From assembly GCA_045535515.1 (NCBI GenBank), contig JAZSLT010000024.1:28-64027 (forward strand): a DNA stretch of 64,000 nucleotides, read 5' to 3'. Of this stretch, positions 1 through 64,000 are shown in pieces; positions within the stretch are counted from its first letter, which is position 1; each line of letters starts with the position of its first letter. This stretch comes from Clostridia bacterium (GTDB lineage: Bacteria > Bacillota > Clostridia > UMGS1883 > UMGS1540). Below the pieces are notes generated by a model. The model had not been told where the DNA came from. It was given only the letters and a program-made list of their open reading frames with translations, and searched no databases. The translations under genes and the position numbers were made by a program.

Positions 1-1
1 T

Positions 2-2158
2 GAGCTTGCAGACGGTCTTGATATCGACCTCAACGCTGTCCCCAAGAAATACGAGGGACTTGACGGCACAGAGCTTGCGATAAGCGAATCGCAGGAGAGA
101 ATGGCCGTTGTTGTGGATAAGGAAAATGTGGTGCGATTTATGGAAAAGGCCGATGCCGAAAACCTCGAAGCTACCGTAGTGGCGGAGGTGACGGAGGAAC
201 CGCGCCTGACCATGTACTGGAGAGGCAAGAAAATCGTAGACCTTTCCCGCGCATTCTTAAATACAAATGGTGCCGAAAAGGAAACCGATGTAGAGGTTTT
301 GATGCCGGCTATAGAAGAGGATATGTATACCACCGTAAAAACGGAAGGCGAAGGCAAGGAAAAATGGCTTTCTGCCCTTCGTGACCTGAATGTATGCAGC
401 CAGAAGGGGCTTGGCGAAATGTTTGACAGCTCCATCGGTGCCGGTACGGTCTTTATGCCCTACGGCGGTCATACGCAGCTGACACCGGCGGAGAGCATGG
501 TAGCCAAGCTGCCGCTTATAAAAGGCGAAACGAAAACCGGTACGGTGATGGCACATGGCTTTAGTCCGTACCTGTCGGAGAAGAGTCCGTTCCACGGCGC
601 AGTATGTGCCATTGTGGAAAGTGTCACGAAGGCGGCGGCAGCCGGTGCTAATTTCGCCGATTGCTACCTGACGCTGCAGGAGTATTTTGCCCGTCCCGGC
701 AGTGACCCTGTGCGCTGGGGCGCACCGCTCTCGGCTCTCCTTGGTGCGTATTACGCCCAGTCGGCCCTCGGCCTTGGCGCTATCGGCGGTAAGGACAGTA
801 TGTCCGGAACCTTTAAGGATATTGATGTGCCGCCCACGCTCGTTTCGTTTGCCGTTTCTCCGCTTTCAGTGGAGGAGGTTATCGGCAATGTGATGACAAA
901 GGCCGGCAGCAAGCTGTATCTGCTGCGCACACCCTTGGATAAAAACCATCTGCCGGATATGGAAGCCTTAAAGAAAAATCTTGCGTATTATTACAGCATC
1001 CGCGATAAGGTGCTGAGTGCCCATACAATTACGGCCGGCGGCATCGCGGAGGCCTTGAGCAAAATGTGCTTTGGCAACCGCATCGGTGCGGCGCTTACGG
1101 CGGATGTAAATGTATATGAAGCTATGTATGGCTCTATCCTGATTGAAACAGATGCAGAGCTTGACGCCCTTTTGGTGGGACAGACGATAGAAGAGGCGGA
1201 AATCCGCGCAGAGGGCTATACGATTTCGCTGGACGAGGCTATGGCCGCGTGGCAGGCACCGCTTGAAAAGGTATTCCCCACAAAGGTAGCTACCGCGGGA
1301 AAGGTGGAAACTATTTCCTCTTCCGTTTCCTGTCCGCTTGTTGCCAAGGAAAGCTTTGCCCGTCCCCGCGTTTTAATTCCGGTATTCCCCGGTACAAACT
1401 GCGAATATGATACGGCGCGCGCCTTCAATAAAGCAGGCGCGGTAGCCGATACCTTTGTTATCCGAAATCTCTCGTCGAAGGCGATTGCAGAGTCGGTATC
1501 TGCGCTTGCGAAGAAGGCAGATAATGCACAGATTATTATGATTCCCGGCGGCTTTAGCGGCGGCGACGAGCCGGACGGCTCCGGCAAGCTGATTGCCACG
1601 GTATTTAGGCAGGCGGCGGTAAGAGAGAGCGTGATGCGTCTTCTTAGGCAGCGCGACGGTCTGATGCTCGGTATCTGTAACGGTTTCCAGGCCCTTATCA
1701 AGCTTGGCCTTGTGCCGTTTGGCGAAATCCGTGATATGGACGAAACCTGTCCTACGCTTACCTATAACACCATCGGCCGCCATGTGTCTACAATGGTGAA
1801 TACGCGCATCGCATCCACCCTTTCGCCGTGGCTGGCACAGACGAAGGTGGGCGATATCCACACAGTTGCCGTATCGCATGGCGAAGGCCGTTTTGTAGCC
1901 GATGAAAAAATGCTGGCGATGCTTCTTAAAAACGGACAGATTGCCACCCAGTATGTAGATGAGAGTGGCTCGGCCACGATGGAAATGCCCTATAACCCCA
2001 ACGGCTCGGCATGGGCGATTGAAGGCATTTGCAGCCCCGATGGCCGTGTCTTTGGTAAGATGGCCCATTCGGAGCGCGCGGCCGACTTTACCTATCAGAA
2101 TATCCCGGGAGAGAAGGACCAATTCCTCTTTGCCTCGGGTGTTGCCTATTTCAGATAA
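2..2158 (+). CDS. purL: Phosphoribosylformylglycinamidine synthase, large fused type (5' part outside window)
   Basis: Frame open from base 2 (ELAISESQERM); GGKDSMSG, FPGTNCE, GGFSGGD, GICNGFQ and HGEGRF motifs. Confidence 0.95.
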   Translation, partial: ELADGLDIDLNAVPKKYEGLDGTELAISESQERMAVVVDKENVVRFMEKADAENLEATVVAEVTEEPRLTMYWRGKKIVDLSRAFLNTNGAEKETDVEVLMPAIEEDMYTTVKTEGEGKEKWLSALRDLNVCSQKGLGEMFDSSIGAGTVFMPYGGHTQLTPAESMVAKLPLIKGETKTGTVMAHGFSPYLSEKSPFHGAVCAIVESVTKAAAAGANFADCYLTLQEYFARPGSDPVRWGAPLSALLGAYYAQSALGLGAIGGKDSMSGTFKDIDVPPTLVSFAVSPLSVEEVIGNVMTKAGSKLYLLRTPLDKNHLPDMEALKKNLAYYYSIRDKVLSAHTITAGGIAEALSKMCFGNRIGAALTADVNVYEAMYGSILIETDAELDALLVGQTIEEAEIRAEGYTISLDEAMAAWQAPLEKVFPTKVATAGKVETISSSVSCPLVAKESFARPRVLIPVFPGTNCEYDTARAFNKAGAVADTFVIRNLSSKAIAESVSALAKKADNAQIIMIPGGFSGGDEPDGSGKLIATVFRQAAVRESVMRLLRQRDGLMLGICNGFQALIKLGLVPFGEIRDMDETCPTLTYNTIGRHVSTMVNTRIASTLSPWLAQTKVGDIHTVAVSHGEGRFVADEKMLAMLLKNGQIATQYVDESGSATMEMPYNPNGSAWAIEGICSPDGRVFGKMAHSERAADFTYQNIPGEKDQFLFASGVAYFR

Positions 2159-2182
2159 AAAGCAAGGAAGGAACAAGAAAAA

Positions 2183-3892
2183 ATGAAAGTATCAAAATTA
2201 CTTATGCCCACCCTTCGCGAGGTACCGGCGGAGGCCGAAATTGCGAGCCATCGCCTGATGCTGCGCGCCGCCCTGATAAGAAAGCTGGCGGCCGGTGTCT
2301 ATTCGTTTTTGCCGCTCGGACTCAAAACGCTGCGTAATGTGGAACAGGTCGTGCGCGAGGAAATGGATAAGGCCGGCGCACAAGAGCTTCTGATGAGCGC
2401 GCTTTTGCCGGCAGAGGCCTACATGAAGACAGGAAGATGGGATATTTTCGGTTCCAGCATGTTCCGTCTTAAAGACAGAAACGAGCGCGATTTCTGCCTT
2501 GGGCCTACCCATGAGGAAATTTTCACGGAAACGGTAAAGAATGAGGTGCGTTCTTACAAGGACCTGCCGATGACGCTGTACCAGATTCAGACGAAATACC
2601 GCGATGAGCGCCGCCCGCGTTTCGGCGTTATGCGCAGCCGCGAATTTGTGATGAAGGATGCCTATAGCTTTGACCTGACACAGGAAGGACTCGATAAATC
2701 CTATGCGGCCATGTACAAGGCGTATTGCGCCATCTTTGACAGATTAGGCCTTGACTATATTGTGGTAGATGCCGATAGCGGTGCTATGGGCGGAAGCGGC
2801 TCGCAGGAGTTTATGGTAAAATCGGAAGTGGGCGAGGATGTTATCGCCTATTGTGATGCCTGTGGTTATGCGGCCAACGAGGAAAAGGCCGTTTGCGCGC
2901 CGCAGAAAAAGGAATATCCGGCGGAAGAAAAGCCGATGGAAAAGCTGGAAACACCGAACGCGCATACGATTGAGGAGCTGACAGCGTCGTTAGGCGTGCC
3001 GGCCTATCGCTTTGCCAAAACGCTGATTTATAAGGTGGGCGAGCAGTATGTGGCCGTTATGGTACGCGGCGATAGAGAGGTAAACCCCATAAAGCTGCAA
3101 AATCTACTTGGCTCCTCCGAGGAGGCGGAGCTTGCCGAGCCCTTTGCCGTTCGCGAGATTACGAAGGCAGAGGTTGGTTTTGCCGGACCTGTCGGACTTT
3201 CTGTTCCGGTGTACGCTGACTATGAAGTTATGGAAATGAAGCAGATGGTAGTAGGTGCCAACGAAACCGGCTATCACTTTGTACAGGTCGAGCCGGGACG
3301 CGACTTTACGCCCTGCAAGGTGGCAGACCTTCGCACGGTGGTAAGCGGCGATGTATGTCCCAAATGCGGCGGCCGCATAGAAACGGTACACGGCATTGAA
3401 ATCGGGCATATATTTAAACTGGGAACGAAGTATGCCAAGGCGCTGGACCTGACCTTCCCGAATGAGGCGGGAGAGGAAGAACCGGTTATTATGGGCTGTT
3501 ACGGCATTGGCGTAAACCGCTGTATTGCCGCAGTTATTGAACAGAATCACGATGAAAACGGCATTATCTGGCCGATGTGTATAGCACCGTATAAGGTGGA
3601 GGTCGTGGCTGTCAATGCGGGCGATGAAACGCAGATGCGTATAGCCGAGGAAATTTACGAAACGCTGCAGAAAAAGGGTGTGGACACCCTTTTGGACGAG
3701 CGCGACGAGCGCCCCGGTGTAAAATTCAAGGATGCCGATTTAATCGGTATTCCGGTGCGGATTACCGTAGGTAAAAAAGCGGCTGACGGCATAGTGGAGT
3801 TCAAAAGAAGAGGCGGCGAAGGCTTTTTGGAAATGCCTTTTGCAGATGCAATAGAGGAGGCCCTTCGTCTTGCCGAGGAGGCTAAAAGATGA
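2183..3892 (+). CDS. proS: Prolyl-tRNA synthetase, bacterial type with editing insertion
   Basis: [34 protein letters not shown] and MGCYGIG motifs. Confidence 0.97.
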
Positions 3893-4824
3893 TACTGTCA
3901 ACCATCACCCTAAACCCGGCGATTGACAAAAGTTATTTTGTAAAAGGGTTTTCGGTCAATGGGTTAAACCGTGTAGAAAAAATCAAGGTAAACATGGGCG
4001 GTAAGGGTGTCAATATTTCGGCTACGGCGGCTAAATGCGGTATTTCCTGTCTGGCGGGCGGCTTTTTAAGTGGCTACAACGGACAGATGATTGGGAAATA
4101 TCTGAAGGATGCCGGCATCACGACGGATTTTGTGTATACCGAGGGCGATACGCGCGTCAATATCAAGGTCATTGATACGGAAAACGATACCTATACCGAT
4201 ATTAACGAAAGTGGGCCGGAGGTAACGGAGGAGGACCTTCGGGCGCTATTTGGCAAGGTCAGCGATATGGCCGTAAAAAGCGATGTCGTATACATGGGCG
4301 GAAGTATTCATCCGAGCCTTGGGAACGATGTTTACGGAAAGCTGATTGCGATTGTAAAAGAAAAGGGTGCCATAGCGGTACTGGATGCCGATGGGGAGGC
4401 TATGCGCATAGGCGTTTCGGCAAAGCCGCACATCATAAAGCCGAATCAGGCAGAGCTGGAGAGGCTGATGGGCATAAAGGTCAAAACGATTGCCGATGTC
4501 AGCCGCGCAGCGCGTACGCTTTGTGAGGATGGGATTGAAACGGTCCTCGTAAGCCTTGGCGGAAACGGTGCGGTGGCGGCAAAAGACGGCAAGGTTTACC
4601 GCGTATATCCGCTCAATGCACCTGTCCGCAGCACCGTTGGTGCCGGCGACAGCTTTTTGTGCGGTTTCCTTTACGGACAGACCGTTTCGGAGGATTTTAC
4701 GGTGGCGCTCCGCTATGCGATGGCCTTTGCCACCGCGAAAATTCAGACAGAGGGTACCGATATTCCCGACTTTGAAAGCCTTACCCAGGATTTTGAAAAG
4801 GTGACCGTGGAAACGATGGAATAA
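3889..4824 (+). CDS. 1-phosphofructokinase-family hexose kinase (PfkB)
   Basis: [22 protein letters not shown] and STVGAGDS motifs. Confidence 0.9.
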
Positions 4825-4842
4825 AAAAGAGGGGGGAAGGAA

Positions 4843-5046
4843 ATGAGCGAATACAAGTGCTGCCGGTATTGCGAAAAAGGCGTCAATATTCCCGTAGACA
4901 GAAAAACCATGTGCAAAGTACGGGGAATTGTGGAACAGGATTTCGTGTGTCCGAAATTTTCCTTTGACCCTTTTAAAATGCAGGTAAAAAGGCAAAGAGG
5001 CATGGACTTTTCTGTTTATGAAAAGGAAGATTATTCCATAGAATGA
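4843..5046 (+). CDS. Small Cys-rich hypothetical protein (67 aa)
   Basis: Purine-rich RBS; fills the gap between two genes; CCxxC...C...C pattern. Confidence 0.7.
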   Translation: MSEYKCCRYCEKGVNIPVDRKTMCKVRGIVEQDFVCPKFSFDPFKMQVKRQRGMDFSVYEKEDYSIE

Positions 5047-5061
5047 GAAGGAGAACGAAAA

Positions 5062-6009
5062 ATGATTGATGTAGCATGTATAGGAATTTTAGTGGCGGAT
5101 GTTATCGCAAAGCCGGTGGATAAAATCCCCGCGCCCGGTCTTTTGGAGCGCATCGACAGTATTGCCATTTACAGCGGCGGCTGCGCCATGAGCGCCGGTA
5201 TCGACATGGCTAAAATCGGCCTTCGTACCGCGGTGCTCGGCAAAACAGGCGCGGACAGCTTTGGCACATATCTCAGAGGCGAGCTTACAAAATACGGCGT
5301 GGAGACGGCAGGGGTAGCGACGGATGACACCATTCAGACCTCAGCCTCCGTTGTCATTTCGGCCTCCGGCGGCGAAAGAAGCTTTTTACATACGGTCGGT
5401 GCCAACGGGACCTTCTGCTACGACGATGTAAACTGGGATATTCTCGAAAAATCGCGCATTGTATTTGTAGCCGGCACGATGCTGATGGATGCCTTTGACG
5501 GCGCGGATTGTGCAAGAGTGCTGAAAAAGTGCAAGGAGATGGGGAAAATCACCGTTTTGGATACGGCGTGGGACAGCCGCGGCCGCTGGATGGAGGTGCT
5601 GGCCCCCTGTATGCCGTATATTGATGTCTTTATGCCCAGTATTGATGAGGCCGTGCAGCTTGCTGGCGGTGAAGAGGAGCCGGCAAAAATTGCCGATATT
5701 TTCTTTGATATGGGCGTTCGTCAGGTTGTGATTAAGCTCGGAAGCCGCGGATGCTACCTCAGAGAAAGCCGCGAGGCAGAAGGCATTGTTATTCCGTGTT
5801 TCCGCGTGAAGGCGGTGGACACCACGGGCGCCGGTGACAGCTTCTGTGCAGGCTTTTTGTCCGGCATGGCGAAGGGGCTTTCTTTTGCGGAATGTGGCCG
5901 CTTTGCAAACGCGGTGGGTGCGCATTGTGTACAGGCGATGGGAGCCACAACCGGTATCCGTTCTTACGAGGAAATTCAGAGCTTTATAAGGGAACAGGAA
6001 AAAAATTAA
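5062..6009 (+). CDS. PfkB/ribokinase-family carbohydrate kinase
   Basis: GGCA, G.D.FG, VIKLGSRG and VDTTGAGDSFCAG motifs. Confidence 0.92.
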   Translation: MIDVACIGILVADVIAKPVDKIPAPGLLERIDSIAIYSGGCAMSAGIDMAKIGLRTAVLGKTGADSFGTYLRGELTKYGVETAGVATDDTIQTSASVVISASGGERSFLHTVGANGTFCYDDVNWDILEKSRIVFVAGTMLMDAFDGADCARVLKKCKEMGKITVLDTAWDSRGRWMEVLAPCMPYIDVFMPSIDEAVQLAGGEEEPAKIADIFFDMGVRQVVIKLGSRGCYLRESREAEGIVIPCFRVKAVDTTGAGDSFCAGFLSGMAKGLSFAECGRFANAVGAHCVQAMGATTGIRSYEEIQSFIREQEKN

Positions 6010-6017
6010 AAAAATAG

Positions 6018-6046
6018 TTGCATTATATGGAATTGTGTGGTATAAT
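6018..6046 (+). promoter_or_regulatory. SigA promoter of rpmE
   Basis: TTGCAT-17-TATAAT with extended TG. Confidence 0.75.
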
Positions 6047-6084
6047 ACGATTTGATATTAATGGGACGGAAAGAGGTGAATGGT

Positions 6085-6291
6085 ATGCGTGAAGGAATTC
6101 ATCCTGCATATAATCCTACAACAATTAAGTGCGCTTGCGGTAATGTAATCGAAACAGGCTCGACGGTAGAGAATATTTCTGTTGAAATTTGCTCCAGCTG
6201 TCATCCGTTTTTCACCGGCAAGCAGAAGCTCGTGGATACGGGCGGCCGTGTGGAAAAGTTCAGAAAGAAATTCAGTTTGGAAGAAAAATAA
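6085..6291 (+). CDS. rpmE: 50S ribosomal protein L31, zinc-binding type
   Basis: [20 protein letters not shown] and GGRVEKF; GAGG RBS before ATG at 6085. Confidence 0.97.
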
Positions 6292-6306
6292 ACCGCACAA
6301 TAATGG

Positions 6307-6353
6307 GGTTGCAGCCGCACTTTGCTACAAAGTTGACAAGCTGCAATCTTTTT
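6307..6353 (+). terminator. Probable terminator after rpmE
   Basis: GGTTGCAGC/GCTGCAATC stem with inner ACTTTG/CAAAGT stem, followed by a T-run. Confidence 0.55.
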
Positions 6354-6396
6354 ATTAGCCGGTATTTTTTCTAAGACACGCTGGGGGAGAGAACAG

Positions 6397-7452
6397 ATGG
6401 TTCGGATTGTACATACGGGGGACATGCATTTAGACTCGCCCTTTGCCGGCTTGCCCCGCGCTGCGGCGCAGCTCCGCAAGGAAGAAGAAAGGGAGACCTT
6501 TCTGCGCGTGGTAGAAGCGGCCGGCGAATATAAGGCGGATATTCTGCTTATTGCGGGTGATATGTTTGATTCTTGCTATGTTTCTGCGGATACGGTGGCT
6601 TTTTTAAAGGAGGCCTTTGCCCGTATTCCGGACACAGCTGTTTTAATTGCGCCCGGAAATCATGATTTTCTGGCGGCGGATTCTCCCTATCTTACAGAGA
6701 ATTTCGGGAAAAATGTGCACATTTTCGGCGATAGTCTCTCTGCCGTAAACATAGGCGATGCGGTGGTGTATGGCTATGGCTTTTCTGCGCGTTTTGTAAA
6801 GGAAGGCATTTTGCCGGCAGGTGCGCTGCACAAAGGAGAGGGACCGGGCATATTGCTTTTGCACGGCGATATTGCGGCGGAAAGCGATTATAATCCCATT
6901 TCTCCCTCGCGTTTAGCCGAAAGCGGTCTTACTTACGCGGCACTCGGGCATATTCATTCCTTCGGCGGCTTTGTCCGCGCAGGGGAGACGACCTATGCCT
7001 ATTGCGGTATACCCGAGCCGCGGCATTTTGACGAAGGGGAACGCGGCGGCTTTATCCGCGGCGAAATTTCGGGCAAAGAGGCAAAGCTCGAATTTGTACC
7101 GATTGCGCGCCGGCAGAATGTAACCCATCATGTGGATATTACGGGCTTTGCAAGCATGGAGGCTGTCCGCCGGAAAATCGAAGGCTTGCTTTCGCCCGAA
7201 AACCTATATAAAATTGTTTTGTGCGGTGAAATTTCTTCCACCCTGTATATAGACACGGCGCTTCTATCCAAAGAGCTTTCGGCATCGTGCTTTTATATAA
7301 AGGTGCAGGATAAAACGACCGTGCGCGCCGAAGAGGCGGCCGATAGCCTCCTGGAGCGGCTTTTCGCCGAAAGGCTGGGCCAAAGGACGGATGCCGTGGG
7401 GGTAAAGGCACTCCGGCTTGGTCTGGAAGCTTTAAGGGGGCAGAAAAGATGA
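6397..7452 (+). CDS. SbcD/YhaO-like DNA repair metallophosphoesterase
   Basis: DMHLD, AGDMFD, PGNHD and LGHIH motifs. Confidence 0.9.
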   Translation: MVRIVHTGDMHLDSPFAGLPRAAAQLRKEEERETFLRVVEAAGEYKADILLIAGDMFDSCYVSADTVAFLKEAFARIPDTAVLIAPGNHDFLAADSPYLTENFGKNVHIFGDSLSAVNIGDAVVYGYGFSARFVKEGILPAGALHKGEGPGILLLHGDIAAESDYNPISPSRLAESGLTYAALGHIHSFGGFVRAGETTYAYCGIPEPRHFDEGERGGFIRGEISGKEAKLEFVPIARRQNVTHHVDITGFASMEAVRRKIEGLLSPENLYKIVLCGEISSTLYIDTALLSKELSASCFYIKVQDKTTVRAEEAADSLLERLFAERLGQRTDAVGVKALRLGLEALRGQKR

Positions 7453-9389
7453 AAATTCATAATTTGCACCTTACTTCCTACGGAAAATTTAAAGATAAAA
7501 CGATTTCCTTTTCCGATGGCATAAACTTAATTTATGGCCCGAACGAAGCCGGGAAATCTACCCTGATGGCCTTTATCAAGGCCATGCTGTATGGGTTTAC
7601 CGGCCGCGGTGCGGAAGGGGACAGGAAAAGGTATATCCCCTGGGATGGCAATCACCTTGCCGGCGAGATGACCGTCTCGCTCTCCGATGGCCGGAAGGTT
7701 ATTATCAGCCGAAGAAGCGGCAAAACGCCGGCGCAGGACGAGTTTCGCGCTTTGGACGCGGTGACGGGGGAGGCCCTGGCAGTAGATTTTACAAAGGAAA
7801 TCGGTTTTGGTGAAGGTGCGTTCGGGAAAACGCTTTTTATCCGCCAGAGTGGCGCTATGCTTGACGGTGGGGATGAAGAGCTGACAGACAGGCTTTTAAA
7901 CCTTGCCGAGGGCGGAAGTGCGGATACGGGGTACGAGGATGCTATGGGCATTCTAAGAGATAATATACGCGCCCTCAAACACCAGCGCGGCGAAGGCGGC
8001 CGTATTCACGAGCTGAAGAAGGAAATTACGGCTTTACAGGAAGAAATCCGTCTTGCCGAGGAAGAGGCAGAAAAGTATAAAGACTACGCGGCCGAGGAAA
8101 AAAGGTTACAGGCCGAAATCGGCGAACTCCAGAAGAGAGAAGCGGAAGCGGAAAAAACTATCCGTGCGGCTTTGGCCGGTCAGGCGTTTGCAAACCTTGC
8201 GGCGGCCGAAAAGCGCGTTCGCGGTCTTCATGAGGGAAAAGAACAGATAGCGGCGGAGATAGCGGCACTTCAGAAAAGGCTTTTGGAAACCGAAGTGTTT
8301 TCGGGGGAAATCAGCGATAGTGTATACGCGGCCAAAGCCGATATTCAGCCTTTTTTACAGGCGGAGAAGGCGGCCGCGCGGCAAAGTACGCTCACGCTTT
8401 GTCTTGCCGGCATTTTAGGTATCGGCGGCGTGGCGGCATTCTTTTTGCAAAACAGCCTTGCCGGCACAGTCTTGCTCTTTGCGGCGTTTCTTTCTGCTGT
8501 ACTTGGCTGCATGCGCCTTGGCACCGGAAGGAAAGCCGGAGAAACGATTGCAAGGCTTACCGAGGAGGAAAAGGCGCGCGAGGCGGCCCTTTTGGCCTTT
8601 GGCTGCAAAACGCTGAAGGAATACACCGAAAAGAAGGCGGATAGGCGTGCGGACGAAGAAAAATTGCAGGCGCTTTCCGAAAAAAATGAACTTCTTTTGA
8701 AGGAATGTGCGGCGGCAGAGAAAGAGGCGACGGTGCGCCGGAAGGAAGCCGAAGGATTTGTGGATATTGCCCCTGCCTTGCAGGACCCCGAAGCGGCCCG
8801 TGCCGCATCCGAAGGAATAAAGGCGGAAATCGCAGATAAATCACATAAAGCGGCCATGCTCCGCGGTATACTAAAGGGCGGACAGGGCAATAAAAAAAGT
8901 ATAGATGTTCTCTTGTCGGAGCGCTCCCACCTCGAAGAAGAACTGGTGGAGGCGGAGGAGGAGCTGGAGGCGCTAGAGCTTGCCGCCGGGACGCTTGAAG
9001 AGGTTTTTGCCGAGCTTAGCCGCGATTTTGCGCCGCGCATAAGCGAAAAGGCCACGCATTATCTGGCAAAGCTTACCGGCAGGGAGGAGAAGCTTCTTCT
9101 CGATAAAAAGTACGCCGTTACGATGGGGCGCGATATGCACCGTCCGCTTTCCCTTTTTTCGGGCGGAACGATGGAGCAGGCCTTTTTAGCCGTCCGTCTG
9201 GCCATAGCGGAGCTGGTGCTGACAGATAAAAATATGCCCCTGTTTTTGGATGATTCTTTTTTGCAATATGACAGCGGGCGCGAGGAAAATGCAATCCGTC
9301 TTCTGCGAGAGCTGGCAGAGGACAGGCAGGTGTTTTGGTTCTCTTGCCGTAGGCAGGAGCTGGAAGATATAAACAGAGTAGAGCTTTGA
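7449..9389 (+). CDS. SbcC/YhaN-like coiled-coil ABC/AAA ATPase
   Basis: Walker A GPNEAGKST, coiled coil, FSGGTMEQ signature, Walker B LFLDD; central hydrophobic segments. Confidence 0.88.
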   Translation: MKIHNLHLTSYGKFKDKTISFSDGINLIYGPNEAGKSTLMAFIKAMLYGFTGRGAEGDRKRYIPWDGNHLAGEMTVSLSDGRKVIISRRSGKTPAQDEFRALDAVTGEALAVDFTKEIGFGEGAFGKTLFIRQSGAMLDGGDEELTDRLLNLAEGGSADTGYEDAMGILRDNIRALKHQRGEGGRIHELKKEITALQEEIRLAEEEAEKYKDYAAEEKRLQAEIGELQKREAEAEKTIRAALAGQAFANLAAAEKRVRGLHEGKEQIAAEIAALQKRLLETEVFSGEISDSVYAAKADIQPFLQAEKAAARQSTLTLCLAGILGIGGVAAFFLQNSLAGTVLLFAAFLSAVLGCMRLGTGRKAGETIARLTEEEKAREAALLAFGCKTLKEYTEKKADRRADEEKLQALSEKNELLLKECAAAEKEATVRRKEAEGFVDIAPALQDPEAARAASEGIKAEIADKSHKAAMLRGILKGGQGNKKSIDVLLSERSHLEEELVEAEEELEALELAAGTLEEVFAELSRDFAPRISEKATHYLAKLTGREEKLLLDKKYAVTMGRDMHRPLSLFSGGTMEQAFLAVRLAIAELVLTDKNMPLFLDDSFLQYDSGREENAIRLLRELAEDRQVFWFSCRRQELEDINRVEL

Positions 9390-9403
9390 AAAGGAGTGTC
9401 CCT

Positions 9404-9766
9404 ATGATAAAAATCATGCATACGGATTTAGGCACAGTTTACATGGAGGAAAGCGCACTTGCGAAACTTGCTGGCAGTATTGCGACACAGTGCTACGGCG
9501 TGGTGGGCATGGTTTACCGCAGCCGCCGCGATGGAATTGCCTCGCTTTTAAAGCGCGATAAAATGGGGAAGGGCATCTCGGTTCGCATGGTAGAAGGCGG
9601 TCTTGCGATTGCCCTTCACATTATGGTAGAATATGGCGTGAATATCGGCGCCGTATCCGAGAGCATCATACAGCATGTAAAGTATCAGATGGCAGAAAAT
9701 ACAGGTCTTGCCATCAGCGAGGTAACGGTGCATATAGAGAGCATCCGTGCACAGGGCATCAAATAG
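9404..9766 (+). CDS. Asp23/Gls24 family protein (YloU-like)
   Basis: CYGVVGM and VEYGVNI motifs; usual position upstream of the DAK2 gene. Confidence 0.88.
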   Translation: MIKIMHTDLGTVYMEESALAKLAGSIATQCYGVVGMVYRSRRDGIASLLKRDKMGKGISVRMVEGGLAIALHIMVEYGVNIGAVSESIIQHVKYQMAENTGLAISEVTVHIESIRAQGIK

Positions 9767-9781
9767 TAGGAGGGAAGACTT

Positions 9782-11380
9782 TTGATTCGTGAAATTGATA
9801 AGAATCTGATGCGATGCCTGTTTGTTTCTGCCGCACATAACCTTGATAATGCCAAGCAGGCGGTCAATGATTTGAATGTTTTTCCGGTTCCTGACGGGGA
9901 CACGGGTACGAATATGGGAATGACGGTGCTGGCGGCCGAGCGCGCGCTGGAAAAGAAGGAATTTGAAACGGCCGGCGAGGTCGTTTCCTGTGTGGCGTCG
10001 GCTACTTTGCGCGGTGCAAGAGGAAATTCGGGCGTTATTCTTTCGCAGATTATGCGCGGCTTTGCCTCTTCGCTGGCAGACTGCGAAACGGCTACGGCAC
10101 AGGATTTTGTCGGCGCCTTTTCCTCGGCAGCCAAAACGGCGTACCGCGCCGTTATGAAGCCGACAGAGGGCACGATTTTAACGGTTATCCGCTGCATTGC
10201 GGAGGAACTGGAAAAGCTGGATGAGGACGAGGATGTCGTCACCCTTTTTGAAGCCATTGTGCAAATCGGAAATGATGCGCTTGCCCAGACGCCGAAGATG
10301 CTCCCGGTCCTCAAAAATGCCGGCGTGGTAGATGCCGGCGGCAAAGGTCTTATGGTCATTTTGGAGGGCATGCTGTTTGCGCTCCAAAACGGTGCGGCTG
10401 TAGAAAAACAGGCAGGGGAGAGCGCGCCGCAAGGGGCGCCGCTTGCAGAAAAACCGAATGAAGAGATAAAATTTGGTTATTGCACCGAGCTTTTAATCCG
10501 CAAAAGAGCGGCCGAGGTGCGAGGCGATGCGCTGAAAAAGGAAATTGCCAGCCGCGGTGACAGCGTTTTAGTGATTGACGATGACGATATTATCAAGGTA
10601 CATATTCATACAAATCATCCCGGCTGGGTACTGGAGAGGGCCTTGTCCTACGGTAGCTTATCGGATATTAAAATTGATAACTTAAAGGAACAACAGGCCG
10701 AACAGGCCGAAAAAAGAAATGCGCCGCTTAAAAAATACGGCATTATTTCCGTGGCGGCAGGCGATGGCATCTCGGCCCTGATGCAGGAAATGGGCGCCGA
10801 CAGTATTGTCAGCGGCGGACAGACGATGAACCCGAGCGCGGAGGATTTGCTCGATGCCGTAAACGAACTTCGCGCGGAAAAAATATTCATTCTGCCCAAT
10901 AACAGTAATATTGTGCTGACGGCAGAGCAGGCGGCCGATATGACGGAAAAAGAGGTCACGGTCATCGCCACCAAGACCATTCCGCAAGGCATTGCGGCGC
11001 TGATGGCATTTGATGCAGAGGCGGCCGACATCGCGGACAGAATGCGCGATGCGGCGGCCATGGTACAAACGGGACTTCTGACGAACGCCGTGCGCGATAC
11101 GGAAATGGAAGGCCTTACCATTCATAAGGACGATTTTCTCGGCCTTTGCGGCGGCAAAATCATAGCGGCCGGCAAGGCGGAGGAACAGGTTGTGGAAGCG
11201 ATGCTTGAAAACATGGTCAGCGACGAAACGATTGCCGTTACCATTTTGTACGGCGAAGGCGCGAAGGAAGAGACGGCGGCCCGATACGAGGAGGTTATCG
11301 CCGAAAAATGGCCGGACGCCGAGGTTACGATTTTGTACGGCGGCCAGCCGGTCTATCGCTACATCTTGTCCGTGGAATAA
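9782..11380 (+). CDS. fakA: DAK2-domain fatty acid kinase subunit A (YloV)
   Basis: LNVFPVPDGDTGTNM, GARGNSGVILSQ, KPTEGTIL, YCTE and GGQTMNPS motifs. Confidence 0.92.
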   Translation: MIREIDKNLMRCLFVSAAHNLDNAKQAVNDLNVFPVPDGDTGTNMGMTVLAAERALEKKEFETAGEVVSCVASATLRGARGNSGVILSQIMRGFASSLADCETATAQDFVGAFSSAAKTAYRAVMKPTEGTILTVIRCIAEELEKLDEDEDVVTLFEAIVQIGNDALAQTPKMLPVLKNAGVVDAGGKGLMVILEGMLFALQNGAAVEKQAGESAPQGAPLAEKPNEEIKFGYCTELLIRKRAAEVRGDALKKEIASRGDSVLVIDDDDIIKVHIHTNHPGWVLERALSYGSLSDIKIDNLKEQQAEQAEKRNAPLKKYGIISVAAGDGISALMQEMGADSIVSGGQTMNPSAEDLLDAVNELRAEKIFILPNNSNIVLTAEQAADMTEKEVTVIATKTIPQGIAALMAFDAEAADIADRMRDAAAMVQTGLLTNAVRDTEMEGLTIHKDDFLGLCGGKIIAAGKAEEQVVEAMLENMVSDETIAVTILYGEGAKEETAARYEEVIAEKWPDAEVTILYGGQPVYRYILSVE

Positions 11381-11385
11381 AGAAT

Positions 11386-11423
11386 AAAAAAATGTCCATA
11401 CTACGGGGTATGGACATTTTTTT
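11386..11423 (+). terminator. Intrinsic terminator with bidirectional form
   Basis: AAAAAAATGTCCATAC/GTATGGACATTTTTTT perfect inverted repeat. Confidence 0.8.
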
Positions 11424-11707
11424 GTATTTCTGGAAGCAGAGCCGGACGGCACACCTTTTCTGTTTTTTAAAAAAAGCATGGAAAAACAGCATATTATTCC
11501 GCATGCTGAAAAGTCCGCTTTTGAGGGATAGCCTTGTCCTGCGCCTTTTCATAAGCCCCTATAAAATTTTTCTTTTTATCCTGCGTTTCTTTTTCCGGCG
11601 CGGTTTTTTGTATTTTGCCAAATTTTTGTTTCTGAAATGATTGACAAAGTAAGGTGGTTTAGTATATTATGGTATAGACTCAAATGTTGGGAAGTGATTT
11701 TTTGTTC

Positions 11708-12688
11708 ATGGAAAATATGCAGGCACTTGTAGGCAATACGCCGCTTTTGCAAATTGACTTTATGTATAAGGGAAAGAAAGGCTCCGTATTTGCAAAGGCA
11801 GAATATTATAATGTAACGGGCAGTATCAAGGATAGGGTGGCACAGCATGTTGTTGCGCGCGCGTATGAGACGGGTGAGCTGAAAAAGGGCGATACGATTG
11901 TGGAGGCCACCAGCGGTAACACCGGCATTTCCTTTTCTGCCGTGGGTAGCGCACTCGGGCATCCCGTCAAGATTTTTATGCCGGATTGGATGACGAAGGA
12001 ACGCATACATATCATGGAAAGCTTTGGCGCCGAGGTCGTTCTCGTTTCCCGCGAGGAAGGAGGCTTTTTAGGCTCTATCGCGATGGCGGAGAAGATGGGC
12101 GAGGCGGACGGCGTGTTTTTGCCGCGCCAATTCTCAAACCCCGAAAACACCGAAACGCACTACCGGTATACCGGGCAGGAAATCGTAGAGCAGCTCGGAA
12201 AAATCGGCCTTTTGGCGGATGGTGTGGTAGCCGGCGTCGGCACAGGCGGTACCGTAATGGGCATCGGCAAAAGACTTCGCGAGGCCAATCCCTCGTGCCG
12301 CGTATATCCGCTGGAGCCAAAAAATTCCCCCACCCTTTCCACAGGATACAAGGTGGGGAAACATAAGATTTATGGAATTTCTGACGAGTTTATCCCCGAC
12401 CTTGTGAAGCTTTCCGAGCTGGATGAAGTAGTGTCGGTGGATGACGGGGATGCGATTATCATGGCACGCATGCTCTCCGAAACGCTCGGCCTTGGCGTCG
12501 GCGTTTCCTCGGGCGCCAATTTCCTCGGTGCCGTTTTGGCATGGGAAAAGGGATGCCGTGTGCCGGTGACGGTATTTGCGGATGATAACAAAAAGTATCT
12601 TTCGACCGACTATGCCGCGGCCGACACGAAACAGGGCGGCGAAATGACGAAGGATATTACGCTTCTTGGCCTTGCGGCATACCGGTAA
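11708..12688 (+). CDS. cysK: Cysteine synthase family PLP enzyme
   Basis: VGNTPL, GSIKDR, EATSGNTG and GVGTGGT motifs; TTGACA at 11641 upstream. Confidence 0.85.
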   Translation: MENMQALVGNTPLLQIDFMYKGKKGSVFAKAEYYNVTGSIKDRVAQHVVARAYETGELKKGDTIVEATSGNTGISFSAVGSALGHPVKIFMPDWMTKERIHIMESFGAEVVLVSREEGGFLGSIAMAEKMGEADGVFLPRQFSNPENTETHYRYTGQEIVEQLGKIGLLADGVVAGVGTGGTVMGIGKRLREANPSCRVYPLEPKNSPTLSTGYKVGKHKIYGISDEFIPDLVKLSELDEVVSVDDGDAIIMARMLSETLGLGVGVSSGANFLGAVLAWEKGCRVPVTVFADDNKKYLSTDYAAADTKQGGEMTKDITLLGLAAYR

Positions 12689-13961
12689 ATATACCGAGAC
12701 CGCTTGCTAAAATGCCGAGATTATCGCGATAAATTTCAGAAAACTGACGAAGGGGCAACGGGTTTATACCGTTGCCCGCTTCTATTGTATAGCCGGGGCG
12801 GTTATAGGTGAGAATAAACCAATCCTTATACCCTGCAAAGCTGCTGGCATAAGGCGTTTCCTCCAGCGCATAGCCGCTCACGCGCGAAAAAAGCTCCCCG
12901 ATTTCACGGGAGTTTGGCGGCAGAAAGTCTAAAAACTGCCAATAGATGACCTCGCCTTGCGTGTGATACGAAAGCGTAAGCAGAAAGTCGTGCGCCTCGG
13001 TAAAGCGGTACACCGCCGCCGACTCCGGTGCCTCCAGCGGCGCGCTGCCCACATAATCGCGCGGAGCAGGGGAGGTGTACCCTTGCGCAAACTTGATTTC
13101 TCTTGCCCTTTCCCAATAGGCGGGGTAGCTGAGATTGGGGTCCACGCCGTCAATGTTCGCCTTCCACCCGCTGGGGAAGGGGATTTGCGGATAGTTTCGG
13201 GCATAGGAGACAGCACGCGTATAGAAGGGCGAGGAAGTCGGGACGGCTCCGTTTACAAGGTCTACGCCGTCGGGGTTTACGAGCGGAATCATATAAAGGG
13301 TAGTGGCGCGGTAAAGAGAGACGGCGTTGTACCCATAAAGAGTGCTGCCATTTGCCACGCTTTCGGCATAGTCCTCGGTGAATTTCAGCAGCACGGGCGT
13401 CGTAATCCATTCGTTCCCGTGGTGGGAAGCGTTGTAAAAAACCTCTTTTCCGCCTTCTCCTATCGTCAGCGTGTAGAGATTTTGCCCCATCACGCTACTT
13501 CCCGCGCTGCCTACGCGGATAAACGGGTAGCGAGCCTGCAGGCCTTCCACCAAAAGCTTTACAAGCCAATAGGTGTAGGCAACATTTGTAGGGATAAGCG
13601 GAAAGCCGTACGGCACAATGAGCGTGGTGCCCACCTGCAAATTCTCCGTCACGACCTCCGGATTTGCCATAAGAATCCGCTCGGGTGAGGTAAAAAAAGC
13701 CTTGGCAATCGAAAAAACAGTATCACCCGGCTTTATGGTGTAGTAGCCAAAACCGCGGAGAATGGGCATAAGGACGGACCATGTGCGCGCGCCCACAATG
13801 CCGTCGGGGGAAAGACCGTTTGCACCTTGCAAGGCGAGGACCGCCCTTTTGGTGGCCGGACCAAACACACCATCCACCGCCACCTCGTATCCAAGGCGGA
13901 AGAGGGCTAGTTGCAGGTATTCTACCCACACCCCTCTGTCGCCTTCTCTTATCATTTCCAA
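12657..13961 (-). CDS. Peptidoglycan-binding/LysM M14 peptidase (gamma-D-glutamyl-mDAP peptidase type)
   Basis: DGVFGP and DGIVG peptidoglycan-binding motifs, LysM (YTIKPGDT), HGNE, NPDGVD, SYHTQG and TIEAG; start uncertain (13961 or 13955). Confidence 0.88.
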   Translation of the reverse strand: MEMIREGDRGVWVEYLQLALFRLGYEVAVDGVFGPATKRAVLALQGANGLSPDGIVGARTWSVLMPILRGFGYYTIKPGDTVFSIAKAFFTSPERILMANPEVVTENLQVGTTLIVPYGFPLIPTNVAYTYWLVKLLVEGLQARYPFIRVGSAGSSVMGQNLYTLTIGEGGKEVFYNASHHGNEWITTPVLLKFTEDYAESVANGSTLYGYNAVSLYRATTLYMIPLVNPDGVDLVNGAVPTSSPFYTRAVSYARNYPQIPFPSGWKANIDGVDPNLSYPAYWERAREIKFAQGYTSPAPRDYVGSAPLEAPESAAVYRFTEAHDFLLTLSYHTQGEVIYWQFLDFLPPNSREIGELFSRVSGYALEETPYASSFAGYKDWFILTYNRPGYTIEAGNGINPLPLRQFSEIYRDNLGILASGLGIFTGMPQGQEA

Positions 13962-13982
13962 TATAAAACCTCCTTTCATAGG

Positions 13983-14011
13983 ATACTATGTATACCAAAA
14001 TAGGAATATTC
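13983..14011 (-). promoter_or_regulatory. SigE/SigK-like promoter of the M14 peptidase gene
   Basis: Minus strand reads GAATATTC...CATAGTAT just before the AAAGGAGG RBS. Confidence 0.45.
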
Positions 14012-14065
14012 TACAAATTTTTTGCATTTTGTAGCGGATTTCCTATAGAATATGCGTAAAATTCG

Positions 14066-14094
14066 TTGACAGAACGGGTAGAATGTGATACAAT
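14066..14094 (+). promoter_or_regulatory. SigA promoter of the polysaccharide operon
   Basis: TTGACA-17-TACAAT with extended TG. Confidence 0.75.
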
Positions 14095-14201
14095 ATAAAA
14101 GAGTATTTATGCGCATTGATTCTCGCGCAAAAAACCCGAAAAAACGACATTTTGCTCGCATAAACCAGATACTTGCAAAGGCAAGTGGAAAGTGAATAAA
14201 T

Positions 14202-15422
14202 ATGATGGAAATTAAGAGGAATATTCCGTTTTCCCCTCCTGACATCAGCGAGGCGGAAATTGCGGAGGTGGCAGAGGCTCTCCGCAGCGGCTGGATTACC
14301 ACGGGGCCGAGAACGAAAGCCCTCGAAAAGAATATTGCCGCTTTTGTCGGGACAGAAAGGTGCGTATGCCTCAGTTCGCAGACGGCGTGTGCCGAAATGG
14401 CGCTTCGCGTCATGGGGATTTGCGAGGGTGACGAGGTTTTGGTGCCTGCCTATACATATACGGCCTCCGCTTCCGTTATTGCGCATGTTGGCGCAAAAAT
14501 CGTAATGATTGACTCGCAGCCGGACTCGCTTGAAATGGACTATGATGCGCTGGAGACAGCCATCACCGAAAAAACAAAGGCGATTATTCCGGTGGATATT
14601 GCCGGTATCCCTTGCGATTATGACAGAATATTTGCGATTGTCGAGCGAAAAATGCCTCTTTTTAAGCCTTGCGGTAAAATGCAGGAGGCACTCGGCCGCA
14701 TTGCCGTTATGGCCGATACGGCGCATGCCTTCGGTGCAAAAAGGTATGGCAAAATGGTCGGCTCTGTGGCAGATTTTTCAAGCTTTTCCTTCCATGCCGT
14801 CAAGAACCTTACAACCGCCGAGGGCGGCGCTTTGACTTGGAACACCATCCCCGGTATCGCGAACGAAGAGATTTATAAAAAACTGCAGCTTCTCAGCCTG
14901 CACGGCCAATCCAAGGATGCCCTCTCCAAGACGCAGCTGGGCGCGTGGGAATATGATATTGTAGACACTTTCTATAAGTGCAATATGACAGATGTTGCGG
15001 CCGCTATCGGGCTTGTGCAGTTTGCACGCTACCCGGAGATGCTCCGGCGAAGAAGGCAAATCATAGAGGCTTATGACGCGGCGCTAAGACCTCTCGGTGT
15101 GCAGACACTTGACCATTACACCGAGGAGTACACTTCCTCCGGCCACTTGTATCTTACGCGTATCCCCGGCGTTACGGAAAAAGAACGCGGCGAAATCATT
15201 ATCCGCATGGCGGAGCGCGGCATTGCCTGTAATGTTCATTACAAACCGCTTCCCATGCACACGGCATACAAAAAACGGGGCTTTGCTATCGCGGATTTCC
15301 CGAACGCCTACGCGCACTTTGCCAATGAGATTACGCTGCCGCTCCACACTCGCCTTTTGGATGCGGATGTAGCATACATAATAGATGCCTACACTTCGGT
15401 TTTGAAGGAGTACATAAAATGA
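14202..15422 (+). CDS. DegT/DnrJ sugar aminotransferase, WcfR/AatB (AATGal) type
   Basis: IPFSPPDI, LRSGWITTGP, FSFHAVKNLTTAEGG, LSLHGQSKDA and NVHYKPLP, as recalled for pneumococcal AatB and B. fragilis WcfR. Confidence 0.9.
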   Translation: MMEIKRNIPFSPPDISEAEIAEVAEALRSGWITTGPRTKALEKNIAAFVGTERCVCLSSQTACAEMALRVMGICEGDEVLVPAYTYTASASVIAHVGAKIVMIDSQPDSLEMDYDALETAITEKTKAIIPVDIAGIPCDYDRIFAIVERKMPLFKPCGKMQEALGRIAVMADTAHAFGAKRYGKMVGSVADFSSFSFHAVKNLTTAEGGALTWNTIPGIANEEIYKKLQLLSLHGQSKDALSKTQLGAWEYDIVDTFYKCNMTDVAAAIGLVQFARYPEMLRRRRQIIEAYDAALRPLGVQTLDHYTEEYTSSGHLYLTRIPGVTEKERGEIIIRMAERGIACNVHYKPLPMHTAYKKRGFAIADFPNAYAHFANEITLPLHTRLLDADVAYIIDAYTSVLKEYIK

Positions 15423-16078
15423 TGTATCGTTTTTTTAAGCGTTTTTGTGATATCGTTGTATCCCTTATGGCGATGCCGTTTGTTCTGTTAACGCTTCTTG
15501 TCTTTGCGCCTATCATCTGGCTTTCGGACCGTGGCCCTGTATTTTACAATGCAGAGCGCGTCGGGTACAAGGGAAAGGTTTTTAAGATGTATAAACTTCG
15601 TTCTATGAAGGTGAATTCTCCCAATCTTAAAAACGCCGATGGCTCGACTTATAACAGCGCCCATGACCCGCGTGTGACGAAGGTCGGTCGGCTGATGCGT
15701 AAGACCTCTATTGACGAATTTCCGCAGTTTTTTAATATGCTCAAGGGCGATATGAGCTTTGTCGGCCCCAGAGCGCATCTTACCACAAACTACAAGGGAT
15801 ACGAGTTTTTAGATGAACCACACAAAAAACGCCTCGAGGTGCGCCCCGGTATTACGGGGTACAGTCAGGCTTATTTTCGGAATGCCGCCACCTCGGAGCA
15901 GAAGATGGCAAACGATGTTTACTATGTAGAAAACATTTCCCTCTGGCTTGACATCAAGATTCTTTTTAAGACAGTATTTTCGGTACTCGCCCTCAAAAAT
16001 ATTTATGTGACCGAGGCCAATGCTGAAGGCGAGGCAATTATACAGGAAAAACAACCTACCGAGGCGGGTAAATCATGA
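15419..16078 (+). CDS. Initiating phosphoglycosyl transferase (Bac_transf family)
   Basis: KRFCD, YKLRSM, RKTSIDEFPQ, GDMSFVGPR and RPGITG motifs. Confidence 0.92.
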   Translation: MMYRFFKRFCDIVVSLMAMPFVLLTLLVFAPIIWLSDRGPVFYNAERVGYKGKVFKMYKLRSMKVNSPNLKNADGSTYNSAHDPRVTKVGRLMRKTSIDEFPQFFNMLKGDMSFVGPRAHLTTNYKGYEFLDEPHKKRLEVRPGITGYSQAYFRNAATSEQKMANDVYYVENISLWLDIKILFKTVFSVLALKNIYVTEANAEGEAIIQEKQPTEAGKS

Positions 16079-17265
16079 AAAAATTGCTTATCATCGGCGC
16101 GTCCATCTTGCAGCTCCCTGCTATCAAAAAAGCGAAGGAAATGGGGTTTCATGTGGGCGTTGTTGACTATAATCCAAGTGCCGTAGGCGTGCCGCTTGCA
16201 GACGAGTTCTTCTGCGTTTCCACCATTGATATTGAAGGTGTGGTAGAGGTTGCGGAAACTTTCCGTCCAGACGGTATTATGACGCTTGCTACCGATATGC
16301 CGATGCGCTCTATTGCGGCGGCGTGCGAAAGACTTGACCTTCCCGGCATCTCTCCCGAAACGGCGCTTAAATCTACGGATAAAGGCGAAATGATAAAGTG
16401 CTTTAAGGAGCATGGAGTGGAGCATCCGTGGTACTTTATCCTGCAGTCGCCCGATGCGTTGGACAGCATAAAAGAGGAGATTTCCTATCCGTGTATTACC
16501 AAACCCACCGATAATTCCGGAAGCCGCGGCGTTATGCTGGTGCATACGGAAAAGGAGCTTAGGGAAGCTGTCGCATACAGCGCAGAAAACGGGCGCGGTG
16601 GCGGCGTTATCGTGGAAGAATACATGCGTGGCCCCGAGGTTAGCGTGGAGATAGTTGTCACAGATGGCAAGCCCCATGTACTGCAAGTCACCGATAAGCT
16701 GACTACCGGCGCACCGCACTTTGTAGAAATGGGGCATAGCCAGCCCAGCAGGCTTTGCGCGGGCGACCTGAATAAGATACGGGACCTTGCCAAAAGAGCC
16801 GTGATAGCGGTTGGAATTCAAAACGGCCCTGCACATGTGGAGATAATTCTCACAAAAGACGGGCCGAAGATGGTAGAGCTCGGTGCCCGTATGGGGGGCG
16901 ACTGTATTACAACGCACCTCGTTCCGCTTTCCACCGGAATTGACATGATAGAGGCGACCATCCAGATTGCTTGCGGCGAGACGCCGGATATTACGCCGAG
17001 GTACGAAAAGGGAAGTGCCATTCGTTTTCTCGATGCACCTTCCGGCACGATTGCCGCTATTGAAGGTGTAGAAGAAGCGAAAACGATAGATGGTGTCTGT
17101 GAGATATCCTTTACGAAGGGTTTGGGTGATACCGTCGGCAATATCGGCTCCAGTACCGACAGAACAGGCTTTGTCATAGCGCAGGCCGACACGGCAGCAG
17201 ATGCCGCCAAGGTTTGCGAGAGGGCATTGGGAGAAATAAAAATAGCGACAGAGCCAATGTCTTAA
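16075..17265 (+). CDS. ATP-grasp ligase (amino-acid/amide ligase-like)
   Basis: KPTDNSGSRGV, VEEYMRGPEVSVE, HVEIIL and ELGARMGG motifs. Confidence 0.88.
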   Translation: MKKLLIIGASILQLPAIKKAKEMGFHVGVVDYNPSAVGVPLADEFFCVSTIDIEGVVEVAETFRPDGIMTLATDMPMRSIAAACERLDLPGISPETALKSTDKGEMIKCFKEHGVEHPWYFILQSPDALDSIKEEISYPCITKPTDNSGSRGVMLVHTEKELREAVAYSAENGRGGGVIVEEYMRGPEVSVEIVVTDGKPHVLQVTDKLTTGAPHFVEMGHSQPSRLCAGDLNKIRDLAKRAVIAVGIQNGPAHVEIILTKDGPKMVELGARMGGDCITTHLVPLSTGIDMIEATIQIACGETPDITPRYEKGSAIRFLDAPSGTIAAIEGVEEAKTIDGVCEISFTKGLGDTVGNIGSSTDRTGFVIAQADTAADAAKVCERALGEIKIATEPMS

Positions 17266-17346
17266 AAGAATGGTTTGCTATCCCATAAAAGGCGAAGAAA
17301 GTTTCTGGTGCGAATGTGATGATTTTCAAGAAAGCGATGTGAGTTT

Positions 17347-18471
17347 GTGAATAAAAAAATCGGCATATTGACATTTGCTTATTCCAGCAATCCCGGTTCT
17401 GTTCTACAGGCGTATGCTTTGCAAAAAACCATAACGGAAATAGAGGGTTATACAGCGTTTATTGTAAATTATCAAAAAACGGCGGCTGACCGTCCGATTT
17501 TTGGCAAGAATGTATTTTTTGGCCCCGTCCGCAGTTGGACGGCGAAAAAAGTGATAGGGTGGACCGCTCGATGCCTTGCTTACCCCGTACGCATGCGCAA
17601 ATATAACAAATTTTTTGGCAGATATTACAATGGCGACCCCAAAAAGAGGCCGTGCCCGAAGGAAGAACTTTCAAAGCTTGGGGAATCATATGATGCCTTT
17701 GTGGTGGGGAGTGACCAGATTTGGAATTTTGACAGTATAAATGTGGATACCACCTATTTTCTTGATTTTGTCCAAAATGGTGCCAAAAAAATATCGTATG
17801 CAGCAAGCTTAGGCGGAAACGGCATTCCCCAAAATAAAATAGAAACAGTTGCGGCCTTACTCAAGGATTTTTCCGCGGTTTCTGTGCGTGAAAAAAGCAG
17901 TATCGAAGTCGTGGAACCGTTCACAAAGGTTCCTGTCAAATGGGTTTTAGACCCTTCTCTGCTATTGGATAAGGAATGGAACGAGATGGCGGTTACGCCT
18001 CGCGAAAAGAAATATGTATTCCTATATCTTCGGGAGGACTCGGCGTATTTAGAAGACTTTGCTAAAAAACTTGCCGAAAAATATGGTCTGCAGGTGATTA
18101 AGGTCGTACTGCATTGGAAATGTGATGGGCGCGGAAGAAGGCAAAAAGCCATGGGACCGCTCCAGTGGCTTGGCTATATGAAAAACGCAGACTATGTGGT
18201 AACGAACAGCTTTCATGGTATATGCTTTTCCATCGCCCATAGAAAAGAATTTTTTGTCGGCTTGCTCAAAGGAAACCGGGATTTCACAAATCCGCGTATT
18301 TCCGATGTGCTAGCGCAGTTTGGATTATCCGACCGTTGTATTGACAATGTGGATATTGAAAATCTTTCTCCGATAAATTACGAAGCCGTTGATGCGTTTT
18401 TGGAGGAACGAAAACAGTTTTCTTTGGCCTATTTAAAAAATGCACTAAAGGGAGTAACCGATGAAAAATAG
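17347..18471 (+). CDS. Polysaccharide pyruvyl transferase family protein
   Basis: GSVLQAYAL, VGSDQIW, SYAASLG, SVRE, DPSLL and TNSFHG motifs. Confidence 0.9.
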   Translation: MNKKIGILTFAYSSNPGSVLQAYALQKTITEIEGYTAFIVNYQKTAADRPIFGKNVFFGPVRSWTAKKVIGWTARCLAYPVRMRKYNKFFGRYYNGDPKKRPCPKEELSKLGESYDAFVVGSDQIWNFDSINVDTTYFLDFVQNGAKKISYAASLGGNGIPQNKIETVAALLKDFSAVSVREKSSIEVVEPFTKVPVKWVLDPSLLLDKEWNEMAVTPREKKYVFLYLREDSAYLEDFAKKLAEKYGLQVIKVVLHWKCDGRGRRQKAMGPLQWLGYMKNADYVVTNSFHGICFSIAHRKEFFVGLLKGNRDFTNPRISDVLAQFGLSDRCIDNVDIENLSPINYEAVDAFLEERKQFSLAYLKNALKGVTDEK

Positions 18472-19669
18472 TTGTGTACAGGTGCAGGATAAACATCTTT
18501 GCTGTGGCTGCGAAGGATGTGCCAATGCGTGTCCGAAGGATGCCATTACTTTCGCAGAAGATGAATACGGCTTTATCTACCCTTTGGTAGATAAGGATGT
18601 TTGCATAGATTGTGGCAAATGTGTTAAGGTTTGTCCCATTTTGGGAGAGGAAAAGAATAAAGAAAGGCCTATTCGCGCATATGCGGCGGTAAATAAGGCG
18701 ATTTCCGTATTGCAGCAGAGTAGTTCCGGCGGCGTGTTTTCGGCAGTTGCCGGCTATGTTCTCGGGCGCGGCGGTGCTGTATGCGGATGCGTGCTGGATG
18801 AGAAGCTTCGGGCTATACATATATGCACCGAAAAGGAAACGGATATTGTGCGTATGCGCGGGTCAAAGTATGTGCAGAGCAATATCGGAAATGTTTTCCG
18901 CGAGGTGGCTGAACGCATTAAGAATGGACAAATGGTGCTTTTTACAGGAACACCTTGCCAGGTAGCCGCTTTATATAGTGTTTTGGGAAACAAGGCATGC
19001 GAAAACCTTATTACCATGGACCTTGTCTGTCACGGCGTGCCGAGTGCGCGTATGTTCAAAAAATACATAGAGTATTTAGAAAAAAAGCATCACAAAAAGA
19101 TTGTGAAATTCAAGTTTCGCAACAAAAAATACGGATGGCAACGGTGGACGACTTCATATATCGACGAAGATGGCCGCGAAAAGAATCTGGGTAAAACAAG
19201 TGAATTTTATATTCCGTCATTTACCGGTGGGAATATTATGCGTCCATCGTGCTTTACTTGCAAATTTGCTTGCCCCGAACGCGTGGGCGATATTACGGTA
19301 GGAGATTTCTGGGGACACGAAAAAATCAACTTGGCGTGTAATACGGAGCAAGGCGTGTCAATTTGTACATTGAATACAGATAAAGCGATTTCTCTATTCC
19401 AGTATCTGTCGGAGCACCTTTTTTTACAGGAGATAGATTATAACATAGCTGTAAAAGGAAACAGATGTCTGCATAAGCCCACAGAAAAAGGGGATAAGTG
19501 GGACCTGTATATGGATGCGCTGAAAAACGATAACATCAAAAATGTTGCTGAAAGATACATTAAGAAGAACAAAAAGAAAATTCTGCGCGAAAAACTGAAA
19601 ATGTTTGTTCCCTATAAAATTTTCACCTTGATAAGAAAGAAAAAATATGGGCAAAAGGATGTTGGATAA
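18461..19669 (+). CDS. FrhB-like (F420 hydrogenase beta domain) protein with 2x[4Fe-4S] ferredoxin
   Basis: CCGCEGCANACP, CIDCGKCVKVCP, SSSGG, GSKYVQS, GTPCQ, CHGVPS and RPSCFTC motifs. Confidence 0.88.
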   Translation: MKNSCVQVQDKHLCCGCEGCANACPKDAITFAEDEYGFIYPLVDKDVCIDCGKCVKVCPILGEEKNKERPIRAYAAVNKAISVLQQSSSGGVFSAVAGYVLGRGGAVCGCVLDEKLRAIHICTEKETDIVRMRGSKYVQSNIGNVFREVAERIKNGQMVLFTGTPCQVAALYSVLGNKACENLITMDLVCHGVPSARMFKKYIEYLEKKHHKKIVKFKFRNKKYGWQRWTTSYIDEDGREKNLGKTSEFYIPSFTGGNIMRPSCFTCKFACPERVGDITVGDFWGHEKINLACNTEQGVSICTLNTDKAISLFQYLSEHLFLQEIDYNIAVKGNRCLHKPTEKGDKWDLYMDALKNDNIKNVAERYIKKNKKKILREKLKMFVPYKIFTLIRKKKYGQKDVG

Positions 19670-20952
19670 TGGAGAATCTAAAAGGAAAGCGGCTTATCAT
19701 TCTTGGCGGCACCTCGGCGTCGTATGACCTTGTGCGTAATGCGAGGGAAATGGGGATATATACGATTGTTACCGACCCTAACGCGACAGGGGTATCCAAG
19801 GAGATTGCGGACGATACGGCCATGGTGAGTACAGCGGATGTGGATGCCGTCATAAAACTCGCAAAAGAAAAGAATGCTGACGGCATTTTCTGCGGTCCTT
19901 CCGAGTTTAATCTGCGCAATGTTATTGCAGCTTGCACAAAAGCCGGCCTTCCTTGTTATACGACGATGGATGTATGGGACAAGTGTGCAAATAAGGATGT
20001 GTTTAAATCTTATTGCCGTGCATATGGGGTAGACTGCACACCCGAATATAATATTACATTGGATACACCGGACAGCGAGCTTGTAAAGATAGAGTATCCT
20101 ATCATCATAAAGCCTGTTGACGGTTGCAGTTCTGCGGGCATCTCGGTCTGTAAGTCCGCGGCAGATGTGCCAAAAGCTTGTAAGAGGGCGTATGCCGCTT
20201 CCAAATCAAAAAAGATAATTGCGGAAAAGTATATTGAAAATGGCGGAGAGATTTTCAGCGTTCGTTATATGCTTCGGGACGGGGAAGCGTATCCGTACTT
20301 TATGATGGATACCTATGTGGCTGACCCTATTCACCGCACGAGCCTTATAAGCGGATATACGCATGCGCCTTCCAAATATGCGGCGTATTATATGCAGTAC
20401 ATGGATAAAGATGTTCGCCGTATGCTGAAAGGCATGGGACTTAAAAACGGAACTGCTTTTATCCAGTCACTTCCGTATAAGGGGAAGATATATTTCCATG
20501 AGATGGGACACAGGCTTAGCGGGGGAATGATATTTAAGCTTACAGAACCTCTTGTCGGCGTCCACGACATGAAAATGATGCTCCGATATGCTGTCGGTGG
20601 AGGAAGTATCACCGAAGAGGAAACGGCAAAAATAGACCTTTCATGCCATGGGCGTATAGGCGGGCAGCTTATGATGCCGCTTGATGTTGGAACGATAGGA
20701 AGTATTGAGGGCGTAGAAAGAATAAAAGAGAACCCTGCGGTTGTCGATTATTTGCAGTATTATAACATTGGGGATACGATAGAACAACGAATTATAGGAA
20801 CACTTGGTCAGCATTTCGGACGCATTACCTTTATCGTGGATTCTCACGAGGAGGAATTGGAGATTATTCAATATTTTCAGAATACAATTCGCGTTTACGA
20901 TGTTGGCGGCAAACGCATGAATAATTTGCAATTTGATATTTCGAGATTCTGA
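19669..20952 (+). CDS. ATP-grasp domain protein
   Basis: YPIIIKPVDGCSSAGI, IAEKYI and FHEMGHRLSGG motifs. Confidence 0.85.
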   Translation: MENLKGKRLIILGGTSASYDLVRNAREMGIYTIVTDPNATGVSKEIADDTAMVSTADVDAVIKLAKEKNADGIFCGPSEFNLRNVIAACTKAGLPCYTTMDVWDKCANKDVFKSYCRAYGVDCTPEYNITLDTPDSELVKIEYPIIIKPVDGCSSAGISVCKSAADVPKACKRAYAASKSKKIIAEKYIENGGEIFSVRYMLRDGEAYPYFMMDTYVADPIHRTSLISGYTHAPSKYAAYYMQYMDKDVRRMLKGMGLKNGTAFIQSLPYKGKIYFHEMGHRLSGGMIFKLTEPLVGVHDMKMMLRYAVGGGSITEEETAKIDLSCHGRIGGQLMMPLDVGTIGSIEGVERIKENPAVVDYLQYYNIGDTIEQRIIGTLGQHFGRITFIVDSHEEELEIIQYFQNTIRVYDVGGKRMNNLQFDISRF

Positions 20953-20975
20953 AAAACAGTTGGGAGGAGATTTTT

Positions 20976-22334
20976 ATGCCATCAGCATTCATTTATCTCG
21001 GCATCATGCTTGCCGTGATTGTCGTATGGTTTATGCTCTTTAAAAGGCCGGTTTACGAAGCGGTTTTATTGAGCTTTATCGTACTGCTTACGGTTACGGG
21101 TCAATGGGCAAATGTATTCACTTACATAAACGATAGCTTGTCTACTTCTCTGCTTTATTCGATGACGGCATTTGTGGCGATGTCCATTGTGATGACGAAA
21201 ACGAAGATAATCGACGGCTGTGTTGCTATCATTTTGTCCCTTCTCGGCAGAGTACCCGGCGGCGCGGGGTATGTTTCGGTTATTGCCTCCAGCTTTATGG
21301 GGGCGCTATCCGGAAGCGGCCCCGGTAATGTTATGGCAACCGGAGCCATCACCATTCCCGCTATGAAGAAGTCGGGATTTCCCGCAGAGCTTGCCGCAAA
21401 TATTGAAAGCAACGCAAGCTATATGGGCAATATGATTCCGCCTTCCTCCAATATCGTGGCGGCGCTCGGTGCCTTTACCGCGCTTTATCCTAAGTCAGAC
21501 ATGACCACGGGCCAGTTCTGGATAGTCCTTTGGGGCATATCACTCTGGTTTGTTTTGCAACGACTTTTAATGGTTTTTGCATTCTGCAAATATTACAAGG
21601 TCAAGCCTATGGCAAAGACAGACCTGCCCGATTTCAGGGCTTCTCTGAAAGAAAACTGGCAAGGACTTTTACTTCCCGTTATTATTTTGCTCCCCTTTGT
21701 TTTGGATTATTTCTTCAAAGAAACCTTCTTTGCCGCGCGCCTCGGGGCCCAGGGGGCAAAGTATCTTTCCAGCAGTTTACTTTTGTTTATTCCCGGCGTA
21801 GCCACCATTTTTGCGTGCCTTATTACGAAGGATAAAAAGATGGTCACACCCCATAATATAGCCAAAATGTTTGCAGAGGGCGTAAAATCTATTGCCCCTG
21901 CCATCGGCGTTTGCATTTTCGGTTATATGGTCGGCTCGTTATTCGGGGACATCAATGTTGCCTCTGAGATGGAAAGCTTTATCCTCGGTGTCCGTTTCAG
22001 TAAGTTCGGTCTAGTCTGCTTCATCTCGCTTCTGACCTGTTTCCTTGGTATGATAATTCCCGGCTCGTCGCTGGTTGTCATCTTTGGCCCTGTGTTTATC
22101 ACTACACTTTCCTCGGTCGGTGTAAATCCCGTGCTTGCGGCCGCAATGCTCCCCTGCATTTGCGGTGTTATGTGCGGAATCACACCGCCGCTTGGCCTTG
22201 GCATGTATGCCGGCATGTCGCTTGCAGAATCGGAATTTAACAAGACATTTAAGAATAATCTCTGGTGGGTGGCAGCGCAGTATATCATGGAAGTTGTTAT
22301 CTTGATGGGATGGCTGCCCATCCTCGGATTATAA
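20976..22334 (+). CDS. TRAP transporter large permease (DctM-like)
   Basis: Many hydrophobic segments; GRVPGG, GALSGSG, TIPAMKKSG, MIPPS and GITPPLG motifs. Confidence 0.8.
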   Translation: MPSAFIYLGIMLAVIVVWFMLFKRPVYEAVLLSFIVLLTVTGQWANVFTYINDSLSTSLLYSMTAFVAMSIVMTKTKIIDGCVAIILSLLGRVPGGAGYVSVIASSFMGALSGSGPGNVMATGAITIPAMKKSGFPAELAANIESNASYMGNMIPPSSNIVAALGAFTALYPKSDMTTGQFWIVLWGISLWFVLQRLLMVFAFCKYYKVKPMAKTDLPDFRASLKENWQGLLLPVIILLPFVLDYFFKETFFAARLGAQGAKYLSSSLLLFIPGVATIFACLITKDKKMVTPHNIAKMFAEGVKSIAPAIGVCIFGYMVGSLFGDINVASEMESFILGVRFSKFGLVCFISLLTCFLGMIIPGSSLVVIFGPVFITTLSSVGVNPVLAAAMLPCICGVMCGITPPLGLGMYAGMSLAESEFNKTFKNNLWWVAAQYIMEVVILMGWLPILGL

Positions 22335-22346
22335 GGAGGTGCCACC

Positions 22347-22640
22347 ATGAAAGTATTTTTTAAAAAGATTTCCGCAGTATGCAAAATAGTATTCGGATAC
22401 AGTATTATGCTTACCCTTTTCATGGGAGGACTAACCTTCTTTGGCTATCTTCTGGCCCTTATCCTGGGTGGAGATGTGGCCGCTGGACTCTGTGCATTTA
22501 TGTATAAGAAAATTATTCCCGTTATGATTTATATAAACACGATAACAGTGCTGTTTGGCTTGGTTTCTATGTATCTGGCGGGTGAGGTGGCGCTTGCCCC
22601 CGACAAAAAGAAGGCGTCAAAGCGCGAGGGGGAGAGATAA
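22347..22640 (+). CDS. Small membrane protein, possible TRAP small-subunit analogue
   Basis: AAGGAGG RBS; 2-3 hydrophobic segments; directly follows the DctM-like gene. Confidence 0.7.
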   Translation: MKVFFKKISAVCKIVFGYSIMLTLFMGGLTFFGYLLALILGGDVAAGLCAFMYKKIIPVMIYINTITVLFGLVSMYLAGEVALAPDKKKASKREGER

Positions 22641-22642
22641 GA

Positions 22643-23797
22643 ATGAAGGGATATGTATTTGTCAGTAACGGCACAAAACCAACGGAAGAGAAATATAAAA
22701 GCAGAGAGCCTTTAAGGCTTTCCAATGTAAGCCGTCCCTGCCTGGAAACGGCCCTTGATATGGGGTATAATGTTTTTCTGGGTGTAAATCGCGAAAAACC
22801 AGAAGAAATTGAATATCCCTTGCCCGTAAAATTATACGAGGCGCATACCTATCGGAGCATCACCGCGTTTCGCGACAACTGGATTGCGTATAAAAACCTA
22901 TCTAAATTAATAAAAGAAAATAATATCCGCGCCATTCATTGTAATACGCCTGTTGGTGGCATGGTGAGCCGGCTTTGTGGGAAAAGGCACAAGGTAGAAA
23001 AGATAATCTATACGGCACATGGCTTCCACTTTTATAAAGGGGCGCCCCTCTTTAACCGTACGGTGCTCAAATGGGCAGAAAAGCTTATGGCGCATTGGAC
23101 AGATGCCATTATTACGATGAATCAGGAGGACTACGAGGCGGCAAAAAAATTCCGCCTGCGTAAAGGCGGTAAAGTTTATTTCGTTCACGGGGTAGGCATT
23201 ACACTCAGCGATTTTGATGGCCTTGCGGGGTTTCGGCCGCAAAAAAGAGAGGAAATTGGCGCAGGGGAAGACGATGTCGTCCTTATTTCCATGGGAGATT
23301 TGGTGCCTCGTAAAAATTACGATACGGCAATCCGTGCGATTGCCGAGGCGAAGAACCCTCGTCTGCAGTATTTTATCTGCGGTAAAGGGCCTGAAAAGGA
23401 AAATCTCGAGGAACTGGCAAAGAATTTGGGCGTTTCGGCGCAAATTCATTTCCTCGGTTTCCGCTCGGATATAAAAGAACTGCTTACGGCCGCCGATGTC
23501 TTTTTGTTCACAACCAAGCAGGAAGGGTTGCCGCGTTCCATGATGGAGGCGATGGCATCTGGGCTCCCCTGTATTGCGAGCAAAATTCGCGGAAATACCG
23601 ACCTTATGGAAAGCGGAAATGGTGGCTTCCTATGCGAAACAAATGATGTAGCCGCATATGCAGAAAAACTGAACCTTCTGGCAAACGATAAAGCCTTGCG
23701 CCAGGCGATGGGCAAAAACAATTTAATTACCATAAAGCAATTCAGCATTGAAACCGTAAGCGAAGAAATCAGAAAGATTTATGCAGAAATTTTGTAA
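22643..23797 (+). CDS. Glycosyltransferase family 4
   Basis: YTAHGFHFYKGAP and EGLPRSMMEAM motifs. Confidence 0.9.
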   Translation: MKGYVFVSNGTKPTEEKYKSREPLRLSNVSRPCLETALDMGYNVFLGVNREKPEEIEYPLPVKLYEAHTYRSITAFRDNWIAYKNLSKLIKENNIRAIHCNTPVGGMVSRLCGKRHKVEKIIYTAHGFHFYKGAPLFNRTVLKWAEKLMAHWTDAIITMNQEDYEAAKKFRLRKGGKVYFVHGVGITLSDFDGLAGFRPQKREEIGAGEDDVVLISMGDLVPRKNYDTAIRAIAEAKNPRLQYFICGKGPEKENLEELAKNLGVSAQIHFLGFRSDIKELLTAADVFLFTTKQEGLPRSMMEAMASGLPCIASKIRGNTDLMESGNGGFLCETNDVAAYAEKLNLLANDKALRQAMGKNNLITIKQFSIETVSEEIRKIYAEIL

Positions 23798-23824
23798 TAT
23801 CCTTTCATATAAAGAGGTTGTAAA

Positions 23825-24880
23825 GTGAAAATAACTTTTTTTATCGGTAGCATGCAGGGTGGCGGTGCAGAACGCGTCATCTCCATTTTGGCAAATCACT
23901 ATGCGCAAAAGGGCTGGGATGTGGAGATTGCGCTTCTCCTTGGCAACAAGGTTGGCTACAAACTGGATAACAGAATAAAGCTTGTCAATCTGACGGGGAA
24001 GAGTAGCTCTTATTTCAAAAATCTGCCCGGCTGGATTTGGAAAATCAGACGATATCTGAAGACAGCAAGGCCGGACAGGGTGGTTTCCTTTATAGGCAGA
24101 ATAAACGCGTTGGTACTTTTGTCGGCTATAGGCATAAGAATACCGATTGTCGTTTCCGAACGAAATGACCCGCGACATGATGGCCGAAGTCCGTTTATGC
24201 TGTGGTGCTGTAACCAAGGCTATAAGAGAAAGGCATCCGCGATTGTTTTCCAGACAGAGTACGAAGCCTCCTGCTTTTCGCCTTCTTTGCAAAAAAAGAG
24301 CTTTATTGTTCCCAATCCCATTGAAATTCATGACGAGCCTGCCAGCCCCGAAGGCCAAACGATTGCTACGGCCGGTCGCTTGATAGCACAAAAAAATCAT
24401 GCCATGCTTATAGATGCCATATCTCTTTTGCACCGCGAAATGCCCGAGATATCTGCCAATATTTACGGCGACGGGCCACTTAAGAATACGCTTGGGGAGC
24501 AGATAGACAGGCTGGAGCTTGGTGACCATATTACCCTTTGTGGGAATGTTTCTGACCTACATACCCGCATAAAAAAAGCAGCACTTTTTGTGCTGACTTC
24601 GGAATACGAGGGCCTTTCCAATGCACTGATAGAGGCGATGCTACTTGGCCTGCCTTGTATTTCCACCGACTATCCCGGTGCCGATGAAATTATCCGGGAT
24701 GGGGAAAACGGACTTTTAGTGCCAAAGGGGGACGCGGTGGCACTTTGTGAGGCGATGCGGCGCGTTTTGTGCGATAATGAACTGCGGGAGAAACTGGCAG
24801 AGGCTGCCCGCAAGACAGCAGAAAACTATAAAACAGAAGTTGTAATCCAAAAATGGGAAGCCACTTTGGAAACAGAGTGA
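23825..24880 (+). CDS. Glycosyltransferase family 4 (PglH/PglJ-like)
   Basis: GGAERV, VSERNDP and EGLSNALIEAM motifs. Confidence 0.9.
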   Translation: MKITFFIGSMQGGGAERVISILANHYAQKGWDVEIALLLGNKVGYKLDNRIKLVNLTGKSSSYFKNLPGWIWKIRRYLKTARPDRVVSFIGRINALVLLSAIGIRIPIVVSERNDPRHDGRSPFMLWCCNQGYKRKASAIVFQTEYEASCFSPSLQKKSFIVPNPIEIHDEPASPEGQTIATAGRLIAQKNHAMLIDAISLLHREMPEISANIYGDGPLKNTLGEQIDRLELGDHITLCGNVSDLHTRIKKAALFVLTSEYEGLSNALIEAMLLGLPCISTDYPGADEIIRDGENGLLVPKGDAVALCEAMRRVLCDNELREKLAEAARKTAENYKTEVVIQKWEATLETE

Positions 24881-24894
24881 TAAGAGGAGTTTGT

Positions 24895-25758
24895 ATGAAT
24901 AACAATGTAGGCAAGCTTTTATCGGTAATTCCGGATAGCATTTATCTGCGTCTTCGGTACAGAACGCACACAGGTAAAACCTTGCATTTGCGAAATCCCA
25001 AAAGATTCAATGAAAAGCTCCAGTGGTTGAAATTATACTACCGCAGGCCGGACTTTGTGAAGATGGTGGATAAGGTGGCCGTTAAGGACTGGATAGCGAA
25101 GGAGATAGGGGAAGAATACATTATTCCTACGCTCGGCGTTTGGGAAAACGCCGCGGATATCGATTTTGATTCGCTGCCGGATAAATTTGTCATCAAATGC
25201 AATCATAATTCGGGAGCCGGCATGTATATATGTACAGACAAAACAAAAATGGATACAGAAAAAGTACGGAAAAACCTGCAAAATGGTCTGAAACAGGATT
25301 ATTACCTATGTGACAGAGAGTGGCCGTACAAAAAGGTTCCCCGAAAAATCATTGCCGAGGAATACATTGATGCTGGTGACGGAAAGTCGCTGAATGATTA
25401 CAAGGTCTTTAACTTTGGTGGAGAGCCGCGCATTATTCAAGTAGATTTTGACAGGTTTACAGACCATAAGAAGAATCTTTATACAACGGATTGGAAACTT
25501 TGCGACTTTGCCTTTAACTATCCGGCACATCCTGAAATTACGATTCCAAGACCGGATAATCTCGATGAGATGCTTCGAATTTCAAGGCGGCTTGCAAAAG
25601 GAACACCGTATATGCGGACAGATTTTTATTCGGTAAACGGAAAGCTTTATTTTGGGGAAATAACTTTCTTTCCGGCATCAGGCTATGGAAAGTTTTTGCC
25701 GGATGCTTATGATGAATTTTTCGGGGATATGATTTCGTTGCCGGCAAAACAAAAATAA
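24895..25758 (+). CDS. ATP-grasp amidoligase, TupA family
   Basis: FNEKLQWLKL, LPDKFVIKCNHNSG, DYK and RTDFY...YFGEITF motifs. Confidence 0.9.
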   Translation: MNNNVGKLLSVIPDSIYLRLRYRTHTGKTLHLRNPKRFNEKLQWLKLYYRRPDFVKMVDKVAVKDWIAKEIGEEYIIPTLGVWENAADIDFDSLPDKFVIKCNHNSGAGMYICTDKTKMDTEKVRKNLQNGLKQDYYLCDREWPYKKVPRKIIAEEYIDAGDGKSLNDYKVFNFGGEPRIIQVDFDRFTDHKKNLYTTDWKLCDFAFNYPAHPEITIPRPDNLDEMLRISRRLAKGTPYMRTDFYSVNGKLYFGEITFFPASGYGKFLPDAYDEFFGDMISLPAKQK

Positions 25759-25784
25759 ATTCGCTGGCGTGAAAGGATACGGCT

Positions 25785-26894
25785 ATGAGCGAAAAAATAA
25801 AGATTTTATGGGTTACAAATGCATTTGGCTGTGGCGGTGCTGAGCGGCAAATGCTGTATATGTATGATATTTTAAATCGTTACTGCAATTTGGATATTAC
25901 GATATTGTATTATGCCAGGGTGGGCGACGAGCTTAGCATTGACGGTGTAAAAACGATATATGTGGATAAAAGTAAGGTTGGCAAGGTAAAAACAATACAA
26001 GCTATTGCTAAGTATATCCGGGAAGAAAACATACAAATCATGCACGCATTTGGTGGTTGTTCGGCCAATGTATACGGAAGATTGGGAGCATTGTTCACGC
26101 GGGCAATTCCCGTGGGTGCTATGCTGGGAAAACGGCATTTTGCCAGCCGGAATATGAAAATTGTGAACTCCCTTCTTAATTTATTCGGCAACTGGTGGAC
26201 CGTAAACAATGATGAACTTACACCCATTTTGAAACGGGATTTAAAATTTATTTCGCCCGGGAAAGTATGGCTTCTGCACAACGGCTTTGTGCCTGCCAGC
26301 TGTATTGACTATTGCAAAGGACAGGAAACAGAGTGGGATGTAGATAAAGGCGACAAGTTTGTTTTTGGTACAGTTGGAAGATTGCAGCCTGTTAAAAATT
26401 ATCCGCTTTTTCTCAAAGCCGCAAAAAGAATCGCGGAAAAGTATGAAAATGTGCGCTTTTGGGTTGTAGGGAATGGAGAGGAATATGATGGTTTAGTTTC
26501 CCAGGCGGAAAAGCTGGAACTCCGTGACAAGGTGAAATTCTGGGGATACAGAAAGGATGTAGACTGTCTCATGGACAGGCTGGATGTTTTTGTACAAACC
26601 AGTTTTACGGAAGGCTCTCCTAATACCATTGCAGAGGCTATGCGTGCCCGAAAACCTATTATTTCCACACGGAGCACAGATTTGCATGAAATGATTGAAG
26701 AGGATAAAAACGGATATATTGTTCCAAGCGATGACGAGGAACGGCTTGTGGAGGCCATGGAAAAAATGCTGTCCAAAAGCAGGGAAGAGCGAACGGAAAT
26801 GGGAAAACACTCTCAACTTCTGTTTGAAAAGTATTTTTTAGATGTGCGCGTTGCGAAGGAATTTGACAGATTCTATCACGAACTCATAAAGTGA
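25785..26894 (+). CDS. Glycosyltransferase family 4
   Basis: GGAERQ, VGRLQPVK and EGSPNTIAEAM motifs. Confidence 0.88.
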   Translation: MSEKIKILWVTNAFGCGGAERQMLYMYDILNRYCNLDITILYYARVGDELSIDGVKTIYVDKSKVGKVKTIQAIAKYIREENIQIMHAFGGCSANVYGRLGALFTRAIPVGAMLGKRHFASRNMKIVNSLLNLFGNWWTVNNDELTPILKRDLKFISPGKVWLLHNGFVPASCIDYCKGQETEWDVDKGDKFVFGTVGRLQPVKNYPLFLKAAKRIAEKYENVRFWVVGNGEEYDGLVSQAEKLELRDKVKFWGYRKDVDCLMDRLDVFVQTSFTEGSPNTIAEAMRARKPIISTRSTDLHEMIEEDKNGYIVPSDDEERLVEAMEKMLSKSREERTEMGKHSQLLFEKYFLDVRVAKEFDRFYHELIK

Positions 26895-26903
26895 GGTAAC
26901 AAG

Positions 26904-27983
26904 ATGTACGATGTTCCCGTATTAATGCTGCATACCATCAATGATAGTCCCGAAAAGAATCCGCTGGGCGTCCTTTCCGTTTCATCCAAGGGATTTGAGG
27001 CCTACCTTAAGGTTTTGAAAAAATGGAAATATCAAATGATTTCCATGGAGGATTTAATTCATAAGAATTACAATCCGAACAAGCCTTATATAGTGTTGAC
27101 CTTTGATGACGGCTATAAGGACAACCTGACGGTAGCCATGCCCATTCTCAAGAAATATAATGCAAGAGGGACTATTTTCTTAAATCCCGCGTATATCAGC
27201 GAAAAAAGCGACGAGAATAGCGACTGGGGTTTTATGACATGGGAGGAAATTGAAAAGGCGAAGGCGTCGGATGTTTTTGACATGCAGGCGCATGCCATGA
27301 CACATGCGTTTATTTTTACATCGGACAAGGTAATAGATTATTATACGCCGGATAAATTCAATCGGTATTATTGGCTTGCATGGATGCTCTATCCCGATTC
27401 TCCCCGCGCATGGGATGGTTCGGCGATGGAATATCGCGAAAAAATACCGACCGGCTACCCCATCTTTGAATATGGGAGACGCCTTTCGGCTCCGCAGTTC
27501 ATACCTTCGCCATCGTATGTTTCCTTTCTGCAAGAACAATATAGGGCAGGAAATACGAACGCGGCCGATTACGAAGGGGAACGGGGCAGATATGAAACGG
27601 AGGAAGAGTATCTGGCGCATGCAAAATGGGAAGTGGCGCAGTGTAAGCGTGTTTTAGAAGAGAGGCTTGGCAAAAGCATTCATACCCTTTGTTTTCCGGG
27701 TGGCGGGTATACGGAAGAGGTACTTAAAATTGCCGAAAACTGCGGCTATAAGTGCTATATGCGTGCCAGCAGATTAAGGGAAGGCAATAATCATAGCCAT
27801 ATTCACGCCTTACATCAGGGAGCGTTTGTTGGCCTTAACCGAACCTCTTTTTCCTTAATACCTACAAAGCTGCTGCCGGCCGGCGTGCTGGATTATTGGA
27901 TTGCAAAGCTGAGCCTGGGAAGCTTTCAAAATAAAAGGGTATACACCCGACTTAAAAAAGCTTTGGCTTCATTTTTACATTAA
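26904..27983 (+). CDS. Polysaccharide deacetylase (CE4-like)
   Basis: VPVLMLH, LTFDDGYKD, HAMTH and FPGG motifs. Confidence 0.85.
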   Translation: MYDVPVLMLHTINDSPEKNPLGVLSVSSKGFEAYLKVLKKWKYQMISMEDLIHKNYNPNKPYIVLTFDDGYKDNLTVAMPILKKYNARGTIFLNPAYISEKSDENSDWGFMTWEEIEKAKASDVFDMQAHAMTHAFIFTSDKVIDYYTPDKFNRYYWLAWMLYPDSPRAWDGSAMEYREKIPTGYPIFEYGRRLSAPQFIPSPSYVSFLQEQYRAGNTNAADYEGERGRYETEEEYLAHAKWEVAQCKRVLEERLGKSIHTLCFPGGGYTEEVLKIAENCGYKCYMRASRLREGNNHSHIHALHQGAFVGLNRTSFSLIPTKLLPAGVLDYWIAKLSLGSFQNKRVYTRLKKALASFLH

Positions 27984-28011
27984 AAAGTGAAAAGGACAAG
28001 GAACATCCAAA

Positions 28012-29100
28012 ATGAAAATCATGTTTTGTATTCCATCTCTCGGTTCGGGAGGTGCGGAACGAGTTGTTAGTGTTTTATCGAATAAATTTGTAGAGCGCGG
28101 GCTCGAGGTCAGCTTATTACTGTTATCTAAATTACAATGTGAATATCCGCTGGATGAAAAGGTGGAAGTGAAGTGTATAAATTGTGCTGCTGACAAAAAC
28201 TTACCGTTTAGCAAAAGATTTGCACGCCGCCTTCAGAAAATAAGAGAGGCAACAAAGGAGATTGCGCCGGATGTTGTTATCAGCTTTATGGCCGAGACGA
28301 ATATAGATGTTTGTTTGGCCCTTAGCAGTATGCGTATTCCCGTTATTGTAAGTGAGCGAAACGACCCGAAGATTGACCCGGCAAGCTTTGCCAAGAAAAT
28401 CATGCGAAAGCTTGCCTACTATAAACCAAGAGGGTTTGTGTTTCAAACGCCGGATGCCGAGGTCTACTTTCCAAGGCGGATACGGAAAAAGGCCCGTATT
28501 ATATTAAATCCCCTAAATGAGCAGCTGCCTGCACCCTGCTTTGATAAGGAAAAGGAGAAAAGAATCGTAGCGGTGGGTCGGCTTCACAAACAGAAGAATT
28601 TTAAGCTTCTTATAGATGCTTTCGCGGCGTTTCAGGCTGCACATAATGACTACATTCTGGAAATCTACGGCGAGGGAAGGCTGGAAGCAGAAATAGAGCA
28701 ATATATAGAGCATACAAAGATGCAGGACAAGGTCTTTTTAAAAGGCTTTTGTAAAAATGTACATGAAAACATACTTTCTGCATCCATGTTTGTTTTGTCT
28801 TCGGATTATGAGGGAATGCCCAATGCTTTGCTGGAGGCGATGGCGATAGGTCTGCCTTGCATATCCACAGATTGTCCGTGCGGCGGACCGAGAGTGCTCA
28901 TTCAGTCAAATCAAAATGGCATTTTGGTTCCTGTCGGGAATCAAAAGGCTTTGACGGAGGCTATGCAATTTATGGTGGAAAATCCGGATGAGGCGGAAAA
29001 AATGGCCCAAAATGCCGCCAAAATCCGAAACAGGGCGAATGTAGACACGATTACAGATGGCTGGATGGAATTTATAAGCGCGTGTTTGGAAGTGAAATAA
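28012..29100 (+). CDS. Glycosyltransferase family 4, paralog of 23825..24880
   Basis: GGAERV, VSERNDP and EGMPNALLEAM motifs. Confidence 0.9.
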   Translation: MKIMFCIPSLGSGGAERVVSVLSNKFVERGLEVSLLLLSKLQCEYPLDEKVEVKCINCAADKNLPFSKRFARRLQKIREATKEIAPDVVISFMAETNIDVCLALSSMRIPVIVSERNDPKIDPASFAKKIMRKLAYYKPRGFVFQTPDAEVYFPRRIRKKARIILNPLNEQLPAPCFDKEKEKRIVAVGRLHKQKNFKLLIDAFAAFQAAHNDYILEIYGEGRLEAEIEQYIEHTKMQDKVFLKGFCKNVHENILSASMFVLSSDYEGMPNALLEAMAIGLPCISTDCPCGGPRVLIQSNQNGILVPVGNQKALTEAMQFMVENPDEAEKMAQNAAKIRNRANVDTITDGWMEFISACLEVK

Positions 29101-30353
29101 TGCAGAGGTTACAAAGACAAGGGCAATTTAATATATATTCCGCTTTGGTGTTTTTCTATGTTGTAAGCGCCATAGCCTTTGAGTGTACCCCAAATACTGC
29201 CCGCATAGCAACGGTTGCTATTTATACGCTTTTTTTTGCAGGGGTAGGCTATTTGTATTTACACCGAAGAATTAAAGTGAATATGTACATAATGTTTATC
29301 ATAGTCATGAGCCTGTATGTGTATAGCCGCGCATTTTCTGTTATGATATCCGCTTCAACGGGGATGCGAACCGCCTATGTTTTCCTAACCTGCTGTGCGT
29401 TGTGCGCCGTTGTTTTCTGGCTCTCGCTCCGCTATAGGGAGGTTATACATGCTATTTTGGCGGCAAGTATTTTCGGGTCATTTATTTTGGTGGGCAGAAT
29501 TATTGTTGCATATGGTGGGATAGCCGAAATAGTAAGCCGTGCATCTAACCCAGGCGCGGAATTTCGAATTGGAAAGCTTCTCACCAACGAAAACGCAATC
29601 GGTCTATTTCTTGCCGGTGCAATCCTTGCGGGGGTGACGACACTCTTTATTAAAAAGAGAACAATACTGTACAAAATTCTTTTGTACAGCTGTATTGTCA
29701 TATTTACAATTATGCTGCTTTTAACAGGTTCTCGAAAGGCCCTCCTGTTTGCGGTCATAGGCACTATTTTGTTATTAATGTTGGCGTACCAAAAAGAGCA
29801 AATTTTAAAGAGAATCATTCTGTGGTTTGCGATTGCCGGCGCCGTGGTGGGACTCGTGTATCTTTTGCGAAGTGTACCTATTTTCGGAACGATATATAAA
29901 AGGTTTGAACTGCTTTTTGAAACCTTCTTCGGGGAAACCGTATATAAACCGGACAGGGTGCGGGAACGAATGGTAGCAACCGGCATAGAGGATTTCCTTG
30001 ACATTCCCTTATTCGGGAAAGGCGCAGGTCGTTCTTATACCTTGTTTCGTACCTATTCCCACAATAATTTCGTGGAACTGCTGATGAATTATGGGGTGAT
30101 AGGGTTTCTGCTCTATTATATCCCATATATTGCGCTCCTTGCGCAGCTTACAAAAAGGTCTTTTCGCGGGGATATTTATGCGATGTATTTCCTGGTATAT
30201 GTAGCCATGCAGCTGGTGCTTGGCGTGGGGTGGGTAAATTATTATGACCGGATATGTCAGATGACCACCGCCGCAGCTTGGGGGTATATTACAAGTTGCG
30301 CTGAAAAAGAAAATGTGCAGCAAGAAGAGGAAGGGTCTCTATGGGCTTTGTAA
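29100..30353 (+). CDS. Wzy / O-antigen ligase family membrane protein, copy 1
   Basis: Multi-pass membrane protein; LTGSRK, P.FGKGAG and YSHNNFVELL..YG motifs. Confidence 0.85.
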   Translation: MQRLQRQGQFNIYSALVFFYVVSAIAFECTPNTARIATVAIYTLFFAGVGYLYLHRRIKVNMYIMFIIVMSLYVYSRAFSVMISASTGMRTAYVFLTCCALCAVVFWLSLRYREVIHAILAASIFGSFILVGRIIVAYGGIAEIVSRASNPGAEFRIGKLLTNENAIGLFLAGAILAGVTTLFIKKRTILYKILLYSCIVIFTIMLLLTGSRKALLFAVIGTILLLMLAYQKEQILKRIILWFAIAGAVVGLVYLLRSVPIFGTIYKRFELLFETFFGETVYKPDRVRERMVATGIEDFLDIPLFGKGAGRSYTLFRTYSHNNFVELLMNYGVIGFLLYYIPYIALLAQLTKRSFRGDIYAMYFLVYVAMQLVLGVGWVNYYDRICQMTTAAAWGYITSCAEKENVQQEEEGSLWAL

Positions 30354-30422
30354 ACTAAACAGCCGGCGTAAATTTTAAGATTTGTGAGCGGGATGTATTG
30401 CGCCGTATATGGAGGGGAAACG

Positions 30423-31685
30423 ATGCGAGAATTACAACAACAAAATAAAAAGCCGATTAATATATATTCTTCTCTGGTGTTTTTTTATGTGGTAAGCGCC
30501 ATAGCCTTTGAGTGTACGCCGGAAACAGCGCGCATATCCACGCTTGCTATTTACGCGGTGTTTTTTGCCGGTTTGTTATATATGTATTTGCACCAAAAAA
30601 TGAAACTGAATATGTATGTAGTGTCCATAATTGTCATGAGTCTATATGTCTATACCCGCGCTTTTGCCACTACAACATCGGCTTCTACAGGGCTTAGAAC
30701 AGCCTATGTTTTCCTGACCTGTAGTGCGTTATGTGTCGTTATTTTCTGGCTTTCTATCCGCTATGGGGAAGTTATAAAAGCCATCCTGTCAGCCAATATC
30801 TTGGGTTCCCTTATTTTGTCAGCCCGAATTATCGAAGCATACGGCGGAATAGCAGAAATCATAGACCGCGCTTCGAATACAGATGTGGAATTCCGTATAG
30901 GGAAACTCATTACAAACGAAAATGCAATCGGTATATTTCTCGCCAGCGCAGTTCTTGCCAGTGTGACCATGCTTCTTATAAAGAAAAGAAAAGCACCCTA
31001 CAAAATACTTATAGGTTTATGCATTGCCATATTCGTTGTTATGTTGCTTTTGACAGGCTCTCGCAAGGCTCTTTTGTTTGCAGTTGCCGGGACCATTTTC
31101 TTCTTGTTGCTTGTGTACCGGAAAGAGAAAATCATGAAAAAAATTGTGCTCTGGACCATGATTGCCGGCGCCCTGATAGGACTTGTGTATCTTTTGCGGA
31201 ATGTATCGATTTTCGGGACAATATACAAAAGATTTGAATTGTTGTTTGAAGGTCTTTTCGGCGAAAAAACATATAAAACGGACCGGGTAAGAGAGTATAT
31301 GATATCGACCGGATTGTCAGACTTTATAGACAGCCCGTTTTTTGGTAAAGGTGCAGGCCGGTCTTTTCAGTTATTCCGTACTTATTCGCACAATAATTTC
31401 GTGGAACTCCTCATGAATTATGGCGTATTAGGATTTATGTTATACTATGTCCCATACTTCTTGCTACTGATTAACCTCGCAAAGCGTTCTTTCCGCGGGG
31501 ATATTTATGCGATGTACTTCTTGGTGTATATAACCATGCAGCTGGTACTTGGATTTGGTTGGGTGAACTATTATGACAGAACCTGCCAGCTCGTCACAGC
31601 TGCCGCTTGGGGATATCTTACCGGTTGTCTTGAAAGGGAAGGGAGGGAGCTGCATGAAGGTGACCAGCCTGTTCAAACCCCGTAA
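30423..31685 (+). CDS. Wzy / O-antigen ligase family membrane protein, copy 2
   Basis: Colinear paralog of 29100..30353; GGAGG RBS. Confidence 0.85.
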   Translation: MRELQQQNKKPINIYSSLVFFYVVSAIAFECTPETARISTLAIYAVFFAGLLYMYLHQKMKLNMYVVSIIVMSLYVYTRAFATTTSASTGLRTAYVFLTCSALCVVIFWLSIRYGEVIKAILSANILGSLILSARIIEAYGGIAEIIDRASNTDVEFRIGKLITNENAIGIFLASAVLASVTMLLIKKRKAPYKILIGLCIAIFVVMLLLTGSRKALLFAVAGTIFFLLLVYRKEKIMKKIVLWTMIAGALIGLVYLLRNVSIFGTIYKRFELLFEGLFGEKTYKTDRVREYMISTGLSDFIDSPFFGKGAGRSFQLFRTYSHNNFVELLMNYGVLGFMLYYVPYFLLLINLAKRSFRGDIYAMYFLVYITMQLVLGFGWVNYYDRTCQLVTAAAWGYLTGCLEREGRELHEGDQPVQTP

Positions 31686-32559
31686 ATGGGTAGCGCATCT
31701 CCTGCGAAAGCGCGTTTCAAGGAAATTTTCCGACAAGGTCTATCTCATTTTGGAATATTATGCCTATATGGGGAAAAAATTAAGTTTCAAAGCGCCCAGA
31801 AGCTTTAACGAAAAACTGCAGTGGCTGAAACTTTATGACAGAAACCCGGAATATACAAAAATGGTAGACAAGTATGCCGCAAAAGAATATGTGGCCGGCA
31901 TCATAGGAGAGGAATATATTATTCCTACTTTAGGTGTCTGGGAAAGGTTTGACGATATTGACTTTGCATCTTTACCGGATAAGTTCGTCCTCAAATGCAC
32001 CCATGATAGCGGAGGCCTTGTGATTTGCCGTGATAAGAGTGCGCTTGACATGGAGGCAGCACGGGCAAAAATTGAGCGGGCAATGCGGAGAGACTATTTC
32101 TATGTGCATCGTGAGTGGCCATACAAAGATGTTCCAAAGCGGATTATTGCGGAGGCCTATATGGAAGACGAGGAAACAGAGGAACTGCGGGATTATAAGT
32201 TTTTCTGTTTTAATGGGGTGGCTAAGGCGCTATTTGTGGCTACAGAGCGCCAGAAAGCAGATGCCGAGGTCAAATTTGATTTCTTCGATATGAATTTTCA
32301 GCAGCTGCCTTTCAGACAAGGACATCCGCACGCTGCGGTAATGCCGGCTAAACCTATATGCTTTAATGAAATGCGGGAGCTTGCGGAAAAACTGGCAAAA
32401 AACATCCCGCACCTTCGGGTGGATTTTTATGAAGTAAACGGAAAGGTATATTTTGGAGAACTCACATTTTCCCATTTTGCCGGCATGGTTCCCTTTGAAC
32501 CCGAAGAGTGGGATTATGCTTTTGGAAACTGGATAGAGTTACCTATAAAAATGAATTAA
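31654..32559 (+). CDS. ATP-grasp amidoligase, TupA family, copy 2
   Basis: FNEKLQWLKLY, LPDKFVLKCTHDSG and RVDFY...YFGELTF motifs. Confidence 0.9.
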   Translation: MKVTSLFKPRKWVAHLLRKRVSRKFSDKVYLILEYYAYMGKKLSFKAPRSFNEKLQWLKLYDRNPEYTKMVDKYAAKEYVAGIIGEEYIIPTLGVWERFDDIDFASLPDKFVLKCTHDSGGLVICRDKSALDMEAARAKIERAMRRDYFYVHREWPYKDVPKRIIAEAYMEDEETEELRDYKFFCFNGVAKALFVATERQKADAEVKFDFFDMNFQQLPFRQGHPHAAVMPAKPICFNEMRELAEKLAKNIPHLRVDFYEVNGKVYFGELTFSHFAGMVPFEPEEWDYAFGNWIELPIKMN

Positions 32560-32575
32560 AATGTGGTGAGGCGTT

Positions 32576-34057
32576 ATGGAGTCAAGTAATATAGAACAAA
32601 AAATGGGGAGAGCAACGGCATGGTCGTCTGTTACAGAAGTTGCGTCAAAGTTGATTGCTCCCATAACAAATATGATTCTTGCCAGGCTTTTGGTGCCGGA
32701 AGCGTTTGGCGTGGTAGCAACAATCAACATGGTCATCAGCTTCGCGGATATTTTTACAGATGCTGGGTTTCAGAAGTATATCATTCAGCATGAATTTCCG
32801 GATGATGAGGCATTGGACAACAGCACCAATGTTGCGTTCTGGACAAATCTTGGGTTATCCTGCTTTATTTGTTTTTTCATTTTCCTGTTTCGTCATTCCC
32901 TTGCAGAGCTAGTCGGAAGTCCGGGCCTTGGCAATTCAATTGGTTTAGCTTCTTTTCTCATTATTATTACGGCATTTTCCAGTATTCAGACGGCCAGATA
33001 TCGTCGTGACTTAGATTTTAAAAAGCTGTTTTTTGTACGAGTCGGAACATCACTAATTCCGTTGTTTATAACTGTGCCCCTTGCCATAATTCTGCGAAAC
33101 TATTGGGCACTTTTGCTTGGTACATTTACCAGCAAAGTATTTCACGCTGTCATTCTAACGATATGGTCTAAATGGAAACCAAGAATTTTCTATCGTTTTG
33201 CATTGTTTAAGGAAATGTTTGCCTTCAGCGCGTGGACCCTACTCGAAAGCATTTCCATTTGGCTGACCTCCTATATTGGAATTTTTATTATAGGAAAATA
33301 CCTGAATGAATATTATATTGGCATTTATAAGACATCTATATCCACGGTGGATGGGTATATGGCTATTATCACAGCGGCACTTACGCCTGTTCTTTTTTCT
33401 GGGCTTTCCCGGTATCAAAATGACGAGAAAAAGTTTAAACAAACATATTATCTATTTCAGCGGCTGACTGCTCTTTTTGTTCTTCCTATGGGAATTGGAA
33501 TCTATGTTTACCGCGATTTTGTTACACAAATTCTTTTGGGAAGCCAATGGGGAGAAGCAAGTGGATTTATCGGACTATGGGGATTGACAAGCTCGTTTAC
33601 CATCGTCCTTTCAAACTTTGCCAGCGAAGTATACCGCAGCAAGGGCCAACCCAAAGTGTCGCTGTTGATGCAGATAATTCAGTTGTTATTTTTAATCCCC
33701 ACACTAATTTTCAGTATTCCGCATGGTTTTGAAACTTTGTATACAGCGCGCGCACTTGTCCGCGTTGTGACGATACTGAACGCAATGCTAATGATGCATT
33801 TTATGTTTGACTTTAAAGCCAAAGACATTTTCCTTAACATTTTCCCCATGCTTTTTTCGGCCGTCATAATGGGCGTTTGTGGATTTTTCATAAGACAACT
33901 CAGCCTTTCGGGGGTTTGGCAGTTCGCATCCGTTTTTCTCTGTATACTTCTTTACTTTGCCATTCTTTTCGTGGCATTTCCGAGAACAAGAAGAGAAATT
34001 ATAACCCGTTACATGGAAGTGAAACGAAAAAAGCCGACAAAGGCGGACATTATGTGA
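32576..34057 (+). CDS. wzx: Wzx/WzxC-like polysaccharide flippase
   Basis: ILARLLVPEAFG and DAGFQKYIIQ motifs; many transmembrane segments. Confidence 0.88.
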   Translation: MESSNIEQKMGRATAWSSVTEVASKLIAPITNMILARLLVPEAFGVVATINMVISFADIFTDAGFQKYIIQHEFPDDEALDNSTNVAFWTNLGLSCFICFFIFLFRHSLAELVGSPGLGNSIGLASFLIIITAFSSIQTARYRRDLDFKKLFFVRVGTSLIPLFITVPLAIILRNYWALLLGTFTSKVFHAVILTIWSKWKPRIFYRFALFKEMFAFSAWTLLESISIWLTSYIGIFIIGKYLNEYYIGIYKTSISTVDGYMAIITAALTPVLFSGLSRYQNDEKKFKQTYYLFQRLTALFVLPMGIGIYVYRDFVTQILLGSQWGEASGFIGLWGLTSSFTIVLSNFASEVYRSKGQPKVSLLMQIIQLLFLIPTLIFSIPHGFETLYTARALVRVVTILNAMLMMHFMFDFKAKDIFLNIFPMLFSAVIMGVCGFFIRQLSLSGVWQFASVFLCILLYFAILFVAFPRTRREIITRYMEVKRKKPTKADIM

Positions 34058-34100
34058 TAAAATAAAATTATATGCGTTAGGAATGGATGGTGAAAATATA

Positions 34101-34233
34101 ATGTGAGGTACCCATGCATTTAAAGCGCAATACCGGCGTTCTCCGCAGGTGGTATCCTTTTGCCTGTGCAGGGCAAAGCAGAACGGGGTTATGGAGGCCA
34201 CCGGTCTACAGATTGATAAGCGCGCAGTTCCAT
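34101..34233 (+). pseudogene. Degenerate remnant of the 5' end of the GHMP kinase gene (35044..35265)
   Basis: Direct DNA similarity in two blocks, with ATG CGA changed to ATG TGA and an internal deletion. Confidence 0.85.
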
Positions 34234-34445
34234 AGGCCATCTCACATTCCAGAAGATGAACAAATTGTGGGTGAGTTTGCTATAGGGGAATATAGGGGGC
34301 ACGAAGGTCCCATCTCAAAAAGATTTCTGACGGGAAAAATGTATAAGCCCTTGGACTAAGAAGCAGTATATGAAAAGTGATGGGCTGTGGGAAGGATAAT
34401 CAAATTCTTCGGGGTGGTTTTTACGAGAGAAAGGAGCGAAATGGG

Positions 34446-34964
34446 TTGGATTTTAAGGAGATTTACGAAGCAGACATGTCTCGATATGTTTCGCGCAAAG
34501 GATACATACAAAAGTTCCATTATTATTTTAGAAAATGCCAGACCTGCCAAAACACTTTTTTGAAAAAATGGTATGGTTACCGCTTTGCAAAATTGAAAAA
34601 GAAACGAGGCTTGGAAATTCCAAAAGAAGTACAAATAGGAAAAGGATTATACCTTGGACATGCTTATAACATTACAATGAATCCCAAAGTCAGTATAGGA
34701 ATGAATTGTAATATTCACAAAGGCGTTGTTATCGGGCAAGAAAATCGTGGAAAACGAAAAGGTACACCGAAAATTGGTGACTGTGTTTGGATTGGAATTA
34801 ATGCCGCTATTGTGGGGAATATAAAAATTGGGAATGATGTGCTCATTGCGCCAAACAGTTATGTAAATTGCGATGTGCCAAGCCACTCCGTTGTATTTGG
34901 AAATCCTTGCATTATAAAGCACAAGGAAAACGCAACAGAAGGTTATATTGCAAAAGGGATTTAG
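34446..34964 (+). CDS. Hexapeptide-repeat (serine acetyltransferase-like) O-acetyltransferase
   Basis: IGKGLYLGH, CNIHKGVVIG, IGDCVWIG and DVP...VFGNP motifs; TTG start after AAGGAG; AT-rich. Confidence 0.85.
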   Translation: MDFKEIYEADMSRYVSRKGYIQKFHYYFRKCQTCQNTFLKKWYGYRFAKLKKKRGLEIPKEVQIGKGLYLGHAYNITMNPKVSIGMNCNIHKGVVIGQENRGKRKGTPKIGDCVWIGINAAIVGNIKIGNDVLIAPNSYVNCDVPSHSVVFGNPCIIKHKENATEGYIAKGI

Positions 34965-35043
34965 TATTTTCATTACAAAGATAAGCGGTGTTCTTGAAAC
35001 GACGAGCTTTATACCAAAAAAGCAATGAAAGGTGAGAAACAAA

Positions 35044-36219
35044 ATGCGATGTACCGATGCATTTGAAGCACAATACAGGCGTTCTCCGGATGGCGTAACC
35101 TTTTGCCCGTACCGGGTTTGTCCCATTGGCGCCCATGTGGACCATCAGCATGGCAAGGTCACAGGCTTTGCCATTGACAAGGGGATTCATATCGCGTATG
35201 GAGCGAAGCAGAACGGGGTTATTGAGGTCACCAGTCTGCAATTTGATAAGCGCGCGCAGTTCCATGTGAGCGCCGTACCAAAGGAAAGACAGAATGACTG
35301 GGCCGACCATCTGCGCGGTGGTGTAATGGCCTTGTCAAAAAGGTATCCGCTCTCGGTGGGGCTTTGCTGCGTGGTGGACGGGAGCCTGCCCATTGGGGGC
35401 CTGAGCAGCTCGGCAACGGTGATTATTGCCTTCTTGGCGGCATTATGTAAGGTCAATCGCATTACGCTGTCGCAGGAGGAGCTAATCCGAGCCGCGCTGG
35501 AGGCAGAAAATGAATATGTGGGGGTATCCTGCGGAAAGCTGGACCAGTGCTGCGAGGTGTATGCGAAGAAAGACCATCTATTGTATCTGGACACGCAGGA
35601 TGATAGCTTCACTTTAATTCCCCAAAACCCCGAAATGAAACCGTATCGCATCGCCGTTTTCTTTTCCGGGGTGGAGCGGTCGCTGGTCGGCTCTAAATAC
35701 AATATGCGTGTGGACGAGATTCGAAGCGCAGCGTATGCCTTAAAGGCCTATGCCGGCATGGAGTATGGGAAGTTCGGCGAAACCTACCTTAGGGAGGTGC
35801 CGCGAGAGGTGTACGAGCAGTATAAGGACAGATTGCCCGAGCCCTGGCAAAAGAGGGCCGAGCATTGGTATACGGAATCCGAGCGCGTTTTACAAGGCGT
35901 TGCTGCGTGGGAAAAGGGCGATATAGAAGCCTTTGGCCAAATCAGCTTTGCCTCCGGCAGAAGCTCTATTGAAAACTGGGAAACCGGTTCGCCCGAGCTG
36001 ATTGCCTTATACAACATTATGGAGAAAACAGAAGGTATTTACGGCGGCCGCTTTTCGGGCGCAGGCTTTCGTGGCTGCTGCATGGCTTTGGTGGACCCTG
36101 CCAAAGAGGAGGAGATACAAAAAGTGGTAACCAAAGCGTATATAAAGCAGTTCCCGGCTCTTGCCGAAAAGTTTTCTGTCCATTTTTGTAATAGTGCAGA
36201 TGGCGTGCATCTCGGATAA
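35044..36219 (+). CDS. GHMP sugar-1-kinase, galacturonokinase-like
   Basis: PYRVCPIGAHVDHQ, GLSSSA, CGKLDQ and GGRFSGAGFRGC motifs. Confidence 0.85.
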   Translation: MRCTDAFEAQYRRSPDGVTFCPYRVCPIGAHVDHQHGKVTGFAIDKGIHIAYGAKQNGVIEVTSLQFDKRAQFHVSAVPKERQNDWADHLRGGVMALSKRYPLSVGLCCVVDGSLPIGGLSSSATVIIAFLAALCKVNRITLSQEELIRAALEAENEYVGVSCGKLDQCCEVYAKKDHLLYLDTQDDSFTLIPQNPEMKPYRIAVFFSGVERSLVGSKYNMRVDEIRSAAYALKAYAGMEYGKFGETYLREVPREVYEQYKDRLPEPWQKRAEHWYTESERVLQGVAAWEKGDIEAFGQISFASGRSSIENWETGSPELIALYNIMEKTEGIYGGRFSGAGFRGCCMALVDPAKEEEIQKVVTKAYIKQFPALAEKFSVHFCNSADGVHLG

Positions 36220-36231
36220 CGGAGGAAAAAT

Positions 36232-36978
36232 ATGAAGTGTGTGATTTTGGCGGCTGGGTATGCCACAAGGCTTTATCCGCTGACGGAAAATTTCCCCAAA
36301 CCGCTTTTGAAGGTCGGGGAGAAAACGATACTTGATTGGCTACTGGATGATATACAGACGGCCGGCGTTACCGACGAATATGTGGTGATATCCAATCATA
36401 AATTCGCTTGCCATTTCGAAGAATGGGCGCGGACAAAGCCTTATCCCGTCACCGTGGTAGACGATGGAACGGAAACGAACGAAACGCGCCTTGGCGCCGT
36501 TCGGGATGTGCAATATGCAATCGAAAAGCTCGGAATAGAAAGTGATATATTGCTCCTTGCAGGGGATAATGTGTTGGATTTTAGTCTCACGGAATTTATC
36601 CGCTATGCCGAAGAAAAGAAGACCTCCTGCGTTATGCGGTATTACGAGTCGGACGCGGAAAAGCTGAAGAAAAGCGGCGTTTTGGCAGTGGACGAAAACG
36701 ACCTTGTTCTCTCGATGGAGGAAAAGCCCAAAAGTCCCTCCTCCAACTGGTGCTGTCCGCCGTTTTATTACTACACGAAAGAAGATAGCCTTTGTATTCC
36801 CGAAGGTATCCGCGCAGGCTGTGGCACAGATGCACCCGGCAGCTTTGTGGCGTGGCTTTGCCAAAAGACGAAGATGCACGCGATGGAGATGCCCGGCAAG
36901 CGATACGATATAGGAAATCTCGAAAGCTATAACAGGGTAAAGGCCGAGTATAAGGGAATCGGGACAGAAACGAAATAA
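36232..36978 (+). CDS. Sugar-1-phosphate nucleotidyltransferase
   Basis: ILAAGYATRLYP, PKPLL, AGDN, EEKP, DAPG and YDIG motifs. Confidence 0.9.
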   Translation: MKCVILAAGYATRLYPLTENFPKPLLKVGEKTILDWLLDDIQTAGVTDEYVVISNHKFACHFEEWARTKPYPVTVVDDGTETNETRLGAVRDVQYAIEKLGIESDILLLAGDNVLDFSLTEFIRYAEEKKTSCVMRYYESDAEKLKKSGVLAVDENDLVLSMEEKPKSPSSNWCCPPFYYYTKEDSLCIPEGIRAGCGTDAPGSFVAWLCQKTKMHAMEMPGKRYDIGNLESYNRVKAEYKGIGTETK

Positions 36979-37017
36979 AAAAAGCTACGCAATCTTCAAA
37001 AGAGTGCGTAGCTTTTT
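36979..37017. terminator. Bidirectional terminator closing the polysaccharide operon
   Basis: AAAAAGCTACGCA/TGCGTAGCTTTTT inverted repeat. Confidence 0.8.
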
Positions 37018-37030
37018 GCATCTGCGACAA

Positions 37031-38176
37031 TTACATTTTCAGTTTTTTGGCCAGTTCTTCTCTTTCGTAACGGTTCATGCTATAGTCCAAAATAATAATG
37101 CTGCTCCTTTTGCCGAGCGCCATTCTCCAAAGCTTTGCAAGAGGGATATACACACAGAAAACGGGGAGCAGGGCAGGGTGTTTTTTCAGAATCTTATACC
37201 GCCTTCTGGCAAGCTCGGCGACGGCACGAAACACGCTTTTAATCGTGGTAAACACATTCTTTTTCGTGGCCGGCCGGTATGTTTTATGAATACCATCCTG
37301 CAGGAAACTATCCAAAAGCGCATCGGCAAGGTCTTCCTCCCGAAGGCTAACAGAAAAGGAAAGCTTTATCCCCAAATGCTTTTCGCAAAGACAAAGCAAG
37401 GCCTCGGCAAAGGGTAAAAGCTCCATGTCGGTTAAGACAGGAAGTACAGAAGAATGCCAGACTTCTTTCTCTATACTTTGCGCAAAGGCAGCAAAATCGC
37501 ACAGCATACGAAGGGTGGTATTATGAATCACAAAATGTCTTTGCAGATGCAAAACGAGCGAAACCATTGAAAAGGCAGGGGACAAGGTGGGGAAACTGAA
37601 GGTATCATACCGCCCCTCCTCCAAATTATCTAAGGCATGGGAGAAATAGGCGCGAAGCTTTTTTCCGCGGGCATCGGAGGCGAAATTTGTCACCTTTCTG
37701 TGAATTTCAACATGTACGCCCTTGTGCAGAAAGCAGTAATGGAATTCGTGCTCGTGTTGCTCTTTGGTTCGCTCCGCCGAGCCGGTTATCAGGGTAATGG
37801 CTCTTTCGTATTCGCTTTCGTCCACCAGAATATCTATATCGCCAAGCGGGCGATATAAAGGCTCGGGATAATAGCGCGAAACAGAAATGCCCTTTAAAAC
37901 GGCGTGGCGGATATGATTTTCCGAAAGCGTTGCCAGAATTTCCGCCTGTACCGACAAGTTTTTATAGTTATTGGCGGCAACAAAAATGGCATGCTGCTCC
38001 CAGCTTTCCGGCGGCACAAGACCTGCCTTTGTGGCGCCGTCATATACAAGAGGCAAGCACGCATGATTGACAGCTATCCGCTTGATTTCGGCATAGTCAA
38101 CCGTGCCCAGTTTTTCATGGACATGGGAGATGCTGTTTTTCAAAAGACAAATCAAATCGCGCTGTGACTCGTTCAT
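37031..38176 (-). CDS. Uncharacterised nucleotidyltransferase family protein (NTP_transf_5-like)
   Basis: LKG...YP...R..GDIDILV and VEIH motifs; own TTGACA-17-TAAAAT promoter. Confidence 0.8.
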   Translation of the reverse strand: MNESQRDLICLLKNSISHVHEKLGTVDYAEIKRIAVNHACLPLVYDGATKAGLVPPESWEQHAIFVAANNYKNLSVQAEILATLSENHIRHAVLKGISVSRYYPEPLYRPLGDIDILVDESEYERAITLITGSAERTKEQHEHEFHYCFLHKGVHVEIHRKVTNFASDARGKKLRAYFSHALDNLEEGRYDTFSFPTLSPAFSMVSLVLHLQRHFVIHNTTLRMLCDFAAFAQSIEKEVWHSSVLPVLTDMELLPFAEALLCLCEKHLGIKLSFSVSLREEDLADALLDSFLQDGIHKTYRPATKKNVFTTIKSVFRAVAELARRRYKILKKHPALLPVFCVYIPLAKLWRMALGKRSSIIILDYSMNRYEREELAKKLKM

Positions 38177-38268
38177 AATGCGCCCCCTGTTTTGTTACCT
38201 TATTCTTCATTTTACCAGCTTTTTTCCACTTTGTCAATGTTTTTGCCAAAGGAAAAAGCGGTAAAGTC

Positions 38269-38297
38269 TTGTATATTTCCCCTGTTTGTGGTATACT
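38269..38297 (+). promoter_or_regulatory. SigA promoter for the small ORF and luxS
   Basis: TTGTAT-17-TATACT with extended TG. Confidence 0.65.
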
Positions 38298-38336
38298 CTA
38301 ATAGGGAGAGTTAAAACTTTATACGGAGGTGCGCTT

Positions 38337-38504
38337 ATGAGAATGTATCCATTTTTACATGCGGGAAGCGACCCACGGCGTATACCCGAGTACCGTCCGG
38401 CTGTTCCGGACGACAGAAACGACCCCGATTTTTTGCACCGGCCCGATAAATACGACCAGGATTTTATCTGGGACGGTGAAACGATGGACGAGGAAAAAAC
38501 ATGA
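38337..38504 (+). CDS. Small acidic hypothetical protein (55 aa)
   Basis: GGAGGT RBS before ATG, directly downstream of a SigA-like promoter. Confidence 0.6.
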   Translation: MRMYPFLHAGSDPRRIPEYRPAVPDDRNDPDFLHRPDKYDQDFIWDGETMDEEKT

Positions 38505-38549
38505 GCGCGGGCGCTTTGCCGCCCGCTATCTTTACAAAAGGAGTAGAAA

Positions 38550-38996
38550 ATGGAGAAAATTCAAAGCTTTACGGTAGACCACACAAAAATCGTGCCGGGT
38601 ATGTACATATCGCGCGTGGATGGCGATGTCACCACCTATGATTTGCGCTTTTGCGCCCCAAACCGCGAAACACTTGACGGGGCGGCCATGCACACGATGG
38701 AGCATCTGTTTGCCACCTATATACGAAATACGGCTTTGGATGTACTGTATTTCGGCCCGATGGGATGCCTTACCGGATTTTATCTGCTCGTGCGAAATGC
38801 TGACCATACACGCGTCTGGACGGAAATCAAAGCGGTGCTGGAAAACATCAGCCGTTATGAGGGCGAGATTTTCGGCGCATCTGAGGTGGAGTGCGGAAAT
38901 TACCGTTTTCATAATTTGCCGGCCGCACGCGAGATGGCGCGAAAATTTCGCGGAGTGCTACAGGCGCCGCCTGCGCTTTCCTATCCCGAGGCATAA
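38550..38996 (+). CDS. luxS: S-ribosylhomocysteine lyase
   Basis: SFTVDH, HTMEH, GPMGCLTGFY and ECGNY motifs. Confidence 0.95.
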   Translation: MEKIQSFTVDHTKIVPGMYISRVDGDVTTYDLRFCAPNRETLDGAAMHTMEHLFATYIRNTALDVLYFGPMGCLTGFYLLVRNADHTRVWTEIKAVLENISRYEGEIFGASEVECGNYRFHNLPAAREMARKFRGVLQAPPALSYPEA

Positions 38997-38997
38997 A

Positions 38998-39028
38998 AAA
39001 GGGACAACAGAGTAACTGTTGTCCCTTT
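38998..39028. terminator. Bidirectional terminator between luxS and glyA
   Basis: AAAGGGACAACAG/CTGTTGTCCCTTT inverted repeat. Confidence 0.8.
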
Positions 39029-39038
39029 CTAAATGTTC

Positions 39039-40283
39039 TTATTTTTCGGGATAAAGCGGATACTTTTCGCAAAGGGCGGCCACGCGGGAGCGGACCTCCT
39101 GTGCGTTCTTTTCATAGTCGCGAAGGGTCATGGCCACAAGGGTTGCAATCTCGCGCATATCGTCCTCTTTCATGCCGCGGCTCGTAACGGCCGGTGTGCC
39201 GATGCGCACGCCGCTTGTGATAAACGGACTTTTTGTATCAAACGGAATGGCGTTTTTGTTCGCCGTAATGCCAACCTCGTCTAAAAGATGCTCAGCCTCT
39301 TTTCCCGTCAGTCCCATATCCGTAAGGTTTAAAAGCATAAGGTGGTTATCGGTGCCGCCCGAAACGAGCGGAATGCCGTTTTCGATAAAGGCCTCCGCCA
39401 TAGCGGCTGCATTTTTCACAACCTGTGCCTGATACGCCTTAAAGTCATCCGAAAGCGCCTCTCCAAGACAAACGGCTTTGGCGGCAATCACATGCATAAG
39501 CGGACCGCCCTGTATACCGGGAAATACGGCCTTGTCAATTTGTTTGGCGTATTCCTCCTTGCAGAGAATAAGACCGCCGCGAGGACCGCGCAGCGTTTTG
39601 TGCGTGGTTGTAGTGACAAAATCGGCATGCGGCACGGGATTTGGATGAAGCCCTGCCGCCACAAGACCGGCAATATGGGCCATGTCCACGAGAAAATAGG
39701 CGCCGACCTCTTTTGCGATTTCCCCGAATTTGGCAAAATCAATCGTTCTCGGATAGGCGCTGGCACCGGCCAAAATAAGCTTCGGCTTACATTCCAGCGC
39801 AATACGGCGGATTTCCTCGTAATCAATGGTATTTGTGTCCTCGGTTACACCATAGGGGACAATATTAAAATATTTACCGGAAATATTTACAGGACTTCCG
39901 TGGCTGAGATGTCCGCCATGCGCAAGATTCATGCTCAGCACAGTGTCGCCCGGCTCTAGTACGGCAAAAAATACAGCTAAATTAGCCTGTGCGCCGGAGT
40001 GCGGCTGCACATTGGCATGGTCAGCACCAAAAAGCGCACAAGCGCGTTCTCTTGCCAGATTTTCCACAATATCTACACATTCGCAGCCGCCATAATAGCG
40101 TTTGCCGGGATATCCTTCGGCATATTTGTTTGTCAGGGGTGTTCCCATGGCTTCAATGACGGCATTGCTGACAAAGTTTTCAGAAGCAATCAGCTCGATT
40201 TTATGGCGTTGGCGGTTTACTTCTGCCTCAATCGCATCGGCTACCTGCGGGTCGATTTTTCTGATTTCATTCGTACTATACAT
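39039..40283 (-). CDS. glyA: Serine hydroxymethyltransferase
   Basis: [21 protein letters not shown] and [13 protein letters not shown] motifs. Confidence 0.98.
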
Positions 40284-40318
40284 GTTTTCGTATGACCTCC
40301 AAAATTTTTACTACAAAT

Positions 40319-40364
40319 ATTATAGCGGAAAACCTTTGCGTTTGCAAGGGCTTTGTGATAAAAT
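40319..40364. promoter_or_regulatory. Overlapping divergent SigA promoters of glyA and nth
   Basis: Minus strand TTGCAA-17-TATAAT (40347..40319); plus strand TTGCGT-17-TAAAAT (40336..40364). Confidence 0.65.
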
Positions 40365-40409
40365 GTAGAGAGAATAGTTTACAAATTTTCAGAAGGGAAC
40401 AAGGAAAAA

Positions 40410-41048
40410 ATGGACAAGAAAACGAAAGTGAAGAAAATAAGAGAGATTTTTGATAGGCTCTATCCGGATGCAGATTGCACCTTAGAATACAAAAACGCAT
40501 TTCACCTTTTAGTGGCTACACAGCTGGCCGCCCAATGCACCGACGCGCGCGTGAATTTAGTAACACCCGCGCTGTTTGCGCGCTACCCCGACCCTGCCGC
40601 CTTTGCCGCCGCGGATATAGGGGAGCTGGAGGAGCTGATTCGCTCCACAGGCTTTTTCCATAATAAAGCGCGCAATCTAAAGGCGTGCGGTGCCATGCTT
40701 TGTGCCGAATTTGGGGGCGAGGTGCCGGATACGATGGAGGAGCTTCTTCGTCTGCCGGGTGTTGGCAGAAAGACGGCGAACCTTATCCTTGGGGATATTT
40801 TCGGGAAGCCCGGCATTGTCGTAGACACCCACGCCGGCCGCATTGCGAGAAGAATTGGCCTTACAAAAAATCAAAACCCCACCAAGGTGGAGCTTGATTT
40901 ACTGAAAATTGTGGAGAAGGATTACCAGACGCGGTTTTGCCACCAGCTGGTTCTGCATGGCCGGATGCTTTGCCGCGCGGCCTCTCCGAAATGTACAGAA
41001 TGTCCCGTAAAGCCGTACTGTGCCGACTACGCCTCTAAATCCAAATAG
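40410..41048 (+). CDS. nth: Endonuclease III
   Basis: [23 protein letters not shown] and C-x6-C-x2-C-x5-C motifs. Confidence 0.95.
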
Positions 41049-41284
41049 TGGCGTAGCAGAATTTCAACAATTTCATCCCGTTCCACATGGTTAATGAGGC
41101 TGCGGGCATTGTTATGGCTGGTGATGTAGGTGGGGTCACCGGAAATTAAATAGCCAACCATCTGACTTACGGGGTTGTACCCCTTTTCTTCCAGCGCTGC
41201 GTGTACAGTTGTCAGAATATCCCGTACCTTCTTCGCCGGGTCTGCCTCGATATTGAATTTCATGGTATTTTCGTTTGCGCTCAT
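41027..41284 (-). CDS. IreB/ReoM family regulatory phosphoprotein (DUF965)
   Basis: [28 protein letters not shown] and ERDEI motifs. Confidence 0.93.
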
Positions 41285-41391
41285 GATGCCACCGCCTCTC
41301 TTTGTGTTATGCTTATTATACGACATTTCGTGCTAAAAAGCAAGCTTTTTTTCGGCGATAAATGTTAAAATTTTGTAACTATATATGTATA

Positions 41392-41430
41392 GGGATGCCC
41401 TCGGTTTACGAAGAGGCATCCCCATTTTTT
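41392..41430. terminator. Hairpin at the 3' end of the M23 gene
   Basis: GGGATGCC..TC/GAGGCATCCC stem. Confidence 0.55.
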
Positions 41431-42094
41431 ATTTCGGGCCGAAGGGGTCTATTATTTTTCCGTCCTTTTCCATAAAGAAGTGCAGATGCACGCCGCTTTC
41501 TGCGGCGGCCGTTTCGCCCATGCGGCCAATTTCCGCGCCCATCTCCACCTTTTCGCCTTCCTCTGCCTGTACCGAGGAAAGAGAGGCGTAGAAGCTTTTT
41601 AAGTTGTGACCGTGGTCTAAGACAACTGTTTTTCCGTATAGGTGGTCCTCATAAATACGGGCCACCGTTCCACCGGCTACGGCGGTGACCACATCATTTT
41701 CCGAGGGGAGAAAATCTATGCCGAGGTGACAACGCCATTCCCGAAGCGGCTCAAAATAGACAAGCTCCGTATCCGAATACGGGAGCTGGACTTCGCCTGT
41801 AGACGGAAGCTGAAACTCCGTCGGCGCAGGCGCCGTTTCCGAAGGCGCATTTACGGGGGCGACGGCTATTTCCTCTGCCTGTTCCTTTGCAATAGGCGCC
41901 GGCAAAGCCGAAGCTTTTGGGGTAGCTATAGGAGCAGGTGGGGTAGGAATTCCTGAAATTTCGGATATAACGGCGACTTCCTCCTCTTTAGCTATCTTGC
42001 TGTTTTCCTGCATCGTGCTGTACACGCGCGATGCTAAAATCGCAAGTGCTACACAGCCAATGGCAATCCATGTACTTTTCCTTACATTTTTCAT
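41429..42094 (-). CDS. Membrane-anchored M23 peptidase, SpoIIQ-like
   Basis: N-terminal transmembrane segment, Pro/Ala linker, HLGID and HLHF zinc motifs; SigF-like promoter. Confidence 0.8.
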   Translation of the reverse strand: MKNVRKSTWIAIGCVALAILASRVYSTMQENSKIAKEEEVAVISEISGIPTPPAPIATPKASALPAPIAKEQAEEIAVAPVNAPSETAPAPTEFQLPSTGEVQLPYSDTELVYFEPLREWRCHLGIDFLPSENDVVTAVAGGTVARIYEDHLYGKTVVLDHGHNLKSFYASLSSVQAEEGEKVEMGAEIGRMGETAAAESGVHLHFFMEKDGKIIDPFGPK

Positions 42095-42116
42095 AGTATC
42101 ACTCCTTTCTACCTGT

Positions 42117-42145
42117 TATTTTCTCCGCTTTCTTCCGGAATATGC
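42117..42145 (-). promoter_or_regulatory. SigF-like promoter of the M23 gene
   Basis: Minus strand reads GCATA-14-GGAGAAAATA. Confidence 0.5.
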
Positions 42146-42200
42146 AAAAGGTGTATATTTTTCCGCGAAAAACAAAGGATAAGCAAAAAGGAGGTATTGT

Positions 42201-43160
42201 ATGGAAATAAGAACGGATTTGGCACTGGAATATGCAGAGCTCTACTGGGAAACGGGGGCAGAGAAGGAAATACCGGGCGTACAGCTGGAAGAAGGCGGCG
42301 ACAAAGAGGTGCGCATCACACGGGTAGAGGTTTTAGATGAAAAGGGCGAGGAAATTATAGGGAAAAAGCGCGGAAGGTATGTTACGATTGAGATGCCGTC
42401 GCTACTCGAAAGCGAGCCGGCGGTTTTGGGAAAGGCGAGTCGTTTTTTGGCCGAGGAGATTTTACAAATGGCCGGAAAACGGAGCCTTACGCTGGTGGCC
42501 GGCCTTGGCAACAGCCAGATTACGCCCGATTCGCTCGGCCCGAGGGTAGTGCCGCGGCTGGTGGTGACGCGCCACCTTTTTTCCCACATGCCGCGAGCAG
42601 TAGAAAATCTGGCGCCGGTTTGTGCGCTTGCACCGGGCGTACTGGGGATTACAGGCATTGAAACGGGTGAAATCATAAAAGGCGTTTGCGAGAGAGTAAA
42701 GCCGGACCTTGTGATAGTGGTAGATGCGCTGGCATCCCGAAGGACAGAGCGTGTCAGCACCACCATTCAGCTGGCCGATACCGGCATCAGCCCCGGAAGC
42801 GGTGTGGGAAACAAAAGAAAGGCCATAAATGAAGAAACCATAGGCGTACCGGTTTTGGCTATCGGCGTTCCTATGGTGGTAGATGCGGCCACGATTGCGG
42901 GGGATACGATTGACCTTGTTATCGATACACTAGTGAAGGAGGCTAAAGGGGATTTTTACAAAATGCTGCAGAATTTAGACAGAGAGGAAAAGCACGCGCT
43001 GATTCGCGAGGCACTTCCGAGGGAGATGAGCGGCATGATGGTAACGCCAAAGGATATTGACGCCCTTTCCGAAAAGGTGGCGCATATCGTGGCAAACGGC
43101 ATAAATTTCGCCCTGCATCCCGGTATAACCGAGGAAGAAATCAGCGCCTTTGTAGGCTGA
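42201..43160 (+). CDS. gpr: Germination protease GPR
   Basis: IRTDLALE, GLGN..ITPDSLGP, VDALASR and PGSGVGNKR motifs. Confidence 0.95.
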   Translation: MEIRTDLALEYAELYWETGAEKEIPGVQLEEGGDKEVRITRVEVLDEKGEEIIGKKRGRYVTIEMPSLLESEPAVLGKASRFLAEEILQMAGKRSLTLVAGLGNSQITPDSLGPRVVPRLVVTRHLFSHMPRAVENLAPVCALAPGVLGITGIETGEIIKGVCERVKPDLVIVVDALASRRTERVSTTIQLADTGISPGSGVGNKRKAINEETIGVPVLAIGVPMVVDAATIAGDTIDLVIDTLVKEAKGDFYKMLQNLDREEKHALIREALPREMSGMMVTPKDIDALSEKVAHIVANGINFALHPGITEEEISAFVG

Positions 43161-43161
43161 T

Positions 43162-43677
43162 TTAAAACAGAAGACGGACCAAAAAAGCGCCAAGAAGAAT
43201 GCCGGTGCCATCGGCTAGAAGGGCGCTTTTTAAGGTGTAGCGGCTGTTTTTCGCTTTTGTGGCTGCAAAGTAAACGGTCAGGGTATAAAAGGTGGTTTCG
43301 GTTGAACCGGCAATTACGGAGGCTACCCGGCCGGCAAAGCTGTCCGGCCCGTAGGAATTTAAAATATCATGTAAAACGGCCAAAGAGGCACCGCCTGAAA
43401 CAGGGCGCAGAAGAGCAAACGGAAGCACCTCGGAAGGAAACCCTATTTTCGTGCTTATGCCCGATAAGGCGCGACAGACAAGGTCGGTAGCGCCCGAGGC
43501 ACGAAGCATACTGACGGCCGTTACCAACCCGATAAGAGAGGGGAGGATGGAAAAGGTGGAGGTAAGGCCGTTTTTAGCACCGCTTAAAAAGGTGTCAAAA
43601 AGGGGAACACCCCGAAGGAGACCGCAAAAAATGATAGCGGCAATGGTGAGGGGGATAATGAAGTCTGAAAATTGCAT
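43162..43677 (-). CDS. spmB: Spore maturation protein B
   Basis: LRASGA, LRPVSGG and GSTETTFY motifs. Confidence 0.92.
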   Translation of the reverse strand: MQFSDFIIPLTIAAIIFCGLLRGVPLFDTFLSGAKNGLTSTFSILPSLIGLVTAVSMLRASGATDLVCRALSGISTKIGFPSEVLPFALLRPVSGGASLAVLHDILNSYGPDSFAGRVASVIAGSTETTFYTLTVYFAATKAKNSRYTLKSALLADGTGILLGAFLVRLLF

Positions 43678-43678
43678 A

Positions 43679-44254
43679 TTAACCTCTCTTTTGGAAAAAT
43701 TTTGCGCTGAGAATACCGACAGATAGCGCAAAAACGGAAACTATCCATACGGGCAGGATAATTTCACCGGGGCGCGACGAGCCGGCCGTCTGGCGAAGGA
43801 GAAGGAGCGTGGTGGGCAATAGCTGCAGGGAAGCGGTGTTAATCAGTACAAACATACACATTTCATCAGATGCCGCGGAGCGTCCGCCGTTTCGCTCGTC
43901 TAAAAGGCGCATAGCGCGAAGACCTAAGGGCGTGGCGGCATTTCCCATTCCTAAAAGGTTTGCGGCCATGTTCATCACAATAGCGCCGAGCGCCGGGTCG
44001 TTTTTCCGAAGACGGGGAAAAATAAGACGCGTAATGGGCCGGAGAAGACGCGAAACACCCTCTACAATGCCGCTTTTTTCGGCTATTTCCATAAGTCCCG
44101 TCCAAAAGCACATTACCCCCAGCATCCCGAGAGCAAGGCTCGCTCCCTCGCCGGCACCGGAAAGCGCGGCTTCAGCAACAAGCGAGATGCGCCCCGTGAA
44201 TATGCCGGTGATAATGGCGGCCAAAAGCATAAAGCCCCAGATGAAATTCAGCAT
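43679..44254 (-). CDS. spmA: Spore maturation protein A
   Basis: MLNFIW, ANLLGMGNAATPLG and INTASLQLLPTT motifs; SigE-like GCATG...CATAGAAAT upstream. Confidence 0.93.
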   Translation of the reverse strand: MLNFIWGFMLLAAIITGIFTGRISLVAEAALSGAGEGASLALGMLGVMCFWTGLMEIAEKSGIVEGVSRLLRPITRLIFPRLRKNDPALGAIVMNMAANLLGMGNAATPLGLRAMRLLDERNGGRSAASDEMCMFVLINTASLQLLPTTLLLLRQTAGSSRPGEIILPVWIVSVFALSVGILSAKFFQKRG

Positions 44255-44302
44255 ATAATCGCCTCCGCTCCTATTTCTATGCGTAGGGGGGCGAAAACAT
44301 GC

Positions 44303-44336
44303 AAACGGGACAGACGGCATATTGTCTGTCCCGTTT
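44303..44336. terminator. Terminator hairpin
   Basis: AAACGGGACAGAC/GTCTGTCCCGTTT inverted repeat. Confidence 0.75.
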
Positions 44337-44346
44337 AGCTTTATGA

Positions 44347-45660
44347 CTATTGTGGCGGCGTGATATCGGCATCCCGCATAGCGGGATTATCGATAAGCTT
44401 TCCGTTTTCCGTAAAACGGGAGCCGTGGCACGGGCAATCCCAGCTATGCTCGGCACGGTTCCAATGAAGGGCGCAGCCGAGGTGGGGACATCGCCTTTTG
44501 ACAGGCATAAGAAGGTTTGCCGCCGAGGAAAAGCCGTTTACGAAAAGCTGCGGCTTTAGGATGCTTCTTTGCGGCGAAAAGACGGCGGCGTGTGGGTTTT
44601 CCTTTCCGCAGAGCATGTCACAAAGTATTTTGGCGGCGGCCATGGAGGAGGTCATACCCCATTTCTGAAAGCCGGTGGCCACAAAAAGGTGCGGCGTTTT
44701 GGCAGAGTATCTTCCTATATAGGGAACACCGTCAAGGCTCATACAATCCTGCGCGGCCCAACTATAGCGAAGATGGGCATTGGGATAATGCTCTTTTGCA
44801 AAAGCCGAAATTTCGCGCCACGCCGTCCCGTTTTTGCCGGTACGGTGTCCGCCGCCGCCGATAAACAAAAGCGAGTTATAATTCCGAAAGGACAATCCCT
44901 TTTCGTTTTCATCGATATACATCCCGTCTATATGGGGTGCATTTTCGTAAGCGGCCACATAGCTTCTGTGCTGGTAAAGCTTTAAAAAGTAACTGCCGTG
45001 CGCGTTGATAAACGGAAAATGCGTCGTGACCACTATGTTTTCGGCGCGGATTTTTCCACCCTTAAAAAGTGCGGTCTTTCCCTGTATATCATAGATAAAA
45101 GTATTCTCATAGATGCGAAGGTCTTTTGCTATTTCCGCGATGAACATAAGAGGATGAAACTGTGCCTGCCCCGGAAAACACACGGCACCCTTTGTAGAAA
45201 AGGGCAGCGCCGGCTTTTCTACATAAGTGGCCGGGGAACCAAGCCGGACTGCCGCACTTACTTCCTCCTCCAGCTTTTTCCGGTCCGAGAGGGAATAGGT
45301 GTAGGCTTTTTTTTCTTCCCAGCCGCAGTCTTTTCCTGCGCACATCTGCCGGTATTCCCCGACGGCCGCTTCGTTTGCATCGAGATACATTTTTGCCTTC
45401 TCTGCTCCCACCGTTTTCAGAAGCTTGGCGTAGATAAGTCCATGTAAAGAAGTGATTTTCGCCGTTGTATTTTGCGTGATGCCACCGGCAATGGTTTTGC
45501 CTTCGACAAGTATATACGGAACGCCGGCCTTTTGCAGAAAATGTGCACACAGGATGCCACAAAGGCCGCCGCCGATAATGAGAACATCCGTTTTGTGCTC
45601 CCCCGAAAGCGCAGGGAAAGAGGGGAGGGAAACGGAATCGGACCAAACAGATTTTTGCAT
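44347..45660 (-). CDS. FAD-dependent oxidoreductase with C-terminal Rieske domain (YhfW-like)
   Basis: IIGGGLCG, CPHLGC and WDCPCHGSRF motifs; SigG-like GTATG...CATATACTA upstream. Confidence 0.88.
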   Translation of the reverse strand: MQKSVWSDSVSLPSFPALSGEHKTDVLIIGGGLCGILCAHFLQKAGVPYILVEGKTIAGGITQNTTAKITSLHGLIYAKLLKTVGAEKAKMYLDANEAAVGEYRQMCAGKDCGWEEKKAYTYSLSDRKKLEEEVSAAVRLGSPATYVEKPALPFSTKGAVCFPGQAQFHPLMFIAEIAKDLRIYENTFIYDIQGKTALFKGGKIRAENIVVTTHFPFINAHGSYFLKLYQHRSYVAAYENAPHIDGMYIDENEKGLSFRNYNSLLFIGGGGHRTGKNGTAWREISAFAKEHYPNAHLRYSWAAQDCMSLDGVPYIGRYSAKTPHLFVATGFQKWGMTSSMAAAKILCDMLCGKENPHAAVFSPQRSILKPQLFVNGFSSAANLLMPVKRRCPHLGCALHWNRAEHSWDCPCHGSRFTENGKLIDNPAMRDADITPPQ

Positions 45661-45762
45661 AAAGAAACCTCCGGATAAATTTAGAGGTAGTATATGTACT
45701 TTTTGCCAAAACATACAAAAAGGGGGCTAAAGAGTATTTTTCAAAAAATTTCATAATATCTC

Positions 45763-45791
45763 TTGACAATTTCAGGATAAAGTGGTATCTT
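45763..45791 (+). promoter_or_regulatory. SigA promoter of the hrcA-dnaK operon
   Basis: TTGACA-17-TATCTT with extended TG. Confidence 0.75.
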
Positions 45792-45795
45792 TATA

Positions 45796-45822
45796 TTAGC
45801 ACTCGGCGGAGGGGAGTGCTAA
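45796..45822 (+). promoter_or_regulatory. CIRCE element (HrcA operator)
   Basis: Perfect TTAGCACTC-N9-GAGTGCTAA. Confidence 0.97.
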
Positions 45823-45843
45823 TTCTATATAAGAAGTGATGAT

Positions 45844-46587
45844 ATGCAGCTCAGCGAAAGAAAAAAACTGATTTTAAATGCAATTGTCAGCGAGTATATT
45901 GAAACGGCAGAGCCGGTAAGCAGCGTAACCATCGTGAATAAATACAATGCCTGTTGCAGCTCAGCAACGGTGCGAAATGAAATGGCAGAGCTGGAGGATA
46001 TGGGATATTTAGACAAACCGCACACCTCCGCCGGACGGATGCCCTCCGGCCGCGGTTATCGTTTTTATGTGGACTCCCTGTTTCCCTATAAATCTCCGGA
46101 GAACAAAACGGCAGGCCTTCGCAGGGCTTTTCTTTCTCAGCTTTCCGAAAGCGATGATGTGATTGAAAAAGCCTCGGAATTTATTTCACGGTTTACAAAT
46201 TACACGGTTATTGCCACCGATTCCTACGGGAATACGCCGCGGAGGGTGTATACGGGCGGTGTGGTTAATATTTTCAACCATCCCGAATACAAAAATCTCG
46301 AAAAGGCAAGGCGGCTGATAAGCTTTATTGACAGTCGCGACAGGATTTACAAAATGATATCGGAGCTGGACGATGGGGAGAGCCTTCGTATTCTGATTGG
46401 AGATGAGAACACCTTTGAGGATTTGAAGGATTGCAGTATGGTCATCTCGCATTATCGCGATACCCGTGGTCGGCGCGGCGGAATGGGCATTATCGGGCCT
46501 ACGCGCATGCACTATGCACAGGTGGTGGCGTCGCTGGCGGCTGTTACCGATATGATTCAGAAACTGATTTCGGAAAAGGAGAAGTAA
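45844..46587 (+). CDS. hrcA: Heat-inducible repressor HrcA, short form (247 aa)
   Basis: SSATVRNEMAELE, PHTSAGRMPS..GYRFYVD and GIIGPTRM.Y motifs. Confidence 0.93.
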   Translation: MQLSERKKLILNAIVSEYIETAEPVSSVTIVNKYNACCSSATVRNEMAELEDMGYLDKPHTSAGRMPSGRGYRFYVDSLFPYKSPENKTAGLRRAFLSQLSESDDVIEKASEFISRFTNYTVIATDSYGNTPRRVYTGGVVNIFNHPEYKNLEKARRLISFIDSRDRIYKMISELDDGESLRILIGDENTFEDLKDCSMVISHYRDTRGRRGGMGIIGPTRMHYAQVVASLAAVTDMIQKLISEKEK

Positions 46588-46593
46588 AGGCAA

Positions 46594-48949
<2,356 letters not shown>

Positions 48950-48961
48950 TAAGGAAAAATG

Positions 48962-48990
48962 TGGGGATGTTAAATATTTTAACATCCCCA
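48962..48990 (+). other. Stem-loop between dnaK and dnaJ (stabiliser or attenuator)
   Basis: TGGGGATGTTAAA/TTTAACATCCCCA inverted repeat without a U-tract. Confidence 0.6.
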
Positions 48991-49009
48991 AACATAGTAG
49001 GAGTAGACA

Positions 49010-50143
49010 ATGGCAAAAAGAGATTATTACGAGGTGCTGGGTGTAGAGAAGGGCGCCGGTGATGAGGAGCTGAAAAAAGCCTTCCGCCGAAAAGCCAAGC
49101 AGTATCATCCCGACCTTAACAAGGATAATCCGGAGGCAGAAGGAAAATTCAAAGAGGTCAATGAGGCCTACGAGGTACTGAGTGACCCCGAAAAGCGCAG
49201 CCGCTATGACCAGTTCGGCTTTGCCGGCGTCGACCCCAGCTATCAGCAGGGCGGCTTCGGCGGTGGCGGTTTCGGCGGTGGTTTCGGTGGTATGGATGAC
49301 CTCGGTGATATTCTCGGCAGCATCTTCGGCGGCGGTTTCGGCGGCCGTGCCAGACAAAACAGACCTGAGCAGGGGCGCACTATCCAGCAGAATATCACCA
49401 TTACCTTTGAAGAGGCGGCCTTTGGGACCGAAAAAACCATCCGCGTTATCCGCATGGAAAACTGTACGGAATGTAGCGGCAGCGGCGCGAAGAAGGGGAC
49501 GGAGCCCCAAACCTGTCCCACCTGTCGCGGAACGGGGCAGGTGCGTATGTCCATGGGCTTTATGAGCACTGCCAGAACCTGTGATACCTGCCGCGGAACC
49601 GGCAAAATTATAAAGGAGCCTTGCGCCCATTGTCAGGGCTACGGGCAGGTACGGCATGACCGCACCATCAGCGTAAAAATCCCTGCCGGTATAGGGGACG
49701 GACAGGCCATTTCCATTCGCGGAGAGGGGGACCACGGCAAACGCGGCGGCCCCGCCGGCGATGTTATCTTGCAAATCAGCGTAAAGGAGCATCCGCTCTT
49801 CCAAAGACGCGGCAACGATGTCATCTGCCACATGCCCATTACCTTTGCCGAGGCGGCGCTGGGGGCGGAAATGGAGGTTCCCACCTTAGACGGTAAGGTG
49901 CGCTACACCGTGCCGGAAGGCACGCAAAACGGCGCTGTATTCCGCCTTAGGGAAAAGGGTATTCCGCATATCGGCGGCCGTGGGCGTGGCGACCAGCTTG
50001 TGTATGTACAGATTGAAATCCCGAAAAATCTGACGGCGCCGCAGAAAGAAATCCTGAAAAAATTTGCGGATGCAACCGGTATGAAAAACTATAAAAACAA
50101 GCAGAAGTTTTCGGATAAGATACGGAATTATTTTGGAGGCTGA
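49010..50143 (+). CDS. dnaJ: Chaperone DnaJ
   Basis: HPD motif, G/F region, four CxxCxGxG repeats. Confidence 0.98.
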
Positions 50144-50145
50144 GT

Positions 50146-50763
50146 ATGAAGGAATATACGATTACAAAGGTGGACAAAAAGCCGGTGGATTGGGAAACCA
50201 TCCCGAAGGCGGAAATCGATACCTACGGCTGGATGGATAACGGCTATGCACCGCGCGTTCTCGCGGCTCTTTGCTATGACGAGGAGGCCATATATGTAAA
50301 GTTCTGGGCGCATGAGAGCGAGGTGCGCGGCGTTAACAAAAACCATCAGGAGCCTGTGTATGAGGATAGCTGCGTAGAGTTTTTCTTCCAACCTGTTTCC
50401 AGCCCGTATTTTGTGAACATAGAAACGAATGTGGTGGGCGCACAGCTTATTGGCTTTGGCAAGGAGCGCGACGGGCGCGAAGAGGTGCCGGTTTTGGACG
50501 ATGTTATGAAAATCGAGCCGTCTGTTACCGATGCCGAAAGCTATCAGGGCGATGTGTGGACGCTTTCTTATCGCGTGCCTTTCTCCTTCATTAAAAAGTA
50601 TTATGGCGATATAGATGTCGTTGCAGATGGCCTCAGAGCCAATCTCTATAAATGCGGAGACCTTACAAAATACGAGCATTACGGCATGTGGAACCCGGTG
50701 GAAAATCCCGAGCCGGATTTTCATAAGCCGGAGTTCTTCGGGCGTATGACATTTGAAAAATAA
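50146..50763 (+). CDS. Carbohydrate-binding family 9-like protein
   Basis: VYEDSCVEFF, ANLYKCGD and PDFHKPEFFG motifs. Confidence 0.75.
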   Translation: MKEYTITKVDKKPVDWETIPKAEIDTYGWMDNGYAPRVLAALCYDEEAIYVKFWAHESEVRGVNKNHQEPVYEDSCVEFFFQPVSSPYFVNIETNVVGAQLIGFGKERDGREEVPVLDDVMKIEPSVTDAESYQGDVWTLSYRVPFSFIKKYYGDIDVVADGLRANLYKCGDLTKYEHYGMWNPVENPEPDFHKPEFFGRMTFEK

Positions 50764-50764
50764 G

Positions 50765-50792
50765 AAAAAGCCGAGCGTTTGCTCGGCTTTTT
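50765..50792. terminator. Bidirectional terminator
   Basis: AAAAAGCCGAGC/GCTCGGCTTTTT inverted repeat. Confidence 0.85.
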
Positions 50793-50803
50793 GTATGCCA
50801 TTT

Positions 50804-51655
50804 TTAAAGCTGTGCGGCTTTTACCGTGTTTTTCATCAGCATCGCAATCGTCATAGGACCTACACCGCCGGGAACGGGCGTGATGGCGTAGGCTTTTTGG
50901 CTGACGGCTTCAAAGTCCACATCGCCGCAAAGCTTCCCTTCCTCGTTTCGGTTCATGCCGACATCAATCACAACGGCACCTTCCTTCACCATATCCGCCG
51001 TGATAAAGCCGGCCTTGCCTACGGCGGCTACCAGAATATCGGCCCGGCGGCAAACCTCCGCTAAATTTTTCGTGCGGGAATGGCAGATGGTTACGGTGGC
51101 GTTGGCATGAAGAAGGAGCATAGCCTGCGGCTTGCCTACAATATTACTGCGGCCGACTACGACACATTCCTTTCCCGCAGGGTCTATACCGCTTTCGCGA
51201 ATCAGCTCCATAACACCGGCAGGGGTGCAGGGGAGAAAATCAAAATCTCCTATCATAATTTTTCCCACATTGACAGGGTGGAAGGCGTCCACATCCTTTT
51301 CGGGGCGGATAGATAAAAGCACGCGCTCTTCCGAAATATGCGAAGGCAGCGGCAGCTGGCAGAGAATGCCGCTGATTTCAGGGCGGCTATTCAAGGCTTC
51401 AATCAGCGAAATCAGCTCTTCTTCCGTAGTTTCGGAAGGCAGCGCATGCTCCTCCGAATAAATGCCGATTTCACCGCAGGCCTTTTTCTTCGCGTTTACA
51501 TACACGCGCGAGGCCGGATTATCGCCGACGATAATGACCGCAAGTCCCGGGAAAATCCCCTTTTCCTTCAGAGCCAAAACTTCATCGCGAAGGGCGTCCT
51601 TTACTTCTTGTGACACTTTTTTTCCGTCTAACAGTTTCATGCTTTGTATCCTCAT
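50804..51655 (-). CDS. folD: Methylene-THF dehydrogenase/cyclohydrolase
   Basis: QLPLP, EKDVD, PCTPAG, GRSNIVGKP and TPVPGGVGPMT motifs; start may be 51640. Confidence 0.97.
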   Translation of the reverse strand: MRIQSMKLLDGKKVSQEVKDALRDEVLALKEKGIFPGLAVIIVGDNPASRVYVNAKKKACGEIGIYSEEHALPSETTEEELISLIEALNSRPEISGILCQLPLPSHISEERVLLSIRPEKDVDAFHPVNVGKIMIGDFDFLPCTPAGVMELIRESGIDPAGKECVVVGRSNIVGKPQAMLLLHANATVTICHSRTKNLAEVCRRADILVAAVGKAGFITADMVKEGAVVIDVGMNRNEEGKLCGDVDFEAVSQKAYAITPVPGGVGPMTIAMLMKNTVKAAQL

Positions 51656-53402
51656 TTCCTAATAGTTTTTTTATTAAATCTTGTCTTCCGGCTTTTACAA
51701 GAGCCGCCCTTGCCGCTTTTCGGTTCTCCGGCTTATAGAGCTGAAGCAGTATTCTTTGCAAATGCTTTTCGGGCTCACTTTTGGCGACATACAAGGTTTC
51801 CCCCGTCAAAGGGTGTATGCCGGTGTAGAACATAGCCGTTGAAAGCGTGCCGGGGGTGGGGTAGAAATCCTGCACCTGCTCGGCGTGGATGTGGTGCTCC
51901 TTCATGTATAGGGCAAGCGTGGCCGCATCGTCTATCGTACAGCCCGGATGGCTTGACATAAAGTAGGGCACCAGATATTGGCGCTCATTTTTTCTTTGAA
52001 ATCTTTCGGCAAAAGCTTCATAAACGGCGGCCTTTGGTTTCCCCATGCAAAAAAGCGTGTTTTCGGCAATATGCTCCGGCGCGATGCGAAGCTGGCCGCT
52101 GATATGATGGCGGCAAAGCTCGTCAAAAAAAGCACTCTTTTTATCCGCCTGCAGATAGTCGTACCGGATTCCGGAACGGATAAACACCTTTTTAATGCCC
52201 GGTATCTTGCGCAGAGCGCGCAGCATTTGCAGATACTTTTCATGCGAAACCCGTAAGTTTTTGCAGGGCGAGGGAAACAGACATTGGCGGTTTTGGCAAA
52301 GGCCGTTTTTCAGCTGTTTTTCACAGGCCGGCTGCATAAAGTTTGCCGTCGGTCCGCCAAGGTCATGGATATACCCTTTAAATCCGGGCATTTTTGATAA
52401 AGTTTTGGCCTCTTCCACAACCGATGCGACGCTCCGGCTTTGCACGATACGCCCCTGATGAAAGGCAAGAGAGCAGAAATTGCAGCTCCCGAAGCACCCG
52501 CGGTTGGCGGTGATACTGAAAAGGATTTCCGAAAGCGCCGGTATCTCCTCCGTATAGGAAGGATGGGCGGCGCGCATATAAGGAAGGGCGTACACCGCAT
52601 CCAGCTCCGTCTCGGAAAGCGGCATACAGGGCGGGTTTTGCACGAGATAGCGGTTATCGTGCTTTTGTACGAGCACCTTTCCGTTTATCGGGTCCTGGTT
52701 TATGTATTGGAGCCTCGCCGCCTCGGCGTAGGCTTTTTTGTTCTCACTAATCTCTGTGAAGGAGGGAAGGTATACGGCATCCGCCGGAGGACTGGCGGTA
52801 AGATAGGCCGTACCCGGTACCCAGGTGATTTCCTCTACCGGAATACCGTTTGCCAGCGCATGTGCCACCTCGCAAATCGGCTTTTCGCCCATGCCGTAAA
52901 TCAGAAGCGGCACGCGGCTGTCAAAGAGAATACTGCGGCGCACCTTATTATCCCAGTAATCATAATGGGCAAAGCGGCGCAGGCTCGGCTCAATACCGCC
53001 GAGAATAATGGGCATGTCCTTGCCAAAGGCGCGCCTTGCAAGATTGGCATATACAATAGAGCATCGGTCCGGTCGGCCGCCGGCCGCACCGCCCGGTGCA
53101 TACGCATCGGTCCGGCGTTTTTTCTTCGCGACGGTATAATTACTGACCATGGAATCGAGATTGCCGCAGGAGAGTAGTACCCCCAGCCTTGGCGGCGGGA
53201 AGGCGGCAAAATCCGCCTCGGTATCAAAACGGGGGCGCGCCAAAATGGCTACGCGAAAGCCCTCCCTTTCCAGTACGCGCGAGATAATGGCGGCACCAAA
53301 GGAGGAATGGTCAATATATGCATCCGCGCTGACAAGGAGAAAATCGTATGTATCCCAGCCGCGTGCGGTGATTTCAGCCGGGGAAATGGGCAGAAACGGC
53401 AT
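51582..53402 (-). CDS. YgiQ (UPF0313) family radical SAM protein
   Basis: DAYIDH.SFG, RGCFGSCNFC, DLGGPTAN and QVQDFYPTP motifs. Confidence 0.92.
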   Translation of the reverse strand: MPFLPISPAEITARGWDTYDFLLVSADAYIDHSSFGAAIISRVLEREGFRVAILARPRFDTEADFAAFPPPRLGVLLSCGNLDSMVSNYTVAKKKRRTDAYAPGGAAGGRPDRCSIVYANLARRAFGKDMPIILGGIEPSLRRFAHYDYWDNKVRRSILFDSRVPLLIYGMGEKPICEVAHALANGIPVEEITWVPGTAYLTASPPADAVYLPSFTEISENKKAYAEAARLQYINQDPINGKVLVQKHDNRYLVQNPPCMPLSETELDAVYALPYMRAAHPSYTEEIPALSEILFSITANRGCFGSCNFCSLAFHQGRIVQSRSVASVVEEAKTLSKMPGFKGYIHDLGGPTANFMQPACEKQLKNGLCQNRQCLFPSPCKNLRVSHEKYLQMLRALRKIPGIKKVFIRSGIRYDYLQADKKSAFFDELCRHHISGQLRIAPEHIAENTLFCMGKPKAAVYEAFAERFQRKNERQYLVPYFMSSHPGCTIDDAATLALYMKEHHIHAEQVQDFYPTPGTLSTAMFYTGIHPLTGETLYVAKSEPEKHLQRILLQLYKPENRKAARAALVKAGRQDLIKKLLGNEDTKHETVRRKKSVTRSKGRPSR

Positions 53403-53416
53403 ATAGCAGAGGCCTC

Positions 53417-53707
53417 CTATTTCGTAATTTCAGCCAGGATATACTCGCCGGCAATAAAACGCACGATGGCGGTGGTGCCATCCCCTATCTGGGGCAAAAG
53501 GGAAGAGGCAGATACGGTACCATCCGCCCGCCTTTCCGCGTTCTGTGCCACAGAGCCGACCTTACCGTAAACGGGAGAGTAGACGGATATGGCAGAGCTA
53601 TCGTAAAGGTTATCCGGCTCGGGGCGAAGCTGCAGCGCGCCGCCGACAGAGAAGGGCAGCATGCCGAAGTAATGCTTCTGGCCGGTTATCGTAACAAAGA
53701 TGGACAA
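53417..53707 (-). CDS. Stand-alone HIRAN domain protein
   Basis: TITGQKHY and L.PEPDNLYDSSAI.V...GKVG motifs. Confidence 0.8.
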   Translation of the reverse strand: MSIFVTITGQKHYFGMLPFSVGGALQLRPEPDNLYDSSAISVYSPVYGKVGSVAQNAERRADGTVSASSLLPQIGDGTTAIVRFIAGEYILAEITK

Positions 53708-53734
53708 GGGAAAGCCCCCTTTTTTTGCAGAATA

Positions 53735-54436
53735 TCAGCCGCCGAGTGCGGCCATGTCAAGCACCGTATACGCAGAAGGAATTTCGTGCATCTCTTTACG
53801 GTGACCGGCAGAAAGCTCTTCTATCTGGTAGGCAAAGGCTTCGCCACCATCTACGCCTTCAATCCCGGCAAGAGAGGAATCGCGGAGATAAAAACGAAGG
53901 GTTCCGCCGGCAGGCGTCTGATACTCGTCAAAGGAAAGGGTTTCCCCCATAAAGGCACCCTCTCCGCTTTTTACAAAGGTAATACCGTCGGCACGGAGGG
54001 CATCACCGGCCATGTTACTGGCAGCAGAAGAAACCTCGGCACCGCTGGTGATGACCATTTTGCTCTGGTGGTCAATCATATAGGTAACGCCATCGCGGAT
54101 GACAGTATTATAGGTTTTCCCGTCCGCGGCCGTTTCCATGGCGATATTGTCTCCATCTACCGAAACAGAGAAGGCGAGAACGCCGCCTTCGTCCTGTACG
54201 CGGGCTTTCATAAAATATTGGTTACTTTTGATAATATTGACAAAGGCCTCAGAGCGGTCGGCACTTTTTTCTGTGTTTTCCGCATTGGTACTATTCTGCG
54301 GGTGCGAGGCCGCATCCTCTTTTATTTCTGCCGCCGGTGTGTTTTCGGCGGTGCCGCCGGACTCCTTACCCGGTGCAGGGGCGCAGCCGGAAAGCAAAAG
54401 GGCAAAAAGCATGAGGGACGCAATTATTTTTTTCAT
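53735..54436 (-). CDS. Hypothetical lipoprotein
   Basis: MKK signal peptide with lipobox LSGC and a low-complexity linker. Confidence 0.8.
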   Translation of the reverse strand: MKKIIASLMLFALLLSGCAPAPGKESGGTAENTPAAEIKEDAASHPQNSTNAENTEKSADRSEAFVNIIKSNQYFMKARVQDEGGVLAFSVSVDGDNIAMETAADGKTYNTVIRDGVTYMIDHQSKMVITSGAEVSSAASNMAGDALRADGITFVKSGEGAFMGETLSFDEYQTPAGGTLRFYLRDSSLAGIEGVDGGEAFAYQIEELSAGHRKEMHEIPSAYTVLDMAALGG

Positions 54437-54647
54437 AAAATCCGCTCCTTTTTTCAGATGAATTTACATATAGTATAGCATTTTTCGCCCCCGAATACAA
54501 TAGAAAGCCTCCATTTTTGCGAATTTTTGCAAAAATCGCCGGGGGAAGCGGCGGATGGTAAAAACATTTGCTAAAACTATTGATTTTTCCGCCCGGAAGA
54601 GGTAGAATACAAGAGGAAGAAAAATCTGAGTAAGACGGAGAAAAAAT

Positions 54648-55352
54648 ATGCGAATCAATAAATTTATTGCCGCCGCAGGCATATGCTCCCGCCGAAATGC
54701 CGATATGCTGATTTTAGATGGCCGTGTGACGGTAAACGGCTCTCTCGTAAAAGAGCCGGGGATGGATATAAGAGAGCAGGATGTCGTTTTGGTGGACGGA
54801 GAAAGAATAGGCAGTGCGACGAAAAAGTATTACATCGCCCTCCATAAGCCGGACGGCTATGTGACGACAACGGACGACCCCTTCGGGCGGCCGACGGTGA
54901 TGGAGCTGCTGGGCGATATAGACGCCCGCCTTTTTCCCGTCGGGCGGCTGGATTATCATACGGAAGGCCTTTTGCTCTTGACAAATGACGGCGATTTTGC
55001 CAACGCCGTCACACACCCGCGTAATGAAATTTATAAGACCTATATTGCCCGGGTAAGCGGCTTTCCCACACTGGCAAAGCTCGGCAGGCTGCAGCGCGGC
55101 ATACAGCTGGAGGACGGGAAAACGGCCCCTTGTAAGGCCATGGTAATCCGGCAGGAGCCGGACGGCGTAGAGATTTCCATCTCGATAAGAGAGGGGCGAA
55201 ACCGGCAGGTACGCCGTATGATGGAGGCTATCGGGCACAAGGTTTTGCATCTTAGACGCATCTCTGTCGGCAACATACAGCTCGGGCATCTGCCGAAAGG
55301 AAAGTGGCGGCATCTGACGCCGCGAGAAATTGAAGGAATAAAGGGAAGATAA
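54648..55352 (+). CDS. RsuA/RluB-family rRNA pseudouridine synthase
   Basis: S4 domain; PVGRLD..TEGLLLLTNDG and EGRNRQVRRM motifs. Confidence 0.93.
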   Translation: MRINKFIAAAGICSRRNADMLILDGRVTVNGSLVKEPGMDIREQDVVLVDGERIGSATKKYYIALHKPDGYVTTTDDPFGRPTVMELLGDIDARLFPVGRLDYHTEGLLLLTNDGDFANAVTHPRNEIYKTYIARVSGFPTLAKLGRLQRGIQLEDGKTAPCKAMVIRQEPDGVEISISIREGRNRQVRRMMEAIGHKVLHLRRISVGNIQLGHLPKGKWRHLTPREIEGIKGR

Positions 55353-56680
55353 TGGTGGATTATTTAGTTATACTTTTCGCAAAGGTGATAGGCGCATTTT
55401 GCAGCCTTTTAGGTGGCGGAACGAATTTGCCGGGACAGCTCGCCCTTAAAATGCGCCCCGGTATCTTAAAAAGGCTGGTGAGAGGGTACCATGTTATTCT
55501 GGTAACCGGAACAAACGGGAAAACCACCACCACGGCCATGCTGCAGAATATACTGAAAAAGACGGGGAAGCGCGCGATAAACAGTACCAGCGGCGCCAAT
55601 ATGAAGGGCGGCGTGGTGTCCTGCCTTATCCGGAACTTTCCGCTATGCGGCAGGGTAGACGGCGATTATGCTGTGCTGGAGGTGGATGAGGCGTATATGC
55701 GCTATATTACGGCCGATATCGAGCCGGAGGTTATTGCCATTACCAATATTTTCCGCGACCAGATGGACCGCTATGGTGAGGCATCCAAAACGCTTGCGCT
55801 GATTGAGGAGGCCTGCCAAAAGGCACCCGGCGCCACCCTCGTTTTAAATGCCGACGAGCCGCTTTTAGGAAGCTTTCTGCCGCAGCACAAGCGGTTTTTC
55901 TATGGGTTTTCGGTTTCCCCGAACGCGGAGAAAAGGGAGGAGGCCGGGGGAGGCTTTTGCAAGCGGTGCAAGGTGCCGTTTTCCTATGACTTTACAACCT
56001 TCGGGCAAATGGGTGCATACCGCTGTCCTGTATGCGGCTTTGCAAGACCCGAGCTCGGGCTTGCCACATCGGAAATTCTCGAAATTTCGGCGGATTCTTC
56101 CACGGTGCGTATGGGGGATATGACGGTGCATATTCCGCAGGCCGGGGCGTATAACATTTACAATGCGCTTTGCGCCGCGGCATGCGCCAAGAGCGTGGGC
56201 GTTACCTCTTCTTTCATAGAGGAGGGTATCCGCGAGCAGAAGAGCCGGTTCGGGCGGCAGGAAACCGTACAGGTCGAAAACGCCGAGGTCCGGATTATTC
56301 TGATTAAAAATCCTGCCGGCGCGCGGGAGGCCATCTCCTCCGTTTTGCCGGATACGGAGGAAGTGCGCGTGGGCGTCCTTTTAAATGATAATGTGGGCGA
56401 TGGAACGGATGTTTCGTGGATTTATGATGTGGATTTCGGGAGATTGTCCAAAATGCGGGTGGCTGAGTTTCTGGCCGGCGGCACACGCGCTTATGATATG
56501 GCGGTGCGGCTTGAAACAGAGGGTTTTCAAAATATCTCGGTGTATACGGGGTACGACGAGCTGGTGTCGGCCCTTTGCCATATCCGGGGCAGGGTGTATC
56601 TGTTTGTCACTTATTCGGCCATGATTGGCCTAAGACGCCAGCTCCATCGGAAAAAGTACATCCAAAAGCTTTGGTTTTAG
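55352..56680 (+). CDS. murT: MurT-like Mur ligase (DUF1727)
   Basis: TGTNGKTTT, NIFRDQMDRYGE, Cys4 finger, IKNPAG and DGTDVSWIYD motifs. Confidence 0.85.
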   Translation: MVDYLVILFAKVIGAFCSLLGGGTNLPGQLALKMRPGILKRLVRGYHVILVTGTNGKTTTTAMLQNILKKTGKRAINSTSGANMKGGVVSCLIRNFPLCGRVDGDYAVLEVDEAYMRYITADIEPEVIAITNIFRDQMDRYGEASKTLALIEEACQKAPGATLVLNADEPLLGSFLPQHKRFFYGFSVSPNAEKREEAGGGFCKRCKVPFSYDFTTFGQMGAYRCPVCGFARPELGLATSEILEISADSSTVRMGDMTVHIPQAGAYNIYNALCAAACAKSVGVTSSFIEEGIREQKSRFGRQETVQVENAEVRIILIKNPAGAREAISSVLPDTEEVRVGVLLNDNVGDGTDVSWIYDVDFGRLSKMRVAEFLAGGTRAYDMAVRLETEGFQNISVYTGYDELVSALCHIRGRVYLFVTYSAMIGLRRQLHRKKYIQKLWF

Positions 56681-56724
56681 CATAAATTTATAAATACGGC
56701 ACAAAATAACACCGAGGTGATAAA

Positions 56725-57153
56725 ATGCTCGGTGTTATTTTTTCTGTGATTGCCGGTGCGGCCATGAGTTTTCAGGGCGTTATGAACACGCGCCTGTCGG
56801 AGAAGGCCGGCCTTCTGGAGGCCAATGCCTTTGTGCAGGGAACGGCTTTTATTCTTTCCCTTATTGCGATGCTTCTGTTTGGAAATGGAAGCTTTCGCGC
56901 TATCTGGGAAACGGATAAGCTGTATCTGGCCGGCGGCATACTGGGGCTTGTCATTACCATAACCGTTATGCTGGCCATAAAAAATCTAAGTCCTACGGTG
57001 GCCATTTCCATCATCTTAATTGCCCAGCTTTTGGTCGCGGCCGGGATAGATGCTTTTGGCCTTTTGGGAAGCGAAAGCACGGCCTTTACGCTGCCCAAAT
57101 ACATGGGGATTTTACTGATGATTGCAGGCGTTTTGGTGTTTAAGCTCGTATAA
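56725..57153 (+). CDS. DMT (YdcZ-type) membrane transporter
   Basis: Q...N.RL, GGILG and QL....IDAFG motifs; hydrophobic. Confidence 0.82.
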   Translation: MLGVIFSVIAGAAMSFQGVMNTRLSEKAGLLEANAFVQGTAFILSLIAMLLFGNGSFRAIWETDKLYLAGGILGLVITITVMLAIKNLSPTVAISIILIAQLLVAAGIDAFGLLGSESTAFTLPKYMGILLMIAGVLVFKLV

Positions 57154-57154
57154 T

Positions 57155-58087
57155 TTACCACGCGGTGGTCAAGGCTACATCGGTGTAATAGGTGGTCAGG
57201 ATATCCCGGTAGCTGCTGCCGTTTTCTGCCATAAAATTTGCGCCGTACTGCGAAAGCCCCACGCCGTGTCCGCTTCCCTTCACATGGAAAATGAAGCTTT
57301 CGGGCGTTTCTTCTATTTCAAAGTTTGCAGAGCGGAGGTCAAAGTGCGCGCGGATATCGGTGCCGCGAAATGCGGTGCCGCCTAAAGTGATGGTTTGCAC
57401 GGCTCCACCTTCACTTCTTGTATAGTCCCCGACCGTAGCTTCGGAAATGCCAAGCGTCGCACAAATCTCGGTTTTGGGAATCTCGGCGGTGGTAAGAAAC
57501 CGCGGGGAAGAGGCATCGCCCGCGCTCTCCACGCTTTTAAGATATGGGAGCGCACCGCCCCACACATCGGCAGAGTTTTCCGTTCGTCCGCCGGCTGCTG
57601 AATGAAAAACGGCCACAATCGGTTCGTCGTCGTAGGTGACGATTTCGCCCTCTGTATCCCTGACCGCGGCAGCGATTTTTTCATAATATGTGGCATACCA
57701 GTCCTCGCCCATTTCCGTATGTAGAGCCTCATCGGAAAGCCATGCCTTACAATGCGTGCTGTCGGTACAGACAGCAGCCTCAGGATGGTCGGCATTTTCC
57801 TCGTCGCTCGTCATGCGGTTGTAAATATAGGTGCGGGCCGCTACGGCCTGTGCTTTCAGCGCTTCCTCGTGAAAGGAAGCCGGCATTTCGGCGGCGACAA
57901 CGCCTATAAGATACGCCTCAAGCTGCATTTTAGCAAGGCTTTTTGTATCCGCACGCCAAACAGACACAAGGGGAGAAGAATGGCGGCCTCCTGTATTCTT
58001 TGGGGACAAAAGACAGAGGGACAAAAAAGTGGGAAGTAGAATTAAAAGACAAAAAAGGAGCAGTATAAACAGTAAAATTCTTTTCAA
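57155..58087 (-). CDS. spoIID: Stage II sporulation protein D
   Basis: GVVAAEMPASF, EALKAQAVAARTY, HCKAW and GHGVGLSQYGA motifs. Confidence 0.93.
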   Translation of the reverse strand: MKRILLFILLLFCLLILLPTFLSLCLLSPKNTGGRHSSPLVSVWRADTKSLAKMQLEAYLIGVVAAEMPASFHEEALKAQAVAARTYIYNRMTSDEENADHPEAAVCTDSTHCKAWLSDEALHTEMGEDWYATYYEKIAAAVRDTEGEIVTYDDEPIVAVFHSAAGGRTENSADVWGGALPYLKSVESAGDASSPRFLTTAEIPKTEICATLGISEATVGDYTRSEGGAVQTITLGGTAFRGTDIRAHFDLRSANFEIEETPESFIFHVKGSGHGVGLSQYGANFMAENGSSYRDILTTYYTDVALTTAW

Positions 58088-58156
58088 AAAGCTCGTCCTC
58101 CATACTGGTTTATTAAAACCTATGCAAGGGACGAGCTTTCTATGCTTTTTTTCTGT

Positions 58157-60622
58157 TTAAGCAGCGGTATCTACGGTAATCGTTTGCAAAACACTTTCCG
58201 TAATCGGCGTGAAGGAAGGCTCCGCTATAAGGTCTTCATCCGGGACGGCGGCAATGACCTCTGTGTGTACATCGCAGGTTTCCGGCACAGTTTCATTCGC
58301 GGAGGCTGGGGGCGCCGCCTCTATATGCGTTGCCGGACAAAAGGCAGAGGCACGCATATTCGTTTCATCGCAAACCTTAACCGAGCTGTGGGCGGTGCAG
58401 ATGGTACCGGAGATATAGCTTTCCGCATCCTCCGCAGAAGCATCCGATGGCAGATTATCCAGTGTGCCAAGCGCCGAAACCTCGCGTGTATCTGGGCAAG
58501 CCGTTGTAGCCAACAAATTTGTTTGTGTGCAAACGACAAAAGTTTTATGCACACGACAGTAGGTGGTGGGAATTTGGTTTTCGCCGAGATACACATAGGA
58601 AACCTGACTGCCGCGGATATCCTTAAAGCAGGCGGATGTTGCAAGTGTTCCGCTTTCCTTGCAAATGGCCGTTGTTTTCATGCCACTGGGAAGGGAAAAG
58701 GTTTTGCCTTCTTTACCCTCATGAATTTCGTTCATGATTTCTCGCCATAGGGGAATGGCGGGATTATATCCGATGGCACCGAGGGATTTCGGCTGGTCAT
58801 AGCCGAACCAGACGGCTGTTACATAATAGGGGGTGTATCCGATAAACCAGCGGTCGTTGTCGTTTGTGGTGGTGCCGGTCTTGCCCGCCACGGGAATCCG
58901 GCTGTTATCCAGATAAGCTGCACTTCCTGTGCCGTAACGGACCACACCTTGTAAAAGCTGCGTCATTTGGTAGGCGGAAGGCTCGCTCATGGCAATTTTT
59001 ACATCCTCGCTTTTTTGTTCCAAAAGCACCTCGCCATCGTAGCTTTCTACCCTGGTGTAGGTAGTGGGCGGGGTATACAACCCTTTGCTCACAAACGGAA
59101 CATACGCGGCACACATTTCTGCCACGGAGACGCCATCCGTAAGGCCGCCGAGAGCCAGAGCGGGATATACCTTGTCCGTGTATACCTTGCCATCGCGCGT
59201 TTCGTTTTCTACAAGACTGGTAATGCCTAAGTTTTTCTGCAGGAAATCAAAGGAAGCGTCTACGGTGATTTTATCTAAAACCTTCACCGCAACGGTGTTG
59301 AGAGAACGCGCAACCGCTGCACTTATAGAAACAGGACCTGAGAAACCACCGCCGGCATTTCGGGGGGACCAGCCATCAATGGTGATGGGACCATCCACCA
59401 CGATTGAGTTGGGGTTTATATGACCATATTCAATAGCCGGTGCGTACACGGCAATAGGCTTTATGGTGGAACCCGGTTGCCGCAGCGTATCCGTCGCACG
59501 ATTTAAGGTGCGGCTGCCTATCTTTTCACCGCGGCCGCCGACAAGACCGGCAATTCCGCCGGTTTCAGGATTAATAACCACAGCGGCGCTTTCCGGCTGC
59601 ACTTCGCCCGATGTTTTGGGAAAGTTTTCTTCGTTCGTATAAATTTCTTCCAAGGCTGTTTGCACCTTTATATCTGCGGTGGTATAGATTTTTAATCCAC
59701 CGGAATATATCATTTTAAGCGCTACTTGTTTTGCATAGCCCTTTTCCTTCTGCAAATCCTCCAGGACCTCTTCAATAACGGCATCCACAAAATAGGAATT
59801 GCTGGAAATTATAGAAGCTGTAGCATCCTTTTGCACAAAAACAAGCTTTTCCGAAACGGCTTTTTCGTATTCCGCCTCCGTAATTTTCCCGAGCGCAAGC
59901 ATTTTTTCCAAAACGATTTCCTGCTTTTCCTTATTATTACGGGGGTTTACAATCGGGTCATACCGAGAAGGATACTGTGTAATACCGGCGATGGAGGCAC
60001 ATTCTGCCAGCGTCAGTTCACTGACATCCTTGCCAAAATACAAATTGGCGGCTGCCTGTACGCCGTTACATTGCTGACTTAAATAAATGGTGTTAAGATA
60101 CAGCTCCAAGATTTCTTCTTTGGAAAACTTTTTCTCCAGCTGTACCGCGCGGTAAATCTCTTGAATTTTCCGTTCTATAGTGACTTCATCATCACCGGTC
60201 AGGTTTTTGACGAGCTGCTGGGTGATGGTGCTGGCTCCGTAGCTGTAGCCGCCTTTTTTAACCATATTCAGGGCCGCACCCAAGATGCGCTTCACATCAA
60301 ACCCGCCATGCCTGAAAAATCGTTCATCTTCAATAGAAACGAAGGCATCTTTCATATACTGCGGGATTTGTTCATACGGAACCCAGATGCGATTTTCATC
60401 ATCGTACAGCCTGTCCATTTCCCGCGTTTCGCCACTTTCTGGGTCGGTGTAATATACAAAGGTTGTAAAATCCAGATGCAGATTATCAAGGTCAAAATCA
60501 TCTGCTCTGGAAATACAGCCGAATATGGAACCGCAGATAATGCCAAGAAGTATTACCGATAACACCACAATAGCGATTACAAAATATCGGGTGAAGGTTT
60601 TTTTGGCGAATTGTATTTTCAA
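58157..60622 (-). CDS. Class A penicillin-binding protein (PBP1A family)
   Basis: EDERF, GASTITQQLVKN, RKIQE, STIK, SLN and KTGT motifs; Cys/His-rich tail; TTG start after GGAGG. Confidence 0.93.
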   Translation of the reverse strand: MKIQFAKKTFTRYFVIAIVVLSVILLGIICGSIFGCISRADDFDLDNLHLDFTTFVYYTDPESGETREMDRLYDDENRIWVPYEQIPQYMKDAFVSIEDERFFRHGGFDVKRILGAALNMVKKGGYSYGASTITQQLVKNLTGDDEVTIERKIQEIYRAVQLEKKFSKEEILELYLNTIYLSQQCNGVQAAANLYFGKDVSELTLAECASIAGITQYPSRYDPIVNPRNNKEKQEIVLEKMLALGKITEAEYEKAVSEKLVFVQKDATASIISSNSYFVDAVIEEVLEDLQKEKGYAKQVALKMIYSGGLKIYTTADIKVQTALEEIYTNEENFPKTSGEVQPESAAVVINPETGGIAGLVGGRGEKIGSRTLNRATDTLRQPGSTIKPIAVYAPAIEYGHINPNSIVVDGPITIDGWSPRNAGGGFSGPVSISAAVARSLNTVAVKVLDKITVDASFDFLQKNLGITSLVENETRDGKVYTDKVYPALALGGLTDGVSVAEMCAAYVPFVSKGLYTPPTTYTRVESYDGEVLLEQKSEDVKIAMSEPSAYQMTQLLQGVVRYGTGSAAYLDNSRIPVAGKTGTTTNDNDRWFIGYTPYYVTAVWFGYDQPKSLGAIGYNPAIPLWREIMNEIHEGKEGKTFSLPSGMKTTAICKESGTLATSACFKDIRGSQVSYVYLGENQIPTTYCRVHKTFVVCTQTNLLATTACPDTREVSALGTLDNLPSDASAEDAESYISGTICTAHSSVKVCDETNMRASAFCPATHIEAAPPASANETVPETCDVHTEVIAAVPDEDLIAEPSFTPITESVLQTITVDTAA

Positions 60623-60745
60623 CAGGAACACCTCCTCGTATCCCTTTTAGTATAAACACAAACCATTAAAAAAGTATTACAAAAATGGATTTTTTGGAAT
60701 AAACATGCGAAAAGGAGGCATACTGAGAAAAAAGGAGGAATTTCT

Positions 60746-61141
60746 ATGCACCGCAAACAGATTGCTTTGTGCGTTCTTTTTACGGCTCTCGGCTTTGGTG
60801 GCGGATTGGCGGTGGGCTTTTTGCGCACAGACCAGCCGCAGGTTGTCACAATGGCTGCACCGGGACAGGGGGTAGCCCCCGGTGTCTCGGCAACACAGAC
60901 GCCGCAAACACCCCAGCCAACCGCCGTACAAAAGGAGGAAGAGGAGAAATACTTATTGATGTTGTCTGGGGAAACGATATGTATATATGCGCTTTTGCCG
61001 GATGGCAAGACAGAGCTTTTGCAAAAAACGGAGGTGGATACCGGCCAGCTCCGGCAGGAGGACTATGAGAGCCTATGCCGGGGAATGACCATAGAAAGCC
61101 TCGAAAAGGCCAAAAGTTTGTGTGAGGATTTTGGCAGCTGA
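60746..61141 (+). CDS. BofC C-terminal-like secreted or membrane protein
   Basis: Signal or transmembrane segment, KYLL...G.I.IY, L..G..I......L.EDF.S end; SigF/G-like GAATA...GGCATACTG at 60697-60725. Confidence 0.6.
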   Translation: MHRKQIALCVLFTALGFGGGLAVGFLRTDQPQVVTMAAPGQGVAPGVSATQTPQTPQPTAVQKEEEEKYLLMLSGETICIYALLPDGKTELLQKTEVDTGQLRQEDYESLCRGMTIESLEKAKSLCEDFGS

Positions 61142-61148
61142 TACAAAA

Positions 61149-61217
61149 AACGCCGCGGAAATTTAAAAAAACCCGCGGCGTTGTTTGCGTTTATAATGTC
61201 TGCGGTGGACAGACATT
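61149..61217 (+). terminator. Two tandem hairpins
   Basis: AACGCCGCGG/CCGCGGCGTT and AATGTCTG/CAGACATT, each followed by a T-rich tract. Confidence 0.55.
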
Positions 61218-61347
61218 TGTTTTTGTACATCGCACATGGACTTTTGAGGAATTAGGGGAGAAATAACGAAAAAATACGAAAAATGTGTTGCATTTTCGCC
61301 GGAAATATAGTATTATATAATGAAAATAATAAAGTAGAGGTGTACAT

Positions 61348-62538
61348 ATGCAATTATCAAAAAAATATTCTGCCATCAGTCCCTCGCCGACGCTGACGAT
61401 AGACGCAAAGTTCAAAGCGATGAAGGCAGAGGGCGTGGATGTTGTTGGATTTGGTGCCGGCGAACCGGATTTTGATACGCCGGCGCATATTAAGGCGGCG
61501 GCTATAAAGGCTATTGAAGAGGGTGTAACCAAGTATACACCTGCATCCGGCACGCTGCAGCTCAAGCAAGCTGTTTGCAAGAAACTGAAGACGGAGAACG
61601 GCCTTTCCTATGCACCGGGCGACATTGTGGTCAGCAACGGTGCCAAGCATTCTCTCACCAATGTATTTGGTGCCATTTTAAATCCGGGCGATGCCGTTAT
61701 CATTCCGGCACCCTACTGGGTAAGCTATCCGGAGATGGTCAAGCTGGCAGACGGTGTGCCGGTTATCTTAAACACTAAGGAAGAAAATGGATTTAAGTTT
61801 ACGGCAGCGGAGCTGGAAGCGGCCATTACGCCGAATACAAAGGCCATGGTCTTAAACAGCCCGTCCAATCCTACCGGCATGGTGTATACGAGAGAGGAGC
61901 TTTTGTCGATTGCCGAGGTGGCGGTAAGACATGGAATTTATGTCGTTTCCGACGAAATTTATGAACACCTGATTTACGAGGGCGAAAGAGTTTCTATCGC
62001 CTCTTTGGGTGAGGAAATCAAAAAGCAGACGATTATTGTAAACGGTCTTTCCAAGACATTTGCCATGACAGGCTGGCGAATTGGCTACACAGCATCTGCC
62101 CCGGAGATTGCAAAGCTGATGGCAAGCGTGCAAAGTCACGCCACCTCCAATCCCAACTCTATCGCACAGGCGGCCGCTGTAACGGCGCTGGAGGGCGGAC
62201 TGGATTTCGTTTGCGAAATGAAGGCAGAATATAAGCGCCGCCGCGATTACATGGTGTCCCGCATCAACGGCATAGAAGGTCTTTCCTGCAAAAAGCCTGC
62301 CGGCGCATTTTATGTAATGATGAACATGAAGGCGCTGATAGGGAAGAAATATGAAGGCGAAAGTATAGATTCTGCGGCGAAGTTTGCGGAGCTGTTTTTA
62401 GATAAGGCACGCGTGGCCGTTGTCCCCGGCGAAGGCTTTATGGCAGATGGCTATGTAAGATGGTCGTATGCTACGAATATGGAAAATATCCGGAAAGGTC
62501 TTGACAGGCTGGAGGCTTTTGTAAAGGCACTTTCTTAA
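61348..62538 (+). CDS. Class I aspartate aminotransferase
   Basis: GAGEPDF, NSPSNPTG, SDEIY and SKTFAMTGWRIG motifs; TTGCAT-17-TATTAT promoter at 61288. Confidence 0.92.
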   Translation: MQLSKKYSAISPSPTLTIDAKFKAMKAEGVDVVGFGAGEPDFDTPAHIKAAAIKAIEEGVTKYTPASGTLQLKQAVCKKLKTENGLSYAPGDIVVSNGAKHSLTNVFGAILNPGDAVIIPAPYWVSYPEMVKLADGVPVILNTKEENGFKFTAAELEAAITPNTKAMVLNSPSNPTGMVYTREELLSIAEVAVRHGIYVVSDEIYEHLIYEGERVSIASLGEEIKKQTIIVNGLSKTFAMTGWRIGYTASAPEIAKLMASVQSHATSNPNSIAQAAAVTALEGGLDFVCEMKAEYKRRRDYMVSRINGIEGLSCKKPAGAFYVMMNMKALIGKKYEGESIDSAAKFAELFLDKARVAVVPGEGFMADGYVRWSYATNMENIRKGLDRLEAFVKALS

Positions 62539-62550
62539 AGGAGAAGAAAT

Positions 62551-62946
62551 ATGAATGTGATGGCATTGCTGCGTGCGAAAAGTACGGTAGCGTATCTTAC
62601 GGATACCTGCACCGTGCGGCAAGGGCTCGAAATATTCCGCGCCCATGGGTTTACGGCTATCCCTGTTTTGCGTGAGGATGGAAGTTATGCCGGCACCATC
62701 AGCGAGGGAGATTTTCTCTATCATATTTTAGATACAGGCGGGGATATCCGCACACAGGAGGGGCACCGCATTACGGAAATTCTGCGGCCGGACTGGAATG
62801 GTCCCGCGCGTATAGATGTGACGGTGGAGGAGCTTTTGGAACGGGTTTTGCGGCAGAATTTTATTCCTATGGTGGACGATAGAAATCTTTTTATAGGCAT
62901 TATTACAAGACAGGATATTATCCGTCATTTCATGGACGGGAAATAA
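62551..62946 (+). CDS. CBS domain protein (YkuL/DarB-like)
   Basis: TAIPVL...G.YAGTISEGD and VDDRNLFIGIITR motifs. Confidence 0.85.
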   Translation: MNVMALLRAKSTVAYLTDTCTVRQGLEIFRAHGFTAIPVLREDGSYAGTISEGDFLYHILDTGGDIRTQEGHRITEILRPDWNGPARIDVTVEELLERVLRQNFIPMVDDRNLFIGIITRQDIIRHFMDGK

Positions 62947-62966
62947 AGACGCGGGGAGGAATTTCC

Positions 62967-63806
62967 ATGCCGAACGATTTGGCTGTTTTTACAAATTGGG
63001 ATTCCGAGTTCATCTGCAGTAACATGGTTGCAAAAGAAGAAGGCGGGGAGCAAAGCCATGCCCATTACGCGTTAGTGCTGACAAAAAGAGCGGGTATCCG
63101 TTTTTTTGCAAATGGGGAAGACCGCATCCTGCATGCTATGACCATGGTGCTGATTCGCCCGGGGGATACATATTGCTTTTCGGCAGAGTCCGGCGAGGGA
63201 GAATATGCGGCTGTATGCTTTCGTGAGACGCCGGTTGAGGAATGCTTTTCGTATCTGTATGCAGACGGGAAGGCACTTCGCCGTGCGCTTCTGGAGGCCC
63301 CCATGCCGCCTATCCGTATGCTGGCGGAAAGGGAAAAGGGGCGTGTGCTGGACGCTATAGGCAAGCTGGAAGAGGCAAAGAGGGACAAAAGCGAGCACGG
63401 GAATATGCTGTTTCGGTTGTTTTTAGCCGAATGTATAGGCGCTTTGGCAGGGACGGCGGATGCCGGAGAAGAGGAAAAAACTCCGTTTTGGCTAAAGACA
63501 GCCTGCGAGAGAATGCGGGCGCATGAGAACTTTTCCGAAGGCCTCGGCCGCATGGTGGAAATCAGCGGAAAAACGAGAGAACATTTGCTGCGCAGCATGA
63601 AGAAATATAAAAATATGACGGGCAGCGAGTATATAAACGGCCTGCGGCTCCAATATGTAGCCGAAAAGCTTATCCAAAGTGAAGAGAGAATTGTAGATTT
63701 GTGTTATGAAAGCGGCTTTACAAGTCTTGACCATTTCGGAAAACAATTCCGGAAGAAGTATGGCATGTCTCCCACCGAATACCGCAAGGCGTACAGAAAC
63801 CAATAA
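62967..63806 (+). CDS. AraC family transcriptional regulator
   Basis: N-terminal cupin (HAH); C-terminal YIN.LRL...ESGF....F...F.K.YGMSP.EYR. Confidence 0.9.
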   Translation: MPNDLAVFTNWDSEFICSNMVAKEEGGEQSHAHYALVLTKRAGIRFFANGEDRILHAMTMVLIRPGDTYCFSAESGEGEYAAVCFRETPVEECFSYLYADGKALRRALLEAPMPPIRMLAEREKGRVLDAIGKLEEAKRDKSEHGNMLFRLFLAECIGALAGTADAGEEEKTPFWLKTACERMRAHENFSEGLGRMVEISGKTREHLLRSMKKYKNMTGSEYINGLRLQYVAEKLIQSEERIVDLCYESGFTSLDHFGKQFRKKYGMSPTEYRKAYRNQ

Positions 63807-63819
63807 TTTCGGCTTTGGC

Positions 63820-63848
63820 TTGACATGATAGTAAAAAAGGTATATAAT
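63820..63848 (+). promoter_or_regulatory. Consensus SigA promoter of serC
   Basis: TTGACA-17-TATAAT. Confidence 0.85.
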
Positions 63849-63878
63849 ATTTCTATTAATTTTTTGGAGGTAATACAA

Positions 63879-64000
63879 ATGGCAAATCGAGTATATAATT
63901 TTTCTGCGGGCCCATCCATGCTGCCGGAAGAAGCATTGGCGCAGGCTGCAGCAGAAATGCTGTCTTATGGCGATGCTGGCATGAGCGTAATGGAGATGAG
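63879..64000 (+). CDS. serC: Phosphoserine aminotransferase (5' part only)
   Basis: GGAGG RBS; [16 protein letters not shown]...GMSVMEM. Confidence 0.93.

Follow-up and report, generated by a model that had tools for sequence, protein, structure and literature searches.

The surface-polysaccharide operon described here raises the question of how a cell in whose genome no NDP-sugar 6-dehydrogenase was found might place uronic acids in its glycan. The operon lies in a 64,000-nucleotide stretch of DNA (hereafter the window) from a gut Clostridia genome (G000; 1.55 Mb, 96.8% complete). A sequence-only reading of the window had proposed a single chain, in which a DctM-like permease imports uronic acid, a galacturonokinase-type kinase and a nucleotidyltransferase activate it, and ATP-grasp ligases amidate it in a surface glycan. 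Of this chain, salvage was supported, amidation was consistent with the evidence, and import by the permease was not supported. No prior description of the combined import-salvage-amidate architecture was found within the limits of the literature searched. The arrangement that we consider probable from the gene sequences is a uronate salvage cassette together with TupA amidation in an acquired operon, with the permease as a separate module.

Extent and gene content of the operon

The region 14202-36978 contains 21 open reading frames, all on the plus strand, and the claimed co-oriented run from a promoter at 14066 to a terminator at 36979 was confirmed. Most junctions overlap or are shorter than 30 nt, and the widest intergenic gap, 34058-34376, spans 319 nt, with 81 and 67 nt for the next two. 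The plus-strand sigma-70-type promoter (14066..14094, TTGACA-17-TACAAT with an extended -10 TG) has 11/12 consensus matches; shuffled sequences give about one such site too, and hence the match is only consistent with a promoter. Folding of 36970-37040 gave a bidirectional intrinsic terminator (36979..37017; -21.6 kcal/mol, z -4.5), a 17-pair hairpin with an A-run and a U-run on its sides, which 0/200 shuffles equalled in stability and which a simple terminator scan did not detect. The hairpin is common to the operon and the convergent minus-strand gene at 37031..38176, which encodes an NTP_transf_5 protein (PF14907, 129.8 bits).

GC content is 0.42-0.49 within the island versus 0.50-0.54 in its flanks. 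The genes on either side, for an M14 peptidase and SHMT, are separated by 25 kb here and by 0.85 and 2.8 kb in two genomes of the same genus. The best explanation of the run is an acquired Wzx/Wzy-type surface-polysaccharide operon.

The run begins with a DegT/PseC-like sugar aminotransferase (14202..15422; PF01041, 299.8 bits; PseC model 288.6, below the 423.5 cut-off), a small initiating phosphoglycosyl transferase (Bac_transf; 15419..16078; PF02397, 207.9 bits) and a LAL-type ATP-grasp ligase (16075..17265; ATP-grasp_4 86.2 bits and LAL_C2 77.6 bits). These are followed by a polysaccharide pyruvyl transferase (PS_pyruv_trans; 17347..18471; PF04230, 116.3 bits), an FrhB/FdhB-like 4Fe-4S protein (18461..19669; PF04432, 80.3 bits, with Fer4 domains) and a second, divergent ATP-grasp ligase (19669..20952; CPSase_L_D2 32.7 bits, ATP-grasp 31.3 bits) that clusters with the first. 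Beyond the permease and its neighbor lie four GT4 glycosyltransferases (Glycos_transf_1, PF00534; 22643..23797, 146.2 bits; 23825..24880, 131.9 bits; 25785..26894, 127 bits; 28012..29100, 134.4 bits), a polysaccharide deacetylase (Polysacc_deac_1; 26904..27983; PF01522, 71.5 bits), two Wzy-type polymerases/ligases (Wzy_C, PF04932; 29082..30353, 49 bits; 30384..31685, 57.3 bits) and a Wzx flippase (Polysacc_synt_3; 32576..34057; PF13440, 280.3 bits). Because they match Pfam and NCBIfam families, the four GT4s, four ATP-grasp ligases (two TupA-type and two LAL-type), DctM-like permease, kinase and nucleotidyltransferase named in the earlier reading are all real.

Search for a dehydrogenase

Family searches agreed with the earlier statement that neither a UDP-glucose dehydrogenase nor an epimerase is encoded within 14202-36978. 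When the search for ugd was extended to the whole 96.8%-complete genome, as that reading had suggested, no NDP-sugar 6-dehydrogenase was found; PF03721 gave nothing at E<=1e-10, its matches covering profile positions 1-39 only (26.6 bits). The cassette would therefore be the sole source of activated uronate in G000. The genome also encodes a true GalE (447 bits, contig C36) and the uronate isomerase UxaC (700 bits), the latter indicating that free hexuronate reaches the cytoplasm. Neither a canonical galactokinase nor GalT was found in G000.

Identity of the kinase

The last three genes of the run encode a hexapeptide acetyltransferase (EpsC/CysE-like; 34377..34964; PF00132; 81.2 bits with the EpsC model, short of the cut-off), a GHMP anomeric sugar kinase (35032..36219; GalKase_gal_bdg with GHMP N and C domains) and a 248-aa RmlA/AglF-like sugar-1-phosphate nucleotidyltransferase (36232..36978; PF00483, NTP_transferase, 102.9 bits). 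The kinase, predicted to be a GalAK-like hexuronate 1-kinase, could instead be a galactokinase, or act at C1 of some other neutral sugar (GalNAc or L-Ara), and supply a neutral NDP-sugar to the GT4s. Its best family models are galactokinases, the NCBIfam model giving 209.7 bits, just under the 226.65 cut-off, as are its best solved-structure matches, and the lack of a canonical galactokinase in G000 would leave room for such a role. However, GalE is already present for UDP-Gal in this genome, and four others (G017, G020, G037 and G039) carry a canonical galactokinase alongside a member of the kinase family.

The orthologues are 57-77% identical to the window's kinase, and canonical galactokinases of the relatives just 29-36%. 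When 30 sequences of the kinase family were compared with four canonical galactokinases, the signature residues Glu34 and Tyr38 were replaced by Ala and His in 30/30, Gly347 by Lys/Arg in 30/30 and Ile169 by Lys/Arg in 29/30, with Arg28, Asp37, Asp171 and the GGLSSSA ATP loop retained. A Camellia sinensis protein named galacturonokinase, a name itself assigned by homology (UniRef100_V9QNR1), ranked within the top 150 of 1.84 billion representatives (208.6 bits; E 1e-67, with 36% identity across 404 residues) and carries matching replacements at three of these positions (Ala34, His38, Arg347). Lys/Arg169 is confined to the close subfamily (13/87 representatives) and is not found in the plant protein. 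In a quick ML tree, a 100% branch, 0.94 long, set six canonical galactokinases apart; the plant protein was not sister to the window's kinase family. The identity and common signature support placing the kinase with plant galacturonokinase, as the label in the earlier reading had supposed, and make a neutral-sugar kinase unlikely.

The proposed salvage cassette in other genomes

Kinase context was sampled in other genomes and metagenomes, at 29 loci with an orthologue. In 25/29 loci a cognate nucleotidyltransferase (>=55% identity) was no more than 1.2 kb from the kinase, and an NTP_transf_5 gene like that just beyond the operon's end was a recurrent neighbor (9/29). A UDP-glucuronate 4-epimerase-like SDR was near the kinase in 19/29 loci, with no epimerase nearby in the other 10/29. 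The top PDB match of this epimerase was 5u4q, followed by the B. cereus UDP-glucuronate 4-epimerase (6zl6/6zld/6zll, codes confirmed in PMC11519531), with WbgU, WbpP and GalE ranking lower. It retains Tyr149, the Ser/Thr cluster and Arg185, which holds the carboxylate of UDP-GalA according to an excerpt of PMC12338863.

A Ugd/TviB-family dehydrogenase was near the kinase in 8/29 loci, directly after it in three; in one genus the genes immediately downstream of the kinase are a Ugd of the E. coli type (646.7 bits) and this epimerase. This could mean that, where a dehydrogenase is present, the kinase serves a serial route from neutral sugar through NDP-sugar to uronate. Eight genomes argue against it (G179, G391, G348, G095, G050, G199, G021 and G039; six are 92-99% complete), in which the kinase stands beside the epimerase and no PF03721 dehydrogenase occurs genome-wide to complete the route; the genomes compared, many of them MAGs, share ancestry, so that counts overstate independence and absence of a gene from a MAG is not proof. 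The galacturonokinase signature, the conserved nucleotidyltransferase and epimerase, and the dehydrogenase-free genomes support the kinase and nucleotidyltransferase as a putative uronic-acid salvage route.

The DctM-like permease and its predicted partner

The permease (20976..22334; PF06808, 167.7 bits, profile 2-409 of 413) does not reach the NCBIfam cut-offs for dctM and TRAP_fused. Next comes a 97-aa membrane protein (22347..22640), the predicted permease partner, which matched no Pfam or NCBIfam family but has a conserved alignment. The relatives of the permease numbered 417, and loci were counted for the best 80 of them (73-88% identical); the partner follows the permease in 79/80. A complex model of the two proteins scored 0.61, a mark attained by 58/80 solved complexes and 2/110 mismatched pairs; the best of three controls scored 0.00. 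Solved structures exist for TRAP Q-M complexes, and resemblance to them may account for some of this pass. Contact agreement between runs was at least 94%, with a partner pLDDT of at least 75. No DctQ and no DctP or TAXI binding protein was found in the operon with Pfam and NCBIfam, nor a binding-protein gene among the annotated recurrent neighbors of the permease. At some permease loci the neighbors include NamZ and genes for sugar oxidoreductases, a hint of an acidic sugar as substrate.

Carriers of the DctM family take up organic acids, and uronates are substrates of some TRAP systems. Import of the kinase's uronic acid by the permease and its 97-aa partner, as first proposed, would fit this background and the NamZ loci, and the presence of UxaC means that hexuronate must be imported. 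Six genomes contain both permease and kinase, against about 2.3 expected (a weak excess), and in G024, G075 and G083, three of the five both-gene genomes other than G000, the two genes are 9-26 kb apart on one contig. However, 26/32 kinase genomes have no permease orthologue, and a complete TAXI-TRAP system is also encoded in G000, on a different contig. The steady companions of the permease are a LysR regulator (<=5 kb in 64/74 loci) and LAL-type ATP-grasp ligases (<=5 kb in 24/74), with DegT genes also frequent, and not the kinase. The kinase was within 10 kb in 1/80 permease loci, TupA likewise in 1/80, and a DctM-like gene occurred in 1/29 kinase loci. Uronate import through this permease is improbable, and the locus counts support a module separate from the kinase cassette.

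TupA ligases and possible amidation

The two TupA-like ligases lie at 24853..25758 (PF14305, 248 bits, full length), predicted to be a uronate amidoligase, and 31573..32559 (PF14305, 245.2 bits, domain from residue 80). The listed start of the second is 113 nt inside the preceding gene, so that the real start probably lies further downstream. Among 400 genomes sampled from the class, TupA was present in 53, including 15/32 genomes with the kinase versus 38/368 without it. A dehydrogenase or the kinase accompanied TupA in 51/53 genomes; the two with neither were G198 (99% complete) and G397 (91%). PF03721 was found in 36/38 TupA genomes without the kinase, and was missing from 7/15 with the kinase, G000 included. 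Put the other way, 7/9 TupA genomes without a dehydrogenase have the kinase.

The sections available of PMC11800379 report that C. jejuni Cj1438 forms, through its TupA-like domain, an amide at the glucuronate C6 carboxylate. With this precedent and the survey, amidation of uronate carboxyls by the TupA ligases is consistent with the evidence. That they amidate a pyruvyl-ketal carboxylate or another acid, with the kinase cassette an unrelated passenger at the operon end, is very unlikely: the pyruvyl transferase does offer another carboxylate, the 319-nt gap sets the last three genes apart, 22/29 kinase loci have no TupA within 10 kb and an excerpt of PMC12632600 reports diverse activities for TupA-like enzymes, but pyruvyl transferase was found in 0/29 kinase loci, seven of which have TupA, a dehydrogenase or the kinase accompanies TupA in nearly all genomes as counted above, and at loci L018 and L020 TupA and GT4 occur with the kinase and nucleotidyltransferase but no pyruvyl transferase. 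A 60-63% identical copy of the hexapeptide acetyltransferase also occurs in L018.

Comparison with known systems

In plants, galacturonic acid is salvaged by GalAK (At3g10700) and the UDP-sugar pyrophosphorylase Sloppy, as described in part of PMC8636097. The kinase here likewise belongs to the galactokinase-like branch of GHMP kinases and shares the signature changes, judged by the Camellia homologue, and would likewise precede a pyrophosphorylase step to an NDP-uronate. Unlike the plant route, the second enzyme is of the RmlA/AglF type (PF00483) and not UDPGP-type, and the genes form a bacterial operon cassette in glycan loci, many genomes lacking a de novo route. Zebrafish DrGKUP is a fusion of a glucuronokinase and a putative UDP-GlcA pyrophosphorylase, and its nucleotidyltransferase is also short and bacterial-type (~260 aa; excerpt of PMC3938481). 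Whereas DrGKUP belongs to the glucuronokinase branch, which part of PMC2823444 describes as nearly devoid of sequence identity to galacturonic acid kinase, the present cassette has two genes and a GalAK-like kinase.

Like the present operon, the C. jejuni HS:2 capsule locus encodes an ATP-grasp of the TupA-like type, the C-terminal amidoligase of Cj1438 (PMC11800379, in part), but there it is fused to a GT2, whereas two stand-alone ligases and no dehydrogenase were found here. The permease resembles TRAP (DctPQM, SiaPQM) and TAXI-TRAP systems in its full-length DctM homology and predicted small membrane partner, and differs from them in having no binding protein, no DctQ match and a partner without a family. 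The uronate source in C. jejuni HS:2 is Cj1441, a Ugd. Fkp has a role in the capsule of Bacteroides fragilis. In that gut bacterium, too, a GHMP kinase and a pyrophosphorylase put a scavenged sugar into surface glycans; unlike the two-gene cassette, Fkp is a fused protein that acts on neutral L-fucose with a GDP carrier (L-fucokinase/GDP-fucose pyrophosphorylase; PMC11982464 and PMC6468028, in excerpt).

Proposed pathway

The substrates, nucleotide, amide partners and transport direction given here are predicted. The kinase would phosphorylate free hexuronic acid at C1, most likely galacturonate and possibly glucuronate, and the short nucleotidyltransferase would convert the sugar-1-phosphate to an NDP-uronic acid, probably the UDP form. 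The repeat unit may start with an amino sugar, which the DegT enzyme would produce together with a CapD/PglF-like dehydratase encoded on another contig. The GT4 transferases would insert uronate into this unit, and the two TupA-like ligases would then amidate its C6 carboxylates. Pyruvylation, acetylation and deacetylation may decorate the unit before Wzx and Wzy export and polymerize it. The permease and its 97-aa partner would form a separate two-part acid transporter, more likely feeding an acid or amino acid to the adjacent LAL-type ligases than uronate to the kinase. Because the organism apparently has no uronic-acid synthesis of its own and carries the kinase and activating enzyme at the end of its coat operon, it probably builds scavenged uronate into its coat.

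Gene content and origin of the operon

The region 14202-36978 holds 21 ORFs, all in one direction (ORF listing of the window, with families assigned by Pfam and NCBIfam). Genes 1-3 encode a DegT aminotransferase, a small Bac_transf initiating transferase and a LAL-type ATP-grasp protein, and genes 4-6 a pyruvyl transferase, an FrhB/4Fe-4S protein and a second ATP-grasp protein. A DctM-like permease (gene 7, 20976-22334) and a 97-aa ORF without a family (gene 8, 22347-22640) follow, then GT4, GT4, TupA, GT4, polysaccharide deacetylase and GT4 genes (9-14) and two Wzy_C genes, a second TupA and Wzx (15-18). Genes 19-21 encode a hexapeptide acetyltransferase, a GHMP kinase with a galactokinase sugar-binding signature (35032-36219, +) and a 248-aa NTP_transferase (36232-36978, +); the last two are referred to here as the cassette. 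At 14066-14094 there is a near-consensus promoter whose -10 is extended, and folding against shuffled sequences gave a strong terminator hairpin at 36979-37017, with a 5' A-run and a 3' U-run (-21.6 kcal/mol, z -4.5). The gene run, promoter, terminator and gene families described in the sequence-only reading were all borne out by these ORF, profile and fold analyses.

With Bac_transf, four GT4, Polysacc_synt_3 and two Wzy_C genes, the operon is a Wzx/Wzy-type glycan locus. Its CpsC, CpsD and CpsB chain-length/tyrosine-kinase regulators are located outside the operon on another contig (C4), adjoining a 608-aa CapD/PglF-like dehydratase. Between Wzx and the acetyltransferase, 319 nt (34058-34376) contain no listed ORF of at least 80 aa and only weak plus-strand promoter-like sites; an internal start or a regulatory element serving the final three genes may lie in this gap.

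The operon is flanked by housekeeping genes, and its GC content is 0.42-0.49 versus 0.50-0.54 in the flanks, about 6-10 points lower. Here 25 kb separate the flanking genes, which encode an M14 peptidase and SHMT (insertion 13979-39039); in two genomes of the same genus the distance is 0.85 and 2.8 kb, and in three further genomes checked the pair is split between contigs. The operon is an acquired island.

Identity of the kinase

The kinase scored 209.7 bits against the galactokinase equivalog TIGR00131, below the cut-off of 226.65, and was below cut-off for the other galactokinase models as well. When 30 members of the kinase family were aligned with four canonical galactokinases, all four of which carry the canonical residues, the galactokinase signature (Gly-Arg ... 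Glu-His-x-Asp-Tyr) was found to be altered in 30/30 members, with Gly27 replaced by Tyr, Glu34 by Ala and Tyr38 by His. Asp37, the ATP loop and the catalytic residues Arg28 and Asp171 are kept, and Lys or Arg occupies position 347 in all 30 members and position 169 in 29. The signature changes amount to a net loss of one acidic residue and gain of two basic residues at positions assigned to the sugar site, which we take to be positions that contact the sugar in galactokinase structures.

The best solved relatives of the kinase are archaeal galactokinases (~135 bits). More than 8000 close homologues were found, the best 120 clusters being at least 70% identical. Cluster names include 'GHMP kinase' and, in one source, 'galactokinase/galacturonokinase'; ESM Atlas matches fell in generic 'galactokinase' and 'GHMP kinase' clusters only, and 16 of 20 proteins looked up by cluster had no name. 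Scanned in full with HMMER, 1.84 billion representatives yielded 946 matches at E<=1e-30, and the best 150 of these include a Camellia sinensis protein named galacturonokinase (GalAK) in UniRef and NCBI, a name itself assigned by homology. The kinase aligned with this protein at 36% identity over 404 residues (E 1e-67, 208 bits), versus about 107-155 bits with galactokinases of relatives, and Ala34, His38, Arg347 and a GAGFRGC motif are common to the two. The kinase is thus closer to a GalAK named by homology than to galactokinase and has the same signature, which places it in the GalAK clade. Ala34 together with His38 was present in 74 of 87 full-length representatives (30-57% identity), and the galactokinase Glu in only 4. 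Carriers of this pair, among representatives P0123-P0272 of the scan, include records labelled Pseudomonadota and Candidatus Zipacnadales.

In a quick maximum-likelihood tree, a 100% branch of length 0.94 set the canonical galactokinases apart as a single clade. A 96% branch had the window kinase family to one side; the plant protein shared that family's midpoint half without being its sister. Judged by sequence, the kinase is GalAK-like and not a galactokinase. It is predicted to carry out ATP-dependent C1 phosphorylation of D-galacturonate (EC 2.7.1.44). The GalAK-type clade is large, mostly unnamed and extends well beyond Clostridia.

Distribution and gene neighbors of the kinase

Kinase orthologues were found in 7 of 40 relatives, four of which also carry a canonical galactokinase, and in none of eight same-genus genomes. 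In the class-wide sample the kinase was carried by 32 of 399 genomes, in 19 of 216 genera, and a metagenome scan gave only four loci. Gene context was compared at 29 orthologue loci, two of them on metagenome contigs and the other 27 in genomes; of 29 newly found kinase genomes, 20 were used for this and nine, mostly on short contigs, were left out.

The sequence-only reading hinged on the permease, kinase, nucleotidyltransferase and ATP-grasp genes occurring together in other Clostridia. For the cassette this held, with a window-type nucleotidyltransferase (at least 55% identity, no more than 1.2 kb from the kinase) at 25/29 loci; a DctM-like gene was seldom found with the kinase (1/29), and TupA and LAL-type ATP-grasp genes were present at 7/29 and 3/29 loci, respectively. 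The four loci without the nucleotidyltransferase all belong to one genus. This partner is a PF00483 NTP_transferase, RmlA/AglF-like, and does not have the UDPGP-family fold of Sloppy/USP. The other neighbors were an SDR epimerase of one subfamily (19/29), a PF14907 protein (9/29) and a Ugd/TviB-type dehydrogenase (8/29); a pyruvyl transferase was found at 0/29 loci. The gene order in one genus was kinase, E. coli-type Ugd (646.7 bits), SDR epimerase and PF14907 protein.

The PF14907 gene, annotated 'uncharacterised nucleotidyltransferase', is also present in the window at 37031-38176 (-), as well as at loci L018, L021-L024, L138, L146, L153 and L154. In one genus whose loci lack the RmlA-type partner, it comes after the kinase, Ugd and epimerase. 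A membrane protein of 500-530 aa recurs at 9/29 kinase loci (L018, L020, L139, L144, L146-L148, L150 and L153), often just upstream of the kinase; it matched no Pfam or NCBIfam model and has 7-10 predicted helices. It was considered as an importer, but with this helix number and no family it is probably a divergent flippase.

Source of the activated uronate

Bacterial uronic-acid glycans are generally taken to begin with UDP-glucose dehydrogenase. The operon had been described as lacking this enzyme, and a profile search did not find it in the rest of the genome either (1.55 Mb, 96.8% complete): no member of the UDP-glucose/GDP-mannose dehydrogenase family (PF03721) was found at E<=1e-10, and the only match was to 39 Rossmann positions at 26.6 bits. 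Nor was the family found in any of the genus's eight other genomes. The window's own genome does encode a true GalE (447 bits), and searches of it found no canonical galactokinase, GalT or GH28.

The adjacency of kinase and Ugd could be read as a serial route starting from a neutral sugar, or as salvage and de novo routes meeting at one product. The subfamily of the neighboring epimerase best matched PDB entry 5u4q (372-402 bits), deposited as 'dTDP-glucose 4,6-dehydratase', followed by B. cereus UDP-glucuronate 4-epimerase entries (135-181 bits; codes given in PMC11519531), ahead of WbgU, WbpP and GalE. The catalytic Tyr149, the Ser/Thr cluster and Arg185 are kept in the alignment; according to PMC12338863, the cluster and the arginine bind the carboxylate of UDP-GlcA as well as that of UDP-GalA. 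Within eight genomes, six of them 92-99% complete, the kinase adjoins this epimerase and no PF03721 match exists genome-wide, and because of these genomes the balance tips to salvage. With a UDP-glucuronate epimerase but no dehydrogenase, a cell must get its UDP-uronate from elsewhere, most obviously from the adjacent cassette. The cassette, the epimerase, the dehydrogenase-less genomes and the GalAK-like signature together lend comparative backing to the earlier proposal that the kinase and nucleotidyltransferase would act in salvage.

PF03721 was absent from 19 of 29 additional kinase genomes. Simple complementarity of kinase and dehydrogenase was dismissed, as the two are co-located at 8/29 loci; the pattern is informative only when conditioned on the epimerase or TupA.

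Both TupA proteins gave full-length PF14305 matches, of 248 and 245 bits, which cover positions 1-240 of the 241 in the profile. PMC11800379 describes a C-terminal TupA-like domain of C. jejuni Cj1438 that forms an amide on the glucuronate C6 carboxylate, and PMC12632600 describes TupA-like enzymes as common in surface-polysaccharide loci. TupA was found in 53 of 400 class-sample genomes, and in 15 of 32 kinase genomes versus 38 of 368 others; as the genomes are related and many are MAGs, these and the following TupA counts are descriptive and not a test. PF03721 was present in 36 of 38 TupA genomes without the kinase. Of the 15 with both TupA and kinase, eight had PF03721 and seven, including the genome studied here, did not. 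The kinase was present in 7 of 9 TupA genomes without the dehydrogenase. One or the other was found in 51 of 53 TupA genomes, and this presence of a uronate source is consistent with TupA ligases that amidate uronate carboxylates of the glycan.

The permease pair and uronate import

The DctM-like permease matched PF06808 over its full length (167.7 bits), as a DctM large subunit, and scored below the NCBIfam cut-offs (105.8 bits versus 268.45). Pfam and NCBIfam searches of the operon gave no DctQ small subunit and no DctP/TAXI binding protein, and the 97-aa partner matched no family. Of 417 permease relatives detected, the best 80 were 73-88% identical and belonged to Clostridia MAGs from gut and rumen that represent several families. 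At these 80 loci, tblastn placed the 97-aa ORF after the permease in 79, the kinase nearby in one and TupA in one. Neighbor counts were made on the 74 loci where ORF clustering recognized the permease. A LysR regulator (HTH_1 + LysR_substrate) was the upstream neighbor in 62/74 and lay within 5 kb in 64/74, a glycan-type gene was within 5 kb in 33/74 and a LAL-type ATP-grasp in 24/74. Other recurrent neighbors were ATPgrasp_ST, FemAB-like GNAT, Bac_transf, DegT and RmlB-like genes, and one syntenic group had NamZ, GFO/IDH/MocA oxidoreductase, HAD and MFS genes. A binding-protein gene was absent from the recurrent neighbor clusters annotated, rare neighbors being only partly annotated, and no homologue of the LysR gene was found in the window's own genome. 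The pyruvyl transferase and the FrhB/FdhB-like 4Fe-4S protein, which overlap by 11 nt in the window (17347-19669), recur as a pair in 2-3 of the 80 permease loci.

Conservation of the 97-aa protein is good, and it resembles a membrane protein with two to three helices. A model of its complex with the permease passed, scoring 0.61 versus 0.00 for the best of three controls, a mark that 58 of 80 solved complexes and 2 of 110 mismatched pairs attained; the runs agreed in at least 94% of contacts, with a pLDDT of at least 75 for the 97-aa partner. TRAP Q-M complexes have already been solved, and part of the score may reflect likeness to them. The permease and its partner are a candidate binding-protein-free relative of TRAP transporters.

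Permease orthologues occurred in 29 of 400 genomes, six of which also had the kinase versus ~2.3 expected; in three of the five besides the window's own, both genes share a contig, at a distance of 9-26 kb. The proposal that the permease imports uronate for the kinase was not upheld at the level of gene neighborhoods, and the link is weak because the kinase is found at so few permease loci and the genome-level excess is small. The permease is a module of its own, apart from the cassette.

The genome encodes a uronate isomerase, UxaC (700 bits; contig C22, 43245-44639), so free hexuronate does get into the cytoplasm. UxaC stands alone, with no transporter, uronate catabolic genes or uronate operon at its locus (L159), and therefore gives no pointer to the importer. 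A complete TAXI-type TRAP system (contig C14, 53781-56812, locus L158; binding protein 328 bits, fused permease 664 bits) is a further acid-importer candidate.

Discussion

We propose a mechanism in which every substrate is inferred. Free hexuronate would enter the cell via a carrier, the GalAK-like kinase would convert it to uronate 1-phosphate and the short nucleotidyltransferase to NDP-uronate. A GT4 would then put the uronate into a five-sugar unit begun on a 4-amino sugar, and the two TupA ligases would amidate the carboxylates. The amino sugar is probably acylated by the LAL-type ligases, and the acid or amino acid that they use may be imported by the permease pair. Pyruvylation, acetylation and deacetylation would come last, followed by Wzx and Wzy. 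Uronate salvage combined with amidation in one glycan operon seems to us a fairly probable account.

The kinase step resembles that of plant GalAK as described in PMC8636097, and the zebrafish DrGKUP fusion (PMC3938481) also pairs a uronate kinase with a short bacterial-type nucleotidyltransferase. In 2009, 'a few bacteria' were noted to carry genes for the other kinase type, glucuronokinase (PMC2823444). A search of the main texts in a limited literature set turned up no paper that deals with a native uronate 1-kinase of bacteria or with bacterial UDP-uronate salvage.

Whether the widespread cassette (32/399 class genomes) is a true uronate salvage that replaces UDP-glucose dehydrogenase, so that some gut Clostridia build acidic amidated glycans from diet or host GalA or GlcA, we regard as evenly balanced. 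The two small cassette enzymes have a possible use in making UDP-uronic acids. A salvage route would give a function to the large, unnamed 'GHMP kinase' family, and would explain the UDP-glucuronate 4-epimerases and uronate amidoligases of dehydrogenase-less gut Clostridia. It would also tie pectin or glucuronide breakdown directly to capsule chemistry and, if true, the coat composition of those species would depend on host diet.
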